Shown here: positions 1 to 64,000 of the stretch, piece after piece | Position numbering within the stretch: the stretch's first letter is position 1 | How the letters are laid out: every line of letters starts with the position of its first letter | Source: an uncultured virus (IMG/VR IMGVR_UViG_3300046479_000175) | Lineage: Duplodnaviria; Heunggongvirae; Uroviricota; Caudoviricetes | Direction: 5' to 3' (one strand) | Length of the DNA stretch: 64,000 nucleotides | Virus record (IMG/VR): IMGVR_UViG_3300046479_000175 | Notes under the pieces: model-generated | The model's input: the letters and a program-made list of their open reading frames with translations, nothing else | Told to the model about the DNA's origin: nothing | Databases searched by the model: none | Made by a program: the position numbers and the translations under genes

Positions 1-836
1 CGCGCGCCTCCTGTCTGCAAGAGCTCGCCCAGGCAGCACGACACCATCAGGCGGCATAACTTGCCGTTAACTTCCACAAGGTCCATGGGAAGACAAATGG
101 CGATGGTCATCATCCGCTCAGTGAGCCAGATGAATCGGAAATCCGAACCACTCAGGCTTTCTGCAATCGCAGGGTCTCTTAAAAACTGCGTCTCCGCCTT
201 GATCGTTTCAAGCACGTCCGAAAAACCGTGACTTCCGGTTTCGATCTCACGCAGATAGCCTCGGAAAATCGGAGATGAGTCGTCCTTTTGCTTCGTGATA
301 CGCTCGCAGAATTCCGGAAACTCCGCCTCGATGACCCGTGCGACTTCGGCGAGGTTCCGCTCATCACGTTCCCCAAATTTCGCAAGGGCGATTTGCATCA
401 CCGTGAACACCCTACGGGCATCGTTCACGAAGAATGCATCGCGTCCGACCGCTTCGCACCCCACACATGCATCCGAGTTCCGACGCGCTATCGCTTCACG
501 ACGAAGAGCTGGAGTTCGGCCATCGAAGAGAGGCAACATCGGGTTGTACCTAGCGAAAGCCTTGACGCCCCACGGAACGTCTCCAGCCATCCCATACGGC
601 GAATACGCATAGTAGGGGCCGAGTCGGGCCAAATATTCCCCGAGGATCGATGTAATCTCGTTGTTTTTGCTGTCTATAAAGAATTTGCTTGCGTCAGTTT
701 GCAAGAGCCCGTTCGGAATTAACAGGCTCGATGTCTTCGACGACCCTGTGGACCCGAAAAACATTCCGTGGCCGCCACTCGAGTAGACGAGCTCCATGGC
801 GCTCTCAAGTGAAAAACCAAGGCTGAATCGCGTCAT
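1..836 (-). CDS. VirD4/TraG-family type IV coupling protein, cytoplasmic ATPase part (runs off the window start)
   Basis: Hand translation, absent from the ORF track: MTRFSLG...HGMFFGSTGSSKTSSLLIPNGL..ASKFFIDSKNNEIT...YNPML...TQFLRDPAIAESLSGSDFRF...TIAICLP...CRLMVSCCL. Walker A-like region and downstream blocks resemble T4CPs. GGAGG RBS upstream. Confidence 0.8.
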   Translation of the reverse strand, partial: MTRFSLGFSLESAMELVYSSGGHGMFFGSTGSSKTSSLLIPNGLLQTDASKFFIDSKNNEITSILGEYLARLGPYYAYSPYGMAGDVPWGVKAFARYNPMLPLFDGRTPALRREAIARRNSDACVGCEAVGRDAFFVNDARRVFTVMQIALAKFGERDERNLAEVARVIEAEFPEFCERITKQKDDSSPIFRGYLREIETGSHGFSDVLETIKAETQFLRDPAIAESLSGSDFRFIWLTERMMTIAICLPMDLVEVNGKLCRLMVSCCLGELLQTGGA

Positions 837-1006
837 CGCAGCAACCCTCCCTTCTTGCACTCCTCATCACTCGCCCAACCGTTCCCCCGGCCGTAGATCG
901 GCTCGCCATGGTATTTCTGCATTTCTTCGAGACGCTTTTTGCGATTAGTTTCCGCACGGGCTAGCGCGCCGATGATCAAGAACACTACGAGCACCAGAGC
1001 TCCCAT
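833..1006 (-). CDS. 57-aa membrane peptide resembling the VirD4 N-terminal anchor
   Basis: MGALVLVVFLIIGALARA...IYGRGNGWASDEECKKGGLLR; one TM segment followed by a motif like the HGSARWA..E...AGLL of VirD4; ATGA overlap with the ATPase ORF. Confidence 0.6.
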   Translation of the reverse strand: MGALVLVVFLIIGALARAETNRKKRLEEMQKYHGEPIYGRGNGWASDEECKKGGLLR

Positions 1007-1012
1007 AAATTC

Positions 1013-1336
1013 CTATGACCTGTCCTTTCTCTCGCGGATATAACCCTCGTCCACGAGGAACTGCCGGTCGCCCGGATCCAAATTGATGCGCTTCAGAAGA
1101 TCCAGCACTCCAATGTTTTGCTGAAGAACGATTCGAAGGCGTTCCCGGTTTTTCCTTCCCCGGAACCCCTCCACACGCAGAGCCTGCGCGGCGCGCTCCG
1201 CATCCTGCGCCATCGCCGTCGCTGCATCCGCGATCCGACGAAGCAACGACGATATGTCGTTCTTTTTCGGACCTCTCTTTCTTTCAGCCTTTACGTCTGT
1301 CGCGTTTTCAATTTCCATTGCTTCCTCCCTCAGCAC
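1013..1336 (-). CDS. hypothetical protein in the coupling-protein operon
   Basis: Co-oriented, closely spaced ORF with plausible helical composition. Confidence 0.5.
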   Translation of the reverse strand: MLREEAMEIENATDVKAERKRGPKKNDISSLLRRIADAATAMAQDAERAAQALRVEGFRGRKNRERLRIVLQQNIGVLDLLKRINLDPGDRQFLVDEGYIRERKDRS

Positions 1337-1351
1337 AACGGGCTGCCGAAC

Positions 1352-1624
1352 TTACCTCGCCGCGTTTCTTTTGTCATCAGGTAACAGCTGGATTCTTCCT
1401 CTCTCTAGAAAAGCGCCCATGTCCAACGGCGCCGTATCGAGGCCCCCAATCGCTTGCTCCAACATCGGCCAGCGTCTGAGCCGCTCCCGTAACTCGAGCC
1501 CCTTCTCGGCTAGTTTTTTTTCCATTCGATCAACCTCCTGCTCCCCGATCTTCGAGGCTCTATCGAGCGCGAATGCGATATCATCGAGCTGAACGACAAT
1601 CCAGAGTTCTGGCGGCGTGGTCAT
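1352..1624 (-). CDS. hypothetical protein
   Basis: ATG with strong RBS (AGGAGAGG); first gene of the minus-strand run. Confidence 0.55.
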   Translation of the reverse strand: MTTPPELWIVVQLDDIAFALDRASKIGEQEVDRMEKKLAEKGLELRERLRRWPMLEQAIGGLDTAPLDMGAFLERGRIQLLPDDKRNAAR

Positions 1625-1768
1625 CCATCCACCTCTCCTTGGTGAATGTGGAGGATTATGCTGGTTTCTAAGTCATTGTGGGCGTAAGACTTGATGCCCA
1701 CTCTTCAGTGGAGAGGCGAAATCCATTCGGGCGCTCGCTGAAATCTTTTCAGCGGATTTTCAGTTAAC

Positions 1769-2668
1769 ATGGGCGCCATGCCCCAAGAACAGGTATTAGA
1801 GCTCTCATTCGGGCAGTGGCATCTCCAACTCCGCCGGGGTGGTAATCCATACGATCCCAACCAGATCCGATCCACTCTTCTCGACAGTGAGCACCACGCC
1901 AGAACGCTAGCGCACCATCCGATGCAACTGCTCCTTCTTCTTGCCTATAAGCCGGCGCATCCCATGTCCTCCGAAGAAATACACCCGTCTATTTGGGACT
2001 TTGACAAAGGCATCGAGCAAAATCGCAACGATGTTGAAAAGGCAGTCGAAGCGCTTCGCAAAGTTATTGGACACTCCTATGTCCAATTCGCTGAAGGCAA
2101 ATATCGCCTAAGTCCTCCCGCTACATCTCAAGGAACCCTAGATTTAGTTCACTGCTTCAGCGAGTGGAACGATTCCCATCTCCTCGACAAGATTCAATCT
2201 GAGGTGCGTCGTGACGACTCGCGCCCCGAGGCGCTTCGAATCGCGGTCATGGCTTTTCCCATGAGCATTCCTGCACTCAAATTGGACCGCCTACTCATGC
2301 GCGGTCTCAAAGTGAGCATTCTCATGAGCCATCCCCTTGCGGATGAAGCTTTGCGGCTTCGTTTTCTCAATCGGAAGGGCGAAACCCCCAAAGATTGCGC
2401 CGACCACATCAGAGGGCAGCACAAATCCGAACTCGAAGACCTTCGCTCTCAGTTCCCCACACTTTTTGAGTTCCGATATAGCGAAGCGCTACCTTTCGGG
2501 CCGCTGTATCACGCCAACGATTGGGCTATTTTCGGTGTCCACCTTGCCCACGCTTCATCAGAAAAGGGGCCGATGGTCGAAGTGGAGGGGAGTAGCAATG
2601 CCTGGAACTCTCTTTATCGAGATTTCAGAGTACGGTGGGACAATCCCTCGAAGCTCCCGATGCCCTGA
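1769..2668 (+). CDS. winged-helix regulator fused to a PLD-like (DUF5919-like) C-terminal domain
   Basis: N-terminus LLLLLAYKPAHPMSSEEIHPSIW...VEKAVEALRKVIG...GKYRL is OmpR-type wHTH; C-terminus VSILMSHP...FRYSEALPFGPLY...FRVRWD. Confidence 0.55.
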   Translation: MGAMPQEQVLELSFGQWHLQLRRGGNPYDPNQIRSTLLDSEHHARTLAHHPMQLLLLLAYKPAHPMSSEEIHPSIWDFDKGIEQNRNDVEKAVEALRKVIGHSYVQFAEGKYRLSPPATSQGTLDLVHCFSEWNDSHLLDKIQSEVRRDDSRPEALRIAVMAFPMSIPALKLDRLLMRGLKVSILMSHPLADEALRLRFLNRKGETPKDCADHIRGQHKSELEDLRSQFPTLFEFRYSEALPFGPLYHANDWAIFGVHLAHASSEKGPMVEVEGSSNAWNSLYRDFRVRWDNPSKLPMP

Positions 2669-2688
2669 ACCGGGGCTGCCGCCCCCAG

Positions 2689-2754
2689 CCGTCAAGGGCG
2701 ACGCCCTCCGGGTTTGCTGCGCAAAAAGTCTTCGACTTCGCGACCCTCTGACGG
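2689..2754. other. branched hairpin element (candidate ssDNA signal)
   Basis: CCGTCA-AGGG...CCCT-C-TGACGG encloses three mini-hairpins: CCC-TCC-GGG, TTTGC-TGC-GCAAA and AAGTC-TTC-GACTT. Confidence 0.6.
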
Positions 2755-2908
2755 ATCACCCCGCTCACACCTTCCAATGATCCCGGCATCAGAGATGCCG
2801 GATTCGACCATTCTCCGAGTTCTGGGGGTAGAGATGAAGCTGCGCGTTACGCACGACTGTCTGTGCAACCGTATCGAGTTCAACAAGGTTTCTTAACGGC
2901 TCAGATCA

Positions 2909-3712
2909 CTATTTTAGAGTTACTGTAATTGATACGTAGTTGTTATAGTTCTTCCTCAGGTGTGTTTCCTGAGTTTCGAACACTGAGTTCCTACGTTCTT
3001 TACCATAAGACACCCGGCGCATTAAGCGTCTGTTGATACCATCGGCCGCTAAGAGGTTTTCCACAAGGCCTGCGCCATCGTCCGCCAAGGCAAGCGCCAT
3101 TTCAGATGAAACGCCCTCATCGACGTTGGAATAAATGATAACTTCCTGCACGGAGTCACCGAGACTGGCGATCCAGTCAGCATTCGTCTGTACTGCCCGC
3201 TTAACATCATTAGTTACCACATAGTCAGGACTCGACGTTTCACTACGCTTATCATATGAGCTTCCAAAATAGATCGTGACGGGTCCATGGACGGTCTTGT
3301 TGCTATTGGGTTGGACAGTAGTGGTTGCTTTTGCGGGGAGAGGTTGAGTAATCACTATTGCAGGTGTGAAGAAAAATGTGAGAATGAAAAAACCAACAGC
3401 ACCAGTCGCCCGCACAGCCACTCCCTTCCCGCTCCAATTGACATGCAGCGCTCCTGGTATCGTCGCTCCCAATACCGCCGTGGCAAATGCGAGCAGGATT
3501 CTGACAAGTATTACGAGATTTGGATCAGAGAACGGTTGGTTCCTGACTACAAGGAAACCAATTAAACCGACTATTGTGACCGCTGCTGTCGCGGAGACAA
3601 TTCGCTCCCAAAGCCGGGGGTGGTAGTCGGCAACGGTCAAGGAAGGTTCTGGTTCTTGTGGCCTGTTCGCCTTCATTCGTGAGCAACATCTTAACATCTG
3701 AATCATGGGCAA
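2909..3712 (-). CDS. membrane protein (about 3 TM) with a C-terminal OmpA/Pal-like domain
   Basis: Hydrophobic N-terminal helices; TIYF...NADW...VDEGVSSEMALALA...LLAADGINRRLMRRVSYGKER resembles Pal/OmpA_C. Confidence 0.7.
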   Translation of the reverse strand: MPMIQMLRCCSRMKANRPQEPEPSLTVADYHPRLWERIVSATAAVTIVGLIGFLVVRNQPFSDPNLVILVRILLAFATAVLGATIPGALHVNWSGKGVAVRATGAVGFFILTFFFTPAIVITQPLPAKATTTVQPNSNKTVHGPVTIYFGSSYDKRSETSSPDYVVTNDVKRAVQTNADWIASLGDSVQEVIIYSNVDEGVSSEMALALADDGAGLVENLLAADGINRRLMRRVSYGKERRNSVFETQETHLRKNYNNYVSITVTLK

Positions 3713-3744
3713 ATTGAGAGCGATTAGTAAAGCGACTTGGACCG

Positions 3745-4638
3745 CTACCGGAGTACATTGAAGTCCGGGTCGGGTCCTGGCGTGAACACCATTCGCTTGT
3801 AGCCGTCTTTCAGCATCCCGCGGTGATAAGCGATAAAGCGTGATAGAACCTGCTCTTTAGTATCCACGAATACTTCGTCCGTTTGTTTGTCCCCTTCGAA
3901 CGTCTCGAAGCTGTAGCGTGGCCCTTTTTCAAGGTCCCAAAGCCGCACGACAGCGGTGATCCACTTTCCTTGCTTGTCGTACCGGGCATAGGAAAGTCCA
4001 TTCGGCCGCTGTACCTGCTGGTCATTATCTAGGACCCACATTGTGTGCAGGGGAAAGTCGGCGGAGGCTGATACTACTTTGGTAAAGTCGGGGCGTTTGC
4101 CCAGAGCTGGCGGCCGAAACGGTTCTCCGTAGATCGTTCTAATTAGCTGTTCGTATTCGCTCTCCTTATAGGGTTCGCCAGACAGGTCAACACCAACTCT
4201 GCCCTTTAAGTAAATTGGAGTCGAGTCTTGGAACGAGCCGTTCCTTAACACAGGAATAAATTTATCAATAGTGAAGCTGTCTGCAAGTTCGGCAGAAATG
4301 GCACCGGACTCGTAGCCGACGCCCCCTAACCGATTATCCGCTCGGTATTTATAGTTCGGTGTGGCGACTACGATTACGAAATCACTCGTCGAGACGGCTT
4401 GCTCCATAAAATGGAGCCTTTCTTGGCCGGGATGCAGATGCCAACGATCAAGGATGACTTGTATTCCGCTTTCGCCTTGAAGCCTGGTTGCAAAGTCGAG
4501 TATCCATGCCTTGTGTGCATCATCATCCCAAGAGTACGAAACAAAAACGCGGGGCACATCGGGAATGCGTTCGGGCAATTTTATCGGTGGTCGTAAGACG
4601 TCGTCAGACGAAGGAGGCATGCGGTCATCCTTAAGCAC
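3745..4638 (-). CDS. TIR/SEFIR domain protein
   Basis: PRVFVSYSWDDDAHKAW...VILDRWHL.PG...FMEQAV..SDFVIVV.TPNY...GGVGYE (putative catalytic Glu)...KFIPVLR. Confidence 0.9.
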   Translation of the reverse strand: MLKDDRMPPSSDDVLRPPIKLPERIPDVPRVFVSYSWDDDAHKAWILDFATRLQGESGIQVILDRWHLHPGQERLHFMEQAVSTSDFVIVVATPNYKYRADNRLGGVGYESGAISAELADSFTIDKFIPVLRNGSFQDSTPIYLKGRVGVDLSGEPYKESEYEQLIRTIYGEPFRPPALGKRPDFTKVVSASADFPLHTMWVLDNDQQVQRPNGLSYARYDKQGKWITAVVRLWDLEKGPRYSFETFEGDKQTDEVFVDTKEQVLSRFIAYHRGMLKDGYKRMVFTPGPDPDFNVLR

Positions 4639-5086
4639 GGCGGCAAATGGATGCAGTTCTGTCGCTTGCTAGAAATTATAGTTGCATCTGAACCGCATCA
4701 ATCGGAATGATCGGCTCTGGCCCTATCAACGCAGCGGCGCAATTCTATGAAATCGACCGTCCTGATCAGATCGCCGATTTCCGTGACTTGCTCAACAACG
4801 GCCTTCGTACCCACTTCGCGCCAGCGGTCTGCGGCTCCCCAAAAGCTCTGATATGTTTCCGGCTCCATGCCTGGTACAGTGACGCGATAAAATTCGGTCA
4901 TATTGGGCGCTCTCCTACGATGGCCCGGACAAGAGGAGCCGGATGTCTGTCCAATTAACGACCCGCGCGGATTCAAAATATATGGACGGCCGGTGTAAGA
5001 GTTTATCATTCAAAGGAACTGTTTGAGTATCGGCTCAGATTTCACGACTTCGCACTGGGGGAATTGTAGTCGAATCGCCTCCCGGC

Positions 5087-5132
5087 GACACGAGCACGCC
5101 TGCATCAGCGCTGCGCGCGGCAGGCTCGTGTC
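5087..5132. other. long imperfect hairpin (candidate ssDNA signal)
   Basis: GACACGAG..CCTGC..GCGC-TGC-GCGC.GCAGG-CTCGTGTC. Confidence 0.5.
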
Positions 5133-5167
5133 AAAAGACACAATTTGTTTAGCGGGGAAAAATGATG

Positions 5168-5196
5168 TTGATTTTTATATGGCCCTCGTCCATAAT
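5168..5196 (+). promoter_or_regulatory. sigma70-like promoter with embedded operator; probably a leaderless transcript
   Basis: TTGATT-N17-CATAAT, 8 nt before ATG 5205; contains TATGGC-N5-TCCATA. Confidence 0.55.
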
Positions 5197-5204
5197 CCGC
5201 CGCC

Positions 5205-5696
5205 ATGAAGGCAGCTTTGTCACACCGCACAGCCGTACAGCTCTTCAGCCGATGGAGAAGGGCTAAAGAGATAACCATCTGTCGCGCCGCCGCCCTGTTT
5301 TGCGTGAGCGGTTCTCAGGTGGCCAAATGGGAGTGGTACGAAGATCCCATACCCGCATACGTGTTCGTCGCAATTGAAACAATTCAGAACGTCAACATCA
5401 ATGTTGGGCGCATTCATTATGTCTACAAACTGACGGACGCGAAGACGGGCCAGTTCTATTACGGGGCTCGCTCATGCTATGGAAGAGCCGCAGATGATGC
5501 GTACTCAGGAAGCGGCGCATGGAAGGAGCGCACCCCCGATCTGGGCATATCCCTGATCAAGGAAATACTGAGCTTTCATCCGAGCCATAATGCAGCGGTA
5601 CTGACGGAGAACGGCCTTCTTAGGAAACATCGGAATCACCCGCTTTGCGTCAATCGACAAGCGGGGGGAGCCCGCAAAAGGTCAGTCGTATGCTGA
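5205..5696 (+). CDS. HTH fused to a GIY-YIG (Seg-like) endonuclease
   Basis: N-terminal AAALFCVSGSQVAKWE; HYVYKLTD..TGQFYYGARS...DAYSGSG. Confidence 0.75.
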   Translation: MKAALSHRTAVQLFSRWRRAKEITICRAAALFCVSGSQVAKWEWYEDPIPAYVFVAIETIQNVNINVGRIHYVYKLTDAKTGQFYYGARSCYGRAADDAYSGSGAWKERTPDLGISLIKEILSFHPSHNAAVLTENGLLRKHRNHPLCVNRQAGGARKRSVVC

Positions 5697-5881
5697 CACC
5701 TCACCAAATCCATAGCCTCCGCACACGCCTCAAGCTGACTGCCGATCTGTTCGCCGAGAGCCTTGGCCTTATTGGTAAATATCGAGCGCTTACTGTTTAT
5801 AAATGGGAATCTGGCTCCAAGAAGCCGGGGCCACAAACCGTCCTCCTGATGAAGTCTTTGGCTCGCAATCCCCACAAATAA
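5690..5881 (+). CDS. XRE-family HTH regulator
   Basis: MLTPHQIHSLRTRLKLTADLFAESLGL...TVYKWESGSKKP. Confidence 0.85.
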   Translation: MLTPHQIHSLRTRLKLTADLFAESLGLIGKYRALTVYKWESGSKKPGPQTVLLMKSLARNPHK

Positions 5882-5906
5882 GCAACTTTATTTCGTCGAT
5901 TCTCTA

Positions 5907-5935
5907 TTGACCCCTATATGGCTTTGGGCCATAGT
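5907..5935 (+). promoter_or_regulatory. sigma70-like promoter with palindromic operator
   Basis: TTGACC-N17-CATAGT; palindrome TATGGC-N5-GCCATA at 5917-5933. Confidence 0.6.
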
Positions 5936-5959
5936 ACGCCATCAACTCTGGAGAACCCA

Positions 5960-6244
5960 ATGCCCGTCGAATTCATACTGGACCCCGCAATTCAAGCCAT
6001 CATCGAGAGACGGATGGCGTTCAACTGGCCAGCCTTCGCCGTCGGAGCCTACGTGGGAATCCGTTATAAGCAAAACGCTCATGGCCGTATCACCGCGATC
6101 TGCGCCAAGGGCAACACGGACCGCCACGCATCAACCAACGCATTCGGCGTTCTCAAAATCAGGATGGACGACGGCACCTTCCGCTACGAGCATCCAGAAC
6201 ATCTCTTCACGGCAACTCCCCAGCAACTCAAGCTTGTCGGCTGA
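5960..6244 (+). CDS. phage-type hypothetical protein
   Basis: GGAG RBS then ATG; first gene of a tightly packed operon. Confidence 0.6.
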   Translation: MPVEFILDPAIQAIIERRMAFNWPAFAVGAYVGIRYKQNAHGRITAICAKGNTDRHASTNAFGVLKIRMDDGTFRYEHPEHLFTATPQQLKLVG

Positions 6245-6247
6245 ACC

Positions 6248-6520
6248 ATGAACGCTGTTCTCAAATCCTTCGCCGACATCAGCGGAACCCTTCACAATAT
6301 GACGTCGTACGCCGACGCCCTCACAGCCGCCATCCGCCGCAAGGGCGACCTCGAGATTGATGGGCTCATATTCCGCCGTCGCACCGACATCGAGATCCCC
6401 ACCGATCATTTCTCGACCGGACGCCACACGATGATCTATCAGATGGACGGTACAGGAAAACAGTACCGCGTGATGATCGAACCGGTGCTGGAGACGCATC
6501 AGCCTAGGGAGATTGGGTGA
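6248..6520 (+). CDS. hypothetical protein
   Basis: Packed operon. Confidence 0.55.
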   Translation: MNAVLKSFADISGTLHNMTSYADALTAAIRRKGDLEIDGLIFRRRTDIEIPTDHFSTGRHTMIYQMDGTGKQYRVMIEPVLETHQPREIG

Positions 6521-6807
6521 TGACCAGCGACGTTCCCTTTTATGTGGTGAAGGATGAGCAGACGTTGACAGGTCTGCCGCAATTCCTGCACGGGCTCGGC
6601 TTTCAATACACAGCCCATGAAGATGAGTTCGACAAAGGCGGCAATCCGATATTCCGCCTCTACTACGATAAATACCCGAATAAGGATCATGTATGGGGCG
6701 TGGAGAAGCGCGGTATTGTCGTTGTGCGTCGCAAGGAATGGGTCCAACAGGTTAAGGATGCTATTCAAGCCGAGATCAAGAGATACGAAGCGGAGTACGC
6801 AGCATGA
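6517..6807 (+). CDS. hypothetical protein
   Basis: Stop/start overlap. Confidence 0.6.
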   Translation: MMTSDVPFYVVKDEQTLTGLPQFLHGLGFQYTAHEDEFDKGGNPIFRLYYDKYPNKDHVWGVEKRGIVVVRRKEWVQQVKDAIQAEIKRYEAEYAA

Positions 6808-7013
6808 GCACCACTGCCAACAAATCGCCGCCATTAGGTCGGATAGGACAGCTCGCCGAAAATCTACGGTGTGCAGCAAGGAATGTCGCCAACGAAATGG
6901 TGGAAACGCCGGGTGGTGACGCCTATGAGTATCGCGGCGGAACGAACGCTGTCGACACCCTGATCGAAGCACTCAATGATCTTGAGCACTTTCAAGCAGG
7001 GTGGCGTGAATGA
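6804..7013 (+). CDS. hypothetical protein
   Basis: ATGA overlap. Confidence 0.5.
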   Translation: MSTTANKSPPLGRIGQLAENLRCAARNVANEMVETPGGDAYEYRGGTNAVDTLIEALNDLEHFQAGWRE

Positions 7014-7591
7014 CAGGCGCGCTCGACAAAGCCCTCGACGCCGTGGCGAAGCTCGCGCCGCAGGACAATGAGCCGCCGCGAGCGCCAGAACAGAAAATCA
7101 TTATCAAGACGAAAGGCGAAAGAGAATGTGATGAATGCGCCGAGCCCGCCACACGTCGGTGCACATTCTTGATGCCACATTATCGGTCGAATCCTGCATC
7201 GAGCGGATATGGAAAAGACGATTGCAGTTATTGCTCGGATGCGGAAGTATTCGTTTGCGACACCTGCAAGCCTGAAACTCCGTCTGGAATGTGCTCGGAA
7301 TATTCGACCTTCTACAAGAAGAGGTTTCCACATCTATTTGTTGTCTGGAGAGAAAAGGAAGCCCCCGATCTGTTGCGCGAGAGGGATAGATTATTGACGC
7401 AGTTTTGCAGGGCCGAAATTGATATATCTGCGCTCCAAGCCGACAACGCGAGGCTGCGGGAAGAATTGCGGCGCATATCTGCCCTCGATCACACAGCAAA
7501 CATTGGCAAGCCCCATGATCCGACGTATTTTATTCGGACGGCTCAAGGCATAGCCCGTGCCGCCCTTGCGCCTACGGTGACGAAAGAATGA
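7010..7591 (+). CDS. Cys-rich (putative Zn-binding) phage protein
   Basis: CDEC, CSYC and CDTC motifs; ATGA overlap. Confidence 0.6.
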   Translation: MTGALDKALDAVAKLAPQDNEPPRAPEQKIIIKTKGERECDECAEPATRRCTFLMPHYRSNPASSGYGKDDCSYCSDAEVFVCDTCKPETPSGMCSEYSTFYKKRFPHLFVVWREKEAPDLLRERDRLLTQFCRAEIDISALQADNARLREELRRISALDHTANIGKPHDPTYFIRTAQGIARAALAPTVTKE

Positions 7592-7767
7592 AAAACACCG
7601 CAAACAATGAGGCCACGGATCTCGCCCAAGCCCTCGAAAGCAGATTTGGCCATGAGATTGACGACGATCAACCCATCAACGGTGCAGAGGCTGTTGACGC
7701 GATATGTGAACTTGCGCCAATGTGGCGCTCGATCTTGAAGAAAGGACCGCAACCGACTCAAGGATGA
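7588..7767 (+). CDS. 59-aa hypothetical protein
   Basis: ATGA overlap; hand translation MKNTANNEATDLAQALESRFG... Confidence 0.45.
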   Translation: MKNTANNEATDLAQALESRFGHEIDDDQPINGAEAVDAICELAPMWRSILKKGPQPTQG

Positions 7768-7998
7768 CATTTCATGCAGCGGCAGTGCGGAAGGACGCAC
7801 CTGTTTAGGGCTACGAGGCCAAGCGGGTTCTACTGTCAGCTCCATCGTAGAGCCGGTGTCAAGTCCGGCCCGCTGCATCAAGTGCCACAACTTTAGGAAA
7901 TGAGACGGCCATGCTTATCCGGTTAGAACCCAAGGATGCTAAACGTTGAACCTCCGCATGTAGGTCACATGCATACGGCAACAGCAAAGGAGAATAAC

Positions 7999-8274
7999 AT
8001 GTCTTACTCATTTGGGGTTCAAGCCCCGACCAAAAAAGAGGCCGAAGAAAAGGTCTCGCACGAATTGGTGAAGGTCATTGAAAGTCAATCAATGCACAAA
8101 AAGGATGCCGATCAAGCTGCGAATGCTGCTTTCAGTATGATTGCGCTCCTGCGCGAGGATGAAACCAAGGACATTTATGTCTCGGTGTCGGGATCGATTG
8201 GATGGGAGGCGGACGAAAGCCTCAACTCTGCTTCCGTCAACGTTCACGCCTACCTCAGTTCGAAGACGGCGTGA
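7999..8274 (+). CDS. hypothetical protein
   Basis: AAGGAG RBS; MSYSFGVQAPTK... Confidence 0.6.
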   Translation: MSYSFGVQAPTKKEAEEKVSHELVKVIESQSMHKKDADQAANAAFSMIALLREDETKDIYVSVSGSIGWEADESLNSASVNVHAYLSSKTA

Positions 8275-8466
8275 GACCAACGGTTCGCCCACGGCTGCTA
8301 CCGACAACGGGCCGTGGGCGATAACCGGATAAGCATGGAGACGACTATGGGTTGGCCTACAGCAGTTGAGCATATTGGTTATGCCTTCGCGGCAGCGGGA
8401 GCATTTTCCGCCTTTGTCATCGCCGTTTTTTCAGCCCTTCGTTAACCCCTCGCAACAGGAAACATC

Positions 8467-10290
8467 ATGAGCACCACCGCCGAATCCCTCACACTGCCCC
8501 TCAACAAGCTTGTGCCGTGGAAGGGCAACGTGCGCCGGACCGACCCGAAAGCCGGGTTGGACGAGCTGAAAGCCTCCATCGAAGCCCACGGTCTTCTGCA
8601 ATCTCTGGTCGTCCAGAAGGACAAGGGCGGCATGTACGCGGTGATTGCTGGGCGCAGACGCCTGTTTGCCCTCCAAGCTCTGGCCAAGGCCGGGAGCATC
8701 AAGGCGAGTTATGCGGTCCCATGCAGCGTCATGGACGCCGAGGCCGACCCGAAGGAAATCAGCCTCGTCGAGAACTTCCAGCGCGAGCAGATGCACCCCG
8801 CCGATGAATTCGAGGCGTTCAAGGCTTTGAGTGATGGCGGCCTGTCGGCAGCCGAAATCGCAGGACGGAACGGCATTACGGAACGCCACGTTGAGCAGCG
8901 TTTGAAACTCGCCAATGTGAGCCCGAAGCTCATCAAGGCCTACCGGGATGGCGAATGTTCCCTCCAGCACATGATGGCCTTCGCCGTGACCACGGACCAT
9001 GAAGTACAGGAGCGCGTCTGGCGCGACATGCCAGCCTACCGCCGTAACGACCCCGAAGCCGTGCGCGACCAGCTTGTGCAGGGGGAGATTTCTGCGAAGG
9101 ACCGGCGCGTTAAGTTCGTCGGTCTCGCAGCCTATGAGAAAGCCGGTGGAACCATCCGCCGCGACCTCTTTGTTGACGACGAGGACGGCGCGTTCATTCT
9201 CGACAAGGAACTGCTCGCTACCCTCGTAACGAAGAAACTCGAGAAAATCGCGGAGGGCGTCACGAAGGAAGGATGGAAGTGGGTTGAGGTCCGGGATAAC
9301 TTTGAGCACGCCGAATGGTCGAAATGCACCCGCCGTCACGAGGAGGCTGCTCCCCTTCCCGCGAAGGAACAGGCCAAGCTCGACGCGCTCAACGCCGAAC
9401 TTGAGGCCCTCCTAGAGGCCGACGACACGGATGGTGAGAACCCGGAAATCGACAAGCTGCAAGCGAAGATCGACAAGTTCGAGGAGCGTCCTCGCTCGTG
9501 GCAGCCTGACACGCTGGCGATTGCCGGTGTCGTCGTCTCCGTAGGCTTCAATGGCAAGCCCGAAATCGTTCGCGGCCTCGTGAAGCCTGAGGATGCGCCG
9601 AAGCAGCCGAAGAAGAAGTTGGCGACGAACGGCAGCGGGGAGCCCATCGAGGAACCGAGCCTCTCGGCCAGCCTCGTGCAGGACCTCACGACCCACCGCT
9701 CCGCAGCCCTGTCAGCCGTTCTCAAGGACAAACCTGAGGTTGCGCTCGCGGCGCTCGTCGAAGCTCTGGCTGGTCAGGCGTTCTATCAAGGCTACGGCCA
9801 CAACAGCTCCGTAAAGATCAGGCTGGACGAGGCGAACCTCCAAAGCATCGAGGGCTCGAAAGCCCATGCGGACCTCACAAAGGCGCACGAGAAATGGCTC
9901 GCCAAACTTCCCGGGAAAGAGGAAGAGCTGTTCGCGTGGTGCCAGAAGCAAAAGCAGCCGGTCCTTCTCGACCTTCTGGCTTACTGCGTCTCCCGCTCCG
10001 TCGATGCAATTGCGACGAAGAACGACAACCTCGAGCATGCTCGCTTTAAACATGCGAATGAGTTGGCGAAGGCAGTAGAGCTCCGGATGGAGGATTGGTT
10101 TTCGGCCTCTGCCGAGAACTACTTCGGGCGCGTCAGCAAGGGTGCGATCATCGACGCCCTCAAGGAAGCCAAGGTCGAGATCACCCCGGCGATGGAGAAG
10201 GCGAAGAAGGGCGAGCTGGCCGCGATTGCCGAGGAGAAGGTCGGCAAACCCAAGTGGCTTCCCGACTTATTGCGGGGGCCAGCGCCATGA
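8467..10290 (+). CDS. long ParB/RepB/Spo0J-family protein
   Basis: NVRR...ELKASIEAHGLLQSLVV...VIAGRRRL.AL...SLVENFQREQMHPADEF, followed by an HTH; 607-aa plasmid-type architecture. Confidence 0.92.
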   Translation: MSTTAESLTLPLNKLVPWKGNVRRTDPKAGLDELKASIEAHGLLQSLVVQKDKGGMYAVIAGRRRLFALQALAKAGSIKASYAVPCSVMDAEADPKEISLVENFQREQMHPADEFEAFKALSDGGLSAAEIAGRNGITERHVEQRLKLANVSPKLIKAYRDGECSLQHMMAFAVTTDHEVQERVWRDMPAYRRNDPEAVRDQLVQGEISAKDRRVKFVGLAAYEKAGGTIRRDLFVDDEDGAFILDKELLATLVTKKLEKIAEGVTKEGWKWVEVRDNFEHAEWSKCTRRHEEAAPLPAKEQAKLDALNAELEALLEADDTDGENPEIDKLQAKIDKFEERPRSWQPDTLAIAGVVVSVGFNGKPEIVRGLVKPEDAPKQPKKKLATNGSGEPIEEPSLSASLVQDLTTHRSAALSAVLKDKPEVALAALVEALAGQAFYQGYGHNSSVKIRLDEANLQSIEGSKAHADLTKAHEKWLAKLPGKEEELFAWCQKQKQPVLLDLLAYCVSRSVDAIATKNDNLEHARFKHANELAKAVELRMEDWFSASAENYFGRVSKGAIIDALKEAKVEITPAMEKAKKGELAAIAEEKVGKPKWLPDLLRGPAP

Positions 10291-10478
10291 GCAAACGAAA
10301 AGCTGCCGAAGCAGCCGGTCAGGCTTTCTACAAAGATGTCTCCGGGAAATACCACCCGCTAACCTTTAGCAAAACACCGTGGTATTGGACATACGTCGGC
10401 GTGGGCCTTATGTGCCTTGGTGCATGGGGCATCGGGTTTGTCGGAGGTTTGTTCATCAAGGTGATCGTGGCACCATGA
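10287..10478 (+). CDS. small TM protein
   Basis: ATGA overlap; hydrophobic C-terminus. Confidence 0.45.
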   Translation: MSKRKAAEAAGQAFYKDVSGKYHPLTFSKTPWYWTYVGVGLMCLGAWGIGFVGGLFIKVIVAP

Positions 10479-10807
10479 GCGGTCAGCTCGTCATCATTGA
10501 AAGTCCCTACGCGGGTGAAATAGAGCGCAATACGACCTACGCAAGGCGTGCAATGCGTGACAGCATCGAGCGCGGCGAACATCCAATTGCCTCGCACTTG
10601 CTCTATACGCAGCCCGGCATCTTGGAGGAGAAAAAGCCAGAAGAGCGTCAGCGAGGCATAGATGCAGGGTTTGCATGGTGGTCGAGAGCTGAGATGGTTG
10701 TGTTCTATCTCGACTACGGGGTCAGCCGCGGCATGATTGAGGCCATGCTCCGCGCTTCGGTCCAGAACAAGGTGGTTGACTTCAGACGCATTGGAGAGAA
10801 CTCATGA
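10475..10807 (+). CDS. nucleoside deoxyribosyltransferase-like phage protein (DUF4406-like)
   Basis: LVIIESPYAG.IERN..YARRAMRD...GE.PIASHLLY...DYGVSRGM..A. Confidence 0.7.
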   Translation: MSGQLVIIESPYAGEIERNTTYARRAMRDSIERGEHPIASHLLYTQPGILEEKKPEERQRGIDAGFAWWSRAEMVVFYLDYGVSRGMIEAMLRASVQNKVVDFRRIGENS

Positions 10808-11073
10808 GCAAGACGGACGAGGAGACTGTCAGGGGCTTCCTGAACTGCTATCCGATGAGTGCGCAGGAAGCTTCTGCAGCCCTCGACCGCCTCATGCGGC
10901 GCGTTGTACCAGAAGGCCACACCGCAGTCCCCAACATTCCTACGCCTTTCATGATCGGAAAAATGCAGAAGGCGACCAACCTCGGCACCTATACGCTGCG
11001 GATTATGTATGACGCTGCCTTAGCCGCCGCACCACAACCCCTGGCGGCCAAGATCGGGGAGCAGAAGGCATGA
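10804..11073 (+). CDS. phage hypothetical protein
   Basis: VPEG...VP..PTPFMI...MYDAALAAAP, a common phage motif. Confidence 0.6.
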   Translation: MSKTDEETVRGFLNCYPMSAQEASAALDRLMRRVVPEGHTAVPNIPTPFMIGKMQKATNLGTYTLRIMYDAALAAAPQPLAAKIGEQKA

Positions 11074-11276
11074 CCGACCGATCATCACCGGCTGCGGGGC
11101 AAACGAAGCCTAACGCGCGAAAGACGAAAGGGCGGAAGCCATCGCAGCGAGAGTACATTCTTAACGCTGGTTCTCGGATTCTCTACGAGAAAGTGGCGGA
11201 GGCTTTTGAACCTGACTGGCAAGACCTAATAGAGAGAATGTTCATTGCGATGCGAACACAAGAAAGAATCCCATGA
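11070..11276 (+). CDS. hypothetical protein
   Basis: ATGA overlap. Confidence 0.5.
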   Translation: MTDRSSPAAGQTKPNARKTKGRKPSQREYILNAGSRILYEKVAEAFEPDWQDLIERMFIAMRTQERIP

Positions 11277-11509
11277 CCACCACCCCACCCCCCGCCGAGC
11301 GAGATTCCACAAAACAGCCGGAGCACGAAAAGGTAGCGGCCATCCCCGATGCGTTTTATGTTTCATGCCCCGATTGCGGAGACACCCTCACCGTCCAATT
11401 GCAAGAGCAGAACGATGGCAGCTTCGAGTCAGATCCTTCAGAAGCATTCATGGAATGCCATTGCGGAAAATTGATTGAAGTGACCGGACGATGGAGGAAC
11501 TTGCCGTGA
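11273..11509 (+). CDS. small Zn-ribbon protein
   Basis: CPDC...CHC. Confidence 0.55.
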   Translation: MTTTPPPAERDSTKQPEHEKVAAIPDAFYVSCPDCGDTLTVQLQEQNDGSFESDPSEAFMECHCGKLIEVTGRWRNLP

Positions 11510-12237
11510 CCCAGACCCCCAATCCCCCCTCCGGGTTGCTGACGCGGGAGCAGCTTCTGCCATGTCCCTTCTGCGGCTCGACAGACATAGAGCCAGATGG
11601 CGTTGCGAGCATAAAGAAAGACGTTCGAGCCGTCGTGAAATTCTGGAAGGATGCTCTTCCAGAACACATTATCAATCGTCCCTGCTGCAACACCTGCGGA
11701 GCTACAACCGAGGGAGATTGGAACACCCGCGCCGCCCGCCAATCCCCGACTGCGCCGGCAGGGTGGCGGGTTGTGCCGGAGGAGCCGACGCCCGAGATGA
11801 TTGAGGCTGCTGGACGAAAGGGGGCAGTCTTTGGCTTCGGATTTCACTATAAGGTTGCTCTCGCGTCAGCACCGACACCGCCGAACCGCGCAACCAAAGA
11901 AGGAGAGGCAGAGGCCTATCTCAAAACCCTGTGCGACAGAATCGAACTCTACGCGAAGGACAAAACGGCCCAAGACTTCTCAAATGCCTATCAGGCATAC
12001 ATGGACGCGGTTTGCTATTTGGCGGCTTCCAAATCGGTCGAGAGCTGGCGGGACATTGCGAGTGCACCGAGGGATGAGGTCTTAATCGGCACCTACTACG
12101 ACACAAAATATGACGAATGGCCCATGGAGGTCTTCATGAATGACGACAACGGTGCCTACGCAAAGATGCAGGGTTTCACGCATTGGAGACGCAAACCAGC
12201 CCCACCCTCTCACGACACGGCGCGGGAGGGAGGATGA
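11506..12237 (+). CDS. Lar-like restriction-alleviation Zn finger fused to DUF551-like modules
   Basis: LLPCPFCGS...CNTCGA...WNTRA; WRDIASAPRD...FTHWR..PAPP. Confidence 0.65.
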   Translation: MTQTPNPPSGLLTREQLLPCPFCGSTDIEPDGVASIKKDVRAVVKFWKDALPEHIINRPCCNTCGATTEGDWNTRAARQSPTAPAGWRVVPEEPTPEMIEAAGRKGAVFGFGFHYKVALASAPTPPNRATKEGEAEAYLKTLCDRIELYAKDKTAQDFSNAYQAYMDAVCYLAASKSVESWRDIASAPRDEVLIGTYYDTKYDEWPMEVFMNDDNGAYAKMQGFTHWRRKPAPPSHDTAREGG

Positions 12238-12428
12238 GCGGCCCGAAACTCAGATCGGTAAAAGTTGGACCGCTGCCGCTGCCTCCATGGGAGGTGTGTG
12301 AAGCCAAGATTGAAGCCGGAAAAACACTCTCGGCAATCGAGCAATTCATCTGCGATCACGAACCCCTAGAGGGCGAGTCATGGCGCCAGCAATTGACGGA
12401 TGCTATCGAAGAGGCGATTCGCCAATGA
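12234..12428 (+). CDS. hypothetical protein
   Basis: GGAGG RBS, ATGA overlap. Confidence 0.55.
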   Translation: MSGPKLRSVKVGPLPLPPWEVCEAKIEAGKTLSAIEQFICDHEPLEGESWRQQLTDAIEEAIRQ

Positions 12429-12646
12429 GTGTCGTTGTTCCCATACGCGGTAAACATGAGAGTTTCGCTTCCATGCTGGCCCAGATGATGGCCGATCCCA
12501 AATACAAATCTGGAATCGTATTTGCCTTTGATGAAGAAGGAACTATGTCATGGGGTCACTTCGATGCCACCACCAGCAAGATCTGTATGGCTCTGGGAAT
12601 GCTCCTGAAGGTTAACCACGACATGATGGCGGACGACCTGCCATGA
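12425..12646 (+). CDS. hypothetical protein
   Basis: ATGA overlap. Confidence 0.5.
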   Translation: MSVVVPIRGKHESFASMLAQMMADPKYKSGIVFAFDEEGTMSWGHFDATTSKICMALGMLLKVNHDMMADDLP

Positions 12647-12705
12647 CCGAATCCGATTCCCCGCGGCGTAGGATCGATCTTGAGATTAGCTGGAATGCGT
12701 AGCCT

Positions 12706-13056
12706 ATGTCCGAGGAAGACCAAACAACCGCGCAACTGGTATTTGACCGCTACGTCGATTATTACGACGGAGAGATACAAGGATGTTGTTTATTGATCGC
12801 CGACGAAATTCAGCGGAAGATCGGCGGTGAGCTTGTCGCGGGTGAAATTGCATACGGCGGAACGGGAATACGCACTCATTGGTGGGTAGAGAAAGACGGC
12901 GAAATCGTCGATCCCATGTTCGCCCATTTCTTTTGCGAGGAAGACTATCCAAAGCGGACAGAGCTTCATCGTGATCGACGGATATTCGACCAGAATTTGC
13001 CCAACTATGAACAATGGCGGGTGGCAGAATCATGGACGCCTTCATCGGATACATAG
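12706..13056 (+). CDS. hypothetical protein (possible transglutaminase-like Cys/His/Asp)
   Basis: GCC...THWWVE.DGEIVDP. Confidence 0.5.
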   Translation: MSEEDQTTAQLVFDRYVDYYDGEIQGCCLLIADEIQRKIGGELVAGEIAYGGTGIRTHWWVEKDGEIVDPMFAHFFCEEDYPKRTELHRDRRIFDQNLPNYEQWRVAESWTPSSDT

Positions 13057-13063
13057 CTTAATC

Positions 13064-13558
13064 ATGAGCGCGATCATCTCCCCATGCGGCCTGTATCGCT
13101 ATCGGCTTGAACGGCGGTTCGGCGACGGCCCCGCTTCCCTATTCATCATGCTCAACCCCTCGACCGCTGACGCGGAGATCGACGATCCCACGATCCGCCG
13201 TTGCATCAGATTTGCGCAGTCGTTCGGCTGCGGCCGACTCCTCGTCGGCAACCTGTTTGCCTTTCGCGCGACGAAGCCCGCAGACCTCATGAAAGCATCT
13301 GACCCCGAAGGCCCAGACAACCTGAAGCACTTAAAGAAAATGTGCGCTGAGGCCCAACTCTGCATTGCGGCGTGGGGTGCGCACGGTAAATATCGAGGCC
13401 AGGGGCAGCGCATTATTGGGCGGCTCTCCGCGTGGGACGTTCCATTACATCATTTAAAGATGACGAAAGCGGGGCATCCCTGCCACCCGCTTTACCTAAA
13501 AGCGACGCTCACACCGGTTGCCTATGCCATGCGCCTGATGCCACTTAAGACGGTATAA
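13064..13558 (+). CDS. DUF1643 domain protein
   Basis: SAIISPCGLYRYRL.R...FIMLNPSTAD..IDDPTIRRC...GHPCHPLY. Confidence 0.9.
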   Translation: MSAIISPCGLYRYRLERRFGDGPASLFIMLNPSTADAEIDDPTIRRCIRFAQSFGCGRLLVGNLFAFRATKPADLMKASDPEGPDNLKHLKKMCAEAQLCIAAWGAHGKYRGQGQRIIGRLSAWDVPLHHLKMTKAGHPCHPLYLKATLTPVAYAMRLMPLKTV

Positions 13559-13848
13559 CCCGAGACTCACCTGCACGAACAGCTCCGTGAAACGCTTGGA
13601 TTCTCGGCGCTATGTTTAGGAAGGAGTAAACCCGCGAGGCTAACGTTAACGGAACAATTAACAGTCATGTGTGTCGGACGGAACGCCTCGCTGGTTTGTT
13701 TTATGCGCCACATTGAAATAGTTTATGGCCATCTGCATTATTCGCATTATTCATTGTTGGCGAGAATCGCTTTTCCCTGCGCACGCGTCCAACCAATATA
13801 AGACTGCCAAAGCTGTTGCTCCCCCCGGCAAGTCAAGGGGAACTCTAT

Positions 13849-15084
13849 ATGGCACGTTTCACCTCTCGTTGTATTCGCCCGTTTTTCCTCCTTGTCACCA
13901 TCCTGTCGGGCCTCGCGCCGCCGTGCTGGGGGGCAGAGCACGTGAGTTTGCGCAATGGGTTCGACTTGTTTTGCGATCACGTTGTTGTCAAGGGTGACCA
14001 CTATCTCTTGTATGTTGATCAGGCGGGCAGCAGTTTTCTCGAAGTGGCGCGGGCCGACATCGTTTCGATCACACATATTTCGTTTGAGAATGAAGCTACG
14101 TCCCAAGCCGCCGACCCTCCAACAGCCCAGGCATCCTCACCGATTTCGGGCAACGTACAAAGTGCTGGACTGCGGAAACTCATACAACGGTATTCGTCGG
14201 TAGCCGACCTACGCGGGCTCGGCCAAGTTCGCGTTACTTGGTTGAAGCAGGAACTCGTGGACGCGCTCACGGATGCGTCAGCTGAGGCCGACGCTTTAAC
14301 GCCGGAGCAACTCACCGATCTCAAGCGGCAAACCTTCAGACAACTCGACCTTCAACACGATTTGGTGTTTCTCGTATCCTTCATACCTGCGCGTGGTTTT
14401 TCTCTGAGCCATCCGGATTGGGACGCTCAACATCGCGCGCCGAAGCTTCAACTCATTGCGTCGGACGATACACCGCAGACTCCAACTTATTGGAGTCCTA
14501 GCCTTCAGTCTCCCGACAGCAAGCTGGCTTGGTTCTCCGGTCCAAGCGTCGCGTACGTCCACTTCAATGCGCATAATCCGGACAGAACGCGGGTGGTCTG
14601 GGGAAGGGGGTTCGCTCTGACCCTCAATAACTATGTGTATGACGAGAACAATAGCAAACTCTATTCCGCGGCCATGAGGTTCAGCTTTTACATCTCTGCA
14701 CTTCCACTGCAAACGTTGGTCACGCCAGGGCTGCCCGCCGAGGATCAGGCGGCGGTTTCAATGTCATTGGTGGACACTTCCAGCCGTACTACTTCGGGCG
14801 CTTATACGGGAAGCCGCTCGTCTCAGAGCAATGCTGCTACAGGGGTCCAGACGAATAGCTATCAGGCTCCGACACAATACACGCAGGCCCAACCGCAATA
14901 CGAGCAGGCCCCAACGCAATACGCCGGGCAGTACGGGTCAAACGGCGCAGAAAACGCCCTTGGGGCCTCGGTCAATAACGGGACACCTTCGGTCGTTTAC
15001 CAATTTGTATTCGGGGTCATAATGAGTCTAGCCGAATCGCGCACAGCCAAGCTGATCGAGGAGCTAGCGCCCTTCGAATTCTGA
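13849..15084 (+). CDS. secreted hypothetical protein with QAPTQY repeats
   Basis: Signal-peptide-like N-terminus; three imperfect 21-nt repeats at 14863-14922. Confidence 0.65.
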   Translation: MARFTSRCIRPFFLLVTILSGLAPPCWGAEHVSLRNGFDLFCDHVVVKGDHYLLYVDQAGSSFLEVARADIVSITHISFENEATSQAADPPTAQASSPISGNVQSAGLRKLIQRYSSVADLRGLGQVRVTWLKQELVDALTDASAEADALTPEQLTDLKRQTFRQLDLQHDLVFLVSFIPARGFSLSHPDWDAQHRAPKLQLIASDDTPQTPTYWSPSLQSPDSKLAWFSGPSVAYVHFNAHNPDRTRVVWGRGFALTLNNYVYDENNSKLYSAAMRFSFYISALPLQTLVTPGLPAEDQAAVSMSLVDTSSRTTSGAYTGSRSSQSNAATGVQTNSYQAPTQYTQAQPQYEQAPTQYAGQYGSNGAENALGASVNNGTPSVVYQFVFGVIMSLAESRTAKLIEELAPFEF

Positions 15085-15096
15085 CGTATTTCGCCC

Positions 15097-15122
15097 AAAC
15101 CGTCCGCCACGGCGGACGGTTT
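15097..15122. terminator. perfect 12-bp inverted repeat, probable terminator
   Basis: AAACCGTCCGCC-AC-GGCGGACGGTTT just after the stop codon at 15084. Confidence 0.6.
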
Positions 15123-15155
15123 CACTCGTGACTCGTCGGGTTATCATGGGGTGCC

Positions 15156-15719
15156 ATGAAGCGAGCCCTGCTCTTTTGCGGTGTCGCCATCCTCTTTTTT
15201 GTCCTCGGGAGCGCCTGTACCTATCTGGTCCTGCGGTCCCCCTCGAATACCAACCGATGGATTCAGGTGACCTCCGACGCTTACGGCATTGGGTTCAACG
15301 ATAAGGTTGTCGACGTCGACTTCTCACTCCCCAAAACCAAGAAACCGGCAGGACGAATCAAATTTCTTAATCGCGATGATCGTATTCAGCTTGGCTATAT
15401 GCTGACCCTCCCAGTCGAATCCAAGCCCACGTCCTCTCTTCCCGAGAAATACACGCGACTACGAACTCTCCCCGATGGCACGCAGATCGGTCCCCCTGAC
15501 CAAGTCGAGTACGAGGGAACTTTTGAATTCACACTCAAAGATGCCGACGGTTTCGTCCTTAAGAAACTTTCCGGCCCCAAAGAATATTTGACTGCTGGTT
15601 CACAAAACCAACTTCAAGGGACTGCCGAGGAGACAATACCTCCGTCCATCGTCGAGCGCACCAAGATCGTCATGGTCGACTTCTCGGCGACGGATTGCAT
15701 TCCCTGCGATCCGCAATGA
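15156..15719 (+). CDS. exported hypothetical protein
   Basis: N-terminal hydrophobic anchor. Confidence 0.65.
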   Translation: MKRALLFCGVAILFFVLGSACTYLVLRSPSNTNRWIQVTSDAYGIGFNDKVVDVDFSLPKTKKPAGRIKFLNRDDRIQLGYMLTLPVESKPTSSLPEKYTRLRTLPDGTQIGPPDQVEYEGTFEFTLKDADGFVLKKLSGPKEYLTAGSQNQLQGTAEETIPPSIVERTKIVMVDFSATDCIPCDPQ

Positions 15720-15776
15720 GCGGCAGCGAAAGCGAGAGATACAATTAGACCGCCGCAGGAAAGGCGGAGGCCGACT

Positions 15777-16433
15777 ATGAAAGTACGCCTGCACGCAGCC
15801 TTATTGATCCTGGCATCTTTTGCACACGCCCAACAGACGACCGAAGTCCGGTTCTCCGGGACCGCAATCAACACGACGGACCCCGATAAGCCGTTAGCCG
15901 CCCCAATCGAGATCATTCTCAATCACGACGGATGCAAGCTCACAATATCGCCCCCGCTTAGTGGTTCGGGTCATTGCATTATCAAAGGCTACGACGAGAA
16001 ATCGAAGCAGATCGAGATTCTTTCCGAGGGTCCCCCGTTCATCACATGGACCGGCACCCTGAAAGGGAATCTCGCCAGCGGCACTTACAAGATTGATGCC
16101 AGCAATGAGAGCGGTTCGTTTTACTTTGCTGTCCTGAAGCAGGCCGCCGCCCAGCTGCCTCCTCCTCCACCACCCGTGCGGGACTACATTCCCGTTGCTC
16201 CGCGAAGCAGCTGCTCGCCGGCAATCGAGTCCCACATCGACGGAGATATTGAGGGGTGGGACGGAGAGACAATCTTCAAGCTGGATAACGGTCAAATCTG
16301 GCAGCAGTCTGTCTACGCTTACAGGTACTTTTACGCATACCACCCTGAGATAACGATCTTCGAGACGTCAGGGGGCTGTCGAATGAAGGTCGAAGATCAA
16401 AGTGAAACCGTGATCGTTAATCGTATCAAGTAA
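15777..16433 (+). CDS. secreted hypothetical protein
   Basis: Signal peptide (AHA|Q), poly-Pro linker, C-terminal IESHIDG..EGWDGETIFKLDNGQIWQQ. Confidence 0.7.
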   Translation: MKVRLHAALLILASFAHAQQTTEVRFSGTAINTTDPDKPLAAPIEIILNHDGCKLTISPPLSGSGHCIIKGYDEKSKQIEILSEGPPFITWTGTLKGNLASGTYKIDASNESGSFYFAVLKQAAAQLPPPPPPVRDYIPVAPRSSCSPAIESHIDGDIEGWDGETIFKLDNGQIWQQSVYAYRYFYAYHPEITIFETSGGCRMKVEDQSETVIVNRIK

Positions 16434-16442
16434 GGATGGGAA

Positions 16443-16997
16443 ATGGGCAACATCGATATAAACCGTCACAATGTTGGCCGCATTGCCGAACGCATCGTCT
16501 CGAATGAGCTCGAATCCCGAGGCTTTCGCGTCAGTGACCTGAACAAAGAAGGGACATCTGCGAACGCAGATCTGCTTGCGGCGAAAGATGGCAAGACATG
16601 GCAGATTCAGGTAAAAGGAGCCTCTGAGGGCGACAGCGGGTGGTGGGTGAATTACGGATACGCCCAACAGGAAACCATCGATGGTACGAAGAAAATGTAC
16701 AACTCGGTCGAAAGCTTCTACCGCGCTCAGATTGTCATCCTCGTGTCGGTGAAGGCAGCCAACGATTACAAATGTGTGGTTCTGCCTGTCATCGCAGCAG
16801 AGAAGGCCGCGCAACTCAATCTCGACCACTCGTTCCGCAACCTGAAGAGGGACGGATCGAAGAAGAAGCCGGGAAAGGTCTGGACCTACCTCGAATACGA
16901 CCCAAAGGTGCGAGATCAGTCTCGCTTGCCAATCCTCAAAGCCGAGCGCGACATCATCGCTAAATACCTGGACAATTGGGACATTGAAAGGATTTGA
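16443..16997 (+). CDS. PD-(D/E)XK nuclease
   Basis: G..AE..V..EL..RGF.V......ADLLA.KDG....IQVKG. Confidence 0.75.
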   Translation: MGNIDINRHNVGRIAERIVSNELESRGFRVSDLNKEGTSANADLLAAKDGKTWQIQVKGASEGDSGWWVNYGYAQQETIDGTKKMYNSVESFYRAQIVILVSVKAANDYKCVVLPVIAAEKAAQLNLDHSFRNLKRDGSKKKPGKVWTYLEYDPKVRDQSRLPILKAERDIIAKYLDNWDIERI

Positions 16998-16999
16998 AT

Positions 17000-17206
17000 A
17001 TGCCCGAAATTCACCTCCTCAAGGGGATCGAAATCTGGCTCGTAGTGATCGCCGTGCTGCTTTACATCATGGTGATGCAGCTCTGGGCTATCGCCAAGCG
17101 CTTGCGGCGGCATTTCCCTACAGACAAAGAGGCCGATACCGACTGGGCAATCCGAGACCCTATGGGCCATTGGGAAGCGCATAAGAACGACAAAAGTAAG
17201 AAATGA
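17000..17206 (+). CDS. small single-TM protein
   Basis: Hydrophobic helix. Confidence 0.5.
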   Translation: MPEIHLLKGIEIWLVVIAVLLYIMVMQLWAIAKRLRRHFPTDKEADTDWAIRDPMGHWEAHKNDKSKK

Positions 17207-17307
17207 AGTATGGCAAAGCAATAGTCAGCATTCTGGTCGCGATTGCATTCGTCTCGATAGCGAAAGCACTGTGGTGCCATCGGAGGAACTCGAAAGTTAC
17301 GGGAGCA

Positions 17308-18129
17308 ATGTCCGAGCAGCTGCCGCCTTGCATCTTTTGCAATAACGAATCGGGAAGCGAAGAACATTTCTGGCCAGCTTGGGTCCACCGGTTCATCAAG
17401 GAAAACGGAATCGACCTTGGTGGTCTCAGGGTCCAGTTGGGAAACCAACCTGAGACGATTACCGACGATCTGGAAAAGACGATCAACACCGTTTGCAACA
17501 CGTGCAACAACACATGGATGAGCGAGGTCGAAGACAAGAATCGTCGACGATTTCAATACATGTTGAAGAACGACCCCCTCACCATCGACCCCGGCGGAAT
17601 GAAGATCATTACGGAATGGGCAGTCCTTCGGGCGATCATGCTCGATTCTGAGAAGCCATCCATCGGCCAAGAGAACTTCTACACGCCCGATGAGCGTATC
17701 CCTATGCGCGAGCGTCTCGAAATTCCCAAGCGGACCAGAGTCTGGTTTGGCGCGCTGGATGGGTTTCACTTGGGCGGCCATGGAACCGACTTCACCATCG
17801 AGGCGGTGACGCCTGAAGGAAATAGAGTGCGCATTGGAACCGGCTGCTACAACACGATCTACATGGGCTATCTCGTGACACAGGTGGTCACCGAACATCT
17901 TTACCCGCAATACGAAGGCCTAGGAATTGCAGAAGTTCAGCCGCCACCCAGCATCTGCGATGAGAGGCTGGTTCAGATCCATCCGCGACCGCGTCAGTTG
18001 AAGAAGTTCGACTGGCCAACGACACCCTTCACCAACGGCGATCCGGACGGAATTGGGTATCTGATGTACCGCTGGAAAAAGGACGCTAAGCAAGTGTCGA
18101 CGGTGACGAAGAACGGGGTTGTCGAATAG
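17308..18129 (+). CDS. HNH-like endonuclease
   Basis: CIFC....SEEHFWPAW...VCNTCNN.WMS.VE; GGGAG RBS before ATG 17308. Confidence 0.75.
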   Translation: MSEQLPPCIFCNNESGSEEHFWPAWVHRFIKENGIDLGGLRVQLGNQPETITDDLEKTINTVCNTCNNTWMSEVEDKNRRRFQYMLKNDPLTIDPGGMKIITEWAVLRAIMLDSEKPSIGQENFYTPDERIPMRERLEIPKRTRVWFGALDGFHLGGHGTDFTIEAVTPEGNRVRIGTGCYNTIYMGYLVTQVVTEHLYPQYEGLGIAEVQPPPSICDERLVQIHPRPRQLKKFDWPTTPFTNGDPDGIGYLMYRWKKDAKQVSTVTKNGVVE

Positions 18130-18252
18130 ATATACGCTCCGCTTCGCTACGCTGCCTGTTGTGCTGCTGCCGCAGGTCTTCCAAAGCCAGACTTAAAGAA
18201 CTCGAGGAGGGTTTGGACTATTACGGCGCATCCACGCAAGAAGGAATGTAAC

Positions 18253-18720
18253 TCAACCGACGACCCACTTCTCTGACTGTATGACATCCAACACATTCTT
18301 GCAGTCGATACCGAAGTGGGCACAGACATCGGGAATGTTTGGCTTCTTCGCGTTTCCAGTCGGCTTTTCCTCAGTTACGAGCGTAATGCCACGGACGTGT
18401 GCCAACGCGATAACGAATGTGTCGGCGGACGTGTCCTGTTTTTTCAGGCCGACCAGCCGAGGAAACTCGGCGAGGACTTTTGCGGCCTGCTCTTGCACGT
18501 TGTCATCGATCTCCTGAAACATGACACCCTTTCGATCCTTTAACCAGCCGTGCAGTTCGTCTGAACGCTTTTTGGTTTCGATGAAGACTTCTACCGGCGC
18601 GATCATGCGCCCTTCGCTTATGAGATCGGCCATGCGATCCCAAAACTTCGGGAAGTTTTCTTGCGGGTAGCGCTCCTGCCAGGCTGCAATCAGAGCGCTC
18701 GTATCGACGCAGTAGACCAT
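18253..18720 (-). CDS. DUF4411 PIN-domain protein (putative toxin)
   Basis: YCVDTSALI...FPKFW...ADTFVIALA....LVTEE....IPDVCAHFGI. Confidence 0.9.
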   Translation of the reverse strand: MVYCVDTSALIAAWQERYPQENFPKFWDRMADLISEGRMIAPVEVFIETKKRSDELHGWLKDRKGVMFQEIDDNVQEQAAKVLAEFPRLVGLKKQDTSADTFVIALAHVRGITLVTEEKPTGNAKKPNIPDVCAHFGIDCKNVLDVIQSEKWVVG

Positions 18721-18732
18721 GCTTGCGCGGAG

Positions 18733-19926
18733 TTATTCCGCAGGCTGAAACGCTGCCCTTTCCAGCGCAGGAATGTGCTTCACCTTCGCGCCGAGATAGC
18801 TAGAAACGTCGTTGAGGGTAATGCGCTTGTCGTAATAACTGCGGAACACCAGCCGTGTAAAACCTCGTCCATTACGGCTCATCAGCAGAACCGACCGTTT
18901 GATCTTGACAGCCTTCTTTGGTGCCGCTGCTTTTGCCGCAGCCGCAGCTTCATATTCTTCTTTGAACTTCTGTCGGCGCGCCATGTAGAAATCCCATGAA
19001 GCGCGCTTGAGGGCGACAAGGCGGAGCAAAAATGCCTCTGGACTGACTCCGATGCCGTACGCCATTCTGCGAAGCTCATCATCGTTCCATTTGCGCTCGC
19101 CCGGCGGCCTCACTTGAGGGATCGACAAGACAAGGTCGCGGGGCATCAGCGCGGCGGCTGCAACTGAATCGCAGAAGCGCTCGATCTTCTGCTCCTGCGG
19201 CGTCCCGCCGTCGCCGTTCGTCAACGCGCTCTCGCCCAGCATAATGTGCACCAGTTCGTGAATTAACGTGTAGCATTTGCCGCCTTGGCTGTAGTCCTTA
19301 CCGTTGACCACGATCACGGGAATCTCGTGCCGGGCGATGGCAAACCCGCGCATTTCATTGAGCTCAACGCTGTTGTGGGGGCCTCCGACCGTAAAAACCA
19401 AGACGTCTCTCTCTTCCAGCTTGCGCCGCCAGAAGTCGAATGCTCGGCTGCCTTTAGCGGCTTTTCGCTGATCGTCCTCCTTGACACCAAGGAACGCTCG
19501 AATCCGGTCACCGACAACATCGGCATCCTCGGTGACATCCGTTTTTAGCTTGAACACCAGCACTGGGTCGCCCAAGTCGTCATGAAGGTCGAGCGCAAGC
19601 TCCCTCCGCTGATGCGCATTACGAATTTGCAAGGCGAGGTCAGCACTGATCGTCCGGTCCGCTACGTCGGGCAGGCGCCTGAAATCACGGAGAGGGGCGT
19701 AGTCGGTCGGCGGTGTCGGGAGATAAAAGAAAGCCAGCGGGAAATGGTATTTGCTGGCCAGATTTCGCAGTTGACTGATGGTGGGAGCATCGTTTCCCGC
19801 CTCCCACGCCCGCAGGGCGTCGGGTTCGATGTTCAAAGCCTTGGCGGCATCGTCGACCGTCATCTTGGCGCGCGTTCGTGCCCAGCCAAGCAGTTCGGCT
19901 TTGATCTTTGCTTTGACACTCGCCAC
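18733..19926 (-). CDS. XRE-HTH plus ImmA/IrrE metallopeptidase (putative antitoxin)
   Basis: LLGWAR...WEAG..APT..QL; YTLIHELVH (HEXXH)...ERFCD.VAA..LMP. Confidence 0.92.
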   Translation of the reverse strand: MASVKAKIKAELLGWARTRAKMTVDDAAKALNIEPDALRAWEAGNDAPTISQLRNLASKYHFPLAFFYLPTPPTDYAPLRDFRRLPDVADRTISADLALQIRNAHQRRELALDLHDDLGDPVLVFKLKTDVTEDADVVGDRIRAFLGVKEDDQRKAAKGSRAFDFWRRKLEERDVLVFTVGGPHNSVELNEMRGFAIARHEIPVIVVNGKDYSQGGKCYTLIHELVHIMLGESALTNGDGGTPQEQKIERFCDSVAAAALMPRDLVLSIPQVRPPGERKWNDDELRRMAYGIGVSPEAFLLRLVALKRASWDFYMARRQKFKEEYEAAAAAKAAAPKKAVKIKRSVLLMSRNGRGFTRLVFRSYYDKRITLNDVSSYLGAKVKHIPALERAAFQPAE

Positions 19927-20038
19927 GGCACGACCAATCCTGTTCGTCAGTCTATCGCGAACAATCTAGTAGTGGCCACGCAACTTCGCGCTACCGATTG
20001 CCGGCCAACTCGAACGCCAGAGCGCCCTGTCCTGTTGG

Positions 20039-20172
20039 GCTGCAGCCGCAGCTAGTTAAACTTGCATCGGCTTCGCCGATCTGAGTACGGTGCTTGGACG
20101 CCTTCGGCGTGGCACCTCGCGGGCCGTAGGCCCACACTTGCCAGCGAGTGAACGTCCTCACGTCATCGTGAG
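20039..20172. other. cluster of hairpins upstream of the methylase (candidate ssDNA promoter or ssi)
   Basis: ATCGGC-TTC-GCCGAT; GGTGC..ACGCC-TTC-GGCGT..GCACC; CTCGC-GGGCC-GTA-GGCCC..GCGAG; CTCACG-TCAT-CGTGAG. Confidence 0.55.
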
Positions 20173-20315
20173 TTTCCCGAATATCACACACCCAAATTCC
20201 TGTGGAGAAAATGCAGAAAGTGCTTGCAACCACGCAAGAACTTCGGCATAAGAAGCGGGCCACCCGGCGCGCAAACGCCGCGATGGCCCTAGCCACAACG
20301 AGGGGAAATCTCGCC

Positions 20316-21197
20316 ATGACTGACGCCGACCATAACGACACCAGCCCAACAGTTCAAGATCACCGTGACAGGGGCAGACCGCCCCCCGCCCAGATCGGAA
20401 ACGCCACCCTCTATAACGCCGACTGTCTTGAGATTCTTCCGTCCCTTCCCGCCGCGTCCGTAGACCTTATTCTGTCTGACCTGCCATATGGCACTACGCA
20501 AAACAAATGGGATTCCGTCATCCCACTCGCACCGTTATGGCGGGAATACAAACGCATCTCCAGGGGCGCAATCGTCTTGACGGCAGCGCAACCATTCTCA
20601 TCACAACTCGTCAGCAGTAATATCGAGATGTTCCGATATGAATGGATATGGGCCAAGAACAAAGCTTCTGGGCATCTCAATGCGAAAAAACGGCCCCTTG
20701 TTGCACACGAATCTATCCTCGTTTTCTCCCACGATGCGCCGCCCTATTTCCCGCAAAAATCATCTGGTCACAGGCCATCGAATTACGCGAAGCGGGTTAC
20801 CCACACGCCGAACTACGGCGCACAACGCTCGACGACATATGGAGGCGGAAACACAGATCGTTACCCAACCTCGGTATTATCCTTCCCAGTCCTCAATAAT
20901 GATTCTCCAGATCGCTATCACCCCACACAAAAGCCCGTGGAATTGATGGCCTATTTAATCGAGACCTACACCCGGGGGGGCGATACGGTGCTCGACAATG
21001 CGATGGGATCAGGTACGACAGGCGTTGCGTGTGCACTGCTCAACCGTCGTTTTATCGGCATCGAGCGCGACTCGGCGTATTTCCCAATATGCCTCTCGCG
21101 TCTGAGGGGAGAACCAGTTCAAGTTGGGGTGCACACCTCCCAGCAAGCGCCTTCCGACCAGACGACCATTTTCGACTGGCTCGGCGCGGCGTCATAA
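20316..21197 (+). CDS. orphan N4/N6 DNA methyltransferase (beta class)
   Basis: DLPYG catalytic motif, HPTQKPVEL, VLDNAMGSGTT. Confidence 0.93.
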   Translation: MTDADHNDTSPTVQDHRDRGRPPPAQIGNATLYNADCLEILPSLPAASVDLILSDLPYGTTQNKWDSVIPLAPLWREYKRISRGAIVLTAAQPFSSQLVSSNIEMFRYEWIWAKNKASGHLNAKKRPLVAHESILVFSHDAPPYFPQKSSGHRPSNYAKRVTHTPNYGAQRSTTYGGGNTDRYPTSVLSFPVLNNDSPDRYHPTQKPVELMAYLIETYTRGGDTVLDNAMGSGTTGVACALLNRRFIGIERDSAYFPICLSRLRGEPVQVGVHTSQQAPSDQTTIFDWLGAAS

Positions 21198-21225
21198 ACG
21201 TGCACCGACACAGAATAAAGAACAC

Positions 21226-21338
21226 AAGCTGTGGAGATGACGCGCCTGATGGAAAACGGGGAAATCACTTCGTGATTCCCGCCGTTTACCACAGGACGCT
21301 TGGACAACGCTGCGCGTTGCCCACATCTCCGACAGCTT
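21226..21338. other. 113-nt branched stem-loop between convergent genes (candidate single-strand origin)
   Basis: AAGCTGT-GGAGATG...CATCTCC-G-ACAGCTT closes two arms: CCTG..AAACGG.GGAAATCAC-TTC-GTGATTCCC.CCGTTT..CAGG and TGG.CAACGC-TGC-GCGTTG.CCA. Confidence 0.65.
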
Positions 21339-21392
21339 CAGGCAACAGCCAAGGGTTTAATTTTGGATTCAAGAAGTGAGGGCGGAGCGGGC

Positions 21393-21998
21393 TTACCCGA
21401 GGTTCGAAAGCAGCCCGGCGATGGCGCGGATGTCATGCCTTGCTGAGATCGGAATGAGGTGTTCAGCCTCTGCCTCTCTCCGTTCTTGATGAATCATTTT
21501 GTTGTTTGCTTGTTGTTCCATCGTCGCCCATCGAACGTTGTGAGCCCAATATCCAAGACGGTTATCGATTCTGTCGACGGTGAGATCGCTTCTGTACCCG
21601 TTGACCAGCGACCAAGCGATGAATGCAGTCGGGTTTGCTCGCCAGTATGGATCGACATCGATTCCGCGGGCCCCGTAATAGCGGTATGCCGCTGATTCTG
21701 GGTTGTAGCAGCGTTCAATCATTCCTCTCAGGATCCCGCGAATCCTCTTCCTCTCCGGGTAAAGGACTCTGTACTCAGGATCGCGACGGCCGATACAGCC
21801 ACACGACAGATACTTGCCACTAACGACATCATCCGGGTGCCTCCATATTGAGCGCCCGCAGTCGCATTTGAAGTCCCAGTTCAATTTCGACGATTGCCTC
21901 GGGCCACCCCATCCGATTGCCACCAGTTTCCCAAATCGGAGGCCTCTGATATCGTTCTCGATGACCCACTCATCATCGTCGTTTATTCCGTAAACCAT
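21393..21998 (-). CDS. phage HNH-type homing endonuclease-like protein
   Basis: RFGKLVA..CDCG..SCGC..MIERCYNP...YGARGI...TVDRIDN..GY...NVRWAT..QQANN. Confidence 0.8.
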   Translation of the reverse strand: MVYGINDDDEWVIENDIRGLRFGKLVAIGWGGPRQSSKLNWDFKCDCGRSIWRHPDDVVSGKYLSCGCIGRRDPEYRVLYPERKRIRGILRGMIERCYNPESAAYRYYGARGIDVDPYWRANPTAFIAWSLVNGYRSDLTVDRIDNRLGYWAHNVRWATMEQQANNKMIHQERREAEAEHLIPISARHDIRAIAGLLSNLG

Positions 21999-22074
21999 TA
22001 CTCGCCCTTAATCACGTTTCGGACGATGGGAACTATTGCACTCTTCCCGATATAACTCAACGTCTGATAAAGTT

Positions 22075-22109
22075 AGGGCGCAGTTAATGTCTTCCTATGC
22101 TAGGAAGAC
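22075..22109 (-). other. oriT, MOBQ (RSF1010/pTi type)
   Basis: Minus strand reads GTCTTCCTA-GCA-TAGGAAGAC (9-bp perfect IR), then AT, then TAACTGCG^CCCT, matching the TAAGTGCG^CCCT nic consensus; lies upstream of the relaxase operon. Confidence 0.85.
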
Positions 22110-22186
22110 GGAAAAATCGCATTCCTTGCGAGATTTTCCCATCATGGGTACACTCGCCCGCCATCCGGCGGGGAAAGGATAACTTC

Positions 22187-22456
22187 ATGCAGTTTTTGGG
22201 GCTCCTGGACCTGTGTAAGCGCTGGGGAAAAGAGGGTGGCAATTACACCCGTAAGGGCATTTACAACCTCCGTAATTCGGCCGACTTTCCCGTCCCCCGC
22301 CACGTCATCAATTGCGGTCAAACACCCGTCTGGGCCCTCGCCGATATTCAGGATTTTGAGGAGCTTCATCCCGAGCTCTTGGATGAGAAATTAAAGCGGG
22401 CCAAAGTGGCTTCCTATGCGTTATGCAACCGCCTAAAAAGGATGGCCGGCAAATAG
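22187..22456 (+). CDS. AlpA/excisionase-like DNA-binding protein
   Basis: LLDLCKRW....YTRKGIYN....DFPVP......PVW..ADI..FE. Confidence 0.65.
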   Translation: MQFLGLLDLCKRWGKEGGNYTRKGIYNLRNSADFPVPRHVINCGQTPVWALADIQDFEELHPELLDEKLKRAKVASYALCNRLKRMAGK

Positions 22457-22470
22457 AGGGAGATTGATCA

Positions 22471-23481
22471 ATGGCGTCGATGTACAGGTGCGAGGTGAAG
22501 TGGCCGGTACGCCGCGGCAAGGGTCAAAGTGTCGTCGCAAAAGCAGCCTACAATTCCCGCTCCAAGCTCCACAACGAGCGAGAGGACAAGTGGACCCGCG
22601 ACTACGGGAAACCCGACCGCTCCAGCCGAGGACAAGAGGATATTTTGTTCTCCGGGATCTTCGTCGATGCAAAGATTACGGTGCCCGAATGGGTCCATGA
22701 CAGGAGCCGACTTTGGAATGAGGCCTCGAACGCACAAGGGAAGAGAAGGGATGCCCGGGATGGAGGCCAAGAAATGATCCTCAATCTCCCGAACGATCTC
22801 TCTTTTGAGGCGCAGAGGCGCATGACGATTGATTATGTCCGCGAGCAAATCGTGAGGGGTAAGGGCCGAATCGCGGACGTCAATATCCACGATGCGCCGA
22901 AGACCGGCGACGACCGGAATAAGCATGTCCACATTCTCTTCACGATTCGCAAAATAGGCCCCGACGGTTTCGAAAGAGAGATGCTCCCGGAGATCAATCG
23001 CGACGACGTCCAGCGCCTTCGGCTCAAATGGGCGGAGCGGGGCGAGCGTGAACTCCGGCGAGCCGGTTATGACGAAGAAGCTGACAGATGGAAAGAGGCC
23101 CACGCCAAGCTGGATGTGCAAAGGGACCGGGCCTTGGCGCGTGGCGATAAGGAATATGCTCAGGCCTGTGATCGCCAGCCGGGGATCCATCTCGGCCCTC
23201 ACGTTCGGGCTATGGAGGACGCCGGAAAAATTACCCGAAAAGGAGACATTCAGAGGGCGATCCAGCAGCGCAATGCAGGCCGGGGTAGGAAGGTAGCCAG
23301 AGGTGCGGCAAAGTCGATGGGAGCCGTTCTTGACGGGGTGGGCGGGGCCATCGAAAGCCTATTCACGCCTCCGTCGACCCCCGAGAGCCGAGCGGAGGCC
23401 GAAGCGGCCGAACGCGAAAGATTGTTGCGCGCTGAGGAAACAGAAAAGAACCGTCGGCGGGATCGCGGAAGAGACCGATAG
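22471..23481 (+). CDS. mobA: MobA/MobL (MOBQ) relaxase
   Basis: SVVAKAAYNSR (catalytic Tyr), LWNE, E.ILNLP, ADVNIHD...NKHVHI (3H motif), C-terminal RDRGRDR. Confidence 0.93.
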   Translation: MASMYRCEVKWPVRRGKGQSVVAKAAYNSRSKLHNEREDKWTRDYGKPDRSSRGQEDILFSGIFVDAKITVPEWVHDRSRLWNEASNAQGKRRDARDGGQEMILNLPNDLSFEAQRRMTIDYVREQIVRGKGRIADVNIHDAPKTGDDRNKHVHILFTIRKIGPDGFEREMLPEINRDDVQRLRLKWAERGERELRRAGYDEEADRWKEAHAKLDVQRDRALARGDKEYAQACDRQPGIHLGPHVRAMEDAGKITRKGDIQRAIQQRNAGRGRKVARGAAKSMGAVLDGVGGAIESLFTPPSTPESRAEAEAAERERLLRAEETEKNRRRDRGRDR

Positions 23482-23702
23482 AAGCCGGGACCTGCGCCCT
23501 CATTTCCGGCTGGAACCGCGTGCGGGCGAACCTTCAATCCTCTTCGCTTTAAGGCTGGCCGGCGACCATGCCACGCGCCACGCGGAAAGGGTATCGGTGC
23601 CTCATGGGGAACCCCGGCACCCACGGGACCACGACATCATCGAACAGCTTCTGCGGCAGGGTTGGACCATGGCGAGGATACGGGCGGTTTTTCCAGAACT
23701 TT

Positions 23703-25010
23703 TTAGATGATTTTGACACCTTTTTTTTCCAGTACCTTCAAAAACATCAACCCGTACTCGATGACCATGTTCCTCGAGACTCTTACGAATTCGCGCTCCG
23801 CTATCAAGGGATGGACCCCTTCATCGCTGGTGAGCGTGTACAAGCCTCTCGCGAACTTTTCCTGCTGTTTGGAAAGATATCCTTTGTTCGCGAGAAAGGT
23901 GACACTCGGGTCCCATTCATCCACGACGGTTGTCCCCAAACTTGTCGCAATCGACGAAGCTGTTTGAATATGAAGATGTTCGAAGAATGTCCTGACGAGT
24001 AGTAGACACTCCTTGATCTCAAAGACGTCCGATGTCGCGCGGTACTGTTCCTCGGCTTTCCGCAGGGTGGCGATTAGCGACTTGTCGAAACCCAGCTTCT
24101 CGAGAGAATCATTGACGGTCTTTTTATCACTTTCAATTTCCAAATTTGGGTTTTCTTGCAGCAATTCATTTTTTAGGTAGTAATGTCTGGCCGTTCTCAC
24201 TTCCTCGATGATGGACCGGATCGACCCCCGCATTTCGCGGACCAACCCCAATTCACGGCGCCCTCCTTTTCCGCCGTCAGGATTATTCGGCCGTTTCTTC
24301 AGTCCCTCTTCCATTTCGCCCAACTCCATCCAAAGCGGATTGAGTTTTTTGGGGATTAGTTTGAGGTCGTGGTCGCTAACTATTGTGAACTTCAAGGCGA
24401 TCATTTCCTCGAGCTGATAAAGTAAGATCACGAGACCTATCGTCGGCTCTTCGACCGATCCGAGAGCATCCAGAAGCGCGTGAACATAACCCCGACGAAC
24501 GACAAACTCAGCGACTAGAGGCAATTCAGAAACACAACCTTCATAGGTGGGAAAATTCGGTGACCCTTGATATCGCATGCTTGGCGCTGGAGACGAAAGT
24601 CGCACAAGGAGAGATGAAATGAATTCCGACCGATCAGCCTCCGCTAACTGTCCGAAGATGACGGTGAGAAGATCGTAATTGGCGCTCTGAAAAACAAAGT
24701 CCCCCGGGAATTCGTCAACGTGTCGCGGCCTGATCTTCCGGGCGACGTCGAGATTGTAGCGTGGATCTGTGGTGCGGCTCTGAGTCAGCCGCAGCATTAC
24801 CTCCATGGCCTTTGGTGCGACAGTATCAGAGTGACTGAGCGAGTGATGTTCAAGCACTCGGTCGTAGTATCGAACGGTGGGCCGTACCCTTTCCTCAATC
24901 AGGATTCGATTGGCCCTCTCAACCGCGTCAGCAAGATCCATACGCCGAAGAATACACCGGCTTGCGTCATCCCTCGACGGCCGCGAGACCGTAGAAGATT
25001 CTTGATCCAC
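23703..25010 (-). CDS. hypothetical protein with possible Abi_C/HEPN-like C-terminus
   Basis: 435-aa ORF; C-terminal KECLLLVRTFFEHL...LYTLTSDEGVH. Confidence 0.55.
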   Translation of the reverse strand: MDQESSTVSRPSRDDASRCILRRMDLADAVERANRILIEERVRPTVRYYDRVLEHHSLSHSDTVAPKAMEVMLRLTQSRTTDPRYNLDVARKIRPRHVDEFPGDFVFQSANYDLLTVIFGQLAEADRSEFISSLLVRLSSPAPSMRYQGSPNFPTYEGCVSELPLVAEFVVRRGYVHALLDALGSVEEPTIGLVILLYQLEEMIALKFTIVSDHDLKLIPKKLNPLWMELGEMEEGLKKRPNNPDGGKGGRRELGLVREMRGSIRSIIEEVRTARHYYLKNELLQENPNLEIESDKKTVNDSLEKLGFDKSLIATLRKAEEQYRATSDVFEIKECLLLVRTFFEHLHIQTASSIATSLGTTVVDEWDPSVTFLANKGYLSKQQEKFARGLYTLTSDEGVHPLIAEREFVRVSRNMVIEYGLMFLKVLEKKGVKII

Positions 25011-25419
25011 TCATGTGGCAGGGGGTTTTCCCGACGAGGTTGTCAGGGCAATCGCACTCATCAGAGTCGTAATACGATACAGCTCCATTTGTAACGTCAG
25101 GCAGATTGCCAACAAGCGCACGTGCTGCAAGGCCAAGAGCCGTAACGTAAGGTCCGTAGGTGGGGTTTTTGAGGGCAATATCGAGCACACGTTGCCGGTC
25201 CTCATTATTTGTCTCTGGCCACCAGACGTCGTATTGATCGTGCGCAAGACAGACTGATCTCGCATCGTTTCCTCCCATCCATTGAATGTTTGCCTTCGCC
25301 CGATTCGTAACCGTGTTTATGGTCTCCGTCATCCCCGCGGAGCCAAGTGACTCGGATTCTCCGAGGGCCGTCATGGCAAGGATCTCCTGCGCGTTGAAGG
25401 GATCGGTGTCATTGGACAT
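24967..25419 (-). CDS. SleB/Hydrolase_2 cell-wall hydrolase (endolysin)
   Basis: LAMTALGES.....GM......NR......VCL...QY..W...DVTNGAVSYY. Confidence 0.8.
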   Translation of the reverse strand: MSNDTDPFNAQEILAMTALGESESLGSAGMTETINTVTNRAKANIQWMGGNDARSVCLAHDQYDVWWPETNNEDRQRVLDIALKNPTYGPYVTALGLAARALVGNLPDVTNGAVSYYDSDECDCPDNLVGKTPCHMSGSRIFYGLAAVEG

Positions 25420-25636
25420 GGGGCGCCGGAGAGTCGAGGTGGATGGAATCGGCGAAGGGTGGTTCGACCGGTATGGCGAACATCAGCGTGCCGATGACTA
25501 CTGGCCAGAAAATGAGGCCGCAAATGAATCCGAGAAATAAGCCTTTAGAAAAATCGCCGGAGGGCAACAGACGTTCCCCTCGGAAGTTCACAGCGTCTTC
25601 CCGCCGTTCCGACCTTGCGGGAAGTCGTTTTGTCAT
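25409..25636 (-). CDS. small TM protein in the lysis region
   Basis: One hydrophobic helix; overlaps the hydrolase start. Confidence 0.4.
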   Translation of the reverse strand: MTKRLPARSERREDAVNFRGERLLPSGDFSKGLFLGFICGLIFWPVVIGTLMFAIPVEPPFADSIHLDSPAPHVQ

Positions 25637-25766
25637 GTTTCACGATAGGGGTTGTGCATGTTACATCCTTACTACGGGGCAAACCTGTTTCTTAACTTTG
25701 CATAAGTTTGTTTTACGAACTTGATCGTTGCAAAAACAGGAATGCTGAAATTAAAGGACGGTATTT

Positions 25767-26387
25767 TCAGGAAGAAATCCCCTCTTGATATAGAACAATT
25801 TTATGAAATGCAAAAAGGCTGAGGTCATTCGTGAAGGGGATTTCCAGAATTTGCGTCAGCGGCCTGGCGTGAACGAAGGGGAAGTTCGGCAGCGTCAAGG
25901 GAACATCGGTGACATAATCAGGCCCGTTTTTATAAAGCGTATAGGACGGAATTGGCGCAACGACTTCTGCGAATTTTTGATAGCCGACTTTCGGTGATCC
26001 GAAGCAGCATACTTTCGCCGGAATAATACCATCAATGGTAAAAAGCGCCGCCAACTCTTGAGCGTGCGAGCCTCCGAGTGAATGTCCATCTAGTACCACG
26101 GGCTGTGTAATGAGAGGCTTTACATCCGCATAGGCAGAAAGAATGCCTTTGAAGAACCCGCTGTGAACGTATCCTAACGGCTCATAGTAGTAAGGAACTG
26201 CATCGCCATCGCGCAGCCAGTCGAGTTCACAATCCGAACCACGCGCCGAGATAACGTCATAACCCTGCGTTTTTTTAAGCGTTATATAAACGTCATCATC
26301 CTGATCGCCTTGCCACACATAATCCCAAACCGCAGAACTATCGTAGGTAGCGGCGGACAAATCGCAGCACTGGCGATCAGAGATCAT
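25767..26387 (-). CDS. class 3 lipase
   Basis: RGS, VHSGF, GHSLGG, FGSPKVG, D.VTDVP, C-terminal His. Confidence 0.9.
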   Translation of the reverse strand: MISDRQCCDLSAATYDSSAVWDYVWQGDQDDDVYITLKKTQGYDVISARGSDCELDWLRDGDAVPYYYEPLGYVHSGFFKGILSAYADVKPLITQPVVLDGHSLGGSHAQELAALFTIDGIIPAKVCCFGSPKVGYQKFAEVVAPIPSYTLYKNGPDYVTDVPLTLPNFPFVHARPLTQILEIPFTNDLSLFAFHKIVLYQEGISS

Positions 26388-26731
26388 TAAGCCGTTGCGG
26401 GAGGCGTCGGAGCAATCCCTTGTGCGGATGATAATGCAGCAGTCGAAATCTGCGTCAGCATCGTTCCGGCGTCTGTTGCAAGAACATGGATTTCAGACTG
26501 TTCCAGACCCGGAAGGCCTGTAACAATAGCGTTCTGTGAGGCAAGGACTTGGGCCAAAGCCTCCTGTGGATCGGAAGTCGCAATGACGTTTTGAACGGCC
26601 GTAGTAAGGATGCTCTGGTACTGCTTGAGCGCAGTTACCAAAGCGTCACTTCCGGCTTGCTTGAGATCGGCCAGAAGATCGTCACCAAGGGTGGGCGTTG
26701 CGGAAACGGTAGGTGCGGTTGAACCAGTCAT
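26387..26731 (-). CDS. hypothetical protein
   Basis: AAGGA RBS before MTGSTAPTV. Confidence 0.55.
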   Translation of the reverse strand: MTGSTAPTVSATPTLGDDLLADLKQAGSDALVTALKQYQSILTTAVQNVIATSDPQEALAQVLASQNAIVTGLPGLEQSEIHVLATDAGTMLTQISTAALSSAQGIAPTPPATA

Positions 26732-26875
26732 GGTGTTTTCCTTATTTGGGGGGTTCACTAGGGTCAGCACAACCTGCCACAAAAGGGCATCCGGTTCAAG
26801 CCGAAAACAGCATCGCATCCTTACGCGAGGTCGGACACAGTCAGGCGATGAATGTAACCCCACCGGGACCCACGA

Positions 26876-27076
26876 ATGATCACTTCTATCATCCTGACAT
26901 TTGTCGTTTTTTTTCTGCTCTATATCGCGCAAACGTATATTATCGGGAACGCGCCGTTTGACCCGAAAATCAAATGGGGCTTCACCGCCATCGCGGCATT
27001 GATAGCAATTGTCATCATCGCGGGCATCTGGGGGCTCGTTGGGCCCGAGCCCTACGGCTGGCATCACGGCTGTTAG
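26876..27076 (+). CDS. small 2-TM protein
   Basis: Two hydrophobic helices; opposite strand to the phage genes. Confidence 0.55.
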   Translation: MITSIILTFVVFFLLYIAQTYIIGNAPFDPKIKWGFTAIAALIAIVIIAGIWGLVGPEPYGWHHGC

Positions 27077-27513
27077 TGCGGCCCGAAGCCAAACACTTTC
27101 GATAGAAGCGAGATGACCACGTAGCCCGCGCAGGGCACGGATATCGTGAGGGCGATCCCTAGCACCCACTTCACGCCCACTGACCAGCCATTGTGCGTTG
27201 CGGCATCGATTTTCAATGTTTCGGCCAGATCCTCAACCTTAAGTAAGCGGGTCTCCACCGTGGCTTGCCTCGCCATATCGACGTCGATTTTATCGACACG
27301 AGTCTCGACCACGAGCACGCGGTTCTCTATTCCTTGACGGTCCTCGATATGACGGTTGAACTCCTTCTCGACCACCTCCTTGAGCCCCTTCGTTGCCTCC
27401 GTATTGATCGCAACGCTCGTGTTGAGCTGGGCCAGAACCGCTTTCAAACTGCTTATCTCCTGCCTGTTCTCTTCCTCAAGGAAACGATTGGCCATGTTGG
27501 GTCGCTTTGCCAT
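27073..27513 (-). CDS. coiled-coil protein with C-terminal TM (XhlA/holin-like)
   Basis: RVLVVETR/RLLKVE coiled coil followed by a TM segment. Confidence 0.6.
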   Translation of the reverse strand: MAKRPNMANRFLEEENRQEISSLKAVLAQLNTSVAINTEATKGLKEVVEKEFNRHIEDRQGIENRVLVVETRVDKIDVDMARQATVETRLLKVEDLAETLKIDAATHNGWSVGVKWVLGIALTISVPCAGYVVISLLSKVFGFGPH

Positions 27514-27523
27514 GAGTTGTGTC

Positions 27524-27805
27524 TCACGTGTTTGAGGGCGTTTCAGGCTTCCCGCTGATTGCGGTAGGGATGATCTGCAACTTGATGGCTGAGCTCGCCT
27601 TTGCGCGGTAATAAACGGATGCAAGGCTCGCGATCACAGCCACTCCATTGGCGATGCTCGTGAGGGCGTTTACAAGGGTGGCTTGATCGCCGGCGTCGAT
27701 ATTGTGGCCCGTGATGGCCGCGATGCCCGATAGAGCTGCGATCAGCGCGCTCCATATCGTTCGCGACTGCCACCAATGGATGGGGGGATCGTTCTGCAGT
27801 GTCAC
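27524..27805 (-). CDS. putative holin
   Basis: WWQSRTIWSALIA...ASVYYRAKA; 2 TM; GTG start with AGGAG RBS. Confidence 0.65.
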   Translation of the reverse strand: MTLQNDPPIHWWQSRTIWSALIAALSGIAAITGHNIDAGDQATLVNALTSIANGVAVIASLASVYYRAKASSAIKLQIIPTAISGKPETPSNT

Positions 27806-27954
27806 GGGAATTCTCCTTTCACAATGCAATAGGCGAGGATGAGGACGGCACAGCCGAGCCAAACGATAGCCGTCCACACCCAGATGCGATTCTCAAGCGC
27901 GCGCTCGATGGCGGAGATCCGCTTCTCATGGTTGAAGAGGCTCAGGCGAGACAT
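27802..27954 (-). CDS. 50-aa TM protein
   Basis: Hand translation MSRLSLFNHEKRISAIE...WTAIVWLGCAVLILAYCIV; GTGA overlap. Confidence 0.45.
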   Translation of the reverse strand: MSRLSLFNHEKRISAIERALENRIWVWTAIVWLGCAVLILAYCIVKGEFP

Positions 27955-28034
27955 TCGCAGCTTCCGTTTGAGTTGGAGAAAGGTATCGAATCCCGATCAG
28001 GAATTCAACTGTTTTGCGGGACTAGAATCTTGTT

Positions 28035-29573
28035 ATGCCTTCGGAAATTGAACCCATACTCGAGGCATGTCTTGCGAATGCAGAACGACTGATCGAATCC
28101 GCGAAAGCGGTTCGTGCCGTTCCCGGCTGCAACCACATCGCCTTCAATCTCGCTGTCCTGGCTCTTGAAGAGATCGGGAAGTCAATTCTGCTGTTCCAGG
28201 AATCGCTCGAGGTTAAGCACATTCCCCGCCCCAGCGGCGACGAGGCGAAGCACCCACTCGAGTGGATCGACGACCACGAACGGAAGCTCTTCTGGGCGAT
28301 TTGGTTCGGCGACGACGGCCTCGATTGGCGGAAACTTCCCACGATGATGGAGGCATCGAGCCGGCTGCACTTCCAGAGGCTCGCCGTTCTTTATTTCGAC
28401 CCGACGCAACCTCATGCCCAGAGTGAGATTAACGATGAGTATCTTTCCCAATGCCTCGATTTGGCTGAAGGCCGCCTGCAGATGGAAAAGGCGAAAAAGT
28501 ACAAGGAACTGAGCGAGCAGGACCGCAACGACATTCAGTGGTTCTTCTACGCCACCAACGATCCCCAATTGAAGCTCGTCATTTTTTCGAAGCACAGCTT
28601 GGAAAAGCAGCAGGAATTTGCCGCAGGTCCCGAATGGATCAGGTGGCTTCGCCAGACCATCGAAGAATCCCAGCGGGCCGCGGCCGAGACCGTTCAGAAG
28701 GAAATGGCCCGAAAGCAATCCGAAGAGGGAGACAGCGAAATAGACAAATGGCGCATGCGCATCAAGCTGAAGTCTTGGTCACACTCGATCCGGCAGAACC
28801 AACTTCTTCAATGGAACGAAGGGATGAAGAAGATCAAGCTCAACAGAGGTGCCGAGCACAATGATTTGACCGTCGAGTTCACCATTCCGAAAAGCATCAC
28901 CATACATGGGCTATGGAATGCCGGAATGCAAAACAGCGTGCTCTTCGTTTCCGCCCTCAATATCGCATCATTCGGCTTCTTCTGGTGGTATCTGCCGAAA
29001 TTCACTTCGCGCTTTCATGACTCGATCATCGACCTAGAGACCAACATGGAGGTCCTGATCGACCGTATGCCCGAACTCAAGATCGTTTGGCCGCCGCAAG
29101 CCTTGAAGCAGGACGTGCTCGGGCAGAACCTCGGACTCATTTTCTCTTTCATTGTGCAGGACATGGACAAGCACCTACCCGTTTACCACAGATATTTCGG
29201 TGTGCTAGGCCTCATGGCGAAGAACGATCTGTTCTTCCAATTCGAGCATCACCTCGTCCATGACTTTATGGAGTGTCTAAAGATGGCGATGAAGTCCTAC
29301 GGGGATTGGGATGGCGATCCCGCGACCTTCGAAAACTCACACAAGGGATTGGTTCCCGAGAAAGAGGGGCGTGATGAATTCGTGGCGATGGTCATGGATC
29401 TAGACCGGATTGCCGGCGAGGTTGACCGGCATAATCTAACGCAGCCTGTAACGCTCGAGCACGCCATCCGCGCCAAACTCGCCTTCGATACCTACATTCA
29501 CATCAAAGCGCGAGCTTTCTTCGCCGAACACTTTCAACGGGACCGAGCCGCCGGGCTTGTGTCTGACGAATAG
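28035..29573 (+). CDS. AbiV-family (HEPN) abortive infection protein with long C-terminal extension
   Basis: ACLANAERLIESA......AFNLAVLALEEIGK...DHERKL. Confidence 0.8.
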   Translation: MPSEIEPILEACLANAERLIESAKAVRAVPGCNHIAFNLAVLALEEIGKSILLFQESLEVKHIPRPSGDEAKHPLEWIDDHERKLFWAIWFGDDGLDWRKLPTMMEASSRLHFQRLAVLYFDPTQPHAQSEINDEYLSQCLDLAEGRLQMEKAKKYKELSEQDRNDIQWFFYATNDPQLKLVIFSKHSLEKQQEFAAGPEWIRWLRQTIEESQRAAAETVQKEMARKQSEEGDSEIDKWRMRIKLKSWSHSIRQNQLLQWNEGMKKIKLNRGAEHNDLTVEFTIPKSITIHGLWNAGMQNSVLFVSALNIASFGFFWWYLPKFTSRFHDSIIDLETNMEVLIDRMPELKIVWPPQALKQDVLGQNLGLIFSFIVQDMDKHLPVYHRYFGVLGLMAKNDLFFQFEHHLVHDFMECLKMAMKSYGDWDGDPATFENSHKGLVPEKEGRDEFVAMVMDLDRIAGEVDRHNLTQPVTLEHAIRAKLAFDTYIHIKARAFFAEHFQRDRAAGLVSDE

Positions 29574-29650
29574 CGCCCGGCATTGTGACATCGGCGAGTC
29601 TCCAGGTGCACTCAATCGCTTCTCACAGTTGAGAGAGGGTGTTGGATTCT

Positions 29651-32600
29651 CTAATAACCCGTGCACGAAAATCCTATTACGTCTCCTGTTGCAGTCGTAC
29701 CTGAAAGCGTCACGGTAGTTGTCGTTGTCGAGGTTTCGCTGATGACATTAGTATTGGTCGTACGATCAGTGGCGAAACAATTCCAACCGGCATTGCCAGC
29801 TGCACTATTTCCCATCGTAATCGTAACCGTACAGGTGCCATTCGTCCCCGATGTGTAATAACCCCCCGTCGCTCCCCCATTATGTCCTGATGTAGAGCAT
29901 CCTGAGATGCCGTATAAGCCACCACCTATGATGATGCCAGCAGCTGTAATTTTACCTGTCGTGTCATTCGATGTTCCCCCGCTACCAAATCCTATGATGC
30001 CCCAGCCGTTGCGAGAAATGCTTGTGTCCGCTCCAGATGCGCTCACGTTTCCGCTGAATCCGAAAATACCTGCCTTATTCAGCGTGTCATTCTCTTGGGG
30101 CGCGGTCGAATTACCACTGTACAGATTACCTTTGAGAATAATGCCAGTTTTATTGTTTATATATCCGTTGCTCTGTGAGTAGTAATTTCCGTCCGATTCG
30201 AAGTAATTATTGATTACCCACGCGCCCACAACATTGTTGGCCGCATAAATTTCGGTGTTGGGGCCAAACGCATTATTCCACTGGATCGTGCTTCCTATGA
30301 TCCGAAAGCCTTGTATATTTCCTCCTGACAAAAGGACAGCCGGACCACCATTAGCTTCGATAATGCAATTTTCACATTGCACGCTCTCTAAATTATTTAC
30401 CCCGAGAGAACTCCCAAGTTGAAATCCGCCGAGCCCGTTGAAGCTGCTATATACGCCTTCCAGATTTATGTTTTCTATGTAATCTTTATAGCTGCCTGCT
30501 GTTAAGCCATCGACATAATACCCATAACCATAAAAATTCATTGAATACACGTAATGAACTTTTGCAGATTGCCAATTTAGGATGTCAATACCATCTCCAC
30601 CCCCGCCGTCTAACCCATACCCCGTGCCACCGTACACCGTGAAATTACTAAGTTCATCCGTAGATGTCACATTCGTCACATTTGTCGAACCAGAAACAGC
30701 AATAGCTGCACTACTCATCGACTGAGTTAAATAAAGGAGTTGTGTTCCGTTATTCAAGTTGACAATGGGACCAGTAGCCAACGAATTGGCAGTATTTGGT
30801 GTGCCCGGCTCAACGCCATTTATGGAAACTGGTATATTCGCAGGCAAAGACAGGCCAGAATTTAGGACATATCGTTTATCAGAAAGTTGTATTTTGCAAC
30901 CCACCGTGCTGCATGGGGCAGTCGTAAGCATGCTGTTAAAAGATGAACTATCATTCGTTCCGTATGCAAATTGCAATCCAGTGAAAGAATTAACAACAGG
31001 GAAACTAACATTTACCTGTGTGCTTGAAATATAAGATGAAATCGTTCCACATACCTGTTGCTTCCTAAGAGCATTGCCTGTGATGCCGGCCACACAAATC
31101 AAATCTCCTGCACTGTTGGATGGAAAACTGGCTGTTGCGGAAGACAAAGTTTCTGTCGGAGTATCAACGCCTGATGTATTGCGGTAATCCACAATAACGC
31201 CAGCACCTCCTCCTGTACAAGAGCTTGTCAGGGAGGAACAATAAGTAAAAGCATAACCTGACGGCTCGCTTGATCCGGCAGGCTTGCCAAAGCAGGTTAG
31301 ATTATTTCCGGAACTGTTGTTGGCTGTAATATAGTTCCACCCCAAAGGAATCTTTATGTAGGGAATCTGTGTGCTTCCCTCGATTGCGTAATCCCCGATG
31401 CATGCAACAAGATAATCTCCGCTTGTAGTTCCAGAAGGCTTGGTTAGTGTCACAACGCCCGAATTTGTTGTCTGGTAGGAGTTGCCAGCAACAAATGTCA
31501 CGCTACCGCCAGAAGGTGCCAGTGCCAAAGAACTTGCTGCCCATAATGTAGAAGATGATAGGGTACCGCTAACTGACGTTGTGCTTCCAGCAGAGGATAT
31601 GGTTTGATCGGACGCAAACATGCCGTAAGAGCCAGATGTATAAGAAACGTTCTCTCGCGTCGTTCCTACACTCGGCGATGAAGACCATGGCGCTTGTGTT
31701 AAAAAGACCGACACTAAAAGATCATTAGCTGTATGCGTCGACACTGATGGCGTTGATGGAGTTGTGCTTGTCGATAAATTAGTATGAACCGGACTGCTTG
31801 CAGTAAAAGCACCATCAAAATAAATTGCACCATTGCCAACGGCACCGTACTGCTCGGGTGACACAGATACAGCCCCACCATTCACAACCGGAAGAGTGCC
31901 GGTGACTTGCGATGCGAGATTTACGAGACCCCCAGCCCCTGATACGATCTGCTGCCAACCGCCGTTGATGTAGGCTTCCAATTCATGAAGTGACGTGTTG
32001 TCGCGGAAATTGCCTTCCGCGGGGGATCCGGGTCGGTTAAGCGTCGTGCTGGCTGGGAGATTATCTGCGCCCGTCCCGGTCGCTACGAAACTCGGCGCAT
32101 AGATGTTGCCGGCGGCATTGATCGTTCCAGCCCCCTTATCTCCACCAGTCACTGTCGAAGGGACCGTTATCCCGCCGTCATTCTCTACGCGCAGGCCTTC
32201 TGTGAGCGTCGCGCTGCCGTTCGGCGTCGTCGCCAGCGAGAGGTATGTGCCATTTGCGCCTACCGACCAATTCTGCGATGCGTATTCGCGGTAGGCCGCC
32301 TGAGGACCGACCACACTGGTCCCGTTGTAGCCCCAAGCATTGAGGCTCGCGATCTCATCCCCACTTTGAAGGGTCGTTGGTGAAGCGTTTGTCCCGTCTC
32401 GCCGGACGCCCGAGAAATAGGACGCTGAGCCAAAGCTATCGACTTCGTTCCTAGAGGGCGTTCCATCCGCATTTCCGATTTGCAGCAGCGTACCCGTCTG
32501 AGCTGAGGGAAGGGTCGTGGCGTTCGAAGTGATCGTCACCGGGCTTGTGAACGTTGTGCCCCCCGCCACTGTCTTGCTGCCGGTCGAAGGCAACGCCCCG

Positions 32601-33379
32601 ATGGCCGAGGGGGTGATGCTCGCGGTCGACACATTCGTGAGCTGGCCGGTTGTGTTGTAGGTGAGGACCGGAACTGTCGCCGCACCCCCGATTGGACCAG
32701 CGGCCGAGATCGTCGATGCATTGGAGAGCGCATCGGTGATGCCGTACCCTGCGCGCGTGGTCGGTGTTCCGGACAGATCGGCGAAAGCAGGCTGGACGCA
32801 ATCCGCCGAGGATGCACCGGTCGGATCGAGCGAGCTCAACCATCGGTGGGCCGCGCAGGACAGGCCGGGATACTGACCGAAACTACCAGAACTGCCCGCG
32901 ATCTGCAGCGTTCCTGCTGAGCCTGATGACACAACGCCGACTGGCCCCCATGCGCCGGCCACATACGCTTCCAGCGACGTGAGCGATGTGTTGTAGCGGA
33001 TCATGCCGTTGACCGGCGAGGACGGCCTCAGCGACGTGGCGCCGGAGGGCAATAGGACCGAGCCACCCGTGAAGACCGGATCGGCTGCGGTCAAGTCCCC
33101 GGAAAGAAATGTCTGCAATCCCGACCAAGAATTCGCTTGCGTAGGGTCGAGGATGAGGCTGCCGCTCGATGAATTGAGACCTGCGCCAATGTTGAGTGAC
33201 GCGATTGGCCCGACCGTTACCCGATAATTGCAGCCTGCGTAGGTGCAGCGTGCGACCGGGATCATATCGGTTGTCTGAACCAGCCCCCCGTTTGGAAGCT
33301 GGCTGGTCGTTGAGTCTGCAAAAGCGGGAAGTGCCGTTGCCATGATTGCAAAGGCAAGGAGGCGAAGGAGGTGTTTCAT
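29651..33379 (-). CDS. large fibre or tailspike-like protein with beta-helix (pectate-lyase-like) region
   Basis: TGRP-like fibre motifs (TSLRPSSPVNGMIRYNT), VSPEQYGAVGNG, parallel beta-helix-type repeats; follows the tail genes. Confidence 0.75.
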   Translation of the reverse strand: MKHLLRLLAFAIMATALPAFADSTTSQLPNGGLVQTTDMIPVARCTYAGCNYRVTVGPIASLNIGAGLNSSSGSLILDPTQANSWSGLQTFLSGDLTAADPVFTGGSVLLPSGATSLRPSSPVNGMIRYNTSLTSLEAYVAGAWGPVGVVSSGSAGTLQIAGSSGSFGQYPGLSCAAHRWLSSLDPTGASSADCVQPAFADLSGTPTTRAGYGITDALSNASTISAAGPIGGAATVPVLTYNTTGQLTNVSTASITPSAIGALPSTGSKTVAGGTTFTSPVTITSNATTLPSAQTGTLLQIGNADGTPSRNEVDSFGSASYFSGVRRDGTNASPTTLQSGDEIASLNAWGYNGTSVVGPQAAYREYASQNWSVGANGTYLSLATTPNGSATLTEGLRVENDGGITVPSTVTGGDKGAGTINAAGNIYAPSFVATGTGADNLPASTTLNRPGSPAEGNFRDNTSLHELEAYINGGWQQIVSGAGGLVNLASQVTGTLPVVNGGAVSVSPEQYGAVGNGAIYFDGAFTASSPVHTNLSTSTTPSTPSVSTHTANDLLVSVFLTQAPWSSSPSVGTTRENVSYTSGSYGMFASDQTISSAGSTTSVSGTLSSSTLWAASSLALAPSGGSVTFVAGNSYQTTNSGVVTLTKPSGTTSGDYLVACIGDYAIEGSTQIPYIKIPLGWNYITANNSSGNNLTCFGKPAGSSEPSGYAFTYCSSLTSSCTGGGAGVIVDYRNTSGVDTPTETLSSATASFPSNSAGDLICVAGITGNALRKQQVCGTISSYISSTQVNVSFPVVNSFTGLQFAYGTNDSSSFNSMLTTAPCSTVGCKIQLSDKRYVLNSGLSLPANIPVSINGVEPGTPNTANSLATGPIVNLNNGTQLLYLTQSMSSAAIAVSGSTNVTNVTSTDELSNFTVYGGTGYGLDGGGGDGIDILNWQSAKVHYVYSMNFYGYGYYVDGLTAGSYKDYIENINLEGVYSSFNGLGGFQLGSSLGVNNLESVQCENCIIEANGGPAVLLSGGNIQGFRIIGSTIQWNNAFGPNTEIYAANNVVGAWVINNYFESDGNYYSQSNGYINNKTGIILKGNLYSGNSTAPQENDTLNKAGIFGFSGNVSASGADTSISRNGWGIIGFGSGGTSNDTTGKITAAGIIIGGGLYGISGCSTSGHNGGATGGYYTSGTNGTCTVTITMGNSAAGNAGWNCFATDRTTNTNVISETSTTTTTVTLSGTTATGDVIGFSCTGY

Positions 33380-33402
33380 GGTGCGTCCGTGCAGGAGGGG
33401 GC

Positions 33403-33759
33403 TTAGGTACCAGAGGGATAGGCGGGTGTGGCCGGGAGTGTCGTGCTGGTCGTGTCTGTGCCGTTAACGATGCCGCGAAGAGCTGCGCGGTATGTTTGCC
33501 ACGCGGTCGGGATTGCGACCCCGGCCGAGTTGCAGCGGATCACCGTTATGTCGGATTTGTCCAAGGCCGATTGGGCCGCGGCGATTAACGGTGCGCGATT
33601 CTGTGCCGCGACCGCAGCAGCGTACCCAGGAAACGCGGAGGTCAGCTGATCCGATGTCGGAGTGGAAACGAAGATGTGTTCGCCTGTTTGCGCGGCATAG
33701 TCGGACTCCACAAGCCGAAAAGACAGGCCATTGTTGGAGTAGGCGTACGGACCGGGCAT
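33403..33759 (-). CDS. tail fibre assembly/chaperone-like protein
   Basis: AQSALDKSD...AWQTYRAALR.I......LPATP. Confidence 0.7.
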   Translation of the reverse strand: MPGPYAYSNNGLSFRLVESDYAAQTGEHIFVSTPTSDQLTSAFPGYAAAVAAQNRAPLIAAAQSALDKSDITVIRCNSAGVAIPTAWQTYRAALRGIVNGTDTTSTTLPATPAYPSGT

Positions 33760-33766
33760 CGTTACC

Positions 33767-35872
33767 TCAAATGTTGAGCGTGAAACCTATCAGGAAACCG
33801 AGACTATAGGTTTCGGATTGGACGTAGATATTTGACGATTGCAACAGAAACTCGCCGCCCATTACCGATTCCGTATTCGCGCCGAAATACTGAATGGGAG
33901 GCGGATTCGAAGCCGAGCCAGCGTTCCCATAATTATTATTCGGCGCAACGGCGCAGGTATTGGTTCCGGCATTCGTGGCCGATGTTCCGATCCTGATCGT
34001 GGCCCCCAAGGCCGAAGGTATGAGCGAAGCAACGCTTACCGCGGCATAAGCACTTCCGTAGGTTCCGACCGCGCCATTCCACACAATCGGTAGATTCGCG
34101 CAATTGCTTCCGACCAGAGGTTCCCAGAAGATTCCCTTGTGCGTGAAGCCCTCAAAGTTTGCGCCGCTATCCGTATAGACGATGCTCAAAAGTGCCGAGT
34201 AGGTGTAGCCAGCGGCGTTCGCAAAGGATGGCGCGCTCGCCGACAAGGACATGATCGGTTCCCATGTCGATGTGGTGCCATCGTAGATGCCGTAGATGTA
34301 ATAGAGCTGATTGGCGGCCACTGTGCCGACGTCAATACCACCCGCCCCGAGCGTTGCAGAATTCAGAGTGCCTGAGGGAGCGAGTACCTTGACGGTTTGA
34401 CCAGCAGCGTTTTTGAGGATGATGCTGTTCGCCGCGACACTAATCGTCGTGTTCGATGCCCACGCGATGCTTCTGCCATGCGTGATGCCACCTTCGGGCT
34501 GCGCGATGGCGAGGTTTGAAACGGCTGTGGTCTGAGCAGACGTTCCAAGAGTGGCAATTTCGGAGAGTTCGTTGGCAGCGACCAAAAAGGCCGAGGGGTT
34601 GGCCGGAGAGACCAGCTGGAGATAGGTTCCTTGGCAAACGCCGACATATTCTTCACCGGCTTCAATATCGCCAGCCGCCACATCGACAAGCCCGCTGCTT
34701 CCCGGCTTCTTCAGCGTCAGGGCGCTCGCCGAGTCGACGGTGAGCGTCGTCGCGCCGGTGTTCGTGTAACCGGCCTTCCACGTCACAACATTGCCGACCG
34801 AATTGCTGAAATTGCCCGAAGTTGTCGCCACGGCTTGCGTGTTCGCGCTCCCCGTGGAAGTGCCACCAGTGAAGATCACCGTGTTCACAGAAGCCGTGAT
34901 CGAATTCAGATCGAAATTCGTCCCGTTATAGCTGAACCAGTAATTGTGCCCGGCTTTCAGTTCACCACCGACAAGCGCGTTGCCGTTGATGGTCACGGCT
35001 TTATTCCCGAGGCCATTCAGATTGATGTTCGTCGCGCCGGTATTGTTATTGGCGACGTTGATTAGAACCGCCATGCCCTTGGAGTAAGACCCGGGCACTG
35101 GGTTAAGGGTCGCGGTGATCTGGCTAGCGCTTCCGCTTGTGTCATTGGCAAACGAGTAGGAGAAATTCTGCACCCCGGTGATCTGCGCATAACGAGCATC
35201 ACCAGTCGCTTGGCTGATTTTCTGGGTCAAAGTCTCGCTAATGAACGGCGCGCCGCCGACTTGCGAAATGTTGCCGGACGTAATAGTCGTCTGCCCGTTG
35301 GCCACTGTCACTGTCCAAAGGCCGGTATATCCGGTGTCGGGTGCAGGTGTCGCTTGCGAGCCGGTCGTGGCAGGAACGCCGGCCTTGACCTGAACGCTGC
35401 AAATGTTCTGGCGAACGGTGTTCTGAGAGGTGCCGAGATTGTTCGGGCCAGACCACGGCGTAGCCGGGTTGGCCGCGTTGTAATACGGGAGAACCGCCGC
35501 GCCGCTATCCTCCTCGACGAAGGCAGCCTCGATCAGATAGACGACGGACTGGCCAGTCGTCGCCGGAGCTGGGCATGGCAGATTGACCGTGTCGAGACTG
35601 ATGCCAATCTTGACGATCTGTTCAGTCGTATCGGAGCTTAGTGAGCCATAAGCGCTATTGTCGATGTTTTGTTGAGAGAAAACAGAGCCCGGAGCAACAT
35701 TCACCGTCATTCCCGGCGGACTCGTCGGGGTGCAGGCGAGGCCGCTGAAGAGCGTTGAAGTGCCAAGAATGCCTTGCGCGACCCAACCATCGCCGATCAT
35801 GGCGTTGCGATTGGTGTTGAGGATATCGGTGTCCTGTGGGATCGCTCCGATATAAACGATTTGGCGATTCAT
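33767..35872 (-). CDS. baseplate-proximal tail fibre protein
   Basis: MNRQIVY.GAIPQDTD.L N-terminus typical of this myovirus group; NNTGATNINLNGLG repeats. Confidence 0.8.
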   Translation of the reverse strand: MNRQIVYIGAIPQDTDILNTNRNAMIGDGWVAQGILGTSTLFSGLACTPTSPPGMTVNVAPGSVFSQQNIDNSAYGSLSSDTTEQIVKIGISLDTVNLPCPAPATTGQSVVYLIEAAFVEEDSGAAVLPYYNAANPATPWSGPNNLGTSQNTVRQNICSVQVKAGVPATTGSQATPAPDTGYTGLWTVTVANGQTTITSGNISQVGGAPFISETLTQKISQATGDARYAQITGVQNFSYSFANDTSGSASQITATLNPVPGSYSKGMAVLINVANNNTGATNINLNGLGNKAVTINGNALVGGELKAGHNYWFSYNGTNFDLNSITASVNTVIFTGGTSTGSANTQAVATTSGNFSNSVGNVVTWKAGYTNTGATTLTVDSASALTLKKPGSSGLVDVAAGDIEAGEEYVGVCQGTYLQLVSPANPSAFLVAANELSEIATLGTSAQTTAVSNLAIAQPEGGITHGRSIAWASNTTISVAANSIILKNAAGQTVKVLAPSGTLNSATLGAGGIDVGTVAANQLYYIYGIYDGTTSTWEPIMSLSASAPSFANAAGYTYSALLSIVYTDSGANFEGFTHKGIFWEPLVGSNCANLPIVWNGAVGTYGSAYAAVSVASLIPSALGATIRIGTSATNAGTNTCAVAPNNNYGNAGSASNPPPIQYFGANTESVMGGEFLLQSSNIYVQSETYSLGFLIGFTLNI

Positions 35873-35881
35873 GCGTGCGTC

Positions 35882-36559
35882 CTAGCCTATGTGTGCGTTT
35901 TCGATCTGTGCCCAGACCAGCGTTCCTTCGACTTTCGCGTCCGCTATGGCCGCGTAGATATCTACGTCCGTCACGGCTCCAGCCACTTCACTGAGATTTG
36001 CCCACTCCCCTGCACTCGGGGTGCTGTAAGCACCTTGCGGGATTCCATACCCAGCGACGTAAGGGATACCTTGGCCAAGCGGCCTGTACGCTGTGACGAA
36101 GCCCTGATAAGGGACAGCCAGTGAGCCATAGCCACCGGCCATCCCATATCCGAAAATGTTCTTGCCGTAGGCTCCGCAATCGAGCGGCCGCCACGGTTCG
36201 AAGACGAGCGGAATATTCCCGGTAAGGTCGGTCAGGAGATTGATGATGCTCTGGCGCGTCGCCTTCGGTCGGAGAAGGTTTTGAAAGATCCGCGCGCGCC
36301 ATGAAGGATCGGCTTCGTTGGTTCGGCGGCTGATAAAGTTTCCAAAATAGTCGAATCCGACCAGATCGAGGAATCCGTCGGTTGCTGTCGCGATCCGGGT
36401 CTGCAACTTTGCGTATGCGTTGAGGCTATAGATGAAAGCTAGGCAGTAGGCCAATCCGTTGAGAACAGCGTCAAGAACAGGTGCCGTATCCGAGAACCAC
36501 CCGTTTGGAAGAAGGCTCTTTAATCTAGCGCTAAAATCCACCTGATCGCCGGTTGACAT
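35882..36559 (-). CDS. baseplate wedge protein (gpI/gp48-like)
   Basis: Position after gpJ; TATDGFLDL..DYFG..RR..E.D..WR.RI. Confidence 0.7.
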   Translation of the reverse strand: MSTGDQVDFSARLKSLLPNGWFSDTAPVLDAVLNGLAYCLAFIYSLNAYAKLQTRIATATDGFLDLVGFDYFGNFISRRTNEADPSWRARIFQNLLRPKATRQSIINLLTDLTGNIPLVFEPWRPLDCGAYGKNIFGYGMAGGYGSLAVPYQGFVTAYRPLGQGIPYVAGYGIPQGAYSTPSAGEWANLSEVAGAVTDVDIYAAIADAKVEGTLVWAQIENAHIG

Positions 36560-37689
36560 TACGTTCCGCTGACTGTGATCGTGTTCGCTTTTATGACATT
36601 TTTTGGTGTCGCTGTCACGTCCGAAGTTCCACTGTTGAGCGTGACGTCCTGCACATTTGCAACTCCCAGCACGCCGTAGGCAACAGCCGCGAGCTGCGTA
36701 TAAGGAAGGCTGTTTCCAAGTCCAAGGCCATTGATGAAATTCGTGAGCGCCAGTGCGACATTCGCGGCGACCGTGTTAGCGACGTAGCCCGGCGCCGCAA
36801 CAATCTGCATGTTGACGTTGGCTGTCAGGACAATGGGCGGAAAAACGCCGTACTGGATCGTGAAGCCGCGGACTGATTCGATTGCTGCACCGACCGCATT
36901 GATGAGGCTCGTTGGAGGGGTTCCAGTCCCATCGTCGATGACCGCGTAGAAGAAACCCGGCTGATAAGAGCCGTTGTAGGCGTAGTTCTCGGTCACTGTC
37001 CGAAAGATGCCCTGCCGGACGCTCGCAATCGCATACTGAATGGCAGAGAGGATCGCCTTTGAGAGCGAATTTATGAACAGGACGAACCGCGCGCGCAGCG
37101 CCGGGTCCAGTTCAGCATCCAACCCGTTCGTGAACGCCGCGGCATTCGTTACCGTATCGACGCCAGCGATCCCTTGCGTGATGATCGTGACCGTGTTCGC
37201 CAAGACGTTTCCGGCTGACCCAGCCGTCACCGCCTGCGCCGGCACTGTGACGGTGCCCTGTCCGGAATTCATCACATATCCGCCAGCCGTGGCGCTGTAG
37301 GCTGCATTCGTCGTATCGAGTGTGACGAAGAAGTTTTGCGTACCATCCTGACTTTGTTCAGGAGAGTTGATCGGAACAACCGCCGATCCTGTCGTCGAGA
37401 ACCGGCTGAAAGTGAGTTGTCCGACAGCAGCTACCGCATCAAGGCGCTCCATGCCGAAATCGTTGACGAACGAATCGAGATCAGGCCCGTTCGAGGTTGC
37501 CGCACGGGTTATCGTGAGCACATAGGCGACTTGGGCCTCGAGCCACAGCCCCATGGCCGCAACAGCCTCGACAATGGCGCGGAGAACCGAGCCTACCGTC
37601 AAATTCAGGGCAATCGTAGCCCTCGCCTGAATCGACGTGACCATGTTCTGGACGAGTGTCGAGAAGTCCAGAGAATTAATGCTCGCCAT
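36559..37689 (-). CDS. baseplate J/gp47 protein
   Basis: GSVLRAIVEA..ATS.G.DLD..G.ER..A..A.G..TF; GGLDAE.D..LRAR-like block. Confidence 0.9.
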   Translation of the reverse strand: MASINSLDFSTLVQNMVTSIQARATIALNLTVGSVLRAIVEAVAAMGLWLEAQVAYVLTITRAATSNGPDLDSFVNDFGMERLDAVAAVGQLTFSRFSTTGSAVVPINSPEQSQDGTQNFFVTLDTTNAAYSATAGGYVMNSGQGTVTVPAQAVTAGSAGNVLANTVTIITQGIAGVDTVTNAAAFTNGLDAELDPALRARFVLFINSLSKAILSAIQYAIASVRQGIFRTVTENYAYNGSYQPGFFYAVIDDGTGTPPTSLINAVGAAIESVRGFTIQYGVFPPIVLTANVNMQIVAAPGYVANTVAANVALALTNFINGLGLGNSLPYTQLAAVAYGVLGVANVQDVTLNSGTSDVTATPKNVIKANTITVSGT

Positions 37690-37698
37690 GGTCGATCC

Positions 37699-38067
37699 TT
37701 ACGGCGTTGCCTGAAAGCTCAAGGTCGTAGGCTCATTGCTGTCCGATTCCACATACCGAATGCTGGAGGTTACCACGCCTCCAGTGTTGGAGACGAGATC
37801 GACCTGCGGCTGAGGATTCTGTACGACCGACTGTTCAAGGTACATCTGCGTTGTGATAACACTCTTCATTGAGGCTTGATCCGTAGGCTGCCCAATCCAC
37901 TTCAGGATGCCGCCGCCGTAGAGCGGGTGCCAGATGTAATCCCCCGGATTCGTCGGGAGCCTTCGAAGGATGCGTTGCTGACTTTCCAGTACGGAGTCGA
38001 CGGTCTGTAGATCGCCATTGCTTCCAAACTGGAGATCTCCCGTCATGAAGTGGTAAGCGTCCGCCAT
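37699..38067 (-). CDS. baseplate wedge W/gp46-like protein
   Basis: QRILRRL.TNPGDYIWHP.YG.G. Confidence 0.75.
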   Translation of the reverse strand: MADAYHFMTGDLQFGSNGDLQTVDSVLESQQRILRRLPTNPGDYIWHPLYGGGILKWIGQPTDQASMKSVITTQMYLEQSVVQNPQPQVDLVSNTGGVVTSSIRYVESDSNEPTTLSFQATP

Positions 38068-38073
38068 TGGTAC

Positions 38074-38709
38074 CTACATAGTTGGAACAGGAGTAGCCGT
38101 ACTATCACCACCACCTTGAACGCCTGGATGCACGTGCTCGTTATATTTGGCGCGCATCGCTTGCATGCTCTCGTTTGTCGTCTCGCTTTGATCCGTGATG
38201 TCGCCGGTCGCGATGATGTTTCCGTTCACAATGAGGTTGGGCGTTGTCATCGTGACATTGCCGGTCGAGGTCAAATTGGTAGCGCCGCCGACGGTGGCGT
38301 CCAGATCACCAACAGCGTTGACCGTGAGCTTGGTATCGTTCGTCAGCTTGATGAAGCTGCCGCATTGATGGACGAGCCACACCTCCCCTGAAGGCACAGG
38401 GCCGGGCGGGACAGTAACGGAACTATAGAACCTTTTCCCGATATATCCCGCGTTCTTGCCGCCTTCCTGGTATTGGACCTCGACCACATCCCCTACCGTT
38501 GGGCCAAAAAGAAGACCCCATCCGTTGCCGACGAATTCGGTCCCAATCGGCAGGAAACCTGTCAGAACGTTTTCCGGCTGAAGTAGAACCTTGGCGCAAT
38601 AGAGGTTGGGGTCGTAACTGTCGATGATCCCGATACGTGGCTTACCCTGAGTAGCGAAGAAGCGCTCACATTCCCGCCTCACAATATTCAGGATTCCTGA
38701 GATGTTCAT
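38074..38709 (-). CDS. baseplate spike protein (gpV-like)
   Basis: N-terminal OB fold; C-terminal HVH iron-binding tip. Confidence 0.85.
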   Translation of the reverse strand: MNISGILNIVRRECERFFATQGKPRIGIIDSYDPNLYCAKVLLQPENVLTGFLPIGTEFVGNGWGLLFGPTVGDVVEVQYQEGGKNAGYIGKRFYSSVTVPPGPVPSGEVWLVHQCGSFIKLTNDTKLTVNAVGDLDATVGGATNLTSTGNVTMTTPNLIVNGNIIATGDITDQSETTNESMQAMRAKYNEHVHPGVQGGGDSTATPVPTM

Positions 38710-39809
38710 AGGATCGTCGTGGATTGAGTGCTGTGGTTCTTGGCGCGAACGGTCATCCGGGATTGCTCGAAGGAGACCTTCCGCGTGATCGTGTCTGGAT
38801 AATACTTTTGGTCGAAACTCGTTCCCGTGCCCGTAAGCTGAATGGGCGTCCTGATGGTGAGCGTGTCGTCTCCCGCCATCTCCGTGGTGATGACGCGTTC
38901 CATGCGCGTAATCTGTTCCGCCTTCTGCATGGCGTAGTTGAGTGCGGCCTGCTGAGTCAGATTGGGAACCGTGAAACTATAGGTCTGCGCCTGACCACCG
39001 GCGCGCTGGCCCTTGTTTGCCTGCGTTCGCTTGTAGGTGACCTCAAAGGCCTTCTCTTGAAGCTGATTCCAGCTCCGAACGATCACAATGACATCGCGAG
39101 CCAAAGTCTGGCTTCGTTTCATCTTCATATCGGTGAAGTTTGCATACTGGCCGATCCCTCCCTGCGATGGTTCTGAGTAAACCATCTGAAATGGAGCGAC
39201 CGTATCGAGATCGAGAGCAGGCTGAAAGTTCAACGTATTTCCGCTCACCCACAAATCGTAGCCTTCATGCTGTGCGAGGAAGATAAGCAAATCCCATTCC
39301 GATTCCTCACGCGTCAAATTGACCTGATCGACCGCGTAATACGTTCCAACCTTGGTTTTCGTCTGTGCGATGTTCGCTTGCAGGCCATGCCGGGCAGCAA
39401 GTGTAGCCGCGATCTGAGATGACGTCTGATTCTGGAACTTCTCGGTTGTCTTTGCATCGATGAACAGGGCGGAAAGATCTCTGCCTGTGAGCGTCACAAT
39501 CTGTCGGATCTGATCGATCTCAGCGTCGTCCACCTGTCCTAAGAGCGTCGGAGCAGAGGTTCCTATTCCAGACCCAATTGAAACCTGCACCTGATCGTTT
39601 ACCGAATCGGCCCAGTAGGACGCACCATAGCCCTGAGGCATCGCCGTTAGGGAGCATTCAACCCGAAACGTGTCGGATGTGAAGTGTGAAGCGTTCGTGA
39701 TCTCGGCCGAATAGGCAGGTAATGCCACCGAACCGTTCAAGAGAACGCTTAAAGAGGGCTGACGAAACTGCGATCCAGCGACCGGATTAGTCGGGGCCAG
39801 GAGGGACAT
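38706..39809 (-). CDS. baseplate hub (gpD/gp44-like)
   Basis: LTGRDL...ESEWDLL..LA..EG; position in the module. Confidence 0.8.
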   Translation of the reverse strand: MSLLAPTNPVAGSQFRQPSLSVLLNGSVALPAYSAEITNASHFTSDTFRVECSLTAMPQGYGASYWADSVNDQVQVSIGSGIGTSAPTLLGQVDDAEIDQIRQIVTLTGRDLSALFIDAKTTEKFQNQTSSQIAATLAARHGLQANIAQTKTKVGTYYAVDQVNLTREESEWDLLIFLAQHEGYDLWVSGNTLNFQPALDLDTVAPFQMVYSEPSQGGIGQYANFTDMKMKRSQTLARDVIVIVRSWNQLQEKAFEVTYKRTQANKGQRAGGQAQTYSFTVPNLTQQAALNYAMQKAEQITRMERVITTEMAGDDTLTIRTPIQLTGTGTSFDQKYYPDTITRKVSFEQSRMTVRAKNHSTQSTTIL

Positions 39810-40008
39810 AAACACCTCCACCGGCGTTTGCATTGACGGCAGGAATGTCCAATTCAACTAGACCCGTCAGCATCGGATCAGGAACACCACCATTCGGGGC
39901 AAGAGCCGACAAATTCGCGAGCGCTATCCGATCCCACTGCGTAGCGTCCCCAAGGTATGCCAGTGCGATCTGAAAGAGATTTCCACCTGCAATATTGATC
40001 GTTTGCAT
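39787..40008 (-). CDS. LysM/tail X-like protein
   Basis: NLFQIA..YLGDATQW.RIA..N...DP.L......L.IP. Confidence 0.75.
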   Translation of the reverse strand: MQTINIAGGNLFQIALAYLGDATQWDRIALANLSALAPNGGVPDPMLTGLVELDIPAVNANAGGGVYVPPGPD

Positions 40009-40778
40009 TAGGGTCCTACCGATGAAACGTTCTTGCTCATCACCCCGAGCACATCACTCAGGGGGATAAGCGTTGAAAGCTGGCCCAGAGCACTTGCCTG
40101 TCCGGCAACATTAGCCGCAATGGTCTGCGGCGGCAAGCCTGCCGTACTGCCGAATACCGTTCCGGCTACGGGCGTCACTTGGCCAGACGCTGTGCTGATA
40201 GCGGTCTGTGTCACGCCTTGAACTGAGACGATGCTTTGATTAAGCGAATTCAATGCTGCCGGGCTCGCGCTGGAGAGTATTCCAATTGTGCTGGCCGCGG
40301 TCTGCAATTGGTTGAGGCCTGTCGTTACACCCGCGATGTTCGCCTCGGCACCGAGATTGACCGCCGACGCCAGATTCGTGCCAAAGATCTCATCAATCGT
40401 CTGCAGAAGCGAGGGGATGGGGATCGTATTATCGACCAGCACTTCGAGAGAAATCCGGTAAGGGATCTCCATCGGCGATTGGTAATCGAAATCAAAACTC
40501 TCGATGACGACAAGGTAATTGAAACTGCTCCAAGTGAGCTGAACCGGAAGTCCAGCCGCGGCCATTGCTTTGACTTGCTGGAATCGTTGCTCCGCAACAC
40601 TCCCCCTAAACCTGCCACTGAACTCAAGAGGATCATCATCGCGCCCGAGCGCGTCTATTGTGCGGCTTCCACCGAGATATTTCTTCGTATCCAGCTTTTG
40701 CTTTATGCGGCCCTTGATGCTTTCAGGATTCTCCCAATCCTGCAGTATCACGCCGCCAAGGGTAAGAAGGACGATCAT
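40008..40778 (-). CDS. tail tube initiator (gpU-like)
   Basis: Directly downstream of the tape measure gene. Confidence 0.65.
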   Translation of the reverse strand: MIVLLTLGGVILQDWENPESIKGRIKQKLDTKKYLGGSRTIDALGRDDDPLEFSGRFRGSVAEQRFQQVKAMAAAGLPVQLTWSSFNYLVVIESFDFDYQSPMEIPYRISLEVLVDNTIPIPSLLQTIDEIFGTNLASAVNLGAEANIAGVTTGLNQLQTAASTIGILSSASPAALNSLNQSIVSVQGVTQTAISTASGQVTPVAGTVFGSTAGLPPQTIAANVAGQASALGQLSTLIPLSDVLGVMSKNVSSVGP

Positions 40779-42571
40779 GGCGCCGATGGAGCGAGGGACA
40801 TCGACCCGTCGAACCCACTACCCGACGAGGGCATGACGTTCATCCCGTTGTAGAGGTGTTCCGTGACAGATTGACCGATCACCCGGCCATCCAGATGAAG
40901 GGCGTTTTGAATAACGATTTTGCTATTGCTCGGCGGAGCCGACACGCTTGATGAACCTCCCCACGAGCCCGAATATCCGCTCGGACCAACGTTGATCCCC
41001 AGATTTCGTTTTACCCATCCCGTGATGCCAACATAAAGGCTGTCAAGCCAATTGATGATTCCGTTCCAGACTTGCGCCAATCCGTTTTTGATGTAGCCCC
41101 AATGGGCATATATTTCATAGGCTCCGAGCACCGCTAGACCAATTCCTCCGACGATAAGCCCGATAGTTCCGCCGGCAATCAATATCGGAGCAAGAATGGC
41201 AAACGCAGCGTGAAGTGCGAGGAACGCGGCAGCACCCGTCGCGATTACACCCGTTGCAACGAGAAGCCCGGATAGCGCTGTTGCAAAATAAATCATGTCC
41301 CGTGCAGCGTTTGGATGTCGGGCGGCAGCATCAGCGAGGAAATTGAAGGCCTTGGCAGCACTCAGCAGCGCGGGAATCACGATTGGAACAAGAGCGCGGC
41401 CAGCGGCCGTTTCGAACCTATTCATCGCCGCGGCATAAGCCAACTCTGCCCCACGCGGGGTTTTGAGCGCCATCGCCAGTAAATCCTCGCGACCCATCGC
41501 ATTCTTGTCGATGGCAACGTTTTTGTTGATCTTGTCCTGCTGCATGAGCATCAGGGAGAAGAGATTCGAGCCGGTGCGATTGCCGAAGATCGCTCCCATC
41601 TCGTTAATCATGGCCTGCTGCGTCGTAATGCCCGCGGCTTTCAGGGCTGGGATGAGAACCTGCTGCATCCAGTGATATGGGTCAGTTGTGTACTGGTCGA
41701 AGCCTTTCAACGCGCCCGGATGAATAGCTTTGATCTGTCCGATCTTGTCGTAATCGACGTTTTTCGGGTCGAGGATACCGAGCCTCATCATCTCGCGCGC
41801 TGCGCGTACCGTTGATCGGCCCTGTGCCAGATTGTTGTAGGCAGACATCGTGCCCGTGCCGACGCGGTTGCCGCTCATTTCCTGAATGAGAGGTTCCATC
41901 GTGTAATAGAACATCTCGTTATCGAGCAGCCGGCCGCTGACGCCTGCCGTCTTGATGAAAGCGAGGAAGTCACTCGGCTTCACCATGCCGCCGGTACCGG
42001 AAATCACCTTCTGCATCATCTCGGCTTGGGCGAGGAATGTCGCGGCGTCCTTATAGCCACCCTTAATCTCAATGATCTTCTCGAGCGCCCTGATCTGCGC
42101 CGCGTCCATCTTCATGCCACCTTCGCCGAACACCGCCTTATTGGCGAAGGACATCTGTGCGAATTTCGGTGCCAATTGCATGGCAAGCTTTGGATCACCC
42201 GTGACGGCAGTCAAATCCCGAAGGGTTGCCATCATTTCCGTCGACGAAACACCAATGGCATTCGTGGCGCGTGCGAAATTGTCGGCATTGCGGTTCATCA
42301 CATCGCCGAGATTCAATGCCTTGAAGCGCGCGAACGTGTTTTCGTATTCTTTGGCGACTTCGTAGGTCTTATCGAGGACTTTGAACCCCGCATACCCTAT
42401 GGCACCGCTGATGATGCCAAGCGTTCCTAGGACCTTGATATCGTGCAGTGTCTTCTTAAGAGCTACTGCCTTTGCGTCTGTCTTAGCAAAGTCCTTGGAC
42501 ATCGCCGCGAGCGCAGTGCTGACGGTATTTGTCAGCGCAATCGTGATGCCGATCTTGAATGCTTCAAACAT
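40775..42571 (-). CDS. tape measure protein
   Basis: Ala-rich helical protein with hydrophobic segment; C-terminal LHLDGRVIG. Confidence 0.85.
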   Translation of the reverse strand: MFEAFKIGITIALTNTVSTALAAMSKDFAKTDAKAVALKKTLHDIKVLGTLGIISGAIGYAGFKVLDKTYEVAKEYENTFARFKALNLGDVMNRNADNFARATNAIGVSSTEMMATLRDLTAVTGDPKLAMQLAPKFAQMSFANKAVFGEGGMKMDAAQIRALEKIIEIKGGYKDAATFLAQAEMMQKVISGTGGMVKPSDFLAFIKTAGVSGRLLDNEMFYYTMEPLIQEMSGNRVGTGTMSAYNNLAQGRSTVRAAREMMRLGILDPKNVDYDKIGQIKAIHPGALKGFDQYTTDPYHWMQQVLIPALKAAGITTQQAMINEMGAIFGNRTGSNLFSLMLMQQDKINKNVAIDKNAMGREDLLAMALKTPRGAELAYAAAMNRFETAAGRALVPIVIPALLSAAKAFNFLADAAARHPNAARDMIYFATALSGLLVATGVIATGAAAFLALHAAFAILAPILIAGGTIGLIVGGIGLAVLGAYEIYAHWGYIKNGLAQVWNGIINWLDSLYVGITGWVKRNLGINVGPSGYSGSWGGSSSVSAPPSNSKIVIQNALHLDGRVIGQSVTEHLYNGMNVMPSSGSGFDGSMSLAPSAP

Positions 42572-43059
42572 CAGACATCCTCGATTTCGATGCGGCCTTC
42601 AAACACATATTCACCGACGAGTGCGGTGACGACGCTCTCCCCGACAATTTGCTTTATCTTCTCGAGATTTTCGGTCGCAGCGCTGCCGAAGGTTGAACGG
42701 GGAGGCATGTTCTTCGTGCCCAGCTCGTCATAGACGGCAATGTCCGAATCCGATCCGACAAACCCCTCGTTGTCCTTGACTTCACGCTCAACAGAATCCC
42801 GCAAACCGCCCCTTCTCAGCAGTGGCTCATCCTCTGGGTAGCCCTGGCGCTCACGATCCTGCTTCGTCGATTCCGCCAACTCAGCCCATGCCACGAACGG
42901 ACCGGCCTCAGGCTGATACTCTCCGTATTTGTCTTTTACCTTTGCTTGCAGGAACTTCGTGGCCTTTTCCAAGGCCGAATGGTTGGCTTCGTGCTGCGCA
43001 AGCGCAAGCTCGCCGCAATGAACCGACGCCTCTAAAAAGCTGGTAAATTCATGTGGCAT
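42571..43059 (-). CDS. virion morphogenesis / HK97 gp10-like protein
   Basis: WAELAEST..PLLR.G.LR.S..VGS....A.Y.E.GT..MPPR. Confidence 0.7.
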   Translation of the reverse strand: MPHEFTSFLEASVHCGELALAQHEANHSALEKATKFLQAKVKDKYGEYQPEAGPFVAWAELAESTKQDRERQGYPEDEPLLRRGGLRDSVEREVKDNEGFVGSDSDIAVYDELGTKNMPPRSTFGSAATENLEKIKQIVGESVVTALVGEYVFEGRIEIEDV

Positions 43060-43657
43060 CAGCTCTCCTTGATCCACGACATTTCGCTCCACGACCAACG
43101 GCCACCATTGAACTGGCCAAAGATTATTCCTGCGGCGATGCGCTCGGTCGTCGTGAATACGAAGGGTTCATCAGGAGGAAGTTCGGCGGCCACATGCCAC
43201 GGCACTCCGTTATGAACGAGCCAAAGCACGCCCGGAAGCTCGGAGCGCTCAACTAGTTTTTTATTTCTTGCCTCTTCTTGAACTCGTCCACGATCTTCGT
43301 CAGATCGGCTTCCGGGAAGTGCTCGGCAATGGCCAAGGTGATCTGGAGCAGGGCGGCATCACCAAGGCGTTCAGCAACGGCTTCGAGAGCTAAGACAGTC
43401 TGAGGACGGGGAACATTGTCGCCATCGATCTGTGCCGCGCAGTAAGCAGGGACAGCCATCGATAGATAGATTTCGTTCTTCGAATTCTCGGCGCCGATGA
43501 TGCTGCACATGCGCATGCGGTCCATCGGGCCCATCCGGCGCACGATGATCTGGCGGCCGTCTTCCAGCGTGATGGGGGCAGTCCCGTGCGCCAGCACGGG
43601 CTTCGCCTCCGGCGTTGCCGCCTCGCCATTCGGTGGCGGATTGACCGTTACCTGCAT
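43059..43657 (-). CDS. tail assembly chaperone G (43253-43657) with -1 frameshift product GT
   Basis: Ends ATA AAA AAC TAG; the -1 frame stays open to 43059 and reads LWLVHNGVPWHVA...GGRWSWSEMSW. Confidence 0.8.
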
Positions 43658-44088
43658 TACGTCACCTGAGTCTTCGTCGTTGCATTGAAGGTGATCGTCT
43701 GTTCAACGCGAGCGTCACCCTTCCAATCCCCAGCATCGTCCATCTTGAGAACGACGCCAGTGTATTGCCATGTCGTCGTCGTTCCGTCAGCTTCCAGAAT
43801 GACCTCCTGAATTGTCCCCGAGGGGGTATTCTGGCCTGCGTAATAGGCCCCCTCTAGGGCGGCAAAGAAGGTATCGACTGTCGGATTAAGCCTGTCAAGC
43901 TTAAAGCTTCCCGTCCAGCCATCCGGGATTTCCCCGAAATATGTCATGCCGTCCAAGCGCTTCGACTTTAGATCGGTGAACAGCGGCTTCGCCGTGAAGC
44001 TGGTCAGCCCCGTCATCGTCAGATTCCCGCTTGGCGTAGTGACGGTAAGGCTGACGTCTTTGCCGACGGAAAAACCATTAACAGGCAT
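43657..44088 (-). CDS. tail tube protein
   Basis: 143-aa protein following the sheath gene. Confidence 0.8.
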   Translation of the reverse strand: MPVNGFSVGKDVSLTVTTPSGNLTMTGLTSFTAKPLFTDLKSKRLDGMTYFGEIPDGWTGSFKLDRLNPTVDTFFAALEGAYYAGQNTPSGTIQEVILEADGTTTTWQYTGVVLKMDDAGDWKGDARVEQTITFNATTKTQVT

Positions 44089-44118
44089 GTTGCTACCTCA
44101 TTTGGGTTTGGAAAGGAA

Positions 44119-45909
44119 CTAGGTGTTCGCTTGCGCTCCGGCGCGCTGGATCACGACGGACTGGCCGCCCTGCAAGTTGACGATGAAGAATTCCGTGATC
44201 GCCTGATATTGCACCTTCACATCCGCCTGCAAATAACCGAGCGCGGTCCGCGACAGCGGGTTATTGGTTCCCTTCCCGAGACCCATATTCACCTGCGCAT
44301 CGTTGATCATCCCGTTCGGCATGCCCGCGGAAGGCAACTTCATCGCTGAGAAGAAGGAATTGAGCGTCGCTTTCGTGTTCTGCACGAGGGTCGGAGTGAT
44401 CGGCTGACCGATGACCGTACCCATGCCAGCGTTAAGCGTAGCGGCAATGTAGTTGGTCATCCGGGTGTAATTGTCCCCGTGAATGACCGCATTGCTCGAC
44501 GAATTATGGCCGAACTGCGCGCCGAAATAGTTGCCCCCCGGGCAGGGGTTGGCGATCACATCGCCACGCGTCAGACCAAGAGCCTGCAATTCCGCCTGGC
44601 TGTATTTCTGGTTCGCATAAGATTTCTGCGTACCGATGATGCCGAGAAGGGGTTTGTTTAGCGTGCTGAGGTTCGGGGAAAGGTTAGCCAGCAGACCCGC
44701 AATGAACCCTTGCGGCGAGATGAGGCGCACAAGCCCGTTCACATTGTCGTTGATATAGCACCAATCCCCGAACAGCAGTTTGATGGCGTAGCTATCAACG
44801 CCGTTATTCGCAACTTCGGTCGCGAAATTCGCCAGCGTGTCGCCGGCGGGGCTCACCGCGATCATGTAGGTGCCTTCGGACAGACCGTAGGCGACCTGTG
44901 TCGTCCATTCGGTCGGATCATCGAGATCCGTCAGCATCGCCACACTCGTTGCCGTGTTGCGCAGGGCATACATGCCCGAGCGTGGAATAGTGTCCACACC
45001 CACCATCACGGCGGAAGTGATCGTCGTAGCACCATCCGTGCCGCCGCTAAAGCTCAGCGTCTGCGCAACGGCTGCGCCGGTTGCGGCACCCAAGCTCGCA
45101 ACGACGAGCTGCGACGGGCCGCGCAGGCCGCTCTGGCCCATATTAATGGCGTTGACGATGTTGGCGTAGAGGGTGTTTCCGGTACCACCGATGTTGTCGA
45201 AGACTTCAGGGACCTGTCCCGGAATCGCATTCGTTACCTTAAACGTCGGATTAGCATTTGTACTGTTGCTGCCGGTGGAGATGGTCGTTACAAGCTGGTT
45301 GCCCAGACTACCCGTGTAGAAGGCGCTCAAAGTGACGCCGGTGGGGAACGTCAAATTGAATGTCGCTCCCGTGCCACCCCCGGACGTTGCGGACTGCGCG
45401 ACGGGGTTGGTGGGGATCGTCGATTGCGTATAGCTTCCGGGGGTTGTGACAGAGACCGTCGCAACCGCGCTGCCGGTTTTGGTAAGGACCGTGAGGACGC
45501 ATCCGCCGGGAAGTGTGATCGTGTCGCCGACGTTGTAGCCGGTACCGCCCGCTGCGACCGCAGCAGCCGACGCAGCCGCCTGTTTGAGCGGCGCCGAGGC
45601 TGCAACGTCCGTACCGTCCGTGACGCGCACGAGCCGAAGGGATGCCGAACCACCCTGTAGGGACGCGGCAGCGACCGCTGTTCCAAGATCATATTTGCGT
45701 GGCTGCATCGCACCGAACTGGATCGATGCATCCGTGACACCGCTTGCGATTGCCGGGCTGTTGACCGGACCCCATGTGGCCGTTCCAACGATGCCCAAGA
45801 TGTTTGTCGGCACGCCGTTCAGAAGCGTCCATGAAGGCGGAACGATCTGGACAATGAGGCCGGGAACGATAAGGGCCGTGGTGTTGATCTGCCCTTGCTG
45901 GACAATCAT
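44119..45909 (-). CDS. tail sheath protein
   Basis: VPG..VQ..P..GVPTNI.GIVG.A.WGPVN.P; SGGTDG; C-terminal sheath block. Confidence 0.9.
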   Translation of the reverse strand: MIVQQGQINTTALIVPGLIVQIVPPSWTLLNGVPTNILGIVGTATWGPVNSPAIASGVTDASIQFGAMQPRKYDLGTAVAAASLQGGSASLRLVRVTDGTDVAASAPLKQAAASAAAVAAGGTGYNVGDTITLPGGCVLTVLTKTGSAVATVSVTTPGSYTQSTIPTNPVAQSATSGGGTGATFNLTFPTGVTLSAFYTGSLGNQLVTTISTGSNSTNANPTFKVTNAIPGQVPEVFDNIGGTGNTLYANIVNAINMGQSGLRGPSQLVVASLGAATGAAVAQTLSFSGGTDGATTITSAVMVGVDTIPRSGMYALRNTATSVAMLTDLDDPTEWTTQVAYGLSEGTYMIAVSPAGDTLANFATEVANNGVDSYAIKLLFGDWCYINDNVNGLVRLISPQGFIAGLLANLSPNLSTLNKPLLGIIGTQKSYANQKYSQAELQALGLTRGDVIANPCPGGNYFGAQFGHNSSSNAVIHGDNYTRMTNYIAATLNAGMGTVIGQPITPTLVQNTKATLNSFFSAMKLPSAGMPNGMINDAQVNMGLGKGTNNPLSRTALGYLQADVKVQYQAITEFFIVNLQGGQSVVIQRAGAQANT

Positions 45910-45952
45910 GGTCGAACTCCGTCTATGGGAAAGGGGCTACGGGAAATCTGGC

Positions 45953-46129
45953 CTAGTCGTGATGCTCTTCCGGAGGCTGCTCGACAGAATTGATCACTTG
46001 CTCATGCTCCGCGGCCACGACATGGACTCTATTGGGACCGCTCAAGACGTCGGCGATGACCTTCTCATCCGTGATGACCGATCCCTTCTGGTAAGTCAGG
46101 AAGTCGGATTTGACGACGAGCACGCGCAT
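45953..46129 (-). CDS. small pre-sheath protein
   Basis: Hand translation MRVLVVKSDFLTYQKGSVITD...; GAGG RBS. Confidence 0.55.
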   Translation of the reverse strand: MRVLVVKSDFLTYQKGSVITDEKVIADVLSGPNRVHVVAAEHEQVINSVEQPPEEHHD

Positions 46130-46136
46130 GGGTTCC

Positions 46137-47141
46137 TCACATGTAGATGTTTTCGATGAAGGCTGATTCGAGTTCGAGGTCAGTGCGATCTTCGAGCAGA
46201 AGTTTCCCGCCGCTTTCTAGAGCAATTCGGCCGATAGGCACAACGCCACCGTTAACATTGACCTCGAGGATCGTGACTTGCGGCGCCTGCGAGGCGATGG
46301 TCGTCCCGTATTCGCAGGAGTAAATCAGGTCACGACGATAGATCTCTTCTTTCTGAACCGTGTCCGTCACCGGGCTGCTCACGTAAATCAATCGGCATCC
46401 CGTGCCATCCGGCATGCTGAGAAACTGCGTGCTCTTGAGAACCGGATCGAATAACTTCGCAGCGTTATCCCGCAAATCCGGCGATGGGCACCAGAGCGTG
46501 ATCATCACGTTGCGTTTTTGTCGGGCGACTTCCTGAAGCGCAGTTCCCACAACCCCGATACGCGGCTTGATCGAATAGGCTGTCGGGACAGAAATTACCG
46601 GACCATTTGAGGTGGCCGGCGTGTTCGTATTGATCAGCGCAGCGAGGGCCGTCGCAATCGAGGTGAGAGTGTCTCTCGCTTGGACAGCGTAGGAATACCC
46701 AACACCATTAACCACCGCGGCCACATTCTGCGGCACTGTCACTGTTCCGCCGACCGTGAGGCACGGAGCACCCTCCAGTTCTAGGGCGCCGGAACCGCCT
46801 TCCAGAAGGAACTCGCCGCCGCCTTCTAATTCAACATCGCCGCCGCTTACGACACCCACCAAAAGAGTGAGGGTCGGCGCAGGTAGAGGCAAGACATCAT
46901 AATCGAGGCTGTATCGTGTAACGTTCTGCTCGACACGGGTCGAAAACACCGATACGTCGACGGTCCCATTTGCCATATCGACATCGAGTTGATTCGGCTG
47001 GGGCCATCCCCGGTAAATCTGGGTATTGTGCGTCTTTCCTTCGGCATCGAGGACAGCCGAGGCGTTTTCGGTTCCGAGCGGATAGGCCAGTTGGGTCAAC
47101 AGCGATTTAATCGCCTCTTCGACATCAGATATGTCAGCCAT
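46137..47141 (-). CDS. tail terminator / neck protein
   Basis: Position; IYRGWP, ITLWCP.P..RD. Confidence 0.65.
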   Translation of the reverse strand: MADISDVEEAIKSLLTQLAYPLGTENASAVLDAEGKTHNTQIYRGWPQPNQLDVDMANGTVDVSVFSTRVEQNVTRYSLDYDVLPLPAPTLTLLVGVVSGGDVELEGGGEFLLEGGSGALELEGAPCLTVGGTVTVPQNVAAVVNGVGYSYAVQARDTLTSIATALAALINTNTPATSNGPVISVPTAYSIKPRIGVVGTALQEVARQKRNVMITLWCPSPDLRDNAAKLFDPVLKSTQFLSMPDGTGCRLIYVSSPVTDTVQKEEIYRRDLIYSCEYGTTIASQAPQVTILEVNVNGGVVPIGRIALESGGKLLLEDRTDLELESAFIENIYM

Positions 47142-47839
47142 CAGGCGTCCGTCATCATGGCAGTCAAGCGATACCCCAGGGACGTCAGTTCTACAGAGCT
47201 CGCCACGTAGCGTTGGCCCAGATCGTCGATGATCAAATCGCCGAGCATCACGCTACCGACCGCCGCAGGAAACAGCAACGTCCACCACGGCGACCGAACA
47301 TCGGAAGGAAGATTCGCATCGTCTTTTTCGCCCTTTGTCCCCTGCAGAATGCTGCATGGCGCATTCGTGGCGTAGGCAATTTCGTTGGTGGCCGTCATAC
47401 CGCTATAGGCTTGCGCGCCGCTCCCGGACTGCGGCTGCGGACGCGAGATCGAAATGATTCGATTGCACTGCACAACCAGTATCGGCAGTAGAGGCTGCAT
47501 GCCCGCAATGAAGAATGTCCCTTGCGGACCGACGAAATAGTCACCCACCGAAAGCGACGTGCCGTCGACCAGCGCGTACCAAGTGGCTTTGCCATACTTA
47601 TTGGGCTTTTTATAGCCCATGTCTTCGGCGTTCAGCGAGACCGGAAGAGTCGTCACGGCCGTGCCGGGGAAACTTACTCCCTCAAGCCGGAAATCTCCGC
47701 CGCCCTCAAGGAGCAGATTTCCGCCCCCTTCAAGCTCAAGTCTTCCGGCAGGGCGATAAAACTGATAGTTCGAGCCCAGAACTTGCGCAGATTTGCCGTA
47801 GCCCATCCAAATCTTGGCTTGGACCAGAGCGCCGTTCAT
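47141..47839 (-). CDS. head closure / neck protein
   Basis: Position between the adaptor and terminator genes. Confidence 0.6.
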   Translation of the reverse strand: MNGALVQAKIWMGYGKSAQVLGSNYQFYRPAGRLELEGGGNLLLEGGGDFRLEGVSFPGTAVTTLPVSLNAEDMGYKKPNKYGKATWYALVDGTSLSVGDYFVGPQGTFFIAGMQPLLPILVVQCNRIISISRPQPQSGSGAQAYSGMTATNEIAYATNAPCSILQGTKGEKDDANLPSDVRSPWWTLLFPAAVGSVMLGDLIIDDLGQRYVASSVELTSLGYRLTAMMTDA

Positions 47840-47848
47840 GGTGAGTTC

Positions 47849-48226
47849 CTACGTTCGAATGACCGACGCGGCAGCACCCAATCCCCGTCCCGGTTTCACG
47901 CCGATGTAGGCGCACAGCTCACGACGCTTGAGGTAATAGAGATTATTACGGTCAGAGACTTCGTTCTTGTTGTGCTTCCACACCGCGGCCGTGTCGGTAT
48001 CGAGATTTGCCGATGCCCCCACAACTGCGGATTCCAGCGTGTAAAGCGACGGCAGGAAGGTCGTCGTTATGACGCTAGCCTCGTCACTGCTCATGTTCTG
48101 GAGGCGAAGCGTCAGCGTTGCGTAATCTTCCTCAAATACCCATCCGAAGAAGGAATATGACGGATAACCCGTGAATCGGATGATGTCGACGAGTTGAGCT
48201 TCATCGAAGTAGGGAGCGCTAAACAT
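47849..48226 (-). CDS. head-tail adaptor
   Basis: DIIRFTGYP...NLDTD.AAVW.HN..E...R. Confidence 0.65.
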   Translation of the reverse strand: MFSAPYFDEAQLVDIIRFTGYPSYSFFGWVFEEDYATLTLRLQNMSSDEASVITTTFLPSLYTLESAVVGASANLDTDTAAVWKHNKNEVSDRNNLYYLKRRELCAYIGVKPGRGLGAAASVIRT

Positions 48227-48869
48227 GGAGCCGGTTCCCCTTTGACCTATTCTGTGAAGCCGTGATTACCTGCAAATTCCAATGGACATGGAGACCGCAA
48301 GATAGCTTGCCTTGCAATGGCTCGATGTGGTCAACCTCCATCTTTATCCCTGTTTCCTGTTCGATCTCCACGGCCCGCAAATAAACTGCTTTGATCGCCT
48401 CCCGATCTGCCCACCGGGGGCAAGCTCGCCTTTTGCTTAACTGATAAGCGTTCGAGATTTCTCTGAGTCTGGCGATGAACTCAGGTTTGTGGCGATGTCT
48501 CTGATAGTATTTTCGATTTCTCTTACGGCGACGTTCGCGATGCTCCGGCGTCTGTTGCACGATTCTCACAGGACGACGAAGGTATTCTTTGTTCTCAGAA
48601 GACCACCGCTTCCATCGCTCCTTTAATTTCGCCTTGTTCCTTGTGCGATAGTCGCGGCCGTAGTTCCTAATTTGCTCGGCTTTGTCCTTACGGAATTTCT
48701 TCGCATAGGCAAGGTAGGCATCGCGATTGTTCTGCCGCCAACGAAGACTCACCTTCCTGCCGCATTCGCGACAACCTGGCTGCAGCCCGTCTTTACTTGC
48801 CTTACGGACGGCGAAACAGGATAGCGGAAGTTCCACGAGACAATATTTACATGACTTCAACCCGCTCAT
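48219..48869 (-). CDS. HNH homing endonuclease
   Basis: CKYC..CREC; P.WAD...EVDHIEPLQG...CGLHVHWNLQV.....N..K.N. Confidence 0.9.
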   Translation of the reverse strand: MSGLKSCKYCLVELPLSCFAVRKASKDGLQPGCRECGRKVSLRWRQNNRDAYLAYAKKFRKDKAEQIRNYGRDYRTRNKAKLKERWKRWSSENKEYLRRPVRIVQQTPEHRERRRKRNRKYYQRHRHKPEFIARLREISNAYQLSKRRACPRWADREAIKAVYLRAVEIEQETGIKMEVDHIEPLQGKLSCGLHVHWNLQVITASQNRSKGNRLHV

Positions 48870-48877
48870 CGGTGGCG

Positions 48878-48906
48878 ATAATGCCCGCTCAATGAGCGAA
48901 CGTCAA
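48878..48906 (-). promoter_or_regulatory. promoter for the HNH gene (probably leaderless)
   Basis: TTGACG-N17-CATTAT, 8 nt before the ATG; spacer contains CGCTCA-T-TGAGCG. Confidence 0.5.
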
Positions 48907-48941
48907 CTATTTGACCGTCTTGCACTGAACGGCACGGCCAA

Positions 48942-49232
48942 TTATTGAGCGGCCAGCTTCCGTTCCGCAGCCTCCGCGCGCGCCTTCCATTCGTCGCGTT
49001 CGGACTCCGCCTCTATGACCAGGTCTTCAGCGACGCCAAGTTGCTTGCGCAATTCCTCAATACCCGCAGCCTCCGCTCTATGGTCGCGAGTTGGCACGAG
49101 ATGTTCGTCTTTCTCGTCGAACAATTCATGCTTGTCATGGTCGAAGTCGGAAATATTGATTAGCGCGAGGCCGTCTTTCGTGGGGGCTTTGACGCGGATC
49201 GTAGGAACTAATCGGTGGGGATTGGTGCTCAT
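48942..49232 (-). CDS. small capsid-adjacent protein
   Basis: AAGGAG RBS; LINISDFDHDKHEL. Confidence 0.65.
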   Translation of the reverse strand: MSTNPHRLVPTIRVKAPTKDGLALINISDFDHDKHELFDEKDEHLVPTRDHRAEAAGIEELRKQLGVAEDLVIEAESERDEWKARAEAAERKLAAQ

Positions 49233-49254
49233 CGAGATCTCCTTGTCAGAGGTA

Positions 49255-49284
49255 AAGGGCGGCGATCATACCACCGCCGCCCTT
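49255..49284 (-). terminator. hairpin/terminator after the capsid gene
   Basis: AAGGGCGGCG-N10-CGCCGCCCTT. Confidence 0.55.
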
Positions 49285-49301
49285 GGCGGCAGAAGAACCT
49301 A

Positions 49302-50459
49302 TCAGCCCGCAACGCGTGTTGCAAGCTGCGGCCTCAAAAGACCTGTGCCCCAGAGGACGTCGAAAGCGAACCTCGTCCGGTGGAATTCCTGCCTGTAGCT
49401 GAGTCGCATCGTGATTTTCGACACGGGATCAGCCACATAGAATTCATCGTCGATATCCTTCCCAAGGTTCATCGGCTTCACAGGGCGCGAGGCGAATGCG
49501 AATGCGTCGCGGGCGAAGGCGAGGTTGACCACATGGCTTGCGGCGACCGTGATCGTCTCGCCGCCGGCAAGAGCGACTGCCTTCGGAGGGCTTATCGCCA
49601 GATTGACGTTCGTTGAGGCAGATGCCTGCGTGGCGTTGGCCGTCAACGTATAGGTCTGGGTATCGCCCGAGAAGGTGATAATGTCGCCAACCAGCAGCGC
49701 ACATGCGCCCGTCGATGCAGCCGTGGTCGCGACCACCGTGCTCAGACCGGCAGCCTGTGGGGTTGACGCTTGCGCGGTCAGACCGGTCGTGATCGTGCCG
49801 GAGGTGTGGGTCGGGACCTGCTGATCCATGAACCAGTCAAAGCCCAACTTGCGGCCGATTTCACCTTCGGTGATGACGCCTTTGTCACCCGATTGCAGAT
49901 ATTGGCTGAACGCGGGGAGAGCCAAGGCATTCGCTTCAGCAGCCGGATTCAGGACGAACCGGCGATTGGCGGTGGGTGCCAATTGCAGGCCAAGGACTTC
50001 GCGGGCCGCAGTGGCCGTCGTGAGACTGGATGCAAAGGGAGTCGTCCCTGCCGTGCCGGTATAGCCGTATACACCGGTGTAGTTGTTGAAGATGCTGGTG
50101 TTGATGGTCGTGGCCAGAGCTTCAACCGCCGCCGAAAGCTGAATAGGCACAATTCCGTCGATAACCTGTGCCAATTCTTTTTCGGAGAGTGTGAACGGCG
50201 CTTCATACCAGCTATCCAGCGGAATGGATGCAGTCGTCGGAGCGACGTTCTGCGGATCAGGAGCGTAAGCGCCCGGAACCACCGCAGTGGCCTGCATTAC
50301 GGACGGCACGGGCACCTGAATGACTTCGCCCTTTTCCTTCACCTCACTACCGAAATCGGCATTGACGAGGCGCGGCATCACTGCGTTGTGGCGCAGCGAG
50401 TCCAGACCCTGCGCGAACAGGGTAGGGATGACTGAACTGAGAGTGTTATTCACGGTCAT
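49302..50459 (-). CDS. major capsid protein (P22 coat-like)
   Basis: VNADF..E....G..I.VP.P; G.IGR..GFD.FMDQ; NLAF.RDAFA...RFAFDVLWG...LRP.LA. Confidence 0.9.
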   Translation of the reverse strand: MTVNNTLSSVIPTLFAQGLDSLRHNAVMPRLVNADFGSEVKEKGEVIQVPVPSVMQATAVVPGAYAPDPQNVAPTTASIPLDSWYEAPFTLSEKELAQVIDGIVPIQLSAAVEALATTINTSIFNNYTGVYGYTGTAGTTPFASSLTTATAAREVLGLQLAPTANRRFVLNPAAEANALALPAFSQYLQSGDKGVITEGEIGRKLGFDWFMDQQVPTHTSGTITTGLTAQASTPQAAGLSTVVATTAASTGACALLVGDIITFSGDTQTYTLTANATQASASTNVNLAISPPKAVALAGGETITVAASHVVNLAFARDAFAFASRPVKPMNLGKDIDDEFYVADPVSKITMRLSYRQEFHRTRFAFDVLWGTGLLRPQLATRVAG

Positions 50460-50564
50460 GGGATTATTCGTTTCTGCCGGACGATCCGGCCGCTGGTGTT
50501 AAGGGATGGTTCTTCATGTCGCCAGCCCCGCCAGCTTGGTCGCGTCCCACGCGCCGTCTTCGAT

Positions 50565-51305
50565 TTACGCTACTTGTTTCTTCCCGCTTGCAATGTCGGC
50601 AAGATTGTCGAGAAATGCCTTGGAATCGTTGCGGTTGATCTTTCCTGCCGATCCCGGGTTACTGTTGCCTTCAGCCTTCTTCGCTCCACCACCCTGGCTT
50701 TGCTCGAACAAATGGGGCGCAGCCTCCGTAAGTTTTCCAGTGATGTATTCCGGAACTGTCAATGGATCGCCGGTCGGGCCGAACAATTGCTTTTCACCGT
50801 CGAAGGCAACCGCGACGCCGTCCACAACCTTGAAAACCTGACGCGCCCGCAGGAGTACGTCATCAACTGCGCCGGCCCGCACACCAGACTTTGAAGCAGC
50901 ATCGCGCACAGTGTTGTCGATCAATAGCCCTTCGAGCTGGATTCCAAGCTTGCGCTTGTCATCCTCAATGGCCTTCTTTTCCTTCTCAAAACCAGCCTTG
51001 GCGGCGTTCACGCGCTCGGCGACCAATTCGTCCACCTTGTCAGCAGCAATCAGTTTCTTGGTGCGCTCTTTCTCGGCTTTCTCGCTCATCTCGCGATATA
51101 GCTCAGGATCGATGTTCGCGAATTTCTCCGTGAGTTCCTCTATCTGTTTTTTGAGGGCAATGTTGCCGTTGCGAAATTCATCAAGCTTCTCTTTGCCAAC
51201 GAGACCTTCGACAGCAAGACTGAACTTACCGTCTTTCTCAACATATAGATCACGATGGGCTTCGGGGATCTCCTCGAGCTTTGCGTAGGCGGCCTTGATA
51301 GTCAT
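50565..51305 (-). CDS. scaffolding protein
   Basis: LY.EKDGKF.L; coiled coil; APHLFE...GGGA. Confidence 0.8.
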   Translation of the reverse strand: MTIKAAYAKLEEIPEAHRDLYVEKDGKFSLAVEGLVGKEKLDEFRNGNIALKKQIEELTEKFANIDPELYREMSEKAEKERTKKLIAADKVDELVAERVNAAKAGFEKEKKAIEDDKRKLGIQLEGLLIDNTVRDAASKSGVRAGAVDDVLLRARQVFKVVDGVAVAFDGEKQLFGPTGDPLTVPEYITGKLTEAAPHLFEQSQGGGAKKAEGNSNPGSAGKINRNDSKAFLDNLADIASGKKQVA

Positions 51306-51349
51306 GGTCTTTCCTCCCAGGAATTGCCGCGCACACCGTGCGAGGCGGT

Positions 51350-52723
51350 TTAGATTACGTTTTGGTCTTTCGGATCGCCCTCTGTGCCCGGCACAGGTTG
51401 TGCTTTGATTGCTGCGATTTCCTGCTCGATACTGCGATCTGGAGCTAACATCTGCGCTTTCTCAATCGAGAACAGGAACGTCTCAAGACTGATTGCACCC
51501 GATAGGTATGACTTGAGGAGAGCCATGAGCGTCTGCGGATCAAGCGTGAGATCGACGAAATCGCGGTTGATCGCGATGTCAATCGCATCCTCTCCTGTGA
51601 CGTTCATCCATTCCGCCGCCTTGCGCAGCGCAGCTTCCAATGTTTCCTCAACCGAATTCACGACACCCATGAGCAACGATGTTTCACCGCTCGTGCGAAT
51701 ACGCGCGGTTTCCGCGGCCTCCACACCTTTACGCTGATCGGCAAACACGGCACCGCCCAACACAGCCATCATGTGTTCTTTTTCTTCAAGCGCCGTTTCG
51801 AGCGAGCTGAGTCCTTGACCCGAGAATTCCGCGTATCCGACCTTGGCAGTCGGGTCGCTCAGAAGAATGGCTGACTGCGCGCCCACATGGATCGGGCTCG
51901 TCGTGTCGCTGACCCCCGTCACATAGAGGGTCGGAAGCGCCGTGAAGTGTCTGCCGTGCTCGAGGTCGGCGCTGGAGCGATAATGCGACAGAGCCACATC
52001 CACAAGAGCCAACAACGGGGGCTTTTCGATCTTGTCGGACTGCCCAAAGCAGGAGAGCCAAAAGAATGGGATTTCGTTGAGGGTCAATCCGAGCTTTGTG
52101 GGAACCAGCTCTTCGAATATGATCCAGTCGTCGGTCTCGGCCTTGATATCGCTGTTCTTCTTGCGCCAGATGCGCACTTTGTAAATGCCATCTTCAATCG
52201 TCAATTCTCGGTATTGCTCAATCTCCTTCAGTGCGAAGCGGTCTGTACCATCCTGAACGAAGGCTGATTCCTTGAGGACAATGAAGTCCGTTCCCCAATT
52301 CGTGATGCTCTCGGCTGTATAAGCGACGAGATAGGCCCGCTTGGCGTTCTCATCGAAGTCGACAAGAATGCCGGCGCGCCCCGCGAGAAGATCCTCGCAG
52401 GACAGTTTCTTGATGAACTCGGTGAGCCCAATTCCGGAGGCTGTGGCGTCTTTCTCGAAGACCTCCATCTTCGCGGGCAGCTTGATGCCCGGCGGCTTGC
52501 GAACGATGGAACCGACGAACCCGTCAATGCTCCGGCCCACAGCACCGTAATAAAGCGCACGCTTCGCATAGGCGCCGTATTGCTTACCATCCTGCCCAGA
52601 GAGTTTCGGGAGGTAATCTTCGCCAGCGGATTTAACAGCGTCTGCGCCCTCGTATGCGTCGCGACACCGTTTCCACCGGTCAAGATTGTCCTTGTAGGAC
52701 GGGTGGACGCTTATGATAGGCAT
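51350..52723 (-). CDS. portal protein (DUF4055)
   Basis: HP.Y....W..CRD...G...VK....YLP; PPLL.L....HY..SAD. Confidence 0.9.
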   Translation of the reverse strand: MPIISVHPSYKDNLDRWKRCRDAYEGADAVKSAGEDYLPKLSGQDGKQYGAYAKRALYYGAVGRSIDGFVGSIVRKPPGIKLPAKMEVFEKDATASGIGLTEFIKKLSCEDLLAGRAGILVDFDENAKRAYLVAYTAESITNWGTDFIVLKESAFVQDGTDRFALKEIEQYRELTIEDGIYKVRIWRKKNSDIKAETDDWIIFEELVPTKLGLTLNEIPFFWLSCFGQSDKIEKPPLLALVDVALSHYRSSADLEHGRHFTALPTLYVTGVSDTTSPIHVGAQSAILLSDPTAKVGYAEFSGQGLSSLETALEEKEHMMAVLGGAVFADQRKGVEAAETARIRTSGETSLLMGVVNSVEETLEAALRKAAEWMNVTGEDAIDIAINRDFVDLTLDPQTLMALLKSYLSGAISLETFLFSIEKAQMLAPDRSIEQEIAAIKAQPVPGTEGDPKDQNVI

Positions 52724-54160
52724 CTACGTCCCCACGATCTTGGTTTGGCTCGCAGCACCCCCAGAATCAACGAGCAATTCAGTCGCTGCCCAAACGAGTG
52801 CGTCAACCCGATTCGGGCTGTCCGTCGATTCGAGCGGCACCCACGTCACCATTTCATCTTCGAGACCGATAAAGGTGCCGCAGTGATGCATGCGCCCTTG
52901 TTCGTAAAGCGCAGCGACCGGCTCGGCGCGCGCCTGTTTACCGCGGGATGCATGGACCAGCTTGACTGGAACGTTTGGACCGACAACCCGTATCGTGCTT
53001 TCGACCATCTGTCCGCCGAAGTTCGCCTCAGCTACTATCCGGTCGGCCTTGAATTGGCGATAGAGCGCGACCGTCTTGCTGGCCCAAGTCTCAGGGCTGT
53101 ACCGCCCGGAGTGATCGGCCAGCACGAAACCGTGCCTCTGTGCATCGATGCCGACGACCACAAGGCCTACTTCATCGTTTCTCTCCTTGTCACCACCTGA
53201 GGGATCGACCGCAACCACGATACGAACCAGTACCGGATGACCGCCTAGAACCCGTAAATTGTCGATTTGGTCGCGCTTCCAAAGCGCGCCCGGCACTTCC
53301 GCACTAAAAGCCTCTGCGGGCGTTGCAGGATACTCACGCCTAAAATTGTGAATTCCGTTGAGCTCGATAATCTTGGCGCGGCGCCATACGATCTGTTCGA
53401 GATCTAAGCCATAGCTCGCCTGATACGCCAGCTCGTCTCCGGTTGGGACAAAGCCCTCCGGGATAGGCTTTCGGTACTCCGATTGCCAAAACCATGGGAT
53501 GAAAACGAGGATGTACTCGCCTTCACCGCGCATCGCCGCAGCGCACATCTCGTAGAAAAGCCCCTGCCGGCCGTTCGAGGTGCTTTCTAGAATGATTTCT
53601 GTTCCTGGCTCGTCGGGGACGGCCTGCAGTGCACCGGCGACGTGTGTGGCTGCATTGGGCCAGAAACCAATCTCCGACCCGTGGAAGAGCTGTATCGTCT
53701 GGCCGCGACCCGTCCCCTTACTCCCCGCCGTGCCAACCTTGTAGCCGCTATCGAGGACATTAAAGACCAGTTCTTTGGCGTTCGAAGCGGCCAGCGCAGG
53801 CCTTACTGCCTCTGGGCAATGATCGTAAAACCGCTTGGCCATCCCGAACAGGTTAGCCGTGGCTTCATCCATGTGCGTGAGGATGAATGCCCTCGTACCG
53901 CGCCGGTGAGTGGCCTGATGGAAGAAGCGTCCTTCCGTGTAAGTCGACACGCCCTGTTGGCGGCCCTTCAAAACAAGCGCGCGAACTTTGCCGATGCGCT
54001 TCTTTTGCGCTTCAAGCTCGCGGTGTAAATATTGCTGCGATTCATTGAGGTTAAGCGGGCTTACGCCGCCAGCCTTCGTTCTGATCTTGAGACAGCGCGG
54101 AGCGTAATATTCGAAATCGTCTTTTAAACGCTTCCGTATTCGCTTTTCATCCGGCGTCAT
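52724..54160 (-). CDS. terminase large subunit
   Basis: LKGRQQGVST, HGSE, ESTSNG, VAVDP, DRVDA-like NRVDALVWA. Confidence 0.93.
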   Translation of the reverse strand: MTPDEKRIRKRLKDDFEYYAPRCLKIRTKAGGVSPLNLNESQQYLHRELEAQKKRIGKVRALVLKGRQQGVSTYTEGRFFHQATHRRGTRAFILTHMDEATANLFGMAKRFYDHCPEAVRPALAASNAKELVFNVLDSGYKVGTAGSKGTGRGQTIQLFHGSEIGFWPNAATHVAGALQAVPDEPGTEIILESTSNGRQGLFYEMCAAAMRGEGEYILVFIPWFWQSEYRKPIPEGFVPTGDELAYQASYGLDLEQIVWRRAKIIELNGIHNFRREYPATPAEAFSAEVPGALWKRDQIDNLRVLGGHPVLVRIVVAVDPSGGDKERNDEVGLVVVGIDAQRHGFVLADHSGRYSPETWASKTVALYRQFKADRIVAEANFGGQMVESTIRVVGPNVPVKLVHASRGKQARAEPVAALYEQGRMHHCGTFIGLEDEMVTWVPLESTDSPNRVDALVWAATELLVDSGGAASQTKIVGT

Positions 54161-54449
54161 CCCCGCCAACATCATCTAGGGCTGCGAGAGCCTCTTCGTG
54201 AGGCATTGCGATGGAGCCGCTGTGCTCAAGGGCTTGGGGCGGCTTACCTTCCATCCGATCCCCAAATTCCTTCATAGCAGTCATATCACCAGCAAAAGCC
54301 GCATCAATCAGCTTGTCGGCTAGATCATCGATACCCTCAAGGTCGAGCTTTCCCCTGCGTCGCATGATCGCACGCTCGATTGCGTCCCGCCATATGCGGT
54401 TCTTTGGCTGTCCGCCGGGATTTCCAGATTGTCCTTTCTTGAATGGCAT
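54147..54449 (-). CDS. terminase small subunit (DUF5681-like)
   Basis: FKKGQSGNPGG.P...GD..A.KE..DR.EGKP.Q. Confidence 0.85.
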   Translation of the reverse strand: MPFKKGQSGNPGGQPKNRIWRDAIERAIMRRRGKLDLEGIDDLADKLIDAAFAGDMTAMKEFGDRMEGKPPQALEHSGSIAMPHEEALAALDDVGGDDAG

Positions 54450-54512
54450 TCAGCAGAACCTTAAATATTTGAAAAACATGGCAAATTCCGAGAATGTTTC
54501 AGTGAAACATCG

Positions 54513-54908
54513 TCAACCGACCAGCTTCAGGTCCGGGTTCAGCCCGCGAGAGTATTCCTCAAGGTCGAAGTCCCTGATCTGGATACAATCCGTAGGGTCG
54601 AAGTCGGTCCGGGATACCTCGTAATAGCGGGCCTCGTCGTGGCCGAGCCCTGGGGTAACGACAAACCGGTCAAACTCGAAGACGATGAGCTGGTGAACCG
54701 GCCATTTTTGGCCGTTCTTGACGAATCCGCGCGGATCGCTCTGATTGATCCACGGAAGAACAATCTGATGTGGTGGTTGCCCGGTATGCGCCTTAGCGCG
54801 AATCAGGTATCCTTCGTCCTTCGTCACCATCACCGGCCACCACGGCCTTACTAGGGGCCGTTTCGTGGTTTCCGCAGTATTCGCAGCATTCGAGTGGTCA
54901 TCAGGCAT
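54513..54908 (-). CDS. hypothetical protein
   Basis: ORF upstream of terS. Confidence 0.5.
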   Translation of the reverse strand: MPDDHSNAANTAETTKRPLVRPWWPVMVTKDEGYLIRAKAHTGQPPHQIVLPWINQSDPRGFVKNGQKWPVHQLIVFEFDRFVVTPGLGHDEARYYEVSRTDFDPTDCIQIRDFDLEEYSRGLNPDLKLVG

Positions 54909-54959
54909 CGATTGCCTTTATGGGGATTTGATGGGCGCGTAGTTCTTCGAGATTGACGT

Positions 54960-54987
54960 ACTATACAGCGCTGAATCCTGCCGTCAA
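54960..54987 (-). promoter_or_regulatory. candidate late promoter
   Basis: TTGACG-N16-TATAGT pointing into the packaging operon. Confidence 0.4.
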
Positions 54988-55038
54988 GCAATTTTGCAAA
55001 GAGCCTATGCAGGTGTTCCTCGGACGCTCACGTTTTAC

Positions 55039-55524
55039 TCAGACAAAACCGGCTACTTTTTGCGCCTTCTCTTTAATAATCGCGCGATACTTTTCCATTT
55101 CCTCGGTGGCAGCGACCAGTTCCTGTAATGGCCCCGGATCGTAGGAACCGGTAGTGTGAAATTTCTCTTTCAGAGCGGGATCATCCGATTTGTCGATAAC
55201 CGACCTTACGAGATGTAGTGCTCTCACATATTTGTCGATAATCTCCTGATCGGCATCATCGAAGTAAAGCGAATGAGAAAGGAAATACTCGTTGATGCTG
55301 CGCAATTGATCACTCAGGCTTGGAGCCTTCTCAGTCTTCTTCCGAAGGTCCAGATTGACCTGTTCAAGACGCTTCCATAGGCCTTCGTAGGCCTCTCTCC
55401 TCGCGGCGGCATTGGCGCCCCTGTTCGGATTAGCATTCTGCTTTTTCCATTGATAAAAGCCGAGCGCAGCCACCAGCAATGTTCCAAGAAGTGCAAGGAC
55501 AGGCGTGATGAGCTCGTGGTTCAC
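55039..55524 (-). CDS. N-terminal TM helical moron protein
   Basis: TM segment followed by a helical domain. Confidence 0.6.
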   Translation of the reverse strand: MNHELITPVLALLGTLLVAALGFYQWKKQNANPNRGANAAARREAYEGLWKRLEQVNLDLRKKTEKAPSLSDQLRSINEYFLSHSLYFDDADQEIIDKYVRALHLVRSVIDKSDDPALKEKFHTTGSYDPGPLQELVAATEEMEKYRAIIKEKAQKVAGFV

Positions 55525-55544
55525 GCCGAGATTCTATCGCTATT

Positions 55545-56225
55545 TCACGAGTAATTCCCGAACCGTTTTTGCAGGTCCTTCATGAGCCGGGCCATCCCAA
55601 GCTTTTCAGTCGGTTGCGCAGTCGCATTGAAGACGGTGATGAATTCCATCGCCGCCCTCACCCCTCGTCCATAGGCCTTATCCTGCCCGAGCGAGGCCAT
55701 TTTGCCCATGTCGATTAGGCCGTAATGGAGGGCCAGACGCTCCAGCGATGAGTGAAGGATGCCCGAGGCCTTGTCTGCATTCATTCCGGCGCCGGCGGCG
55801 CGCACGAAATCGGTCCATTGTTCCAACGTCATACCGAGACCAATCACGTTCCATATGCAGGATTGGGATAGGCTCTGGCCTTCCCGCCCACGGCCCAGCG
55901 CTTCGACAGCCCTACCGATTCGCATCTTTGCTGCAGCGACGGTGTCCGTTATCTCCTGCTTCCCGGCGCGGGTTTTGAACATATCGAGCCGGGCGTAGTT
56001 GCCGGAAAGCTGCGCCCGTTCGAAATCCATGCGGAATTTCTCGCCCGCGTCGAAGAGCTCGGGGGCTATTTTGCCGGTAGAGCGTAGGCGTTCGTGGACA
56101 TAGGCTGAACGTCTCACCGCATGGACGACCGTGGCACCATTGGGATCGCGCTCCCGCACCAATTCAGCCGGATGCTGGCCGTTATTGATTCGGATGGTCC
56201 CGAGGTGCTCGGCGGTTTTTTTCAT
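55545..56225 (-). CDS. DUF6456-like late regulator
   Basis: G.I...LFDAGEKFR.DFERA...CIWNVIG.GMTLE....L...LERLA.HYGL. Confidence 0.7.
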   Translation of the reverse strand: MKKTAEHLGTIRINNGQHPAELVRERDPNGATVVHAVRRSAYVHERLRSTGKIAPELFDAGEKFRMDFERAQLSGNYARLDMFKTRAGKQEITDTVAAAKMRIGRAVEALGRGREGQSLSQSCIWNVIGLGMTLEQWTDFVRAAGAGMNADKASGILHSSLERLALHYGLIDMGKMASLGQDKAYGRGVRAAMEFITVFNATAQPTEKLGMARLMKDLQKRFGNYS

Positions 56226-56312
56226 CGGTCGTTCGCCGGTGAACCTGAGCTGATGGCGAACAAGCTGTCAAGCTTGAGTTCGTGCCACGCGGTGATGGAG
56301 GCGCCAATCGGA

Positions 56313-56876
56313 TCAACCCCTCGGTGTTGTAAGCTCGCGCGCATACGCAGAAGCCGCTCGAACAGCCTGATGATCCCGATCCGTTCCTCGTCCTTCATTT
56401 AGGGTCTTTTCGATCATGTCTTTGACCGCGAGAGGATGCCGCAAAACTTCCGCGTTGGCAATCCGAATCGTGCGCACACCATGTCGCTCGAGAAGCCACT
56501 TGTCCCTCCCGGCGTCGTATCCCCCCCGGTCGTCGTGACTCGACCCGTCGATCTCGACAGCCAGTTTCTTGGCTGGCAGGAAGAAATCGGCCAAAATATA
56601 GCGGTCTCCGTTCTGGAAAATCTTCTCCCTCACGAACCAGACGTCGAGTGCGCGAAGGATGTCGGAAAACATCAACTCCGCAGCCGTCGGATTCCGCAGC
56701 CGAGACTGCCGATGCATCTCGGCGTGCGCCATGACTTGGTAGTCGGTCCGCTTGCGCCTGTATTGCTTCGTTGGGTCCGCCCCGTGGGCGTGAAATTTGG
56801 CGCGGGCCTTGATTCGCTTCCGGCGGCGCTTGAGGGGCGTTTTCCGCGATATTGGCTTGCGTCTAACCATCCACAT
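56313..56876 (-). CDS. DUF559/Vsr-like endonuclease
   Basis: LRNPTAAE...YILADF....KLAVEIDG.SH.....D..RD.WL..HGVRTIRI.N. Confidence 0.85.
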   Translation of the reverse strand: MWMVRRKPISRKTPLKRRRKRIKARAKFHAHGADPTKQYRRKRTDYQVMAHAEMHRQSRLRNPTAAELMFSDILRALDVWFVREKIFQNGDRYILADFFLPAKKLAVEIDGSSHDDRGGYDAGRDKWLLERHGVRTIRIANAEVLRHPLAVKDMIEKTLNEGRGTDRDHQAVRAASAYARELTTPRG

Positions 56877-56964
56877 TCTTAAAGCGGTTTCACATCAGAA
56901 TCCAGCCCCCAAAAACACGCGCTGAGTCTCTCCACGTAAGTGTTATGCTTTCCATATCTTCCGC

Positions 56965-57639
56965 ATGCCCGAAGCTTCAATTCTTGAACTCATTTCGATT
57001 ATCGTCAGCGCTATTTCGGCGCTGCTAGGGACTGCCTTCGCCTCCGAGACAGCTACCAAACTGCTCGCAAAGTATTTCAAATCGGAAATCAGGTATATAT
57101 CCATCGGCGGCACAAAGTATGCACTTGCGGATGCCGCGTCAGCTCTGGGGGCGAAGCCACCTCCGCCATCGGACGCACCAACCGTTCCAAAGATTGATAC
57201 AGCACGGGACCATCTGATTACCCGATTGAATCAGGCGTCAGAATTAGAACGCAGGGATCGGATTCTATCGAACGTATGCAGATGGTCGTCGCGACTTTTC
57301 ACCTTCAGTCAATACATCGTTGGCGGAGCATTAACGCTTTCGTTCGTCAAACAGCAATTTAGTGCGCAGACTATTGGCGTTTTTGGGGTTGTCGTCTTTG
57401 TCGCCTCCGGATTAAATCAGCATTTCAACCCTAGCGGACGTGCGGAAGTCGCAGAAACGGCCGCGGAGCAATTCGAGGACTTGATTCGCGAAACCGAGGA
57501 CAAACTCCTTGCCATCGACCTCACCAGCGACGGCGTAAATAAAGACCCGAAGCCGATACTTGATTTGATAAAGAAGACGTCGTCGGAGATCGGCCGGATC
57601 AAGGCCATGAGTAAACGCCGGAACCGTACCAAGCACTGA
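56965..57639 (+). CDS. SLATT-like membrane protein
   Basis: Two C-terminal TM segments followed by FNP..RAE....AA..FE.L. Confidence 0.6.
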   Translation: MPEASILELISIIVSAISALLGTAFASETATKLLAKYFKSEIRYISIGGTKYALADAASALGAKPPPPSDAPTVPKIDTARDHLITRLNQASELERRDRILSNVCRWSSRLFTFSQYIVGGALTLSFVKQQFSAQTIGVFGVVVFVASGLNQHFNPSGRAEVAETAAEQFEDLIRETEDKLLAIDLTSDGVNKDPKPILDLIKKTSSEIGRIKAMSKRRNRTKH

Positions 57640-57749
57640 TCATCTTTGGTGCTTCCCGAAAAACCACAGTTCCCCTTCCGTGGCGCCGCCCCGCTAATGA
57701 CAGGACACGGTCAGAGAGACCCAACGATACGGCGTTAGAATGAGTCGTA

Positions 57750-58178
57750 ATGTCCCGCCTGACCAAAGAACGTATCGCCGCGGTAGTCGACGCCCACCAC
57801 CTCGATAAGGAAGAAGCCGATGCCGCAACAAGCGCTGCATCACACATCATCAACATGTTCGTCGAATGGAACATGTCGCCGGAATCTGTTGCTGGCGTCA
57901 TGGAGTTGCTAGCCCATCTGCGTCATGATCGCTGCGCGGCGAAGCCGACGCAGTCAGGTGAGAACAGAGAGCCCTTTGAGATTTTCACCGAAGCCGTAGC
58001 CGAAACGGGCAGAAATGGTTTGACGAAAAGTGAATTGCTTCCCACCTTGCTGGATTTCTCGGCGGCTATAGCAATCGCCCTCGGCGGTGAAGAGGCTTTG
58101 GTTAACTGCATGATCCGCTTTGGGGATCGTATCAAGGACTTCCGGGAGGGGACGTTCCCCGTGGATGACGCTACATAA
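57750..58178 (+). CDS. hypothetical helical protein
   Basis: 142-aa ORF. Confidence 0.55.
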   Translation: MSRLTKERIAAVVDAHHLDKEEADAATSAASHIINMFVEWNMSPESVAGVMELLAHLRHDRCAAKPTQSGENREPFEIFTEAVAETGRNGLTKSELLPTLLDFSAAIAIALGGEEALVNCMIRFGDRIKDFREGTFPVDDAT

Positions 58179-58359
58179 GCCGTGGGACCTTATCCATTTG
58201 TTCGGGCCCATACCGGCCCCCTAATCGGCTGGCCAGTGCTCGTTCCCCTCACTTCTTAGTTAGCCGCGCAGTTTTTTCCACGACATTCATGCCAATGAAG
58301 TCGTAATAGTACTTGACCGGGTTGTCCCTCGAGAGTCCAATTGCCTATCGCGGAGGCTC

Positions 58360-58977
58360 TTGATGGATAACCAAACTAAACACAAATGGGCTGTGGCTGG
58401 GTTGGTCATTTTCCTTGTTTTGCTTGTTGTCGGTGGGATTGTCTATGCATGGATTCCGATCAAGATCGATGCTCCGTCCAATGACCGACTGGTGGTTTTG
58501 ATTTACACCGACGCTTATTGGTTTAAACAACTTTACATGCGATGGACGGTCGTCGATTGGGCGCTGACAGCGTTCGCTGCAGGGACTGCCGTTAGCGCAG
58601 CCATCAAGAATGCCTATTCAGTGAAGCAAGACAAGCAAGATGCGCCATCGAAACTCGACATTACCCTAATGATCTTAGCGGTTCTTGCGGTCCTTGCGAC
58701 CACCTTCGACGCGAAGCTTCACGCAGGACAATTGGCCGAGCAATATCGAAAGGGCGACTTAATTCTTCAGGACGCGAAGATGCACTTCGAGAAAAATCCA
58801 AATGATCCAGCTGCCAAGGATAAACTCCTTGCCGAGTGGCAGAAGGCCGAAGATATTCTCGAATCTCCTCAGCCGATAGGAAAATCTCGGGGTGATGGCC
58901 AAACACCCCCAGTCGCAGATCCGAGCGCTCCAGTGAATGACCAGGCAAAGAAGAAGACGAACACATCGGGAGATTAG
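58360..58977 (+). CDS. SLATT/DUF4231-like membrane protein
   Basis: TM pair followed by FDAKLHAGQLAEQYRKG..IL. Confidence 0.55.
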   Translation: MMDNQTKHKWAVAGLVIFLVLLVVGGIVYAWIPIKIDAPSNDRLVVLIYTDAYWFKQLYMRWTVVDWALTAFAAGTAVSAAIKNAYSVKQDKQDAPSKLDITLMILAVLAVLATTFDAKLHAGQLAEQYRKGDLILQDAKMHFEKNPNDPAAKDKLLAEWQKAEDILESPQPIGKSRGDGQTPPVADPSAPVNDQAKKKTNTSGD

Positions 58978-59004
58978 ATCTAACATACTTCCACTTCCGT
59001 AGCC

Positions 59005-59313
59005 CTAGTCAACCAGCGATGCCACATTCAGCAGTTTGGCGCCCTCGCGGCGCAGTCGGTCGATCCAAACGGCTTCGGAAATGTCCCATTTCGCGTCATT
59101 ATCGATCACCACGATCTTAGGCTGAAGATCCTTGGCATGAAGCGCGAGTAGCCACGCACCCACCGGTGACAGGCGCAACCCTCTATTGCGCCGGTTCCTC
59201 ATATTTTTGAAATGCCATTTCAGCCTTGTCTTTGGGCCACACCGGGTCTGCCCAACGTACCGCGTCTCCCCCGTCTCCGGGCAGATCAAAACATAAACTC
59301 TGGCTCGGCCCAT
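59005..59313 (-). CDS. small GIY-YIG nuclease
   Basis: VYVLICPETGETRYVGQT...RL..H...E..WI......LLN. Confidence 0.8.
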   Translation of the reverse strand: MGRARVYVLICPETGETRYVGQTRCGPKTRLKWHFKNMRNRRNRGLRLSPVGAWLLALHAKDLQPKIVVIDNDAKWDISEAVWIDRLRREGAKLLNVASLVD

Positions 59314-59339
59314 TCGCTTTCCTCATAGCTCCGCCCTTT

Positions 59340-60060
59340 CTACCTGCCGGTCTGACCCCGCAGCCCACGACCAATGGGAGGCAACATGCCCGTATACTCG
59401 TTCCCTTTCAAAACTGTGCAATCCCTTGCACAGCTAACCGGAAGCATTTTTCGGAGCTTCCACGCTCGGTTGTAGGCCGGAGGTCATCCCGGCTGGCACA
59501 CCGAACGCTGCCGTACCGATCCCGGTTTTGCCGGAATACCGTATAGGTCGAGGGTGGAAGTGGCACACCAGAGCCCCTGTTTTGTTCGGCATCTGACGAG
59601 CAGGGATGCCGCAAGCTGCGGGTGACACATCATGTATTGCTTTTTGATGGAGAGGCGGCTATAGATAGTGCCGCATTCTGCCGCAACAGCAATGCACCGG
59701 CTCGGGACTGTCACCAACAGACCGGCCATGGAGGGGAACCCTAGCGGTTCCCCTTTTCATTTTCAAGTGTCTTATGTAATCTCCCTCATCGGACGTCGCT
59801 CCCAATTCCACTCGGTGCTGGTACTTCCGTCCTGCCGGGCCAGCAACGGCCAAGCCGAGCAGGTTAGGGAATGAGGCTGCGTGGTTGAAGCTGAAGGCCT
59901 CCTTTGTGGCGTGGGTGGGGATTGTCGCAACCAATCTCCTTAGTGGGGTGGTCCCGTTCCGCCCCGACAATACGGGACACCGCTCTCCGAAGCGACGCCG
60001 CGATGCGTGCGCCCAGCACGCTGACGCGAGCGGCGGCGCGCTTCACCGCAGGTGCGGTTT
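59340..60060 (-). ncRNA. candidate large structured ncRNA or origin
   Basis: No convincing ORF; more than 10 hairpins, with a GNRA loop and G-U pairs that favour the minus strand. Confidence 0.45.
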
Positions 60061-60177
60061 CGGGACCGCGCGCGAATGCGCGCCCACCGGCACGGCTGAA
60101 TTGCTATCGAAAAGGCCTATAATGCCGCTCATCATCTCCCGGGCCATGCGGCTCCATCTAAGATAGGAGGGGCGAAA

Positions 60178-61728
60178 ATGTCCGCTCCCGTTATTAAGTT
60201 ACGTCGGTTGATTCAAGAAAACAGCAGGATCCAGAAGGGTTCGTCGATTGAGATCGATTACGTTGATGTCACTCATGCTTTAGCAGATGCCACCACCCGC
60301 CAAAACCACGTCGTTTTCGGGCGCCGCGGATGTGGAAAGAGTTTGCTCCTGGAAAAGGTTCGAAAGGGGATCGGCCCGAACATCAAGGCTATCTATATAA
60401 ACTGCGAGGACTACAAGCATCATTCGTTTCCAAACGTTCTTATCGAGATCCTCGATGCTGTTTTCACGGAAATCGAGGAACATCTCAGCGGGTGGTTCGG
60501 CAAGAAGAAGCGCCTGCGCGCTCTCGTCGCCGAGCTGAGAGGATCGCTCGACAAACTTCGAACCAAGGATGACGAAATTGAGAAGAAGGTGAAGAGCCGC
60601 GCTGAAATCGAAAAGAAGGGGTCTGCTAGCGCAAAAGCAGCGGTTCCTCACACGCATCTCGGCTTCGAGTTCTCTGGCGCGCGCAAAGAATCTATTGAGG
60701 CGGAATATCACACGTTCGATGACAAAATCCGTGATCTCAACCAACTGCTGCCGAAATTGAAGAGGACGATTCAGCAGTTTTTTGACTTATCAAACAAGGT
60801 TGAGGTCATCTTCATCGAACTGGATGATTTCTACCAGCTGAGAAGGCCCATCCAGCCTTATGTTGCCGATTACGTTCATCGACTGTGCAAAGACCTTCCT
60901 CTGTTCTTCAAGATCGGAACGTTGCGTCACGTAAGCTCACTTTATGCTGACCGCCATCAGCAACCCATTGGCGCACAAGAGCGTCATGACTATCAACCAA
61001 TAAACGTCGACTACACTCTCGCTGATTTCAAGAAAACATCGGCCCAGATTCGCAAAATACTGCATGAGTACGCGAAAAAAGCAGGGATGACGCCGGATGA
61101 AGCAGACTCACTGTTCAAGGGAGAGGGCTTCAACCGCCTCGTGCTCGCATCCGGTGGCGTACCGCGCGATTTTCTTTCCCTCCTCCTTGAGGCCCTAGCC
61201 GACAAGCCGCCGGGCGATGAAAAGATCGGGAAGGATGATGTAAGGGGGCTCAGTCTTCGAACCTTTCATCACCGCATCGAAGAATTGAAGGCAGACTCAG
61301 AGGAGAAAGATCACGACACGCTCATACGCGGAATCTATGCAATCCGTAAGCTCTGCCTCGACCGCAAGACAAACGTCTTCCTGGTCGCCGACAAGAATCT
61401 CCAAGAAATGAGCGGAATTAAGGACCTCCTAAATCGGCTGGTCGACTATCGAATCGTTCACCTCGTCGGAGCAGCATTGACCCACAAATCTCAGCCGGGG
61501 ACCTTTACCGCTTACATGATCGATATGGGTGCCCATGCAAATATGCGCAAATTGGCCGGCAAATTTAAGGAAATCGACATCACAGCCCCAGATGCGAAAG
61601 AGCAGTGCCGGAATGCTCCAGTTCTGGAAGTGGCGACGCTGGAAGCGATGTTCGCTTCCGCTCCTATTAACGCCGAAGAGGTCCTCATAAAAGAGGTGGA
61701 GAGTGAGGAGGAGGAGGATTCGAACTAG
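60178..61728 (+). CDS. P-loop ATPase (ORC/CDC6-STAND-like), probable defence moron
   Basis: VFGRRGCGKS Walker A, IFIELDDFY Walker B, ASGGVPRDFL. Confidence 0.8.
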   Translation: MSAPVIKLRRLIQENSRIQKGSSIEIDYVDVTHALADATTRQNHVVFGRRGCGKSLLLEKVRKGIGPNIKAIYINCEDYKHHSFPNVLIEILDAVFTEIEEHLSGWFGKKKRLRALVAELRGSLDKLRTKDDEIEKKVKSRAEIEKKGSASAKAAVPHTHLGFEFSGARKESIEAEYHTFDDKIRDLNQLLPKLKRTIQQFFDLSNKVEVIFIELDDFYQLRRPIQPYVADYVHRLCKDLPLFFKIGTLRHVSSLYADRHQQPIGAQERHDYQPINVDYTLADFKKTSAQIRKILHEYAKKAGMTPDEADSLFKGEGFNRLVLASGGVPRDFLSLLLEALADKPPGDEKIGKDDVRGLSLRTFHHRIEELKADSEEKDHDTLIRGIYAIRKLCLDRKTNVFLVADKNLQEMSGIKDLLNRLVDYRIVHLVGAALTHKSQPGTFTAYMIDMGAHANMRKLAGKFKEIDITAPDAKEQCRNAPVLEVATLEAMFASAPINAEEVLIKEVESEEEEDSN

Positions 61729-61860
61729 TTCAGGGAGAACTCCGTGCCCGCGATTAGAGATTTAACTCGCGACATCCTCGGCGAGCTCGACAAGACCATT
61801 CTGGATAGCTTCACAACTGAGGAGCTGCAGATCATCGACGTCTCCGTCCAGCTTTCTTTT

Positions 61861-62193
61861 TTATTCACCCCCAATCCTCGCATGGCGCGAACGGGAAGGC
61901 TTTTTGACCTGATAGCCGTTCAGTCGGCCATATCCCCAATATTGGCGTCTCTCCAGTAACCCAAGACGAACAAGATGCCACAGGATAGGCCTCACCACGA
62001 ATTCATCGAGATCGTCATCAACCTGCTCAACGACGGCCACAACCTCCATCGGCGTCAGCCAAATGAAGTCCGTTATGTGATTTAGAACGATTGAACGTAG
62101 CTTATGTTTACGTGGCCGGCGCCCATAGGGCTTACGTTTTGTCCGACCGGAGATCTTCACTGCCTCGGGAGGCGTCCACCCTCGCTTCATCAT
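61861..62193 (-). CDS. small winged-helix-like protein
   Basis: VRPILWHLVRLGLLERR; overlaps rusA. Confidence 0.5.
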   Translation of the reverse strand: MMKRGWTPPEAVKISGRTKRKPYGRRPRKHKLRSIVLNHITDFIWLTPMEVVAVVEQVDDDLDEFVVRPILWHLVRLGLLERRQYWGYGRLNGYQVKKPSRSRHARIGGE

Positions 62194-62597
62194 TGTTCGA
62201 TCACTGACACCGTCACATACGTCTTTTCCTCCACCTCTGTGTATTGCCGCCGGACGATCAGTTCGTTCACGAACCGATCATCGAGGAACACCGTCCGGTT
62301 CATCCCATCGGTGATCGCCTTCACGCAGTTGTCAACGTCGCAATGCGTTGGCATCAACTCGCCGCGTAGCGCAAGGCCGCGCTTCTTCGAAGACCAAGAT
62401 TGCGGTATCGAGCAGTAGATGCGGATGCTTAGGCTGACGAAGCCGAGCAATGGCGGATTGCCCTTCATCGCGATGTTTGCGACCTGACGAACGAGTTTTT
62501 CGTAGGCGCGCGTTTCAGGGGGCGTTACGAAGCGGTTGCCGAACGTCCGTTGCTTTGGCTGACAGTAGCCGGGTATTTCGAACTCGACCGCCCGCAT
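62190..62597 (-). CDS. rusA: RusA Holliday junction resolvase
   Basis: IPG...PKQR; DVDNCVKAITDGMN..VF.DD. Confidence 0.9.
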   Translation of the reverse strand: MRAVEFEIPGYCQPKQRTFGNRFVTPPETRAYEKLVRQVANIAMKGNPPLLGFVSLSIRIYCSIPQSWSSKKRGLALRGELMPTHCDVDNCVKAITDGMNRTVFLDDRFVNELIVRRQYTEVEEKTYVTVSVIEQ

Positions 62598-62608
62598 TCA
62601 TAGCATCT

Positions 62609-62872
62609 CTAATCCAAGTAGCCCAATAAGAAGCCGGGGAGCGAATAATCAGCTTCCCGCGATGCTATTCGCCGCTCATCAATATCCGCATTCTTCCGCT
62701 TGCGCGCAACTCTGTACGACTTCCATGGAGCGCGCTTCTCTAATCTGAGGCGATGGACCTTCCCAAGAACCGCGCAACGTGATGTCTTCAGCGCGAATGC
62801 GATCTCCTTTGGGCTCTTTCCAGCGGCCCACATCTGTTTCAGTCGTTCAGCGTCTTCGGCGCTCCATTTCAT
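62609..62872 (-). CDS. GcrA-like N-terminal HTH protein
   Basis: W..E..ERLK.MW..G.S..EIA..L..SR.AVLGKVHRL.L. Confidence 0.85.
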   Translation of the reverse strand: MKWSAEDAERLKQMWAAGKSPKEIAFALKTSRCAVLGKVHRLRLEKRAPWKSYRVARKRKNADIDERRIASREADYSLPGFLLGYLD

Positions 62873-63486
62873 GCGGCGCCACCGGCAGCCGCGAATTTAT
62901 CCGTCTGGTTTCCCCATGTGTCCCATCCCGATCTGCGCTGCCGGGCAAAGAGTTCGCAATATGGACCAGCAACAAGCCGCTCAATCCTTTCGTGAATGCC
63001 CTCGGGCTTCCGAGAGTGCTCTCGGCGGGGAGCGATGATGCCTTGGCGAACGTCGGCGTGCAGACGCTTAGGCTTACCCCGCGTCGCAAGCAAAGAGGGC
63101 TCGGTGTTCGCCCGCGTCCAGTAGCCGAGGCCCGCGAAAGGTGTTTTGTCATCCGCGAAGAGTCGATACGGGTCCGCTTTCATCCAGCTAAAGGCGCACG
63201 TTTTGTAGGTAAATCCCCACGCATCCAAAATCGCGAGCGAGCGCTGCAGGACAGGCCAGCAAGTCCACATGAATAGAACGCAGTCCTCTGCCGCCAATTC
63301 CGAAACTGGCAACGCGGCAATTTTGTCGTCGTCCATCAGGTCGTAATGTCGTTCGATAGCCCGCGACGGATAGTTATTTCCAACCTTCTTGGGTCGCGCT
63401 CCCCAAAGAGAGTTAAAGACCCATGGCGGATCCGCAAGGATCGCCCCGTAATGACCGGCCTTCAGATCTTCGAAAGGCCACGTCAT
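62869..63486 (-). CDS. MT-A70 family adenine methyltransferase
   Basis: ILADPPW, LFMW, WGF.YKT..F.W.K, REHSRKP, ELFAR, WGNQ. Confidence 0.93.
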   Translation of the reverse strand: MTWPFEDLKAGHYGAILADPPWVFNSLWGARPKKVGNNYPSRAIERHYDLMDDDKIAALPVSELAAEDCVLFMWTCWPVLQRSLAILDAWGFTYKTCAFSWMKADPYRLFADDKTPFAGLGYWTRANTEPSLLATRGKPKRLHADVRQGIIAPRREHSRKPEGIHERIERLVAGPYCELFARQRRSGWDTWGNQTDKFAAAGGAA

Positions 63487-63848
63487 CAGTTACCCATGAA
63501 TACGTAAACAGGTGTCTTCCGTGCGTGACTCCTCTTTTCCTTCATCGCCCGATAAGCTCCGGTTGCTTTCAAAAGCCCATCGCGGACAGCTTTATTGATC
63601 AGCGCACCCCATGCATTTGCGTGACCTGGATGGCCGACGCGGGCGATAAGCATGCGGCGAAGATCCTCGCCCGTGACGCCGTGCTCCGTATTTGCCCAGC
63701 CATTGGGCATGCGGGCGAGCTGCTCAAGCTGAAGCAATGCGAGTGCCATCCAATCGGAATTATTTTCTGTGACTTGCTCGATGCCGGCGTCCCGAGCCTG
63801 AGCCGATGCGAGGAAGTCGAGGAGCGGAGCGCCGGATTCCATCTTCAA
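63486..63848 (-). CDS. phage hypothetical protein
   Basis: ARDAGI..V..N...P.H.NAWGAL....HAR. Confidence 0.6.
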   Translation of the reverse strand: MKMESGAPLLDFLASAQARDAGIEQVTENNSDWMALALLQLEQLARMPNGWANTEHGVTGEDLRRMLIARVGHPGHANAWGALINKAVRDGLLKATGAYRAMKEKRSHARKTPVYVFMGN

Positions 63849-64000
63849 CCCCCGCCGTAGATATCGGCCAATGTCACGTCGCCCTTGCAGAATTTCACGA
63901 TCCGCTTCGCCATAACAGGGCGCGGAACTCGCAGACCATGCACATATCGGCGCGCGCTCTCATGCGTCGTTTTGATCCCGTCAGCAAAGGCCTGGATCGA
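63845..64000 (-). CDS. Cro-like HTH protein (5' end outside the window)
   Basis: Hand translation ..AFADGIKTTHESARRYVHGLRVPRP.MAKRI....KGDVTLADIY. Confidence 0.75.
   Translation of the reverse strand, partial: SIQAFADGIKTTHESARRYVHGLRVPRPVMAKRIVKFCKGDVTLADIYGGG

Follow-up and report, generated by a model that had tools for sequence, protein, structure and literature searches.

Among the closest described systems, the MOBQ plasmids RSF1010 and R1162 are small replicons whose relaxase, fused to a primase, works alongside MobB and MobC at an oriT in which a hairpin precedes the nic core; their transfer depends on a foreign T4SS. The leading regions of the conjugative F-like plasmids carry ssb, yfjB/herB, psiB, orphan methyltransferases and anti-restriction genes, and in phage-plasmids of the P1, N15 and SSU5 types the virion and plasmid-type genes are contiguous (extracts of PMC10123127 treat 222 E. 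coli P-Ps). On the virus side, the described relatives are Ralstonia phage Raharianne (46.3 kb, complete; Rahariannevirus) and Komagataeibacter phages phiKX1/2. The window, that is, the whole 64,000-nucleotide stretch of IMG/VR record IMGVR_UViG_3300046479_000175 analysed here, comes from a peat bacterium and holds, end to end, a mobilisation island (1–23.5 kb) with a relaxase, a transfer origin, a coupling protein and a putative anti-defence leading region, and a tailed prophage that extends from 23.7 kb to beyond 64 kb. Profile searches place mobile-element genes throughout all 64 kb. We propose, with a probability of roughly 0.6, that two distinct mobile elements abut at 23.5–23.7 kb, either side by side or with the phage inserted in an IME.

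The relaxase, MobA (336 aa; 22471–23481, plus strand), matches PF03389 (E 1.9e-31; 110 bits against a cut-off of 26.7) and the NCBIfam MobQ model NF041496 (E 5e-38), for which its 130.7 bits lie below the 200-bit cut-off. Like the RSF1010/R1162-type proteins, it has a MobA_MobL domain with the conserved Tyr and the His triad; residues Y27, H140, H152 and H154 show little or no variation across an alignment of 22 sequences. Homologs annotated as mobQ occur on plasmids, the best with 43.9% identity. Unlike RSF1010/R1162, the window relaxase lacks the primase fusion, its unit brings a T4CP and a small HTH protein of its own rather than MobB/MobC, and the context is integrated or large rather than a small plasmid.

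The predicted oriT is at 22073–22111, on the minus strand. As in the RSF1010/R1162 systems, the nicked strand contains a hairpin, here with 9-bp arms, and then a nic core, which agrees at 11 of 12 positions with the MOBQ consensus as given in an excerpt of PMC3832669. A second hairpin lies beside it, at 22112–22141. Of the 32 relatives examined, 22 have the core ahead of MobA, at an upstream distance of 75–421 bp. A perfect stem of at least 6 bp is present at the hairpin in 18 of 23 sequences, versus 1.7% of shuffles, and the hairpin covaries, with 15 different arm sequences among the 23 compared; the ssDNA fold has a z of -3.6. The predicted oriT is validated by this comparison among relatives, together with the published consensus. 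Its polarity would send DNA away from the phage. The preliminary description, which placed a MobA relaxase and its oriT near an endolysin gene, is borne out on this point, the endolysin lying 1486 bp from the MobA stop.

The coupling protein reported earlier at the window start, described as VirD4-like, is indeed present: the N-terminal 286 aa of a T4CP are encoded at 3–860 (minus strand), in a gene cut by the left edge. Residues 30–274 align to positions 45–284 of the 468 in the PF02534 profile (E 2.6e-13, 50 bits), and the protein contains a Walker A-like GSTGSSKT. A winged-helix, Trans_reg_C-like protein (1769–2668, plus strand; PF00486 E 3.5e-5, below cut-off) is the probable regulator of the mob module. 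Just ahead of mobA, an 89-aa HTH-like protein (22187–22456, plus strand) without a Pfam match has homologs (37–47% identity) immediately upstream of MobA in loci L049, L050, L055 and L060, and is a candidate relaxosome accessory protein.

These four genes form a unit elsewhere. The T4CP, regulator, HTH protein and MobA lie within 0.1–4 kb of each other in L049, L050, L057, L062 and L077. Weak T4CP homologs adjoin MobA in L049, L062 and L077; a 27%-identical regulator homolog (E 9e-25) is directly upstream of the HTH–MobA pair in L050, and a Trans_reg_C protein occupies the equivalent position in L057. The IME relatives (L049, L050, L057, L070 and L077, from Acidobacteriota and other MAGs) belong to the same MobA clade, the closest with 37–50% identity and L077 with 32%, and share with the window the oriT core and hairpin, the T4CP, the Trans_reg_C regulator and the small HTH protein. 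The T4CP and MobA genes are divergent in the window, as in L057, L062 and L077. In L057, L070 and L077, a tRNA gene and a tyrosine integrase are found on the T4CP side, which in the present case is off-window. The interval between regulator and oriT is 0.3–0.5 kb in L050 and L057, whereas here the two are separated by 19.4 kb of cargo. A further difference is that MobA is followed by ParA, RepB-primase and Rep3 maintenance genes in L052, L055 and L057, whereas in the window no ParA, Rep or primase gene follows and the prophage comes directly after MobA. No T4SS, terminase, portal or capsid families were found among 157 ORFs annotated in nine mob loci, and window phage proteins were found in none of 80 mob loci, in forward or reverse comparison. 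No T4SS was seen in the window either. It is supported that the left part is a mobilisable unit dependent, like RSF1010/R1162, on a borrowed T4SS.

The cargo of about 19 kb that splits the mob unit begins with a minus-strand group (2909–5009) comprising an OmpA/Pal-like protein (Pal_lipo E 2.3e-9, below cut-off), a bSEFIR/TIR defence protein (TIR_2 4.5e-18; PADLOC bSEFIR 2.1e-66) and a small ORF. Eighteen co-directional ORFs follow on the plus strand (5205–18129), with matches to HerB/YfjB-type ParB-like, DUF7768, Lar-like, DUF1643 and PD-(D/E)XK-like families. Beyond them, on the minus strand (18253–19926), are a DUF4411 (PIN-like) protein (3e-38) and a fused HTH–peptidase M78 regulator (Peptidase_M78 9e-10 with HTH_3), with further matches to phrog_2439 (2e-45) and, partially, to PADLOC RmrA and capP; they may constitute a toxin–antitoxin-like or defence-like pair. 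An orphan N6/N4 DNA methyltransferase (20202–21197, plus strand; PF01555 5e-27; PADLOC MTase_II 1.6e-73) and an HNH endonuclease (21393–21998, minus strand), which adjoins oriT on the leading side, complete the block; the two have PHROG matches to phrog_67 (4.6e-72) and phrog_374 (4.3e-40).

This block, earlier described as a phage-style operon with a plasmid-type ParB, reads better as a conjugative leading region, of which the 18 genes would be the distal part. The ParB-like protein (8467–10290, plus strand) is there and is overwhelmingly plasmid-borne: of the best 5000 plasmid records, 4934 match it along 80% or more of its length, so that at least this many plasmid records have it, as against 2 of 50697 phage records. 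On the IncF plasmid NZ_CP147076.1, a homolog (30% identity over 99% of the query) lies between ssb and psiB. The 19-kb block adjoins oriT on the side 3′ of nic, and 19 of its 25 ORFs read from the plus strand, for which the T-strand would serve as template. The reading fits what portions of PMC11541004 and PMC13370423 describe, and the ORF orientation would agree with the T-strand templating set out in the former. Like the leading regions of F-like plasmids, the block has a full-length HerB/YfjB homolog of about 650 aa, an orphan methyltransferase and co-directional genes beside oriT on the entering side. It differs in that SSB, PsiB, ArdA and ArdC were not detected by profile searches in the window, and the window element is mobilisable, unlike the conjugative F-like plasmids. 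A stretch at 7895–8350 folds strongly (z -5.0) and may at most hint at an ssDNA promoter.

The phage is a temperate myovirus whose late genes read from right to left. Its middle/early region (54513–64000, minus strand), which continues past the window, encodes RusA, a GcrA-like protein and an MT-A70 methylase after plus-strand morons, namely a SLATT gene (56965–57639) and a Sll1717-type ATPase gene (60178–61728). Sixteen IMG/VR loci hold relatives of the methylase (60–82% identity), and the nearest one, L017, also has a 60%-identical TerL. The head and packaging block (47849–54449, minus strand) contains a DUF5681 small-terminase candidate, TerL (52724–54175), a portal of the DUF4055 type (51350–52723), a scaffold, a P22-coat-like MCP (49302–50459), endonuclease VII (48219–48869), connectors and a neck protein (47849–48226). 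The contractile-tail module (29651–47839, minus strand) runs from neck through tube and sheath (44119–45909), tape measure, baseplate (gpI/J/W/V/D-like) and chaperone to the fibres. A plus-strand moron of the AbiV abortive-infection family (28035–29573; PF18728 7e-11; TIGR04498 36 bits against a cut-off of 27) separates it from the lysis region (24967–27877, minus strand). That region encodes a holin-like protein (27524–27877), a coiled-coil/TM protein, a protein of unknown function, a class-3 lipase (25767–26387), a 75-aa membrane protein (25409–25636) overlapping the endolysin start, and a SleB-type endolysin (24967–25419). The endolysin assignment is from Atlas (PF07486 Hydrolase_2, score 0.96, 30 of 30 matches, mostly in viral clusters); no Pfam match was obtained at E ≤ 0.01, and the PHROG endolysin matches are weak. 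IMG/VR fragments G001 and L001 are identical to 23940–39233 and about 42110–51430, respectively. Packaging, head, tail and lysis genes are thus all present, as stated in the preliminary description, but the gene set is not complete within the window, since the phage runs off the right edge and the lysogeny and replication genes lie outside.

Sixteen window proteins match Raharianne at 25–65% identity (sheath 57%), all within 25767–48869. Thirteen are in the tail module, collinear with gp32–gp49, and the others are the neck protein, endonuclease VII and the lipase, a homolog of the gp58 esterase/lipase. Collinearity in neck, sheath, tube, tape-measure, baseplate and fibre genes extends to phiKX1/2, and in Raharianne too endonuclease VII precedes the sheath and the esterase/lipase closes the late region. 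In contrast, the head-packaging genes of the window are of another type than in Raharianne and phiKX1/2, and the window has a SleB-type endolysin and Abi morons; the early regions are not comparable. The late operon of Raharianne ends with gp58, adjoining the integrase/early-left junction; therefore, an integrated relative would end where the window phage meets mobA. No Raharianne protein matches window positions 1–23481. A look for phage relatives with the mob module, named earlier as a check, came out negative: Raharianne has no mob genes, and PF03389 is absent from all five IMG/VR records whose head or ParB genes are related.

Between mobA and the last phage-side minus-strand gene, which are convergent, lies a 222-bp spacer (23482–23702), the candidate site of an element end. 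It contains no tRNA-like or Rfam match, no repeat and no partial tRNA, and an ORF overlapping it (23303–23710) has no homolog in any fetched relative locus. The adjoining gene (23703–24941, minus strand) encodes 412 aa and is possibly AbiJ/Abi_C (HEPN)-like, a lead with scores below 0.9. Its homologs are confined to Acidobacteriota and sporadic, present in 3 of 201 Acidobacteriaceae genomes, and in G869 and G936 they stand alone among housekeeping genes. From these comparisons, the gene is accessory rather than housekeeping, and could be a moron at the prophage end or else belong to a resident islet. MobA and the 412-aa protein are each encoded on a contig of 161857 bp. The earlier statement that no integrase, att-like repeat or housekeeping gene separates mobA from the endolysin gene was accurate; only the spacer and this accessory gene are there. 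In the window as a whole, the searches turned up neither a tRNA nor ParA nor iterons, the 82 ORFs scanned gave no match to an integrase, a recombinase or Rep, and no repeats exceed chance. No element end is seen because both elements run off the window.

Under the two-element reading, the first element, from the left edge to about 23.5 kb, would be most of an IME of the family whose members sit beside tRNA genes in soil bacteria, Acidobacteriota among them. MobQ would nick the minus strand at oriT and, with the element's own T4CP, dock onto a helper's T4SS. Entry of the strand into the recipient would start at 22078 and proceed towards lower coordinates, so that the methylase, with the 18 plus-strand genes, would go in first and mobA last; leading genes transcribed from the incoming strand may then blunt restriction and other defences. 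The second element, from 23.7 kb to beyond 64 kb, would be a temperate myovirus prophage ordered, from right to left, as early, packaging, head, Raharianne-like contractile tail, lysis and, at the distal end, Abi-type defence morons, with replication, immunity and integration genes beyond the right edge. The phage would lie either beside the IME or within it, downstream of mobA. It speaks for two elements that the mob module exists as a unit elsewhere, in relatives without window phage genes, and that the 161857-bp contig carrying MobA and the 412-aa gene greatly exceeds the size of a phage replicon. Against it stand the featureless junction and the absence of the maintenance genes that follow MobA in relatives.

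The preliminary description favoured a mobilisable phage or phage-plasmid. The mobilisable unit (MobQ, oriT, HTH protein and T4CP) is real and does touch the phage; a single replicon is less favoured than two elements. Such a hybrid would be a temperate myovirus, integrated or a phage-plasmid, with the MOBQ/T4CP/oriT genes and leading region housed in accessory DNA that separates the late operon from the early-left/integration region, and the same DNA could leave as virions or via a helper T4SS. The absence of a boundary feature after mobA suits it, as does the convergence of late and accessory operons, which matches the circular, vegetative map of a lambda-like phage, with mob genes where Raharianne has an integrase-like gene. 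There is a precedent. IMG/VR record G996 (circular, 40229 bp, 95-bp terminal repeat) carries P22-like TerS, TerL, portal, MCP, Hc3 and endolysin and, in addition, SSB, ArdC, HerB-like ParB, T4CP, MobA, Rep3 and an oriT-like core that has a hairpin; by its gene content, it is a circular element uniting virion genes with MobQ, T4CP and oriT. Record G002, with the closest HerB-like ParB in IMG/VR, joins it to a methyltransferase, ParA and phage capsid and portal genes. As in phage-plasmids and G996, virion and plasmid-type genes are contiguous in the window, which shares with G996 MobQ, T4CP, the oriT core, HerB-like ParB and a phrog_283 MCP. However, identities are low (MobA 30%, ParB 36–40%, MCP 26%), G996 is a podovirus, and the window MobA is nearer to IME copies (50% and 46%). 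Relatives of the portal and MCP include phages of 71–80 kb, so a phage genome of about 80 kb is possible, and, 80.9 kb being half of 161857 bp, a dimeric assembly would fit, although this is numerology; taken as it stands, the contig argues against a monomeric phage-sized plasmid. With the mob module syntenic with IMEs, phage genes in none of the 80 loci, and no Rep, ParA or iterons in the window, we hold a hybrid to be unlikely, if still worth serious consideration.

T4CP genes often adjoin T4SS operons, and the T4CP gene here reads out of the window; the left part could thus be the edge of a self-transmissible ICE or conjugative (mega)plasmid with its T4SS further left and the prophage in or beside it. 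Mobile-element genes throughout the 64 kb, the length of the 161857-bp contig and the 4030 of the best 5000 HerB-like matches that are on conjugative plasmids would agree with this. We nevertheless think it quite improbable, as L057 and L077, which share the divergent T4CP/MobA arrangement, have an integrase and a tRNA gene after the T4CP, not a T4SS, and a MobQ of this size is typical of mobilisable replicons (MobA matches 1997 mobilizable versus 1155 conjugative plasmids).

That the join at 23.5–24 kb arose when two unrelated contigs were wrongly assembled into a chimera is very hard to credit, for although depth is low (2–9x) and three assemblies (the X2 and X3 records and G001) break at 23879/23880 or 23939/23940, these shared break points are inside a gene and may reflect a pair of strain SNPs separated by 59 nt, MobA and the 412-aa gene recur on the 161857-bp contig, all junction bins, whose coverage had been named as a check, are covered at like depth in four metagenome runs from four studies, and one 2883-nt Logan contig, from a run that may be the source sample, spans 20997–23879 with 0 differences, running through mobA and the spacer to 177 nt inside the 412-aa gene. 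Tetranucleotide usage is the same left and right of the junction (r 0.94), which, like the similar read depth, is equally compatible with a single element and with two adjacent ones in the same genome.

We read the window as two distinct elements, an integrative mobilisable element (IME) and a mosaic temperate myovirus, lying side by side or with the phage inserted in the IME, and we give this reading a probability of about 0.6. The sequence comes from peat metagenomes, and its ORFs (78 non-overlapping plus 4 more) were scanned against Pfam, PHROGs, NCBIfam and PADLOC. Every feature named in the preliminary description is present: the relaxase, oriT, type IV coupling protein (T4CP), ParB-like gene and endolysin. 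That description had joined them into a candidate mobilisable phage or phage-plasmid; the mobilisation unit (MobQ, oriT and T4CP) and the myovirus genes hold up, and the replication and partition genes of a phage-plasmid are missing from the window.

The relaxase MobA (22471–23481, plus strand) scores 110.1 bits against PF03389, above the Pfam family cut-off of 26.7, and 130.7 bits against the NCBIfam equivalog NF041496, under its 200-bit cut-off. Its plasmid homologues are annotated mobQ, the best (43.9%) being on a 15.9-kb Methylocystis plasmid. In an alignment of 22 relatives, Y27 and H140 do not vary, and at least 90% of the sequences retain H152 and H154; we take these to be the catalytic tyrosine and the residues of the His-triad motif. 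The T4CP (3–860, minus strand; PF02534, E 2.6e-13) is truncated by the window edge; the part present contains a Walker A motif. The oriT (22073–22111), upstream of a small HTH gene, agrees at 11 of 12 positions with the MOBQ consensus as printed in PMC3832669. A hairpin with 9-bp arms adjoins its core, with a single-stranded fold z of -3.6. When the 900 bp upstream of MobA were searched in 32 relative loci (two of them with less sequence), the core was found in 22, at 75–421 bp from the MobA gene. A perfect stem of at least 6 bp lies 1–3 nt off the core in 18 of 23 cases (the 22 relatives plus the window), a level to be compared with 1.7% reached by shuffled controls. The hairpins have 15 different arm sequences, so that the structure has been conserved while the sequence changed. 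Judged from these comparisons, the window's oriT is real, a predicted MOBQ nicking site.

An alignment-based scan, with one genome per species, confirmed 98 MobA relatives, of which 80 were kept; single-protein MobA scans of genome contigs and viral contigs confirmed none. The nearest relatives are in MAGs of Acidobacteriota, Acidobacteriaceae and Bryobacteraceae (50%, 46% and 40%). The 78 window proteins were compared by tblastn with the 80 MobA loci and, in reverse, 8867 locus ORFs with the window. Only the T4CP, a Trans_reg_C regulator, the small HTH protein, MobA and methylases are in common, and 71 loci have MobA alone in common with the window. None of the 80 contains a phage structural or lysis protein of the window in either search direction. 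Nine loci were annotated, with Pfam on 157 ORFs and tRNA scans, and no T4SS, terminase, portal or capsid family was found among those ORFs. The layouts are as follows. L057 has tRNA-Ser, integrase, T4CP (minus), regulator (plus), oriT and MobA (plus), then a methyltransferase (MTase), ParA and RepB-primase. L077 has tRNA-Lys, integrase, T4CP (minus) and MobA (plus), then ArdA, and L070 has tRNA-Asn and integrase, then MobA. In L049, ArdC, ParA, T4CP, HTH, MobA and a second relaxase-like gene are followed by pyruvate kinase, PFK and MDH. The tRNA-associated MobA loci are IMEs. Their tRNA and integrase sit beyond the T4CP; by analogy, an integrase and att site would be expected just left of the window, within which no integrase, excision module or att site was found. 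Metagenome contigs scanned for the T4CP fragment and for the 120-aa protein at the right end yielded no match, and an exact 46-nt right-end pattern had 0 matches in viral contigs. Since the flanks were not recovered, all statements on element ends rest on relatives.

The regulator lies 0.3–0.5 kb from oriT/MobA in the relative loci L050 and L057, and in the window 19.4 kb with 25 ORFs separates them; the plus strand carries 19 of the 25 ORFs between 2909 and 21998. In MOBQ systems such as R1162/RSF1010, the relaxase stays on the 5′ end at nic, and the DNA 3′ of nic enters first. Because the oriT core is on the minus strand, R1162 biology predicts that coordinates below 22078 would enter first, and the entering minus strand would be the template for the plus-strand genes of the 19.4-kb block. 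The same T-strand-templated orientation rule is described for leading-region anti-defence, MTase and toxin–antitoxin (TA) genes in PMC11541004. The block thus adjoins oriT, on the side that would enter first, and would be mostly T-strand-templated. The ParB-like protein within it (8467–10290, 607 aa) is matched with a coverage of 80% or more in 4934 of the best 5000 plasmid records; those 5000 comprise 4030 conjugative, 587 non-mobilizable and 383 mobilizable plasmids. Among 50697 phage records, only two match at 80% coverage or more, both unannotated faecal fragments. In the IncF plasmid NZ_CP147076.1, the homologue lies between ssb and psiB, which is the place of F's yfjB/herB, described in PMC13370423 as encoding a 652-aa ParB-like leading-region protein. 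A ParABS partition locus was considered for this gene and rejected because no ParA is found within the window and the ParB models score under their cut-offs (TIGR00180, 55.2 bits versus 58.45; PRTRC ParB, 65.5 versus 278.6). Architecture and context match HerB/YfjB. The block also contains an orphan N6/N4 methylase, a weak Lar-like match, a DUF1643 protein and a TA-like pair. Of the gene kinds typical of conjugative leading regions, the window thus has some, and no SSB, PsiB or Ard protein was detected among its ORFs. The stretch had been called a phage-style operon; given its orientation, plasmid-borne HerB/YfjB-type ParB, orphan MTase and TA-like pair, it is better read as a conjugative leading region.

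Directly upstream of the ParB-like gene, the T strand of 7895–8350 folds with a z of -5.0 (0 of 100 shuffles as good), and a 27-nt inverted repeat brackets ORF 7936–8274. By analogy with F's Frpo, this stretch could be a candidate single-strand promoter or initiation signal. At 2909–4638, a bSEFIR/TIR defence protein (PADLOC 2.1e-66) adjoins an OmpA/Pal-like protein, on the strand opposite the leading block. Inside the leading region, at 18253–19926, a DUF4411 (PIN-like) protein is paired with a fused HTH-peptidase M78 protein, with partial PADLOC matches to RmrA and capP. The loose ends of related contigs cluster at 18727–19440 in three metagenome runs, which suggests a shared mosaic cassette.

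The phage genes run on the minus strand from 54449 down to 29651, as follows: a small-terminase candidate, TerL, portal, scaffold, a P22-coat-like major capsid protein (MCP), connectors, sheath, tube, tape measure, baseplate and fibres. With the lysis genes, terminase, portal, MCP, sheath, tube, baseplate and tape measure of a myovirus are all present. No lysogeny module (integrase plus repressor) is found in the window; the early genes run past 64000, and the genes for replication, immunity and integration must be further to the right. Sixteen proteins (25767–48869) match the 46.3-kb Ralstonia phage Raharianne, with a collinear neck-to-fibre order and 57% identity in the sheath. The portal is at most 36% identical to those of cultured phages and the MCP at most 53% in IMG/VR. 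With Raharianne-like tail genes and head genes that have other relatives, the genome is a mosaic. Phage records had no megablast match to 29600–54500; in IMG/VR, two fragments agree with the window without difference, over 23940–39233 and about 42110–51430. The portal search found matches in 6 of 401 Acidobacteriota genomes, with G060 the closest at 42% and the next at 40%, and in 9 of 401 Alphaproteobacteria genomes, at up to 39%; the sheath search found none in 401 Acidobacteriota genomes. The two prophages inspected (in G093 and G150) have only head genes in common with the window. The distal 1242-aa fibre gene (29651–33379) stands out in composition, with 46–48% GC over 29–32 kb versus 55–60% in the rest of the tail module, suggesting an exchanged receptor-binding part.

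Beyond the fibres lie AbiV (plus strand), a holin-like protein, a coiled-coil/TM protein, a class-3 lipase, a membrane protein with the endolysin, and a 412-aa gene. The 150-aa endolysin (24967–25419) has no Pfam match and weak PHROG endolysin matches; in the ESM Atlas it falls into Hydrolase_2/SleB, and its neighbours there are mostly viral (0.96, 30 of 30 matches). A 75-aa membrane protein overlaps its start. Phmmer against the PDB returned nothing for the endolysin, a 422-aa protein or a 308-aa protein. In Raharianne, the lipase homologue is the last late gene, and next to it, on the opposite strand, come an integrase-like gene and the early-left operon. By analogy, the lipase end of the late operon would be the prophage end in an integrated Raharianne relative.

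MobA is near the endolysin, as had been noted, with 1486 bp from the mobA stop to the endolysin, and this interval holds a 222-bp spacer and the single 412-aa gene (23703–24941). The claim that no integrase, att-like repeat or housekeeping gene intervenes is borne out, as only the spacer and this accessory gene are there. Throughout the window (82 ORFs scanned), neither a tRNA, whole or partial, nor a match to an integrase, recombinase or Rep was found; repeats do not exceed chance, intergenic tandem repeats are absent, and the terminator/promoter scan gave no more than shuffles. The junction ORF 23303–23710 has a homologue in no fetched locus (best E 0.003 to 0.5). Homologues of the 412-aa gene are all in Acidobacteriota (Telmatobacter, 50%; Granulicella; Ca. 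Acidiferrum), which suggests that this is the host phylum. The gene occurs in 3 of 201 Acidobacteriaceae genomes searched and is solitary among housekeeping genes in two (G869 and G936). Its Atlas leads are AbiJ/Abi_C, with scores below 0.9. The gene is accessory, with a probable role in defence; it could be a moron at the prophage end or belong to a resident islet.

Several lines argue for two elements. The synteny and distribution of the mobilisation module, whose IME relatives are without the window's phage genes, support it, as does a transfer polarity that would be directed away from the phage. Rep, ParA and iterons are absent from the window, and MobA and the 412-aa gene are each on a 161857-bp contig. 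Also, mob or oriT has rarely been published in phage-plasmids: PMC10879196 and PMC10123127 describe them as rare in those surveyed, the latter with "only six" of 222 E. coli P-Ps. Against it, the junction is without a boundary marker, and the maintenance genes found after MobA in L052, L055 and L057 are missing. Depth is equal left and right in four runs, and composition is indistinguishable, with a tetranucleotide r of 0.94 between the halves and 0.89 and 0.93 within them. Finally, the hybrid record G996 exists, and record G002 has a HerB-like ParB with phage capsid, portal and ParA. On the two-element reading, the window offers a well-resolved uncultured-soil IME, probably of Acidobacteriota, with an RSF1010-type oriT and its own T4CP. 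It would have an unusually long leading region with a HerB/YfjB-type protein in a little-studied phylum, and recent work on the leading regions of enterobacterial plasmids would then reach mobilisable elements that are integrated. Both parts are of known kinds, and this is the best reading; a linked one would be more unusual.

A physical link between prophage and mobilisation unit, either as a mobilisable phage like G996 or with the prophage nested between mobA and the far end of the IME, is possible but doubtful. Were they linked, a helper T4SS could bring a complete temperate myovirus into cells that its virions cannot infect, and the leading-region anti-defence genes would serve entry by both routes. 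Conjugation would widen the phage host range past its receptor, and the phage/plasmid divide would be blurred. The narrower proposal of one true hybrid element, a phage carrying the mobilisation unit, is unlikely: G996 speaks for it by combining virion genes, MobA, T4CP, an oriT-like core and Rep3, but as a phage-plasmid the window has no Rep or ParA families and no iteron-like arrays. An ICE or plasmid context for the left part is improbable. No T4SS family occurs among the 82 window ORFs, where the T4CP itself is at the left edge. Megablast of 1–24000 against plasmids gave no match. The alignment-based MobA scan of IMG/VR found five loci, of which L165 and L166/L169 look ICE-like, since they encode serine recombinases, TrbL and a TraG P-loop protein. 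An assembly chimera at the junction is very improbable: shared breaks at 23879/23880 and 23939/23940 lie near the join, but a 2883-nt Logan contig bridges 20997–23879 with 0 differences, and four runs from four studies each cover every bin of the junction.

The run of that contig may be the source sample. Only Logan contigs were aligned with the window, at 2–9x, and contigs cannot prove absence; no excision or circle joint was seen among them. Two small skips (85 and 99 nt) are each in single low-depth contigs, and loose ends are scattered over the leading region, with none listed at the junction. The shared breaks, in three independent assemblies (Logan records X2 and X3 and IMG/VR record G001), fall inside the 412-aa gene. 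They likely reflect two strain SNPs 59 nt apart, or else a variant 3′ end of the gene; an element end here was rejected, as the breaks are intragenic and consistent with two SNPs.

Another locus from the IMG/VR MobA scan, L167, is in G996, a circular-looking 40229-bp record with a 95-bp terminal repeat and 61% GC (loci L167 and L171–L173). Its virion side comprises P22-like TerS, TerL, portal, scaffold, MCP, adaptor, Hc3, ejection protein, endolysin and spanin. Its plasmid side has SSB, ArdC, a serine recombinase, T4CP, a MobA_MobL relaxase, Rep3 and a HerB-like ParB that matches the one in the window at E 3e-100; an oriT-like core is also present, with a hairpin. With its full P22-like podovirus gene set, G996 is a candidate conjugatively mobilisable phage-plasmid; its gene content indicates that virion/mobilisation hybrids exist, and it may be a cleaner case for study than the window. 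G002 (1–34894; loci L174 and L015), an IMG/VR "provirus", encodes capsid PF19821 and a T7-type portal, PF12236. The adjoining plus-strand block contains a Lar-like protein, a HerB-like ParB that is the closest in IMG/VR to the window's (44%), DUF2786/DUF7168, a D12 methylase and ParA. It is a second record uniting a plasmid-type HerB-like ParB with virion genes.

At the distal end of the window's phage, the lysis genes lie between two Abi-type genes, the AbiJ/Abi_C-like lead (23703–24941) and AbiV (28035–29573), an arrangement resembling a defence hot spot. Rightward of the terminase come morons (SLATT and an Sll1717-type ATPase), and then RusA, a GcrA-like protein and MT-A70. The plus-strand morons (56965–61728) encode a SLATT-domain protein, two unknown proteins and a 516-aa Sll1717-family/ORC-Cdc6-like P-loop ATPase; near these early-region morons are a GIY-YIG protein and a DUF559 endonuclease.

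Follow-up and report, generated by a model that had tools for sequence, protein, structure and literature searches.

Intergenic C-GNA-G hairpins and an Acidobacteriota three-way-junction element beside a MOBQ-type transfer origin

Results

The stretch of 64,000 nt analysed here (the window) carries a relaxase operon, a DNA methyltransferase gene, an HNH endonuclease gene and a long block of co-directional genes, together with four hairpin-bearing intergenic elements (Table 1), all of which occupy gaps where gene direction switches. The origin of transfer (oriT) lies upstream of the MobA/MobL relaxase gene, whose relatives carry MobQ or Ti-type TraA annotations, and consists of an inverted repeat at 22090-22110 with 9-bp arms and a GCA loop on the minus strand, an 8-nt spacer, and the nick motif TG|CGCCCT (22081 down to 22075), in its fuller form ATTAACTG|CGCCCT. 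It matches the MOBQ consensus NWACCNNTAAGTGCGCCCTYNN given in the part of PMC3832669 drawn on here, and 10 of the 16 related relaxase loci examined share this layout. As this MOBQ-type oriT is located on the minus strand, the minus strand is the transferred strand, as originally predicted. Nick position and polarity are assumed by analogy with RSF1010/R1162; the nick would accordingly fall between 22081 and 22080, with transfer toward lower coordinates, and the HNH gene, whose coding strand is the transferred strand, would be the first to enter the recipient. By eye, the loop of the oriT hairpin on the nicked strand is of GNA or GNNA type here and in 5 of the 10 motif-bearing relatives (C-GAA-G in L120, L121 and L122, G-GAA-C in L153, C-GCTA-G in L119), and the GGAT loop and stem of a second hairpin recur with changed stem letters in relatives such as L118, L122 and L126.

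The methyltransferase gene starts with an ATG in frame behind GGAG and has the transferred strand as its template; the HNH gene, which is convergent with it, also matches PHROG 8790 'restriction endonuclease' (E 1.9e-20).

Table 1. Features of the window, numbered from its first nucleotide.
Feature	Position	Strand	Description
Element 1	2689..2754	minus	Four-way junction: outer stem around three mini-hairpins, loops GGA, GCA, GAA
Element 1, loop TCC	2707-2709	minus	C-GNA-G; stem only 3 bp
Element 1, loop TGC	2718-2720	minus	C-GNA-G; stem 5 bp
Element 1, loop TTC	2731-2733	minus	C-GNA-G; stem 5 bp
Extra hairpin beside element 1	2672..2685	minus	5 bp, C-GGCA-G tetraloop (loop 2677-2680)
Element 2	5075..5142	minus	Widened from 5087-5132; three parts (fold, hairpin list, inverted repeat I1)
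Element 2, part 1	loop 5080-5083	minus	5-bp hairpin, C-GGGA-G tetraloop
Element 2, part 2	5087-5132	minus	Imperfect 46-nt hairpin, C-GCA-G loop
Element 2, loop TGC	5112-5114	minus	C-GNA-G in part 2; stem 4 bp
Element 2, part 3	loop 5133-5136		5-bp hairpin
Element 3	20039..20172	minus	Six separate hairpins in a row, unbranched
Element 3, loop TTC	20072-20074	minus	C-GNA-G; stem 6 bp
Element 3, loop TTC	20103-20105	minus	C-GNA-G; stem 5 bp
Element 3, loop GTA	20126-20128	plus	Stem 5 bp
Element 4	21219..21340	minus	Three-way junction, R1 family member
Element 4, loop TTC	21269-21271	minus	C-GNA-G (C-GAA-G), long arm; stem 6 bp
Element 4, loop TGC	21311-21313	minus	C-GNA-G (C-GCA-G), other arm; stem 6 bp
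oriT core	22075..22110	minus	Inverted repeat, spacer and nick motif, MOBQ type
Second oriT-region hairpin	~22141..22175	minus	Six C/G pairs around GGAT loop (by eye)
Block of about 20 genes	5205..18129	plus	Toward oriT; ParB-like (8467-10290), DUF7768, DUF1643
N6/N4 DNA methyltransferase	20211..21197	plus	PF01555, E 5e-27
HNH endonuclease	21393..21998	minus	PHROG 374, E 4.3e-40
Relaxase operon	22097..23481	plus	Accessory gene and MobA/MobL relaxase
Accessory gene	22097-22456	plus	119 aa; homologues upstream of relaxase in L118, L119, L127
MobA/MobL relaxase	22471-23481	plus	Pfam PF03389, E 1.9e-31

The original prediction described eight GNA loops on the minus strand and one on the plus strand; all nine are present, each closed by C-G, and eight of the nine read C-GNA-G on the minus strand. 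Two further C-GNNA-G tetraloops lie on the minus strand beside elements 1 and 2. Counting stems of at least 5 bp, positions 1-22080 contain 7 minus-type C-GNA-G hairpins against a shuffle mean of 0.45 (reached by 0 of 300 shuffles) and 2 plus-type hairpins against 0.54 (reached by 32 of 300), while the rest of the window contains 2 minus-type against 0.96 and 1 plus-type against 0.94. The enrichment in region and motif over shuffles is thus real, and with element 4 left out, 5 minus-strand hairpins stand against 0.45 expected (Poisson p 1e-4). Triloop hairpins of all kinds number 35 against 24.3 expected by shuffles, 9 of the 35 being C-GNA-G, and the excess lies almost wholly in this class. 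For comparison, 2.6 Mb of other DNA (276 loci) yielded 0.044 C-GNA-G hairpins per kb, both strands summed; clusters, defined as two or more such hairpins within 150 nt, number 3 in this 22 kb and 2 in the 2.6 Mb, making them about 180x denser here. Clusters occur in 4 of 6 direction-switch gaps and in 0 of 9 co-directional gaps (Fisher p 0.011). The predicted strand enrichment is weak over the region as a whole (7 vs 2, p 0.18) and appears when intergenic tri- and tetraloops are counted (8 vs 1, p 0.039); by itself, the strand bias is modest.

Of the four, element 4 alone greatly exceeds its shuffles in folding (z -7.9 plus, -10.6 minus), and it is the most structured 120-nt stretch in the whole window. 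Elements 1-3 gave z scores of -0.9 to -2.7 (element 1, -17.9 kcal/mol on either strand, z -2.1 plus and -0.9 minus; element 2, z -2.7 on both; element 3, z -2.6 plus and -2.5 minus), and their whole gaps -1.0 to -1.8 (element 3, -1.0). Five other gene-end gaps in the window (three convergent, two not) are unstructured (z +1.0 to -1.2), and therefore a general terminator habit at gene ends is not evident. The term 'branched hairpins', applied originally to all four, holds for elements 1 and 4; in elements 2 and 3 the hairpins stand separately, one after another.

Element 1 is situated between convergent genes, 21 nt past the stop of the plus-strand gene 1769-2668, with a T-run following it on neither strand. 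Element 2 lies between divergent genes, upstream of the plus-strand block, and is accompanied by a sigma-70-like site TTGATT-17-CATAAT at 5168-5196. Element 3 has the HTH/M78 gene (18733-19926, minus) on one side and the divergent methyltransferase gene on the other, and comprises five palindromes, each different from the others; no sigma-70-like site was found upstream of the methyltransferase gene. Searches including 301 Acidobacteriota genomes detected no convincing relatives of elements 1-3, with short weak matches for element 1 and scattered weak matches for element 3. Matches to element 2 in other genomes were rejected, as they lie inside long open reading frames without the hairpin being kept.

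Element 4 consists of an outer stem and two arms. The methyltransferase and HNH genes converge on it, and on the minus strand it follows the HNH stop at a distance of 54 nt. When the region 18100-23500 was compared by BLAST with the 301 Acidobacteriota genomes, 16 genomes were matched, with hits almost all on 21218-21339. The family model R1 matches element 4 with 83.6 bits (E 1.9e-19), on the minus strand only, and has no other match in the window at E <= 0.01; elements 1-3 were unmatched even with filters off (E <= 10). R1 found matches in 40 of 151 Acidobacteriota genomes and in 1 of 151 Pseudomonadota genomes (Fisher p 2e-12), and three genomes have 10-14 copies each. Element 4 is thus a copy of a three-way-junction element of roughly 100 nt that is widespread in, and largely specific to, Acidobacteriota, uncatalogued and absent from Rfam. 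The four elements share no detectable sequence similarity, as originally noted, but they are not homologous and do not form the single family proposed, and 'structure rather than sequence' does not describe element 4, whose sequence has homologues in the chromosomes and insertion sequences of many Acidobacteriota, without connection to conjugation.

In an alignment of 36 distinct copies, 89.8% of cells were paired, compared to 41-51% with partners slid, and double changes occurred in 29 of 36 pairs; none of 500 shuffles reached the observed values. Helices 1, 2 and 4 covary despite their absence from the model used for the alignment. All three helices share GTGGGAA/TTTCCAC as their basis, along with a conserved G·T(U) wobble, one per main helix, retained in 19, 29 and 25 of the 36 rows. 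Since these G·T/G·U pairs would turn into A·C mismatches on the opposite strand, the family fold is placed on the window's minus strand, which bears out the predicted minus-strand fold for element 4. The consensus fold has -14.8 kcal/mol and 18 pairs on the minus-type strand, and -8.1 kcal/mol and 9 pairs on the other. Arm P2 is capped by C-GCA/GGA/GAA-G in 17 of 36 rows and by TNC in none. By eye, a GTAGTAG-like tag adjoins the outer stem in many copies.

Family copies are found just past gene ends and, often, inside insertion sequences, between the last gene and the end of the insertion sequence; some are 98-100% identical over about 1.2 kb, IS3-type transposase included. A neighbouring rve (3), IstB/IS21 (4) or IS110 (1) gene was present in 8 of 27 loci examined, indicating at least three insertion sequence families (IS3, IS21 and IS110 contexts), and by crude ORF calls an opposite-strand ORF overlaps the element or ends <=125 nt away in 19 of 30 loci. 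No copies were detected in 47 other loci (689 kb; 36 anchored on related elements' ParB-like or relaxase genes). Carriage in multi-copy insertion sequences, together with the marginal folding and missing relatives of elements 1-3, would suit clusters that arose by chance or are decayed selfish hairpin repeats without present function. We regard this as very improbable, given a hairpin count that no shuffle reached, perfect stems of 5-6 bp, and an element 4 that retains all three helices and both wobble pairs.

Downstream of element 4, 8 of 12 nt on the minus strand are T, but a T-run is conserved on neither side of the family's copies (means of 3.2 and 2.7 T per 12 nt), and the family as a canonical intrinsic terminator was rejected. 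It also appears rather unlikely that the elements serve ordinary control at the double-strand or RNA level, elements 1 and 4 as terminators and 2 and 3 as operators or 5'-leader structures, with loop type and strand coincidental. The direction-switch gaps, the T-rich stretch after element 4, the place of element 3 between a regulator gene and the methyltransferase gene and the non-significant strand bias over the whole region fit such control; the lack of T-runs after element 1 and in the element 4 family, the dissimilar palindromes of element 3, unlike a one-regulator operator array, the near-confinement of the excess to C-GNA-G loops and the unstructured gene-end gaps elsewhere in the window argue against it.

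Discussion

We give about an even chance to a reading in which the four elements are two different things with one kind of loop in common. The element 4 family would be a gene-end module at the RNA level, i.e. an insulator, terminator, 3'-end structure or small RNA, with its fold under selection on one strand, the window's minus strand; such a role is the most likely one for element 4, which would close the HNH gene and set the convergent methyltransferase gene apart. As the family resides at gene ends and in insertion sequences and folds on one strand, the location of element 4 beside the oriT is most likely incidental to conjugation. The family may also have a role at the DNA level, because C-GNA-G loops stabilise DNA and TTC-loop controls lack that stability, as documented in the part of PMC13037366 drawn on here. 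Elements 1-3 would be orphan clusters of GC-rich mini-hairpins where gene direction switches; the excess of C-GNA-G loops in them is real, and the loops are on the strand identified as transferred. Possible roles are transcription-level boundary elements, or signals on the transferred strand while it is single, for example for priming or as roadblocks to replication. Counting against the two-fold reading, elements 2 and 3 occupy the very places expected of single-strand promoters, before the 13-kb block and the methyltransferase gene, respectively, the template of each being the transferred strand. The failure to find a sigma-70-like site before the methyltransferase gene, the five minus-strand hairpins left when element 4 is set aside, the unstructured gene-end gaps elsewhere and the family's want of a conserved T-run weigh against it as well.

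Single-strand signalling by elements 1-3 is possible. In a narrowed form of the original proposal, which we consider doubtful, the C-GNA-G mini-hairpins would fold on the single strand as it arrives, keep SSB off and withstand nucleases, serving as entry sites for primase, as RSF1010 ssiA or G4 oric, or for RNA polymerase, as N4 hairpin promoters, or as roadblocks that delay complementary-strand synthesis, with element 4 a family copy co-opted to the same use. The identity of the transferred strand, the enrichment in motif and region, the 8:1 ratio of intergenic loops, the position of elements 2 and 3, the lack of a sigma-70-like site before the methyltransferase gene, and the GNA/GNNA loops of the oriT hairpin, whose working form is single-stranded DNA, are in its favour. 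Precedents exist: as far as the consulted part of PMC13037366 goes, RSF1010 ssiA has CCGAAGG, bound by the RepB' primase, promoters of the N4 virion polymerase are 5-bp stems with GGA/GAA loops, and mini-hairpins are poorly bound by SSB; synthesis of the complementary strand is stalled by the ssp2 hairpin of the F plasmid (bioRxiv 10.64898/2026.01.09.698686, in part). On the other side, neither a primase nor a single-subunit RNA polymerase was found among the proteins of the window, which is part of the element, and the hairpins show no enrichment in 66.5 kb of leading-side DNA from 10 MOBQ relatives (3 minus, 2 plus), in the 412 kb of 22 ParB-anchored loci (15 minus, 21 plus) or in the F leading region (3 vs 1, clusters absent). 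Moreover, most relatives of element 4 reside in chromosomes and insertion sequences, the folding of elements 1-3 barely exceeds that of shuffles, and the strand argument depends on no more than four independent elements.

Comparison with known systems

The oriT resembles those of MOBQ elements (RSF1010/R1162, Ti-type) in its inverted repeat, short spacer and motif TGCGCCCT opposite the relaxase gene strand; by eye, TAACTGCGCCCTA in the window agrees with the consensus stretch TAAGTGCGCCCTY at 11 of 13 positions. The likeness concerns the origin, not the four elements; the nick site here is taken by analogy, and the host is an acidobacterium-like organism from peat.

With the Frpo and ssi sites of F-like and IncI leading regions, the elements share a leading-region position on the transferred strand, and the 13-kb block has a leading-region layout in common with plasmid F. 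The part of PMC11541004 drawn on here describes anti-defence islands with methyltransferase genes in leading regions that have ssDNA promoters; elements 2 and 3 likewise lie upstream of transferred-strand-templated genes, including a methyltransferase gene. Frpo-type promoter architecture was not found, as no element has a long hairpin rebuilding -35, -10 and UP elements; nor was any resemblance seen to the F leading region, which itself is without an excess of C-GNA-G hairpins. Closer in form are RSF1010 ssiA/RepB', G4 oric and the N4 early promoters, which, according to the same portion of PMC13037366, have 5-6-bp stems and C-G-closed GAA/GGA/GCA loops on the strand that would be single-stranded at the time of action. 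RSF1010 is, like the window's element, a MOBQ element; unlike these systems, the window yielded no gene for a cognate primase or virion-type RNA polymerase.

The element 4 family resembles REP/BIME/REPIN sequences in being short, multi-copy and folded, in lying past gene ends in either orientation, and in a copy number that differs between genomes. It differs in being a three-way junction with long conserved sequence rather than a 20-40-bp palindrome, and its high-copy cases are mostly copies within insertion sequences; no link to Y1/RAYT genes was found (22 of 40 genomes with the element, 72 of 111 without). The small RNA genes Ssr9/Asr9 next to the transposase gene of ISPpu9 (IS110 family), as described in the consulted parts of PMC12288879 and PMC8450116, are likewise a structured non-coding module downstream of a transposase gene, with extra genomic copies elsewhere. 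The conserved fold of the element 4 family, in contrast, is antisense to the transposase gene, and the family, known here from its sequence, occurs in IS3, IS21 and IS110 contexts.

Transfer origin and gene layout

The first 22 kb of the window resemble a leading region, as found in conjugative or mobilisable elements. On the minus strand, read from 22110 to 22075, a 9-bp inverted repeat with a GCA loop is followed by eight bases and TG/CGCCCT (slash, predicted nick). Upstream of a MobA/MobL relaxase gene, the stretch thus has the parts of a MOBQ oriT (inverted repeat, spacer and a nick motif like TAAGTGCGCCCT), and its motif agrees with the MOBQ consensus NWACCNNTAAGTGCGCCCTYNN as stated in PMC3832669. 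In 10 of 16 related relaxase loci examined, the order of repeat, 5-6 nt and TGCGCCCT is kept, upstream of the relaxase gene (140-420 nt) and on the opposite strand. As the nick 7-mer is not rare in itself (14 in the window, 12.5 expected), the case for oriT stands on the repeat, its position and its conservation in the 10 relatives. Beside element 3, the plus strand has another GCGCCCT at 20022, which was rejected, as the 7-mer is common and comes there without a proper inverted repeat. Upstream of the oriT repeat lies a further small hairpin, its loop GGAT (22141-22175), found also in four related loci (L118, L119, L122 and L126) with changed stem letters; it may be a binding site for the accessory protein.

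Features of the window discussed in the text
Feature	Coordinates	Strand	Remarks
Type IV coupling protein gene, 5' part	3-860	minus	PF02534
Element 1	2689-2754		hairpin cluster
TIR-domain gene (TIR/SEFIR)	3745-4638	minus	
Element 2	5075-5142		hairpin cluster
Block of about 20 genes	5205-18129	plus	includes 607-aa ParB-like protein, DUF7768, DUF1643
DUF4411/PIN + HTH/M78 pair	18253-19926	minus	M78 peptidase partner
Element 3	20039-20172		hairpin cluster
N6/N4 DNA methyltransferase gene	20211-21197	plus	convergent with HNH gene
Element 4	21219-21340		hairpin cluster
HNH endonuclease gene	21393-21998	minus	PHROG 374, E 4.3e-40
oriT core	22075-22110	minus	MOBQ-type
Accessory gene + MobA/MobL relaxase gene	22097-23481	plus	PF03389, E 1.9e-31
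Tailed-phage structural module	29651-54175		baseplate J, P22-type coat, portal-like DUF4055, terminase

In RSF1010 and R1162, transfer ends with the repeat, which is 5' of the nick. By analogy, the minus strand of the window would be nicked near 22081/22080 and would enter the recipient towards lower coordinates, so that the plus-strand gene block points towards oriT. In plasmid F (NC_002483), ssb, psiB and the ParB-like and methylase genes likewise point towards oriT, exactly as the block does here; the placement of oriT and this orientation support the original prediction that the minus strand is the transferred one. The predicted order of entry is HNH gene, element 4, methylase gene, element 3, gene block, element 2 and element 1, with elements 4, 3, 2 and 1 at about 0.8, 2, 17 and 19.3 kb from the inferred nick. 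The transferred strand is the template of the methylase gene and the coding strand of the convergent HNH gene (20211-21998); if the two form a restriction-modification pair, the layout would allow methylase before nuclease after transfer.

The minus-strand genes within the leading region include defence-like ones, encoding the TIR/SEFIR protein and the DUF4411/PIN protein with its HTH and M78 partner, and the phage module adjoins the conjugative genes. No convincing transposon-like terminal repeats were seen around the gene cassettes. The gap 8195-8340, just upstream of the ParB-like gene, is structured (z -4.85, minus strand), with a 10-bp stem and two further hairpins and without a GNA triloop. 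The nearest virus record has 22% of the window's sampled words in common, none of them from 2500-22300, and the nearest relatives of the ParB-like protein and the relaxase, at about 50% identity, are from metagenome-assembled Acidobacteriota genomes. The stretch is present in ten peat-metagenome DNA runs, and no RNA run is listed as containing it. A conjugative or mobilisable element from an acidobacterium-like peat organism now has its MOBQ-type transfer origin and transferred strand located; the plasmid and ICE biology of Acidobacteriota is almost unexplored.

Loop counts, strand bias and folding

The nine predicted triloops were confirmed at their positions, all closed by C-G: eight of minus type, in which the loop reads GNA on the minus strand, with stems of 3, 5, 5, 4, 6, 5, 6 and 6 bp, and one of plus type with a stem of 5 bp. 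Counts for stems of at least 5 bp were compared with 300 dinucleotide shuffles of 1-22080. The 7 minus-type C-GNA-G hairpins observed (shuffle mean 0.45) were reached by 0/300 shuffles, the 2 of plus type (mean 0.54) by 32/300 and the 35 triloop hairpins of all kinds (mean 24.3) by 6/300, the triloop excess being almost wholly of the C-GNA-G class. The rest of the window holds 2 and 1 C-GNA-G hairpins, with 0.96 and 0.94 expected. The baseline is the same in real DNA: the 276 fetched loci (2.6 Mb) contain 114 such hairpins and two clusters, as against three clusters in the 22 kb of the window. The predicted enrichment of the region over shuffles is therefore real, and chance or remnants make a very improbable explanation of the elements.

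The intergenic part of the region amounts to 3,434 bases, with 14 perfect triloop hairpins, 6 of minus type and 1 of plus type; the minus strand has two C-GNNA-G tetraloops as well. The strand bias that had been claimed holds for intergenic sequence (8:1, p 0.039), did not reach significance over the whole region (7:2, p 0.18), and is carried by only four independent elements. The C-GNA-G elements occupy 4 of 6 gaps at which gene direction switches and 0 of 9 co-directional gaps (Fisher p 0.011).

Folding energy singles out element 4 alone (z -10.6, minus strand; -7.9, plus strand), and no other 120-nt stretch of the 64 kb is as structured; the z-scores of elements 1-3 run from -0.9 to -2.7 and those of their whole gaps from -1.0 to -1.8. 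With DNA parameters, the energy of element 1 is equal on both strands, so these parameters seem not to credit GNA loops. Contigs of four peat runs over 2500-22300 are identical wherever they cover the elements, which leaves no variants for testing pairing.

Enrichment of C-GNA-G hairpins is not general for leading regions. The leading side of ten MOBQ relatives with the same oriT (66.5 kb) has 3 minus-type and 2 plus-type hairpins, as compared with 5 and 4 on the other side; 22 loci anchored on ParB-like genes (412 kb) have 15 and 21, mostly within genes; and the F leading region has 3 and 1, with no cluster. The strongly folded leading-side stretches of three MOBQ relatives (L153, L118 and L126) are long simple hairpins without GNA loops. 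Two long near-perfect hairpins on the minus strand of the leading side, at L153:790-935 (z -8.1) and L118:5465-5610 (z -5.5), lie 1.1 and 4.2 kb from the nick motif and are candidate Frpo-like or ssi-like elements of those relatives.

Element 4 and its relatives

Relatives were sought with the aim of testing covariation of the four elements. Megablast of 1-22000 against plasmids gave no match. Loci linked to the methylase reached at best 54% identity in genomes and 61% in metagenomes, and those linked to the ParB-like gene about 50%, with that gene alone in common; the relaxase found nothing as a single query, and 79 loci, the best at 50%, as an alignment. BLAST of 18100-23500 against 301 genomes of an Acidobacteriota phylum sample matched 16 genomes, nearly always at 21218-21339, that is, element 4.

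A covariance model, R1, describes a family of three-way junctions; it matches 40 of 151 Acidobacteriota genomes, with up to at least 26 copies, and 1 of 151 Pseudomonadota genomes. Element 4, a 113-nt three-way junction, is its sole match in the window (83.6 bits, E 1.9e-19, filters off) and has the marks of a member: a match on one strand, the minus strand, three helices and the conserved wobble pairs. Among 36 distinct copies, the junction is strongly supported, with 89.8% of cells paired as compared with 41-51% when partners are slid, and with changes on both sides in 29 of 36 pairs; 0/500 shuffles reached the observed values, and helices absent from the search model covary as well. One alignment row (L332) and two tally entries come from genomes flagged as unpublished (G053, G028), and no conclusion rests on them.

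That the structure belongs to the minus strand proved right for element 4. A G·U(T) wobble is kept in each main helix (19, 29 and 25 of 36 rows) and, when changed, mostly becomes A-U; on the complementary strand these wobbles would be A·C mismatches. Accordingly, the consensus fold has -14.8 kcal/mol and 18 pairs on the minus-type strand, as against -8.1 kcal/mol and 9 pairs on the other. Of the 36 rows, 17 have C-GCA-G, C-GGA-G or C-GAA-G as the loop of P2, one arm of the fold, and none has the complementary form; GNA loops are a conserved trait of the family. Counting G·T pairs within the window alone (4 minus, 2 plus) was uninformative, and a GGGRAAATC word common to element 4, the methylase 5' region and oriT was dismissed as chance-level (reached by 10/100 shuffles).

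The original prediction treated the four elements as one family defined by structure. They are not one; element 4, the strongest of them, is a copy of a phylum-wide folded element, and that family is not tied to conjugation. A search of 47 other loci (689 kb), of which 36 were anchored on ParB-like or relaxase genes from related elements, gave no R1 copy. Three genomes carry 10-14 copies each; there the element follows the stop codon of an IS3-type (rve) transposase gene and precedes the terminus of the insertion sequence, and the copies are 98-100% identical across about 1.2 kb. The three genomes (G134, G073 and G289; loci L280-L315) have this near-identical IS3-family insertion sequence in common, and its transposase reading frame crosses the folded element, with a stop about 30 nt further on. 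The neighbours are rve (3), IstB/IS21 (4) or IS110 (1) genes in 8 of 27 loci examined, and otherwise unrelated, for example AraC, ferredoxin, PAP2, esterase and FtsX. According to crude ORF calling, an opposite-strand ORF overlaps the element or ends at most 125 nt away in 19 of 30 loci, and a same-strand ORF ends at most 150 nt upstream in 7 of 30. One copy lies 1.1 kb from a tmRNA gene (RF00023, 198 bits; L337:18-371), which suggests that this copy is part of an island integrated beside ssrA. A conjugation-specific job for the family is unlikely.

The family fits none of the known classes with which it was compared. Rfam 15 gave 0 matches for the window at gathering score, none for the elements at E <= 1 (1-22300) and none at the family copies of 20 loci at E <= 0.1. 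Immediately beyond the outer stem, many R1 copies have a conserved tag resembling CTACTAC(G/T)AC on the opposite strand, GTAGTAG when read on that of the fold, which recalls the GTAG tag of REP elements; the element 4 of the window is without it. A REP/RAYT reading was abandoned: PF01797 (Y1) occurs in 22 of the 40 genomes that have the element and in 72 of the 111 that do not (Fisher p 0.34), and several high-copy genomes (G043, G073, G086 and G134) lack it.

That the elements are ordinary transcription-level elements we regard as unlikely. Their placement at direction switches speaks for it, as do the 8 T within 12 nt on the minus strand at the element 4 of the window. As an intrinsic terminator, the family was rejected for want of a conserved T-run, with means of 3.2 and 2.7 T on the two sides and runs of at least 6 T in 4 and 2 of 33 copies, and a scan for a GC-rich hairpin directly followed by a T-run gave none at any of the four elements.

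Element 4 reveals a widespread folded element absent from Rfam, marked by strong covariation, strand-specific wobble pairs and, oddly, its carriage by insertion sequences from unrelated families. Transcript mapping and deletion tests would have a well-defined target in it.

Elements 1-3

Elements 1-3, with stems of 3-6 bp, did not match R1 at E <= 10 with filters off. Against Acidobacteriota genomes, element 3 gave scattered weak matches only and element 1 short GC-rich ones, and matches to element 2 lay inside long open frames with the hairpin absent, so that by similarity no convincing relatives were found. Elements 2 and 3 lie upstream of genes templated by the transferred strand, and elements 1 and 4 downstream of such genes. 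A TTGATT-17-CATAAT pair stands just before the gene at 5205; no sigma-70-like site was seen before the methylase gene.

The observation behind the prediction is real and its strand assignment right. The best explanation is mixed, with element 4 and elements 1-3 as different things, and we hold its chances to be about even. That the elements are all single-strand signals is rather unlikely: the loop enrichment and the strand agree with it, and the occurrence of the element 4 family outside conjugation does not. A wider proposal has the C-GNA-G modules as single-strand DNA signals (SSB exclusion, nuclease resistance, primase recruitment or polymerase stalling) on the transferred strand at every operon boundary, with the three-way-junction family as a portable version also carried by insertion sequences of several families; we consider it distinctly doubtful. 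On the mixed explanation, elements 1-3 may have a role of primase, polymerase or roadblock type. C-GNA-G enrichment on the transferred strand offers a cheap, falsifiable test for other single-strand signals beyond the enterobacterial Frpo paradigm; if elements 1-3 are inert, loop type and strand alone would be insufficient to identify transfer signals.

Comparison with known single-strand signals

The Frpo or ssi promoter, as described in PMC11541004, is a long imperfect hairpin whose stem rebuilds -35 and -10 hexamers together with an UP element. The proposed likeness to this type fails, as no element combines a long stem with such hexamers, and no sigma-70-like hexamer pair occurs inside any of the four on either strand. 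Compared by BLAST with the F leading region, the four gaps gave matches of 14-24 nt only (E >= 0.009), and no element resembles it by this comparison. In F, the ssp2 hairpin stalls complementary-strand synthesis, according to a 2026 preprint (bioRxiv 10.64898/2026.01.09.698686).

The geometry of primase-type ssi sites, GNA- or GNNA-capped mini-hairpins on the template single strand, is present. RSF1010 ssiA and ssiB and the G4 oric are sites of this type. Scans of the window's proteins with Pfam (59 proteins), PHROGs (19) and NCBIfam (19) recovered no primase family, and the protein Atlas gave no primase lead for two unknown ones; the element extends beyond the window, and a host primase could serve in place of an element-encoded one. 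The geometry of N4-type promoter hairpins (5-7-bp stem, 3-nt GGA or GAA loop) is present too, with no virion-type single-subunit RNA polymerase gene recognised among the window proteins.

The review PMC13037366 describes GCGAAGC-type DNA mini-hairpins as melting at 76.5 °C, resistant to nuclease where TTC-loop controls are not, and poorly bound by SSB. It places such hairpins at the G4 complementary-strand origin, in RSF1010 ssiA (with CCGAAGG; bound by RepB' primase) and in the early promoters of phage N4, with a 5-bp stem and a GGA or GAA loop. On the nicked strand, the oriT hairpins of the relaxase family of the window often have GAA or GCA loops themselves, and with these precedents a single-strand role would be mechanistically reasonable for elements 1-3.
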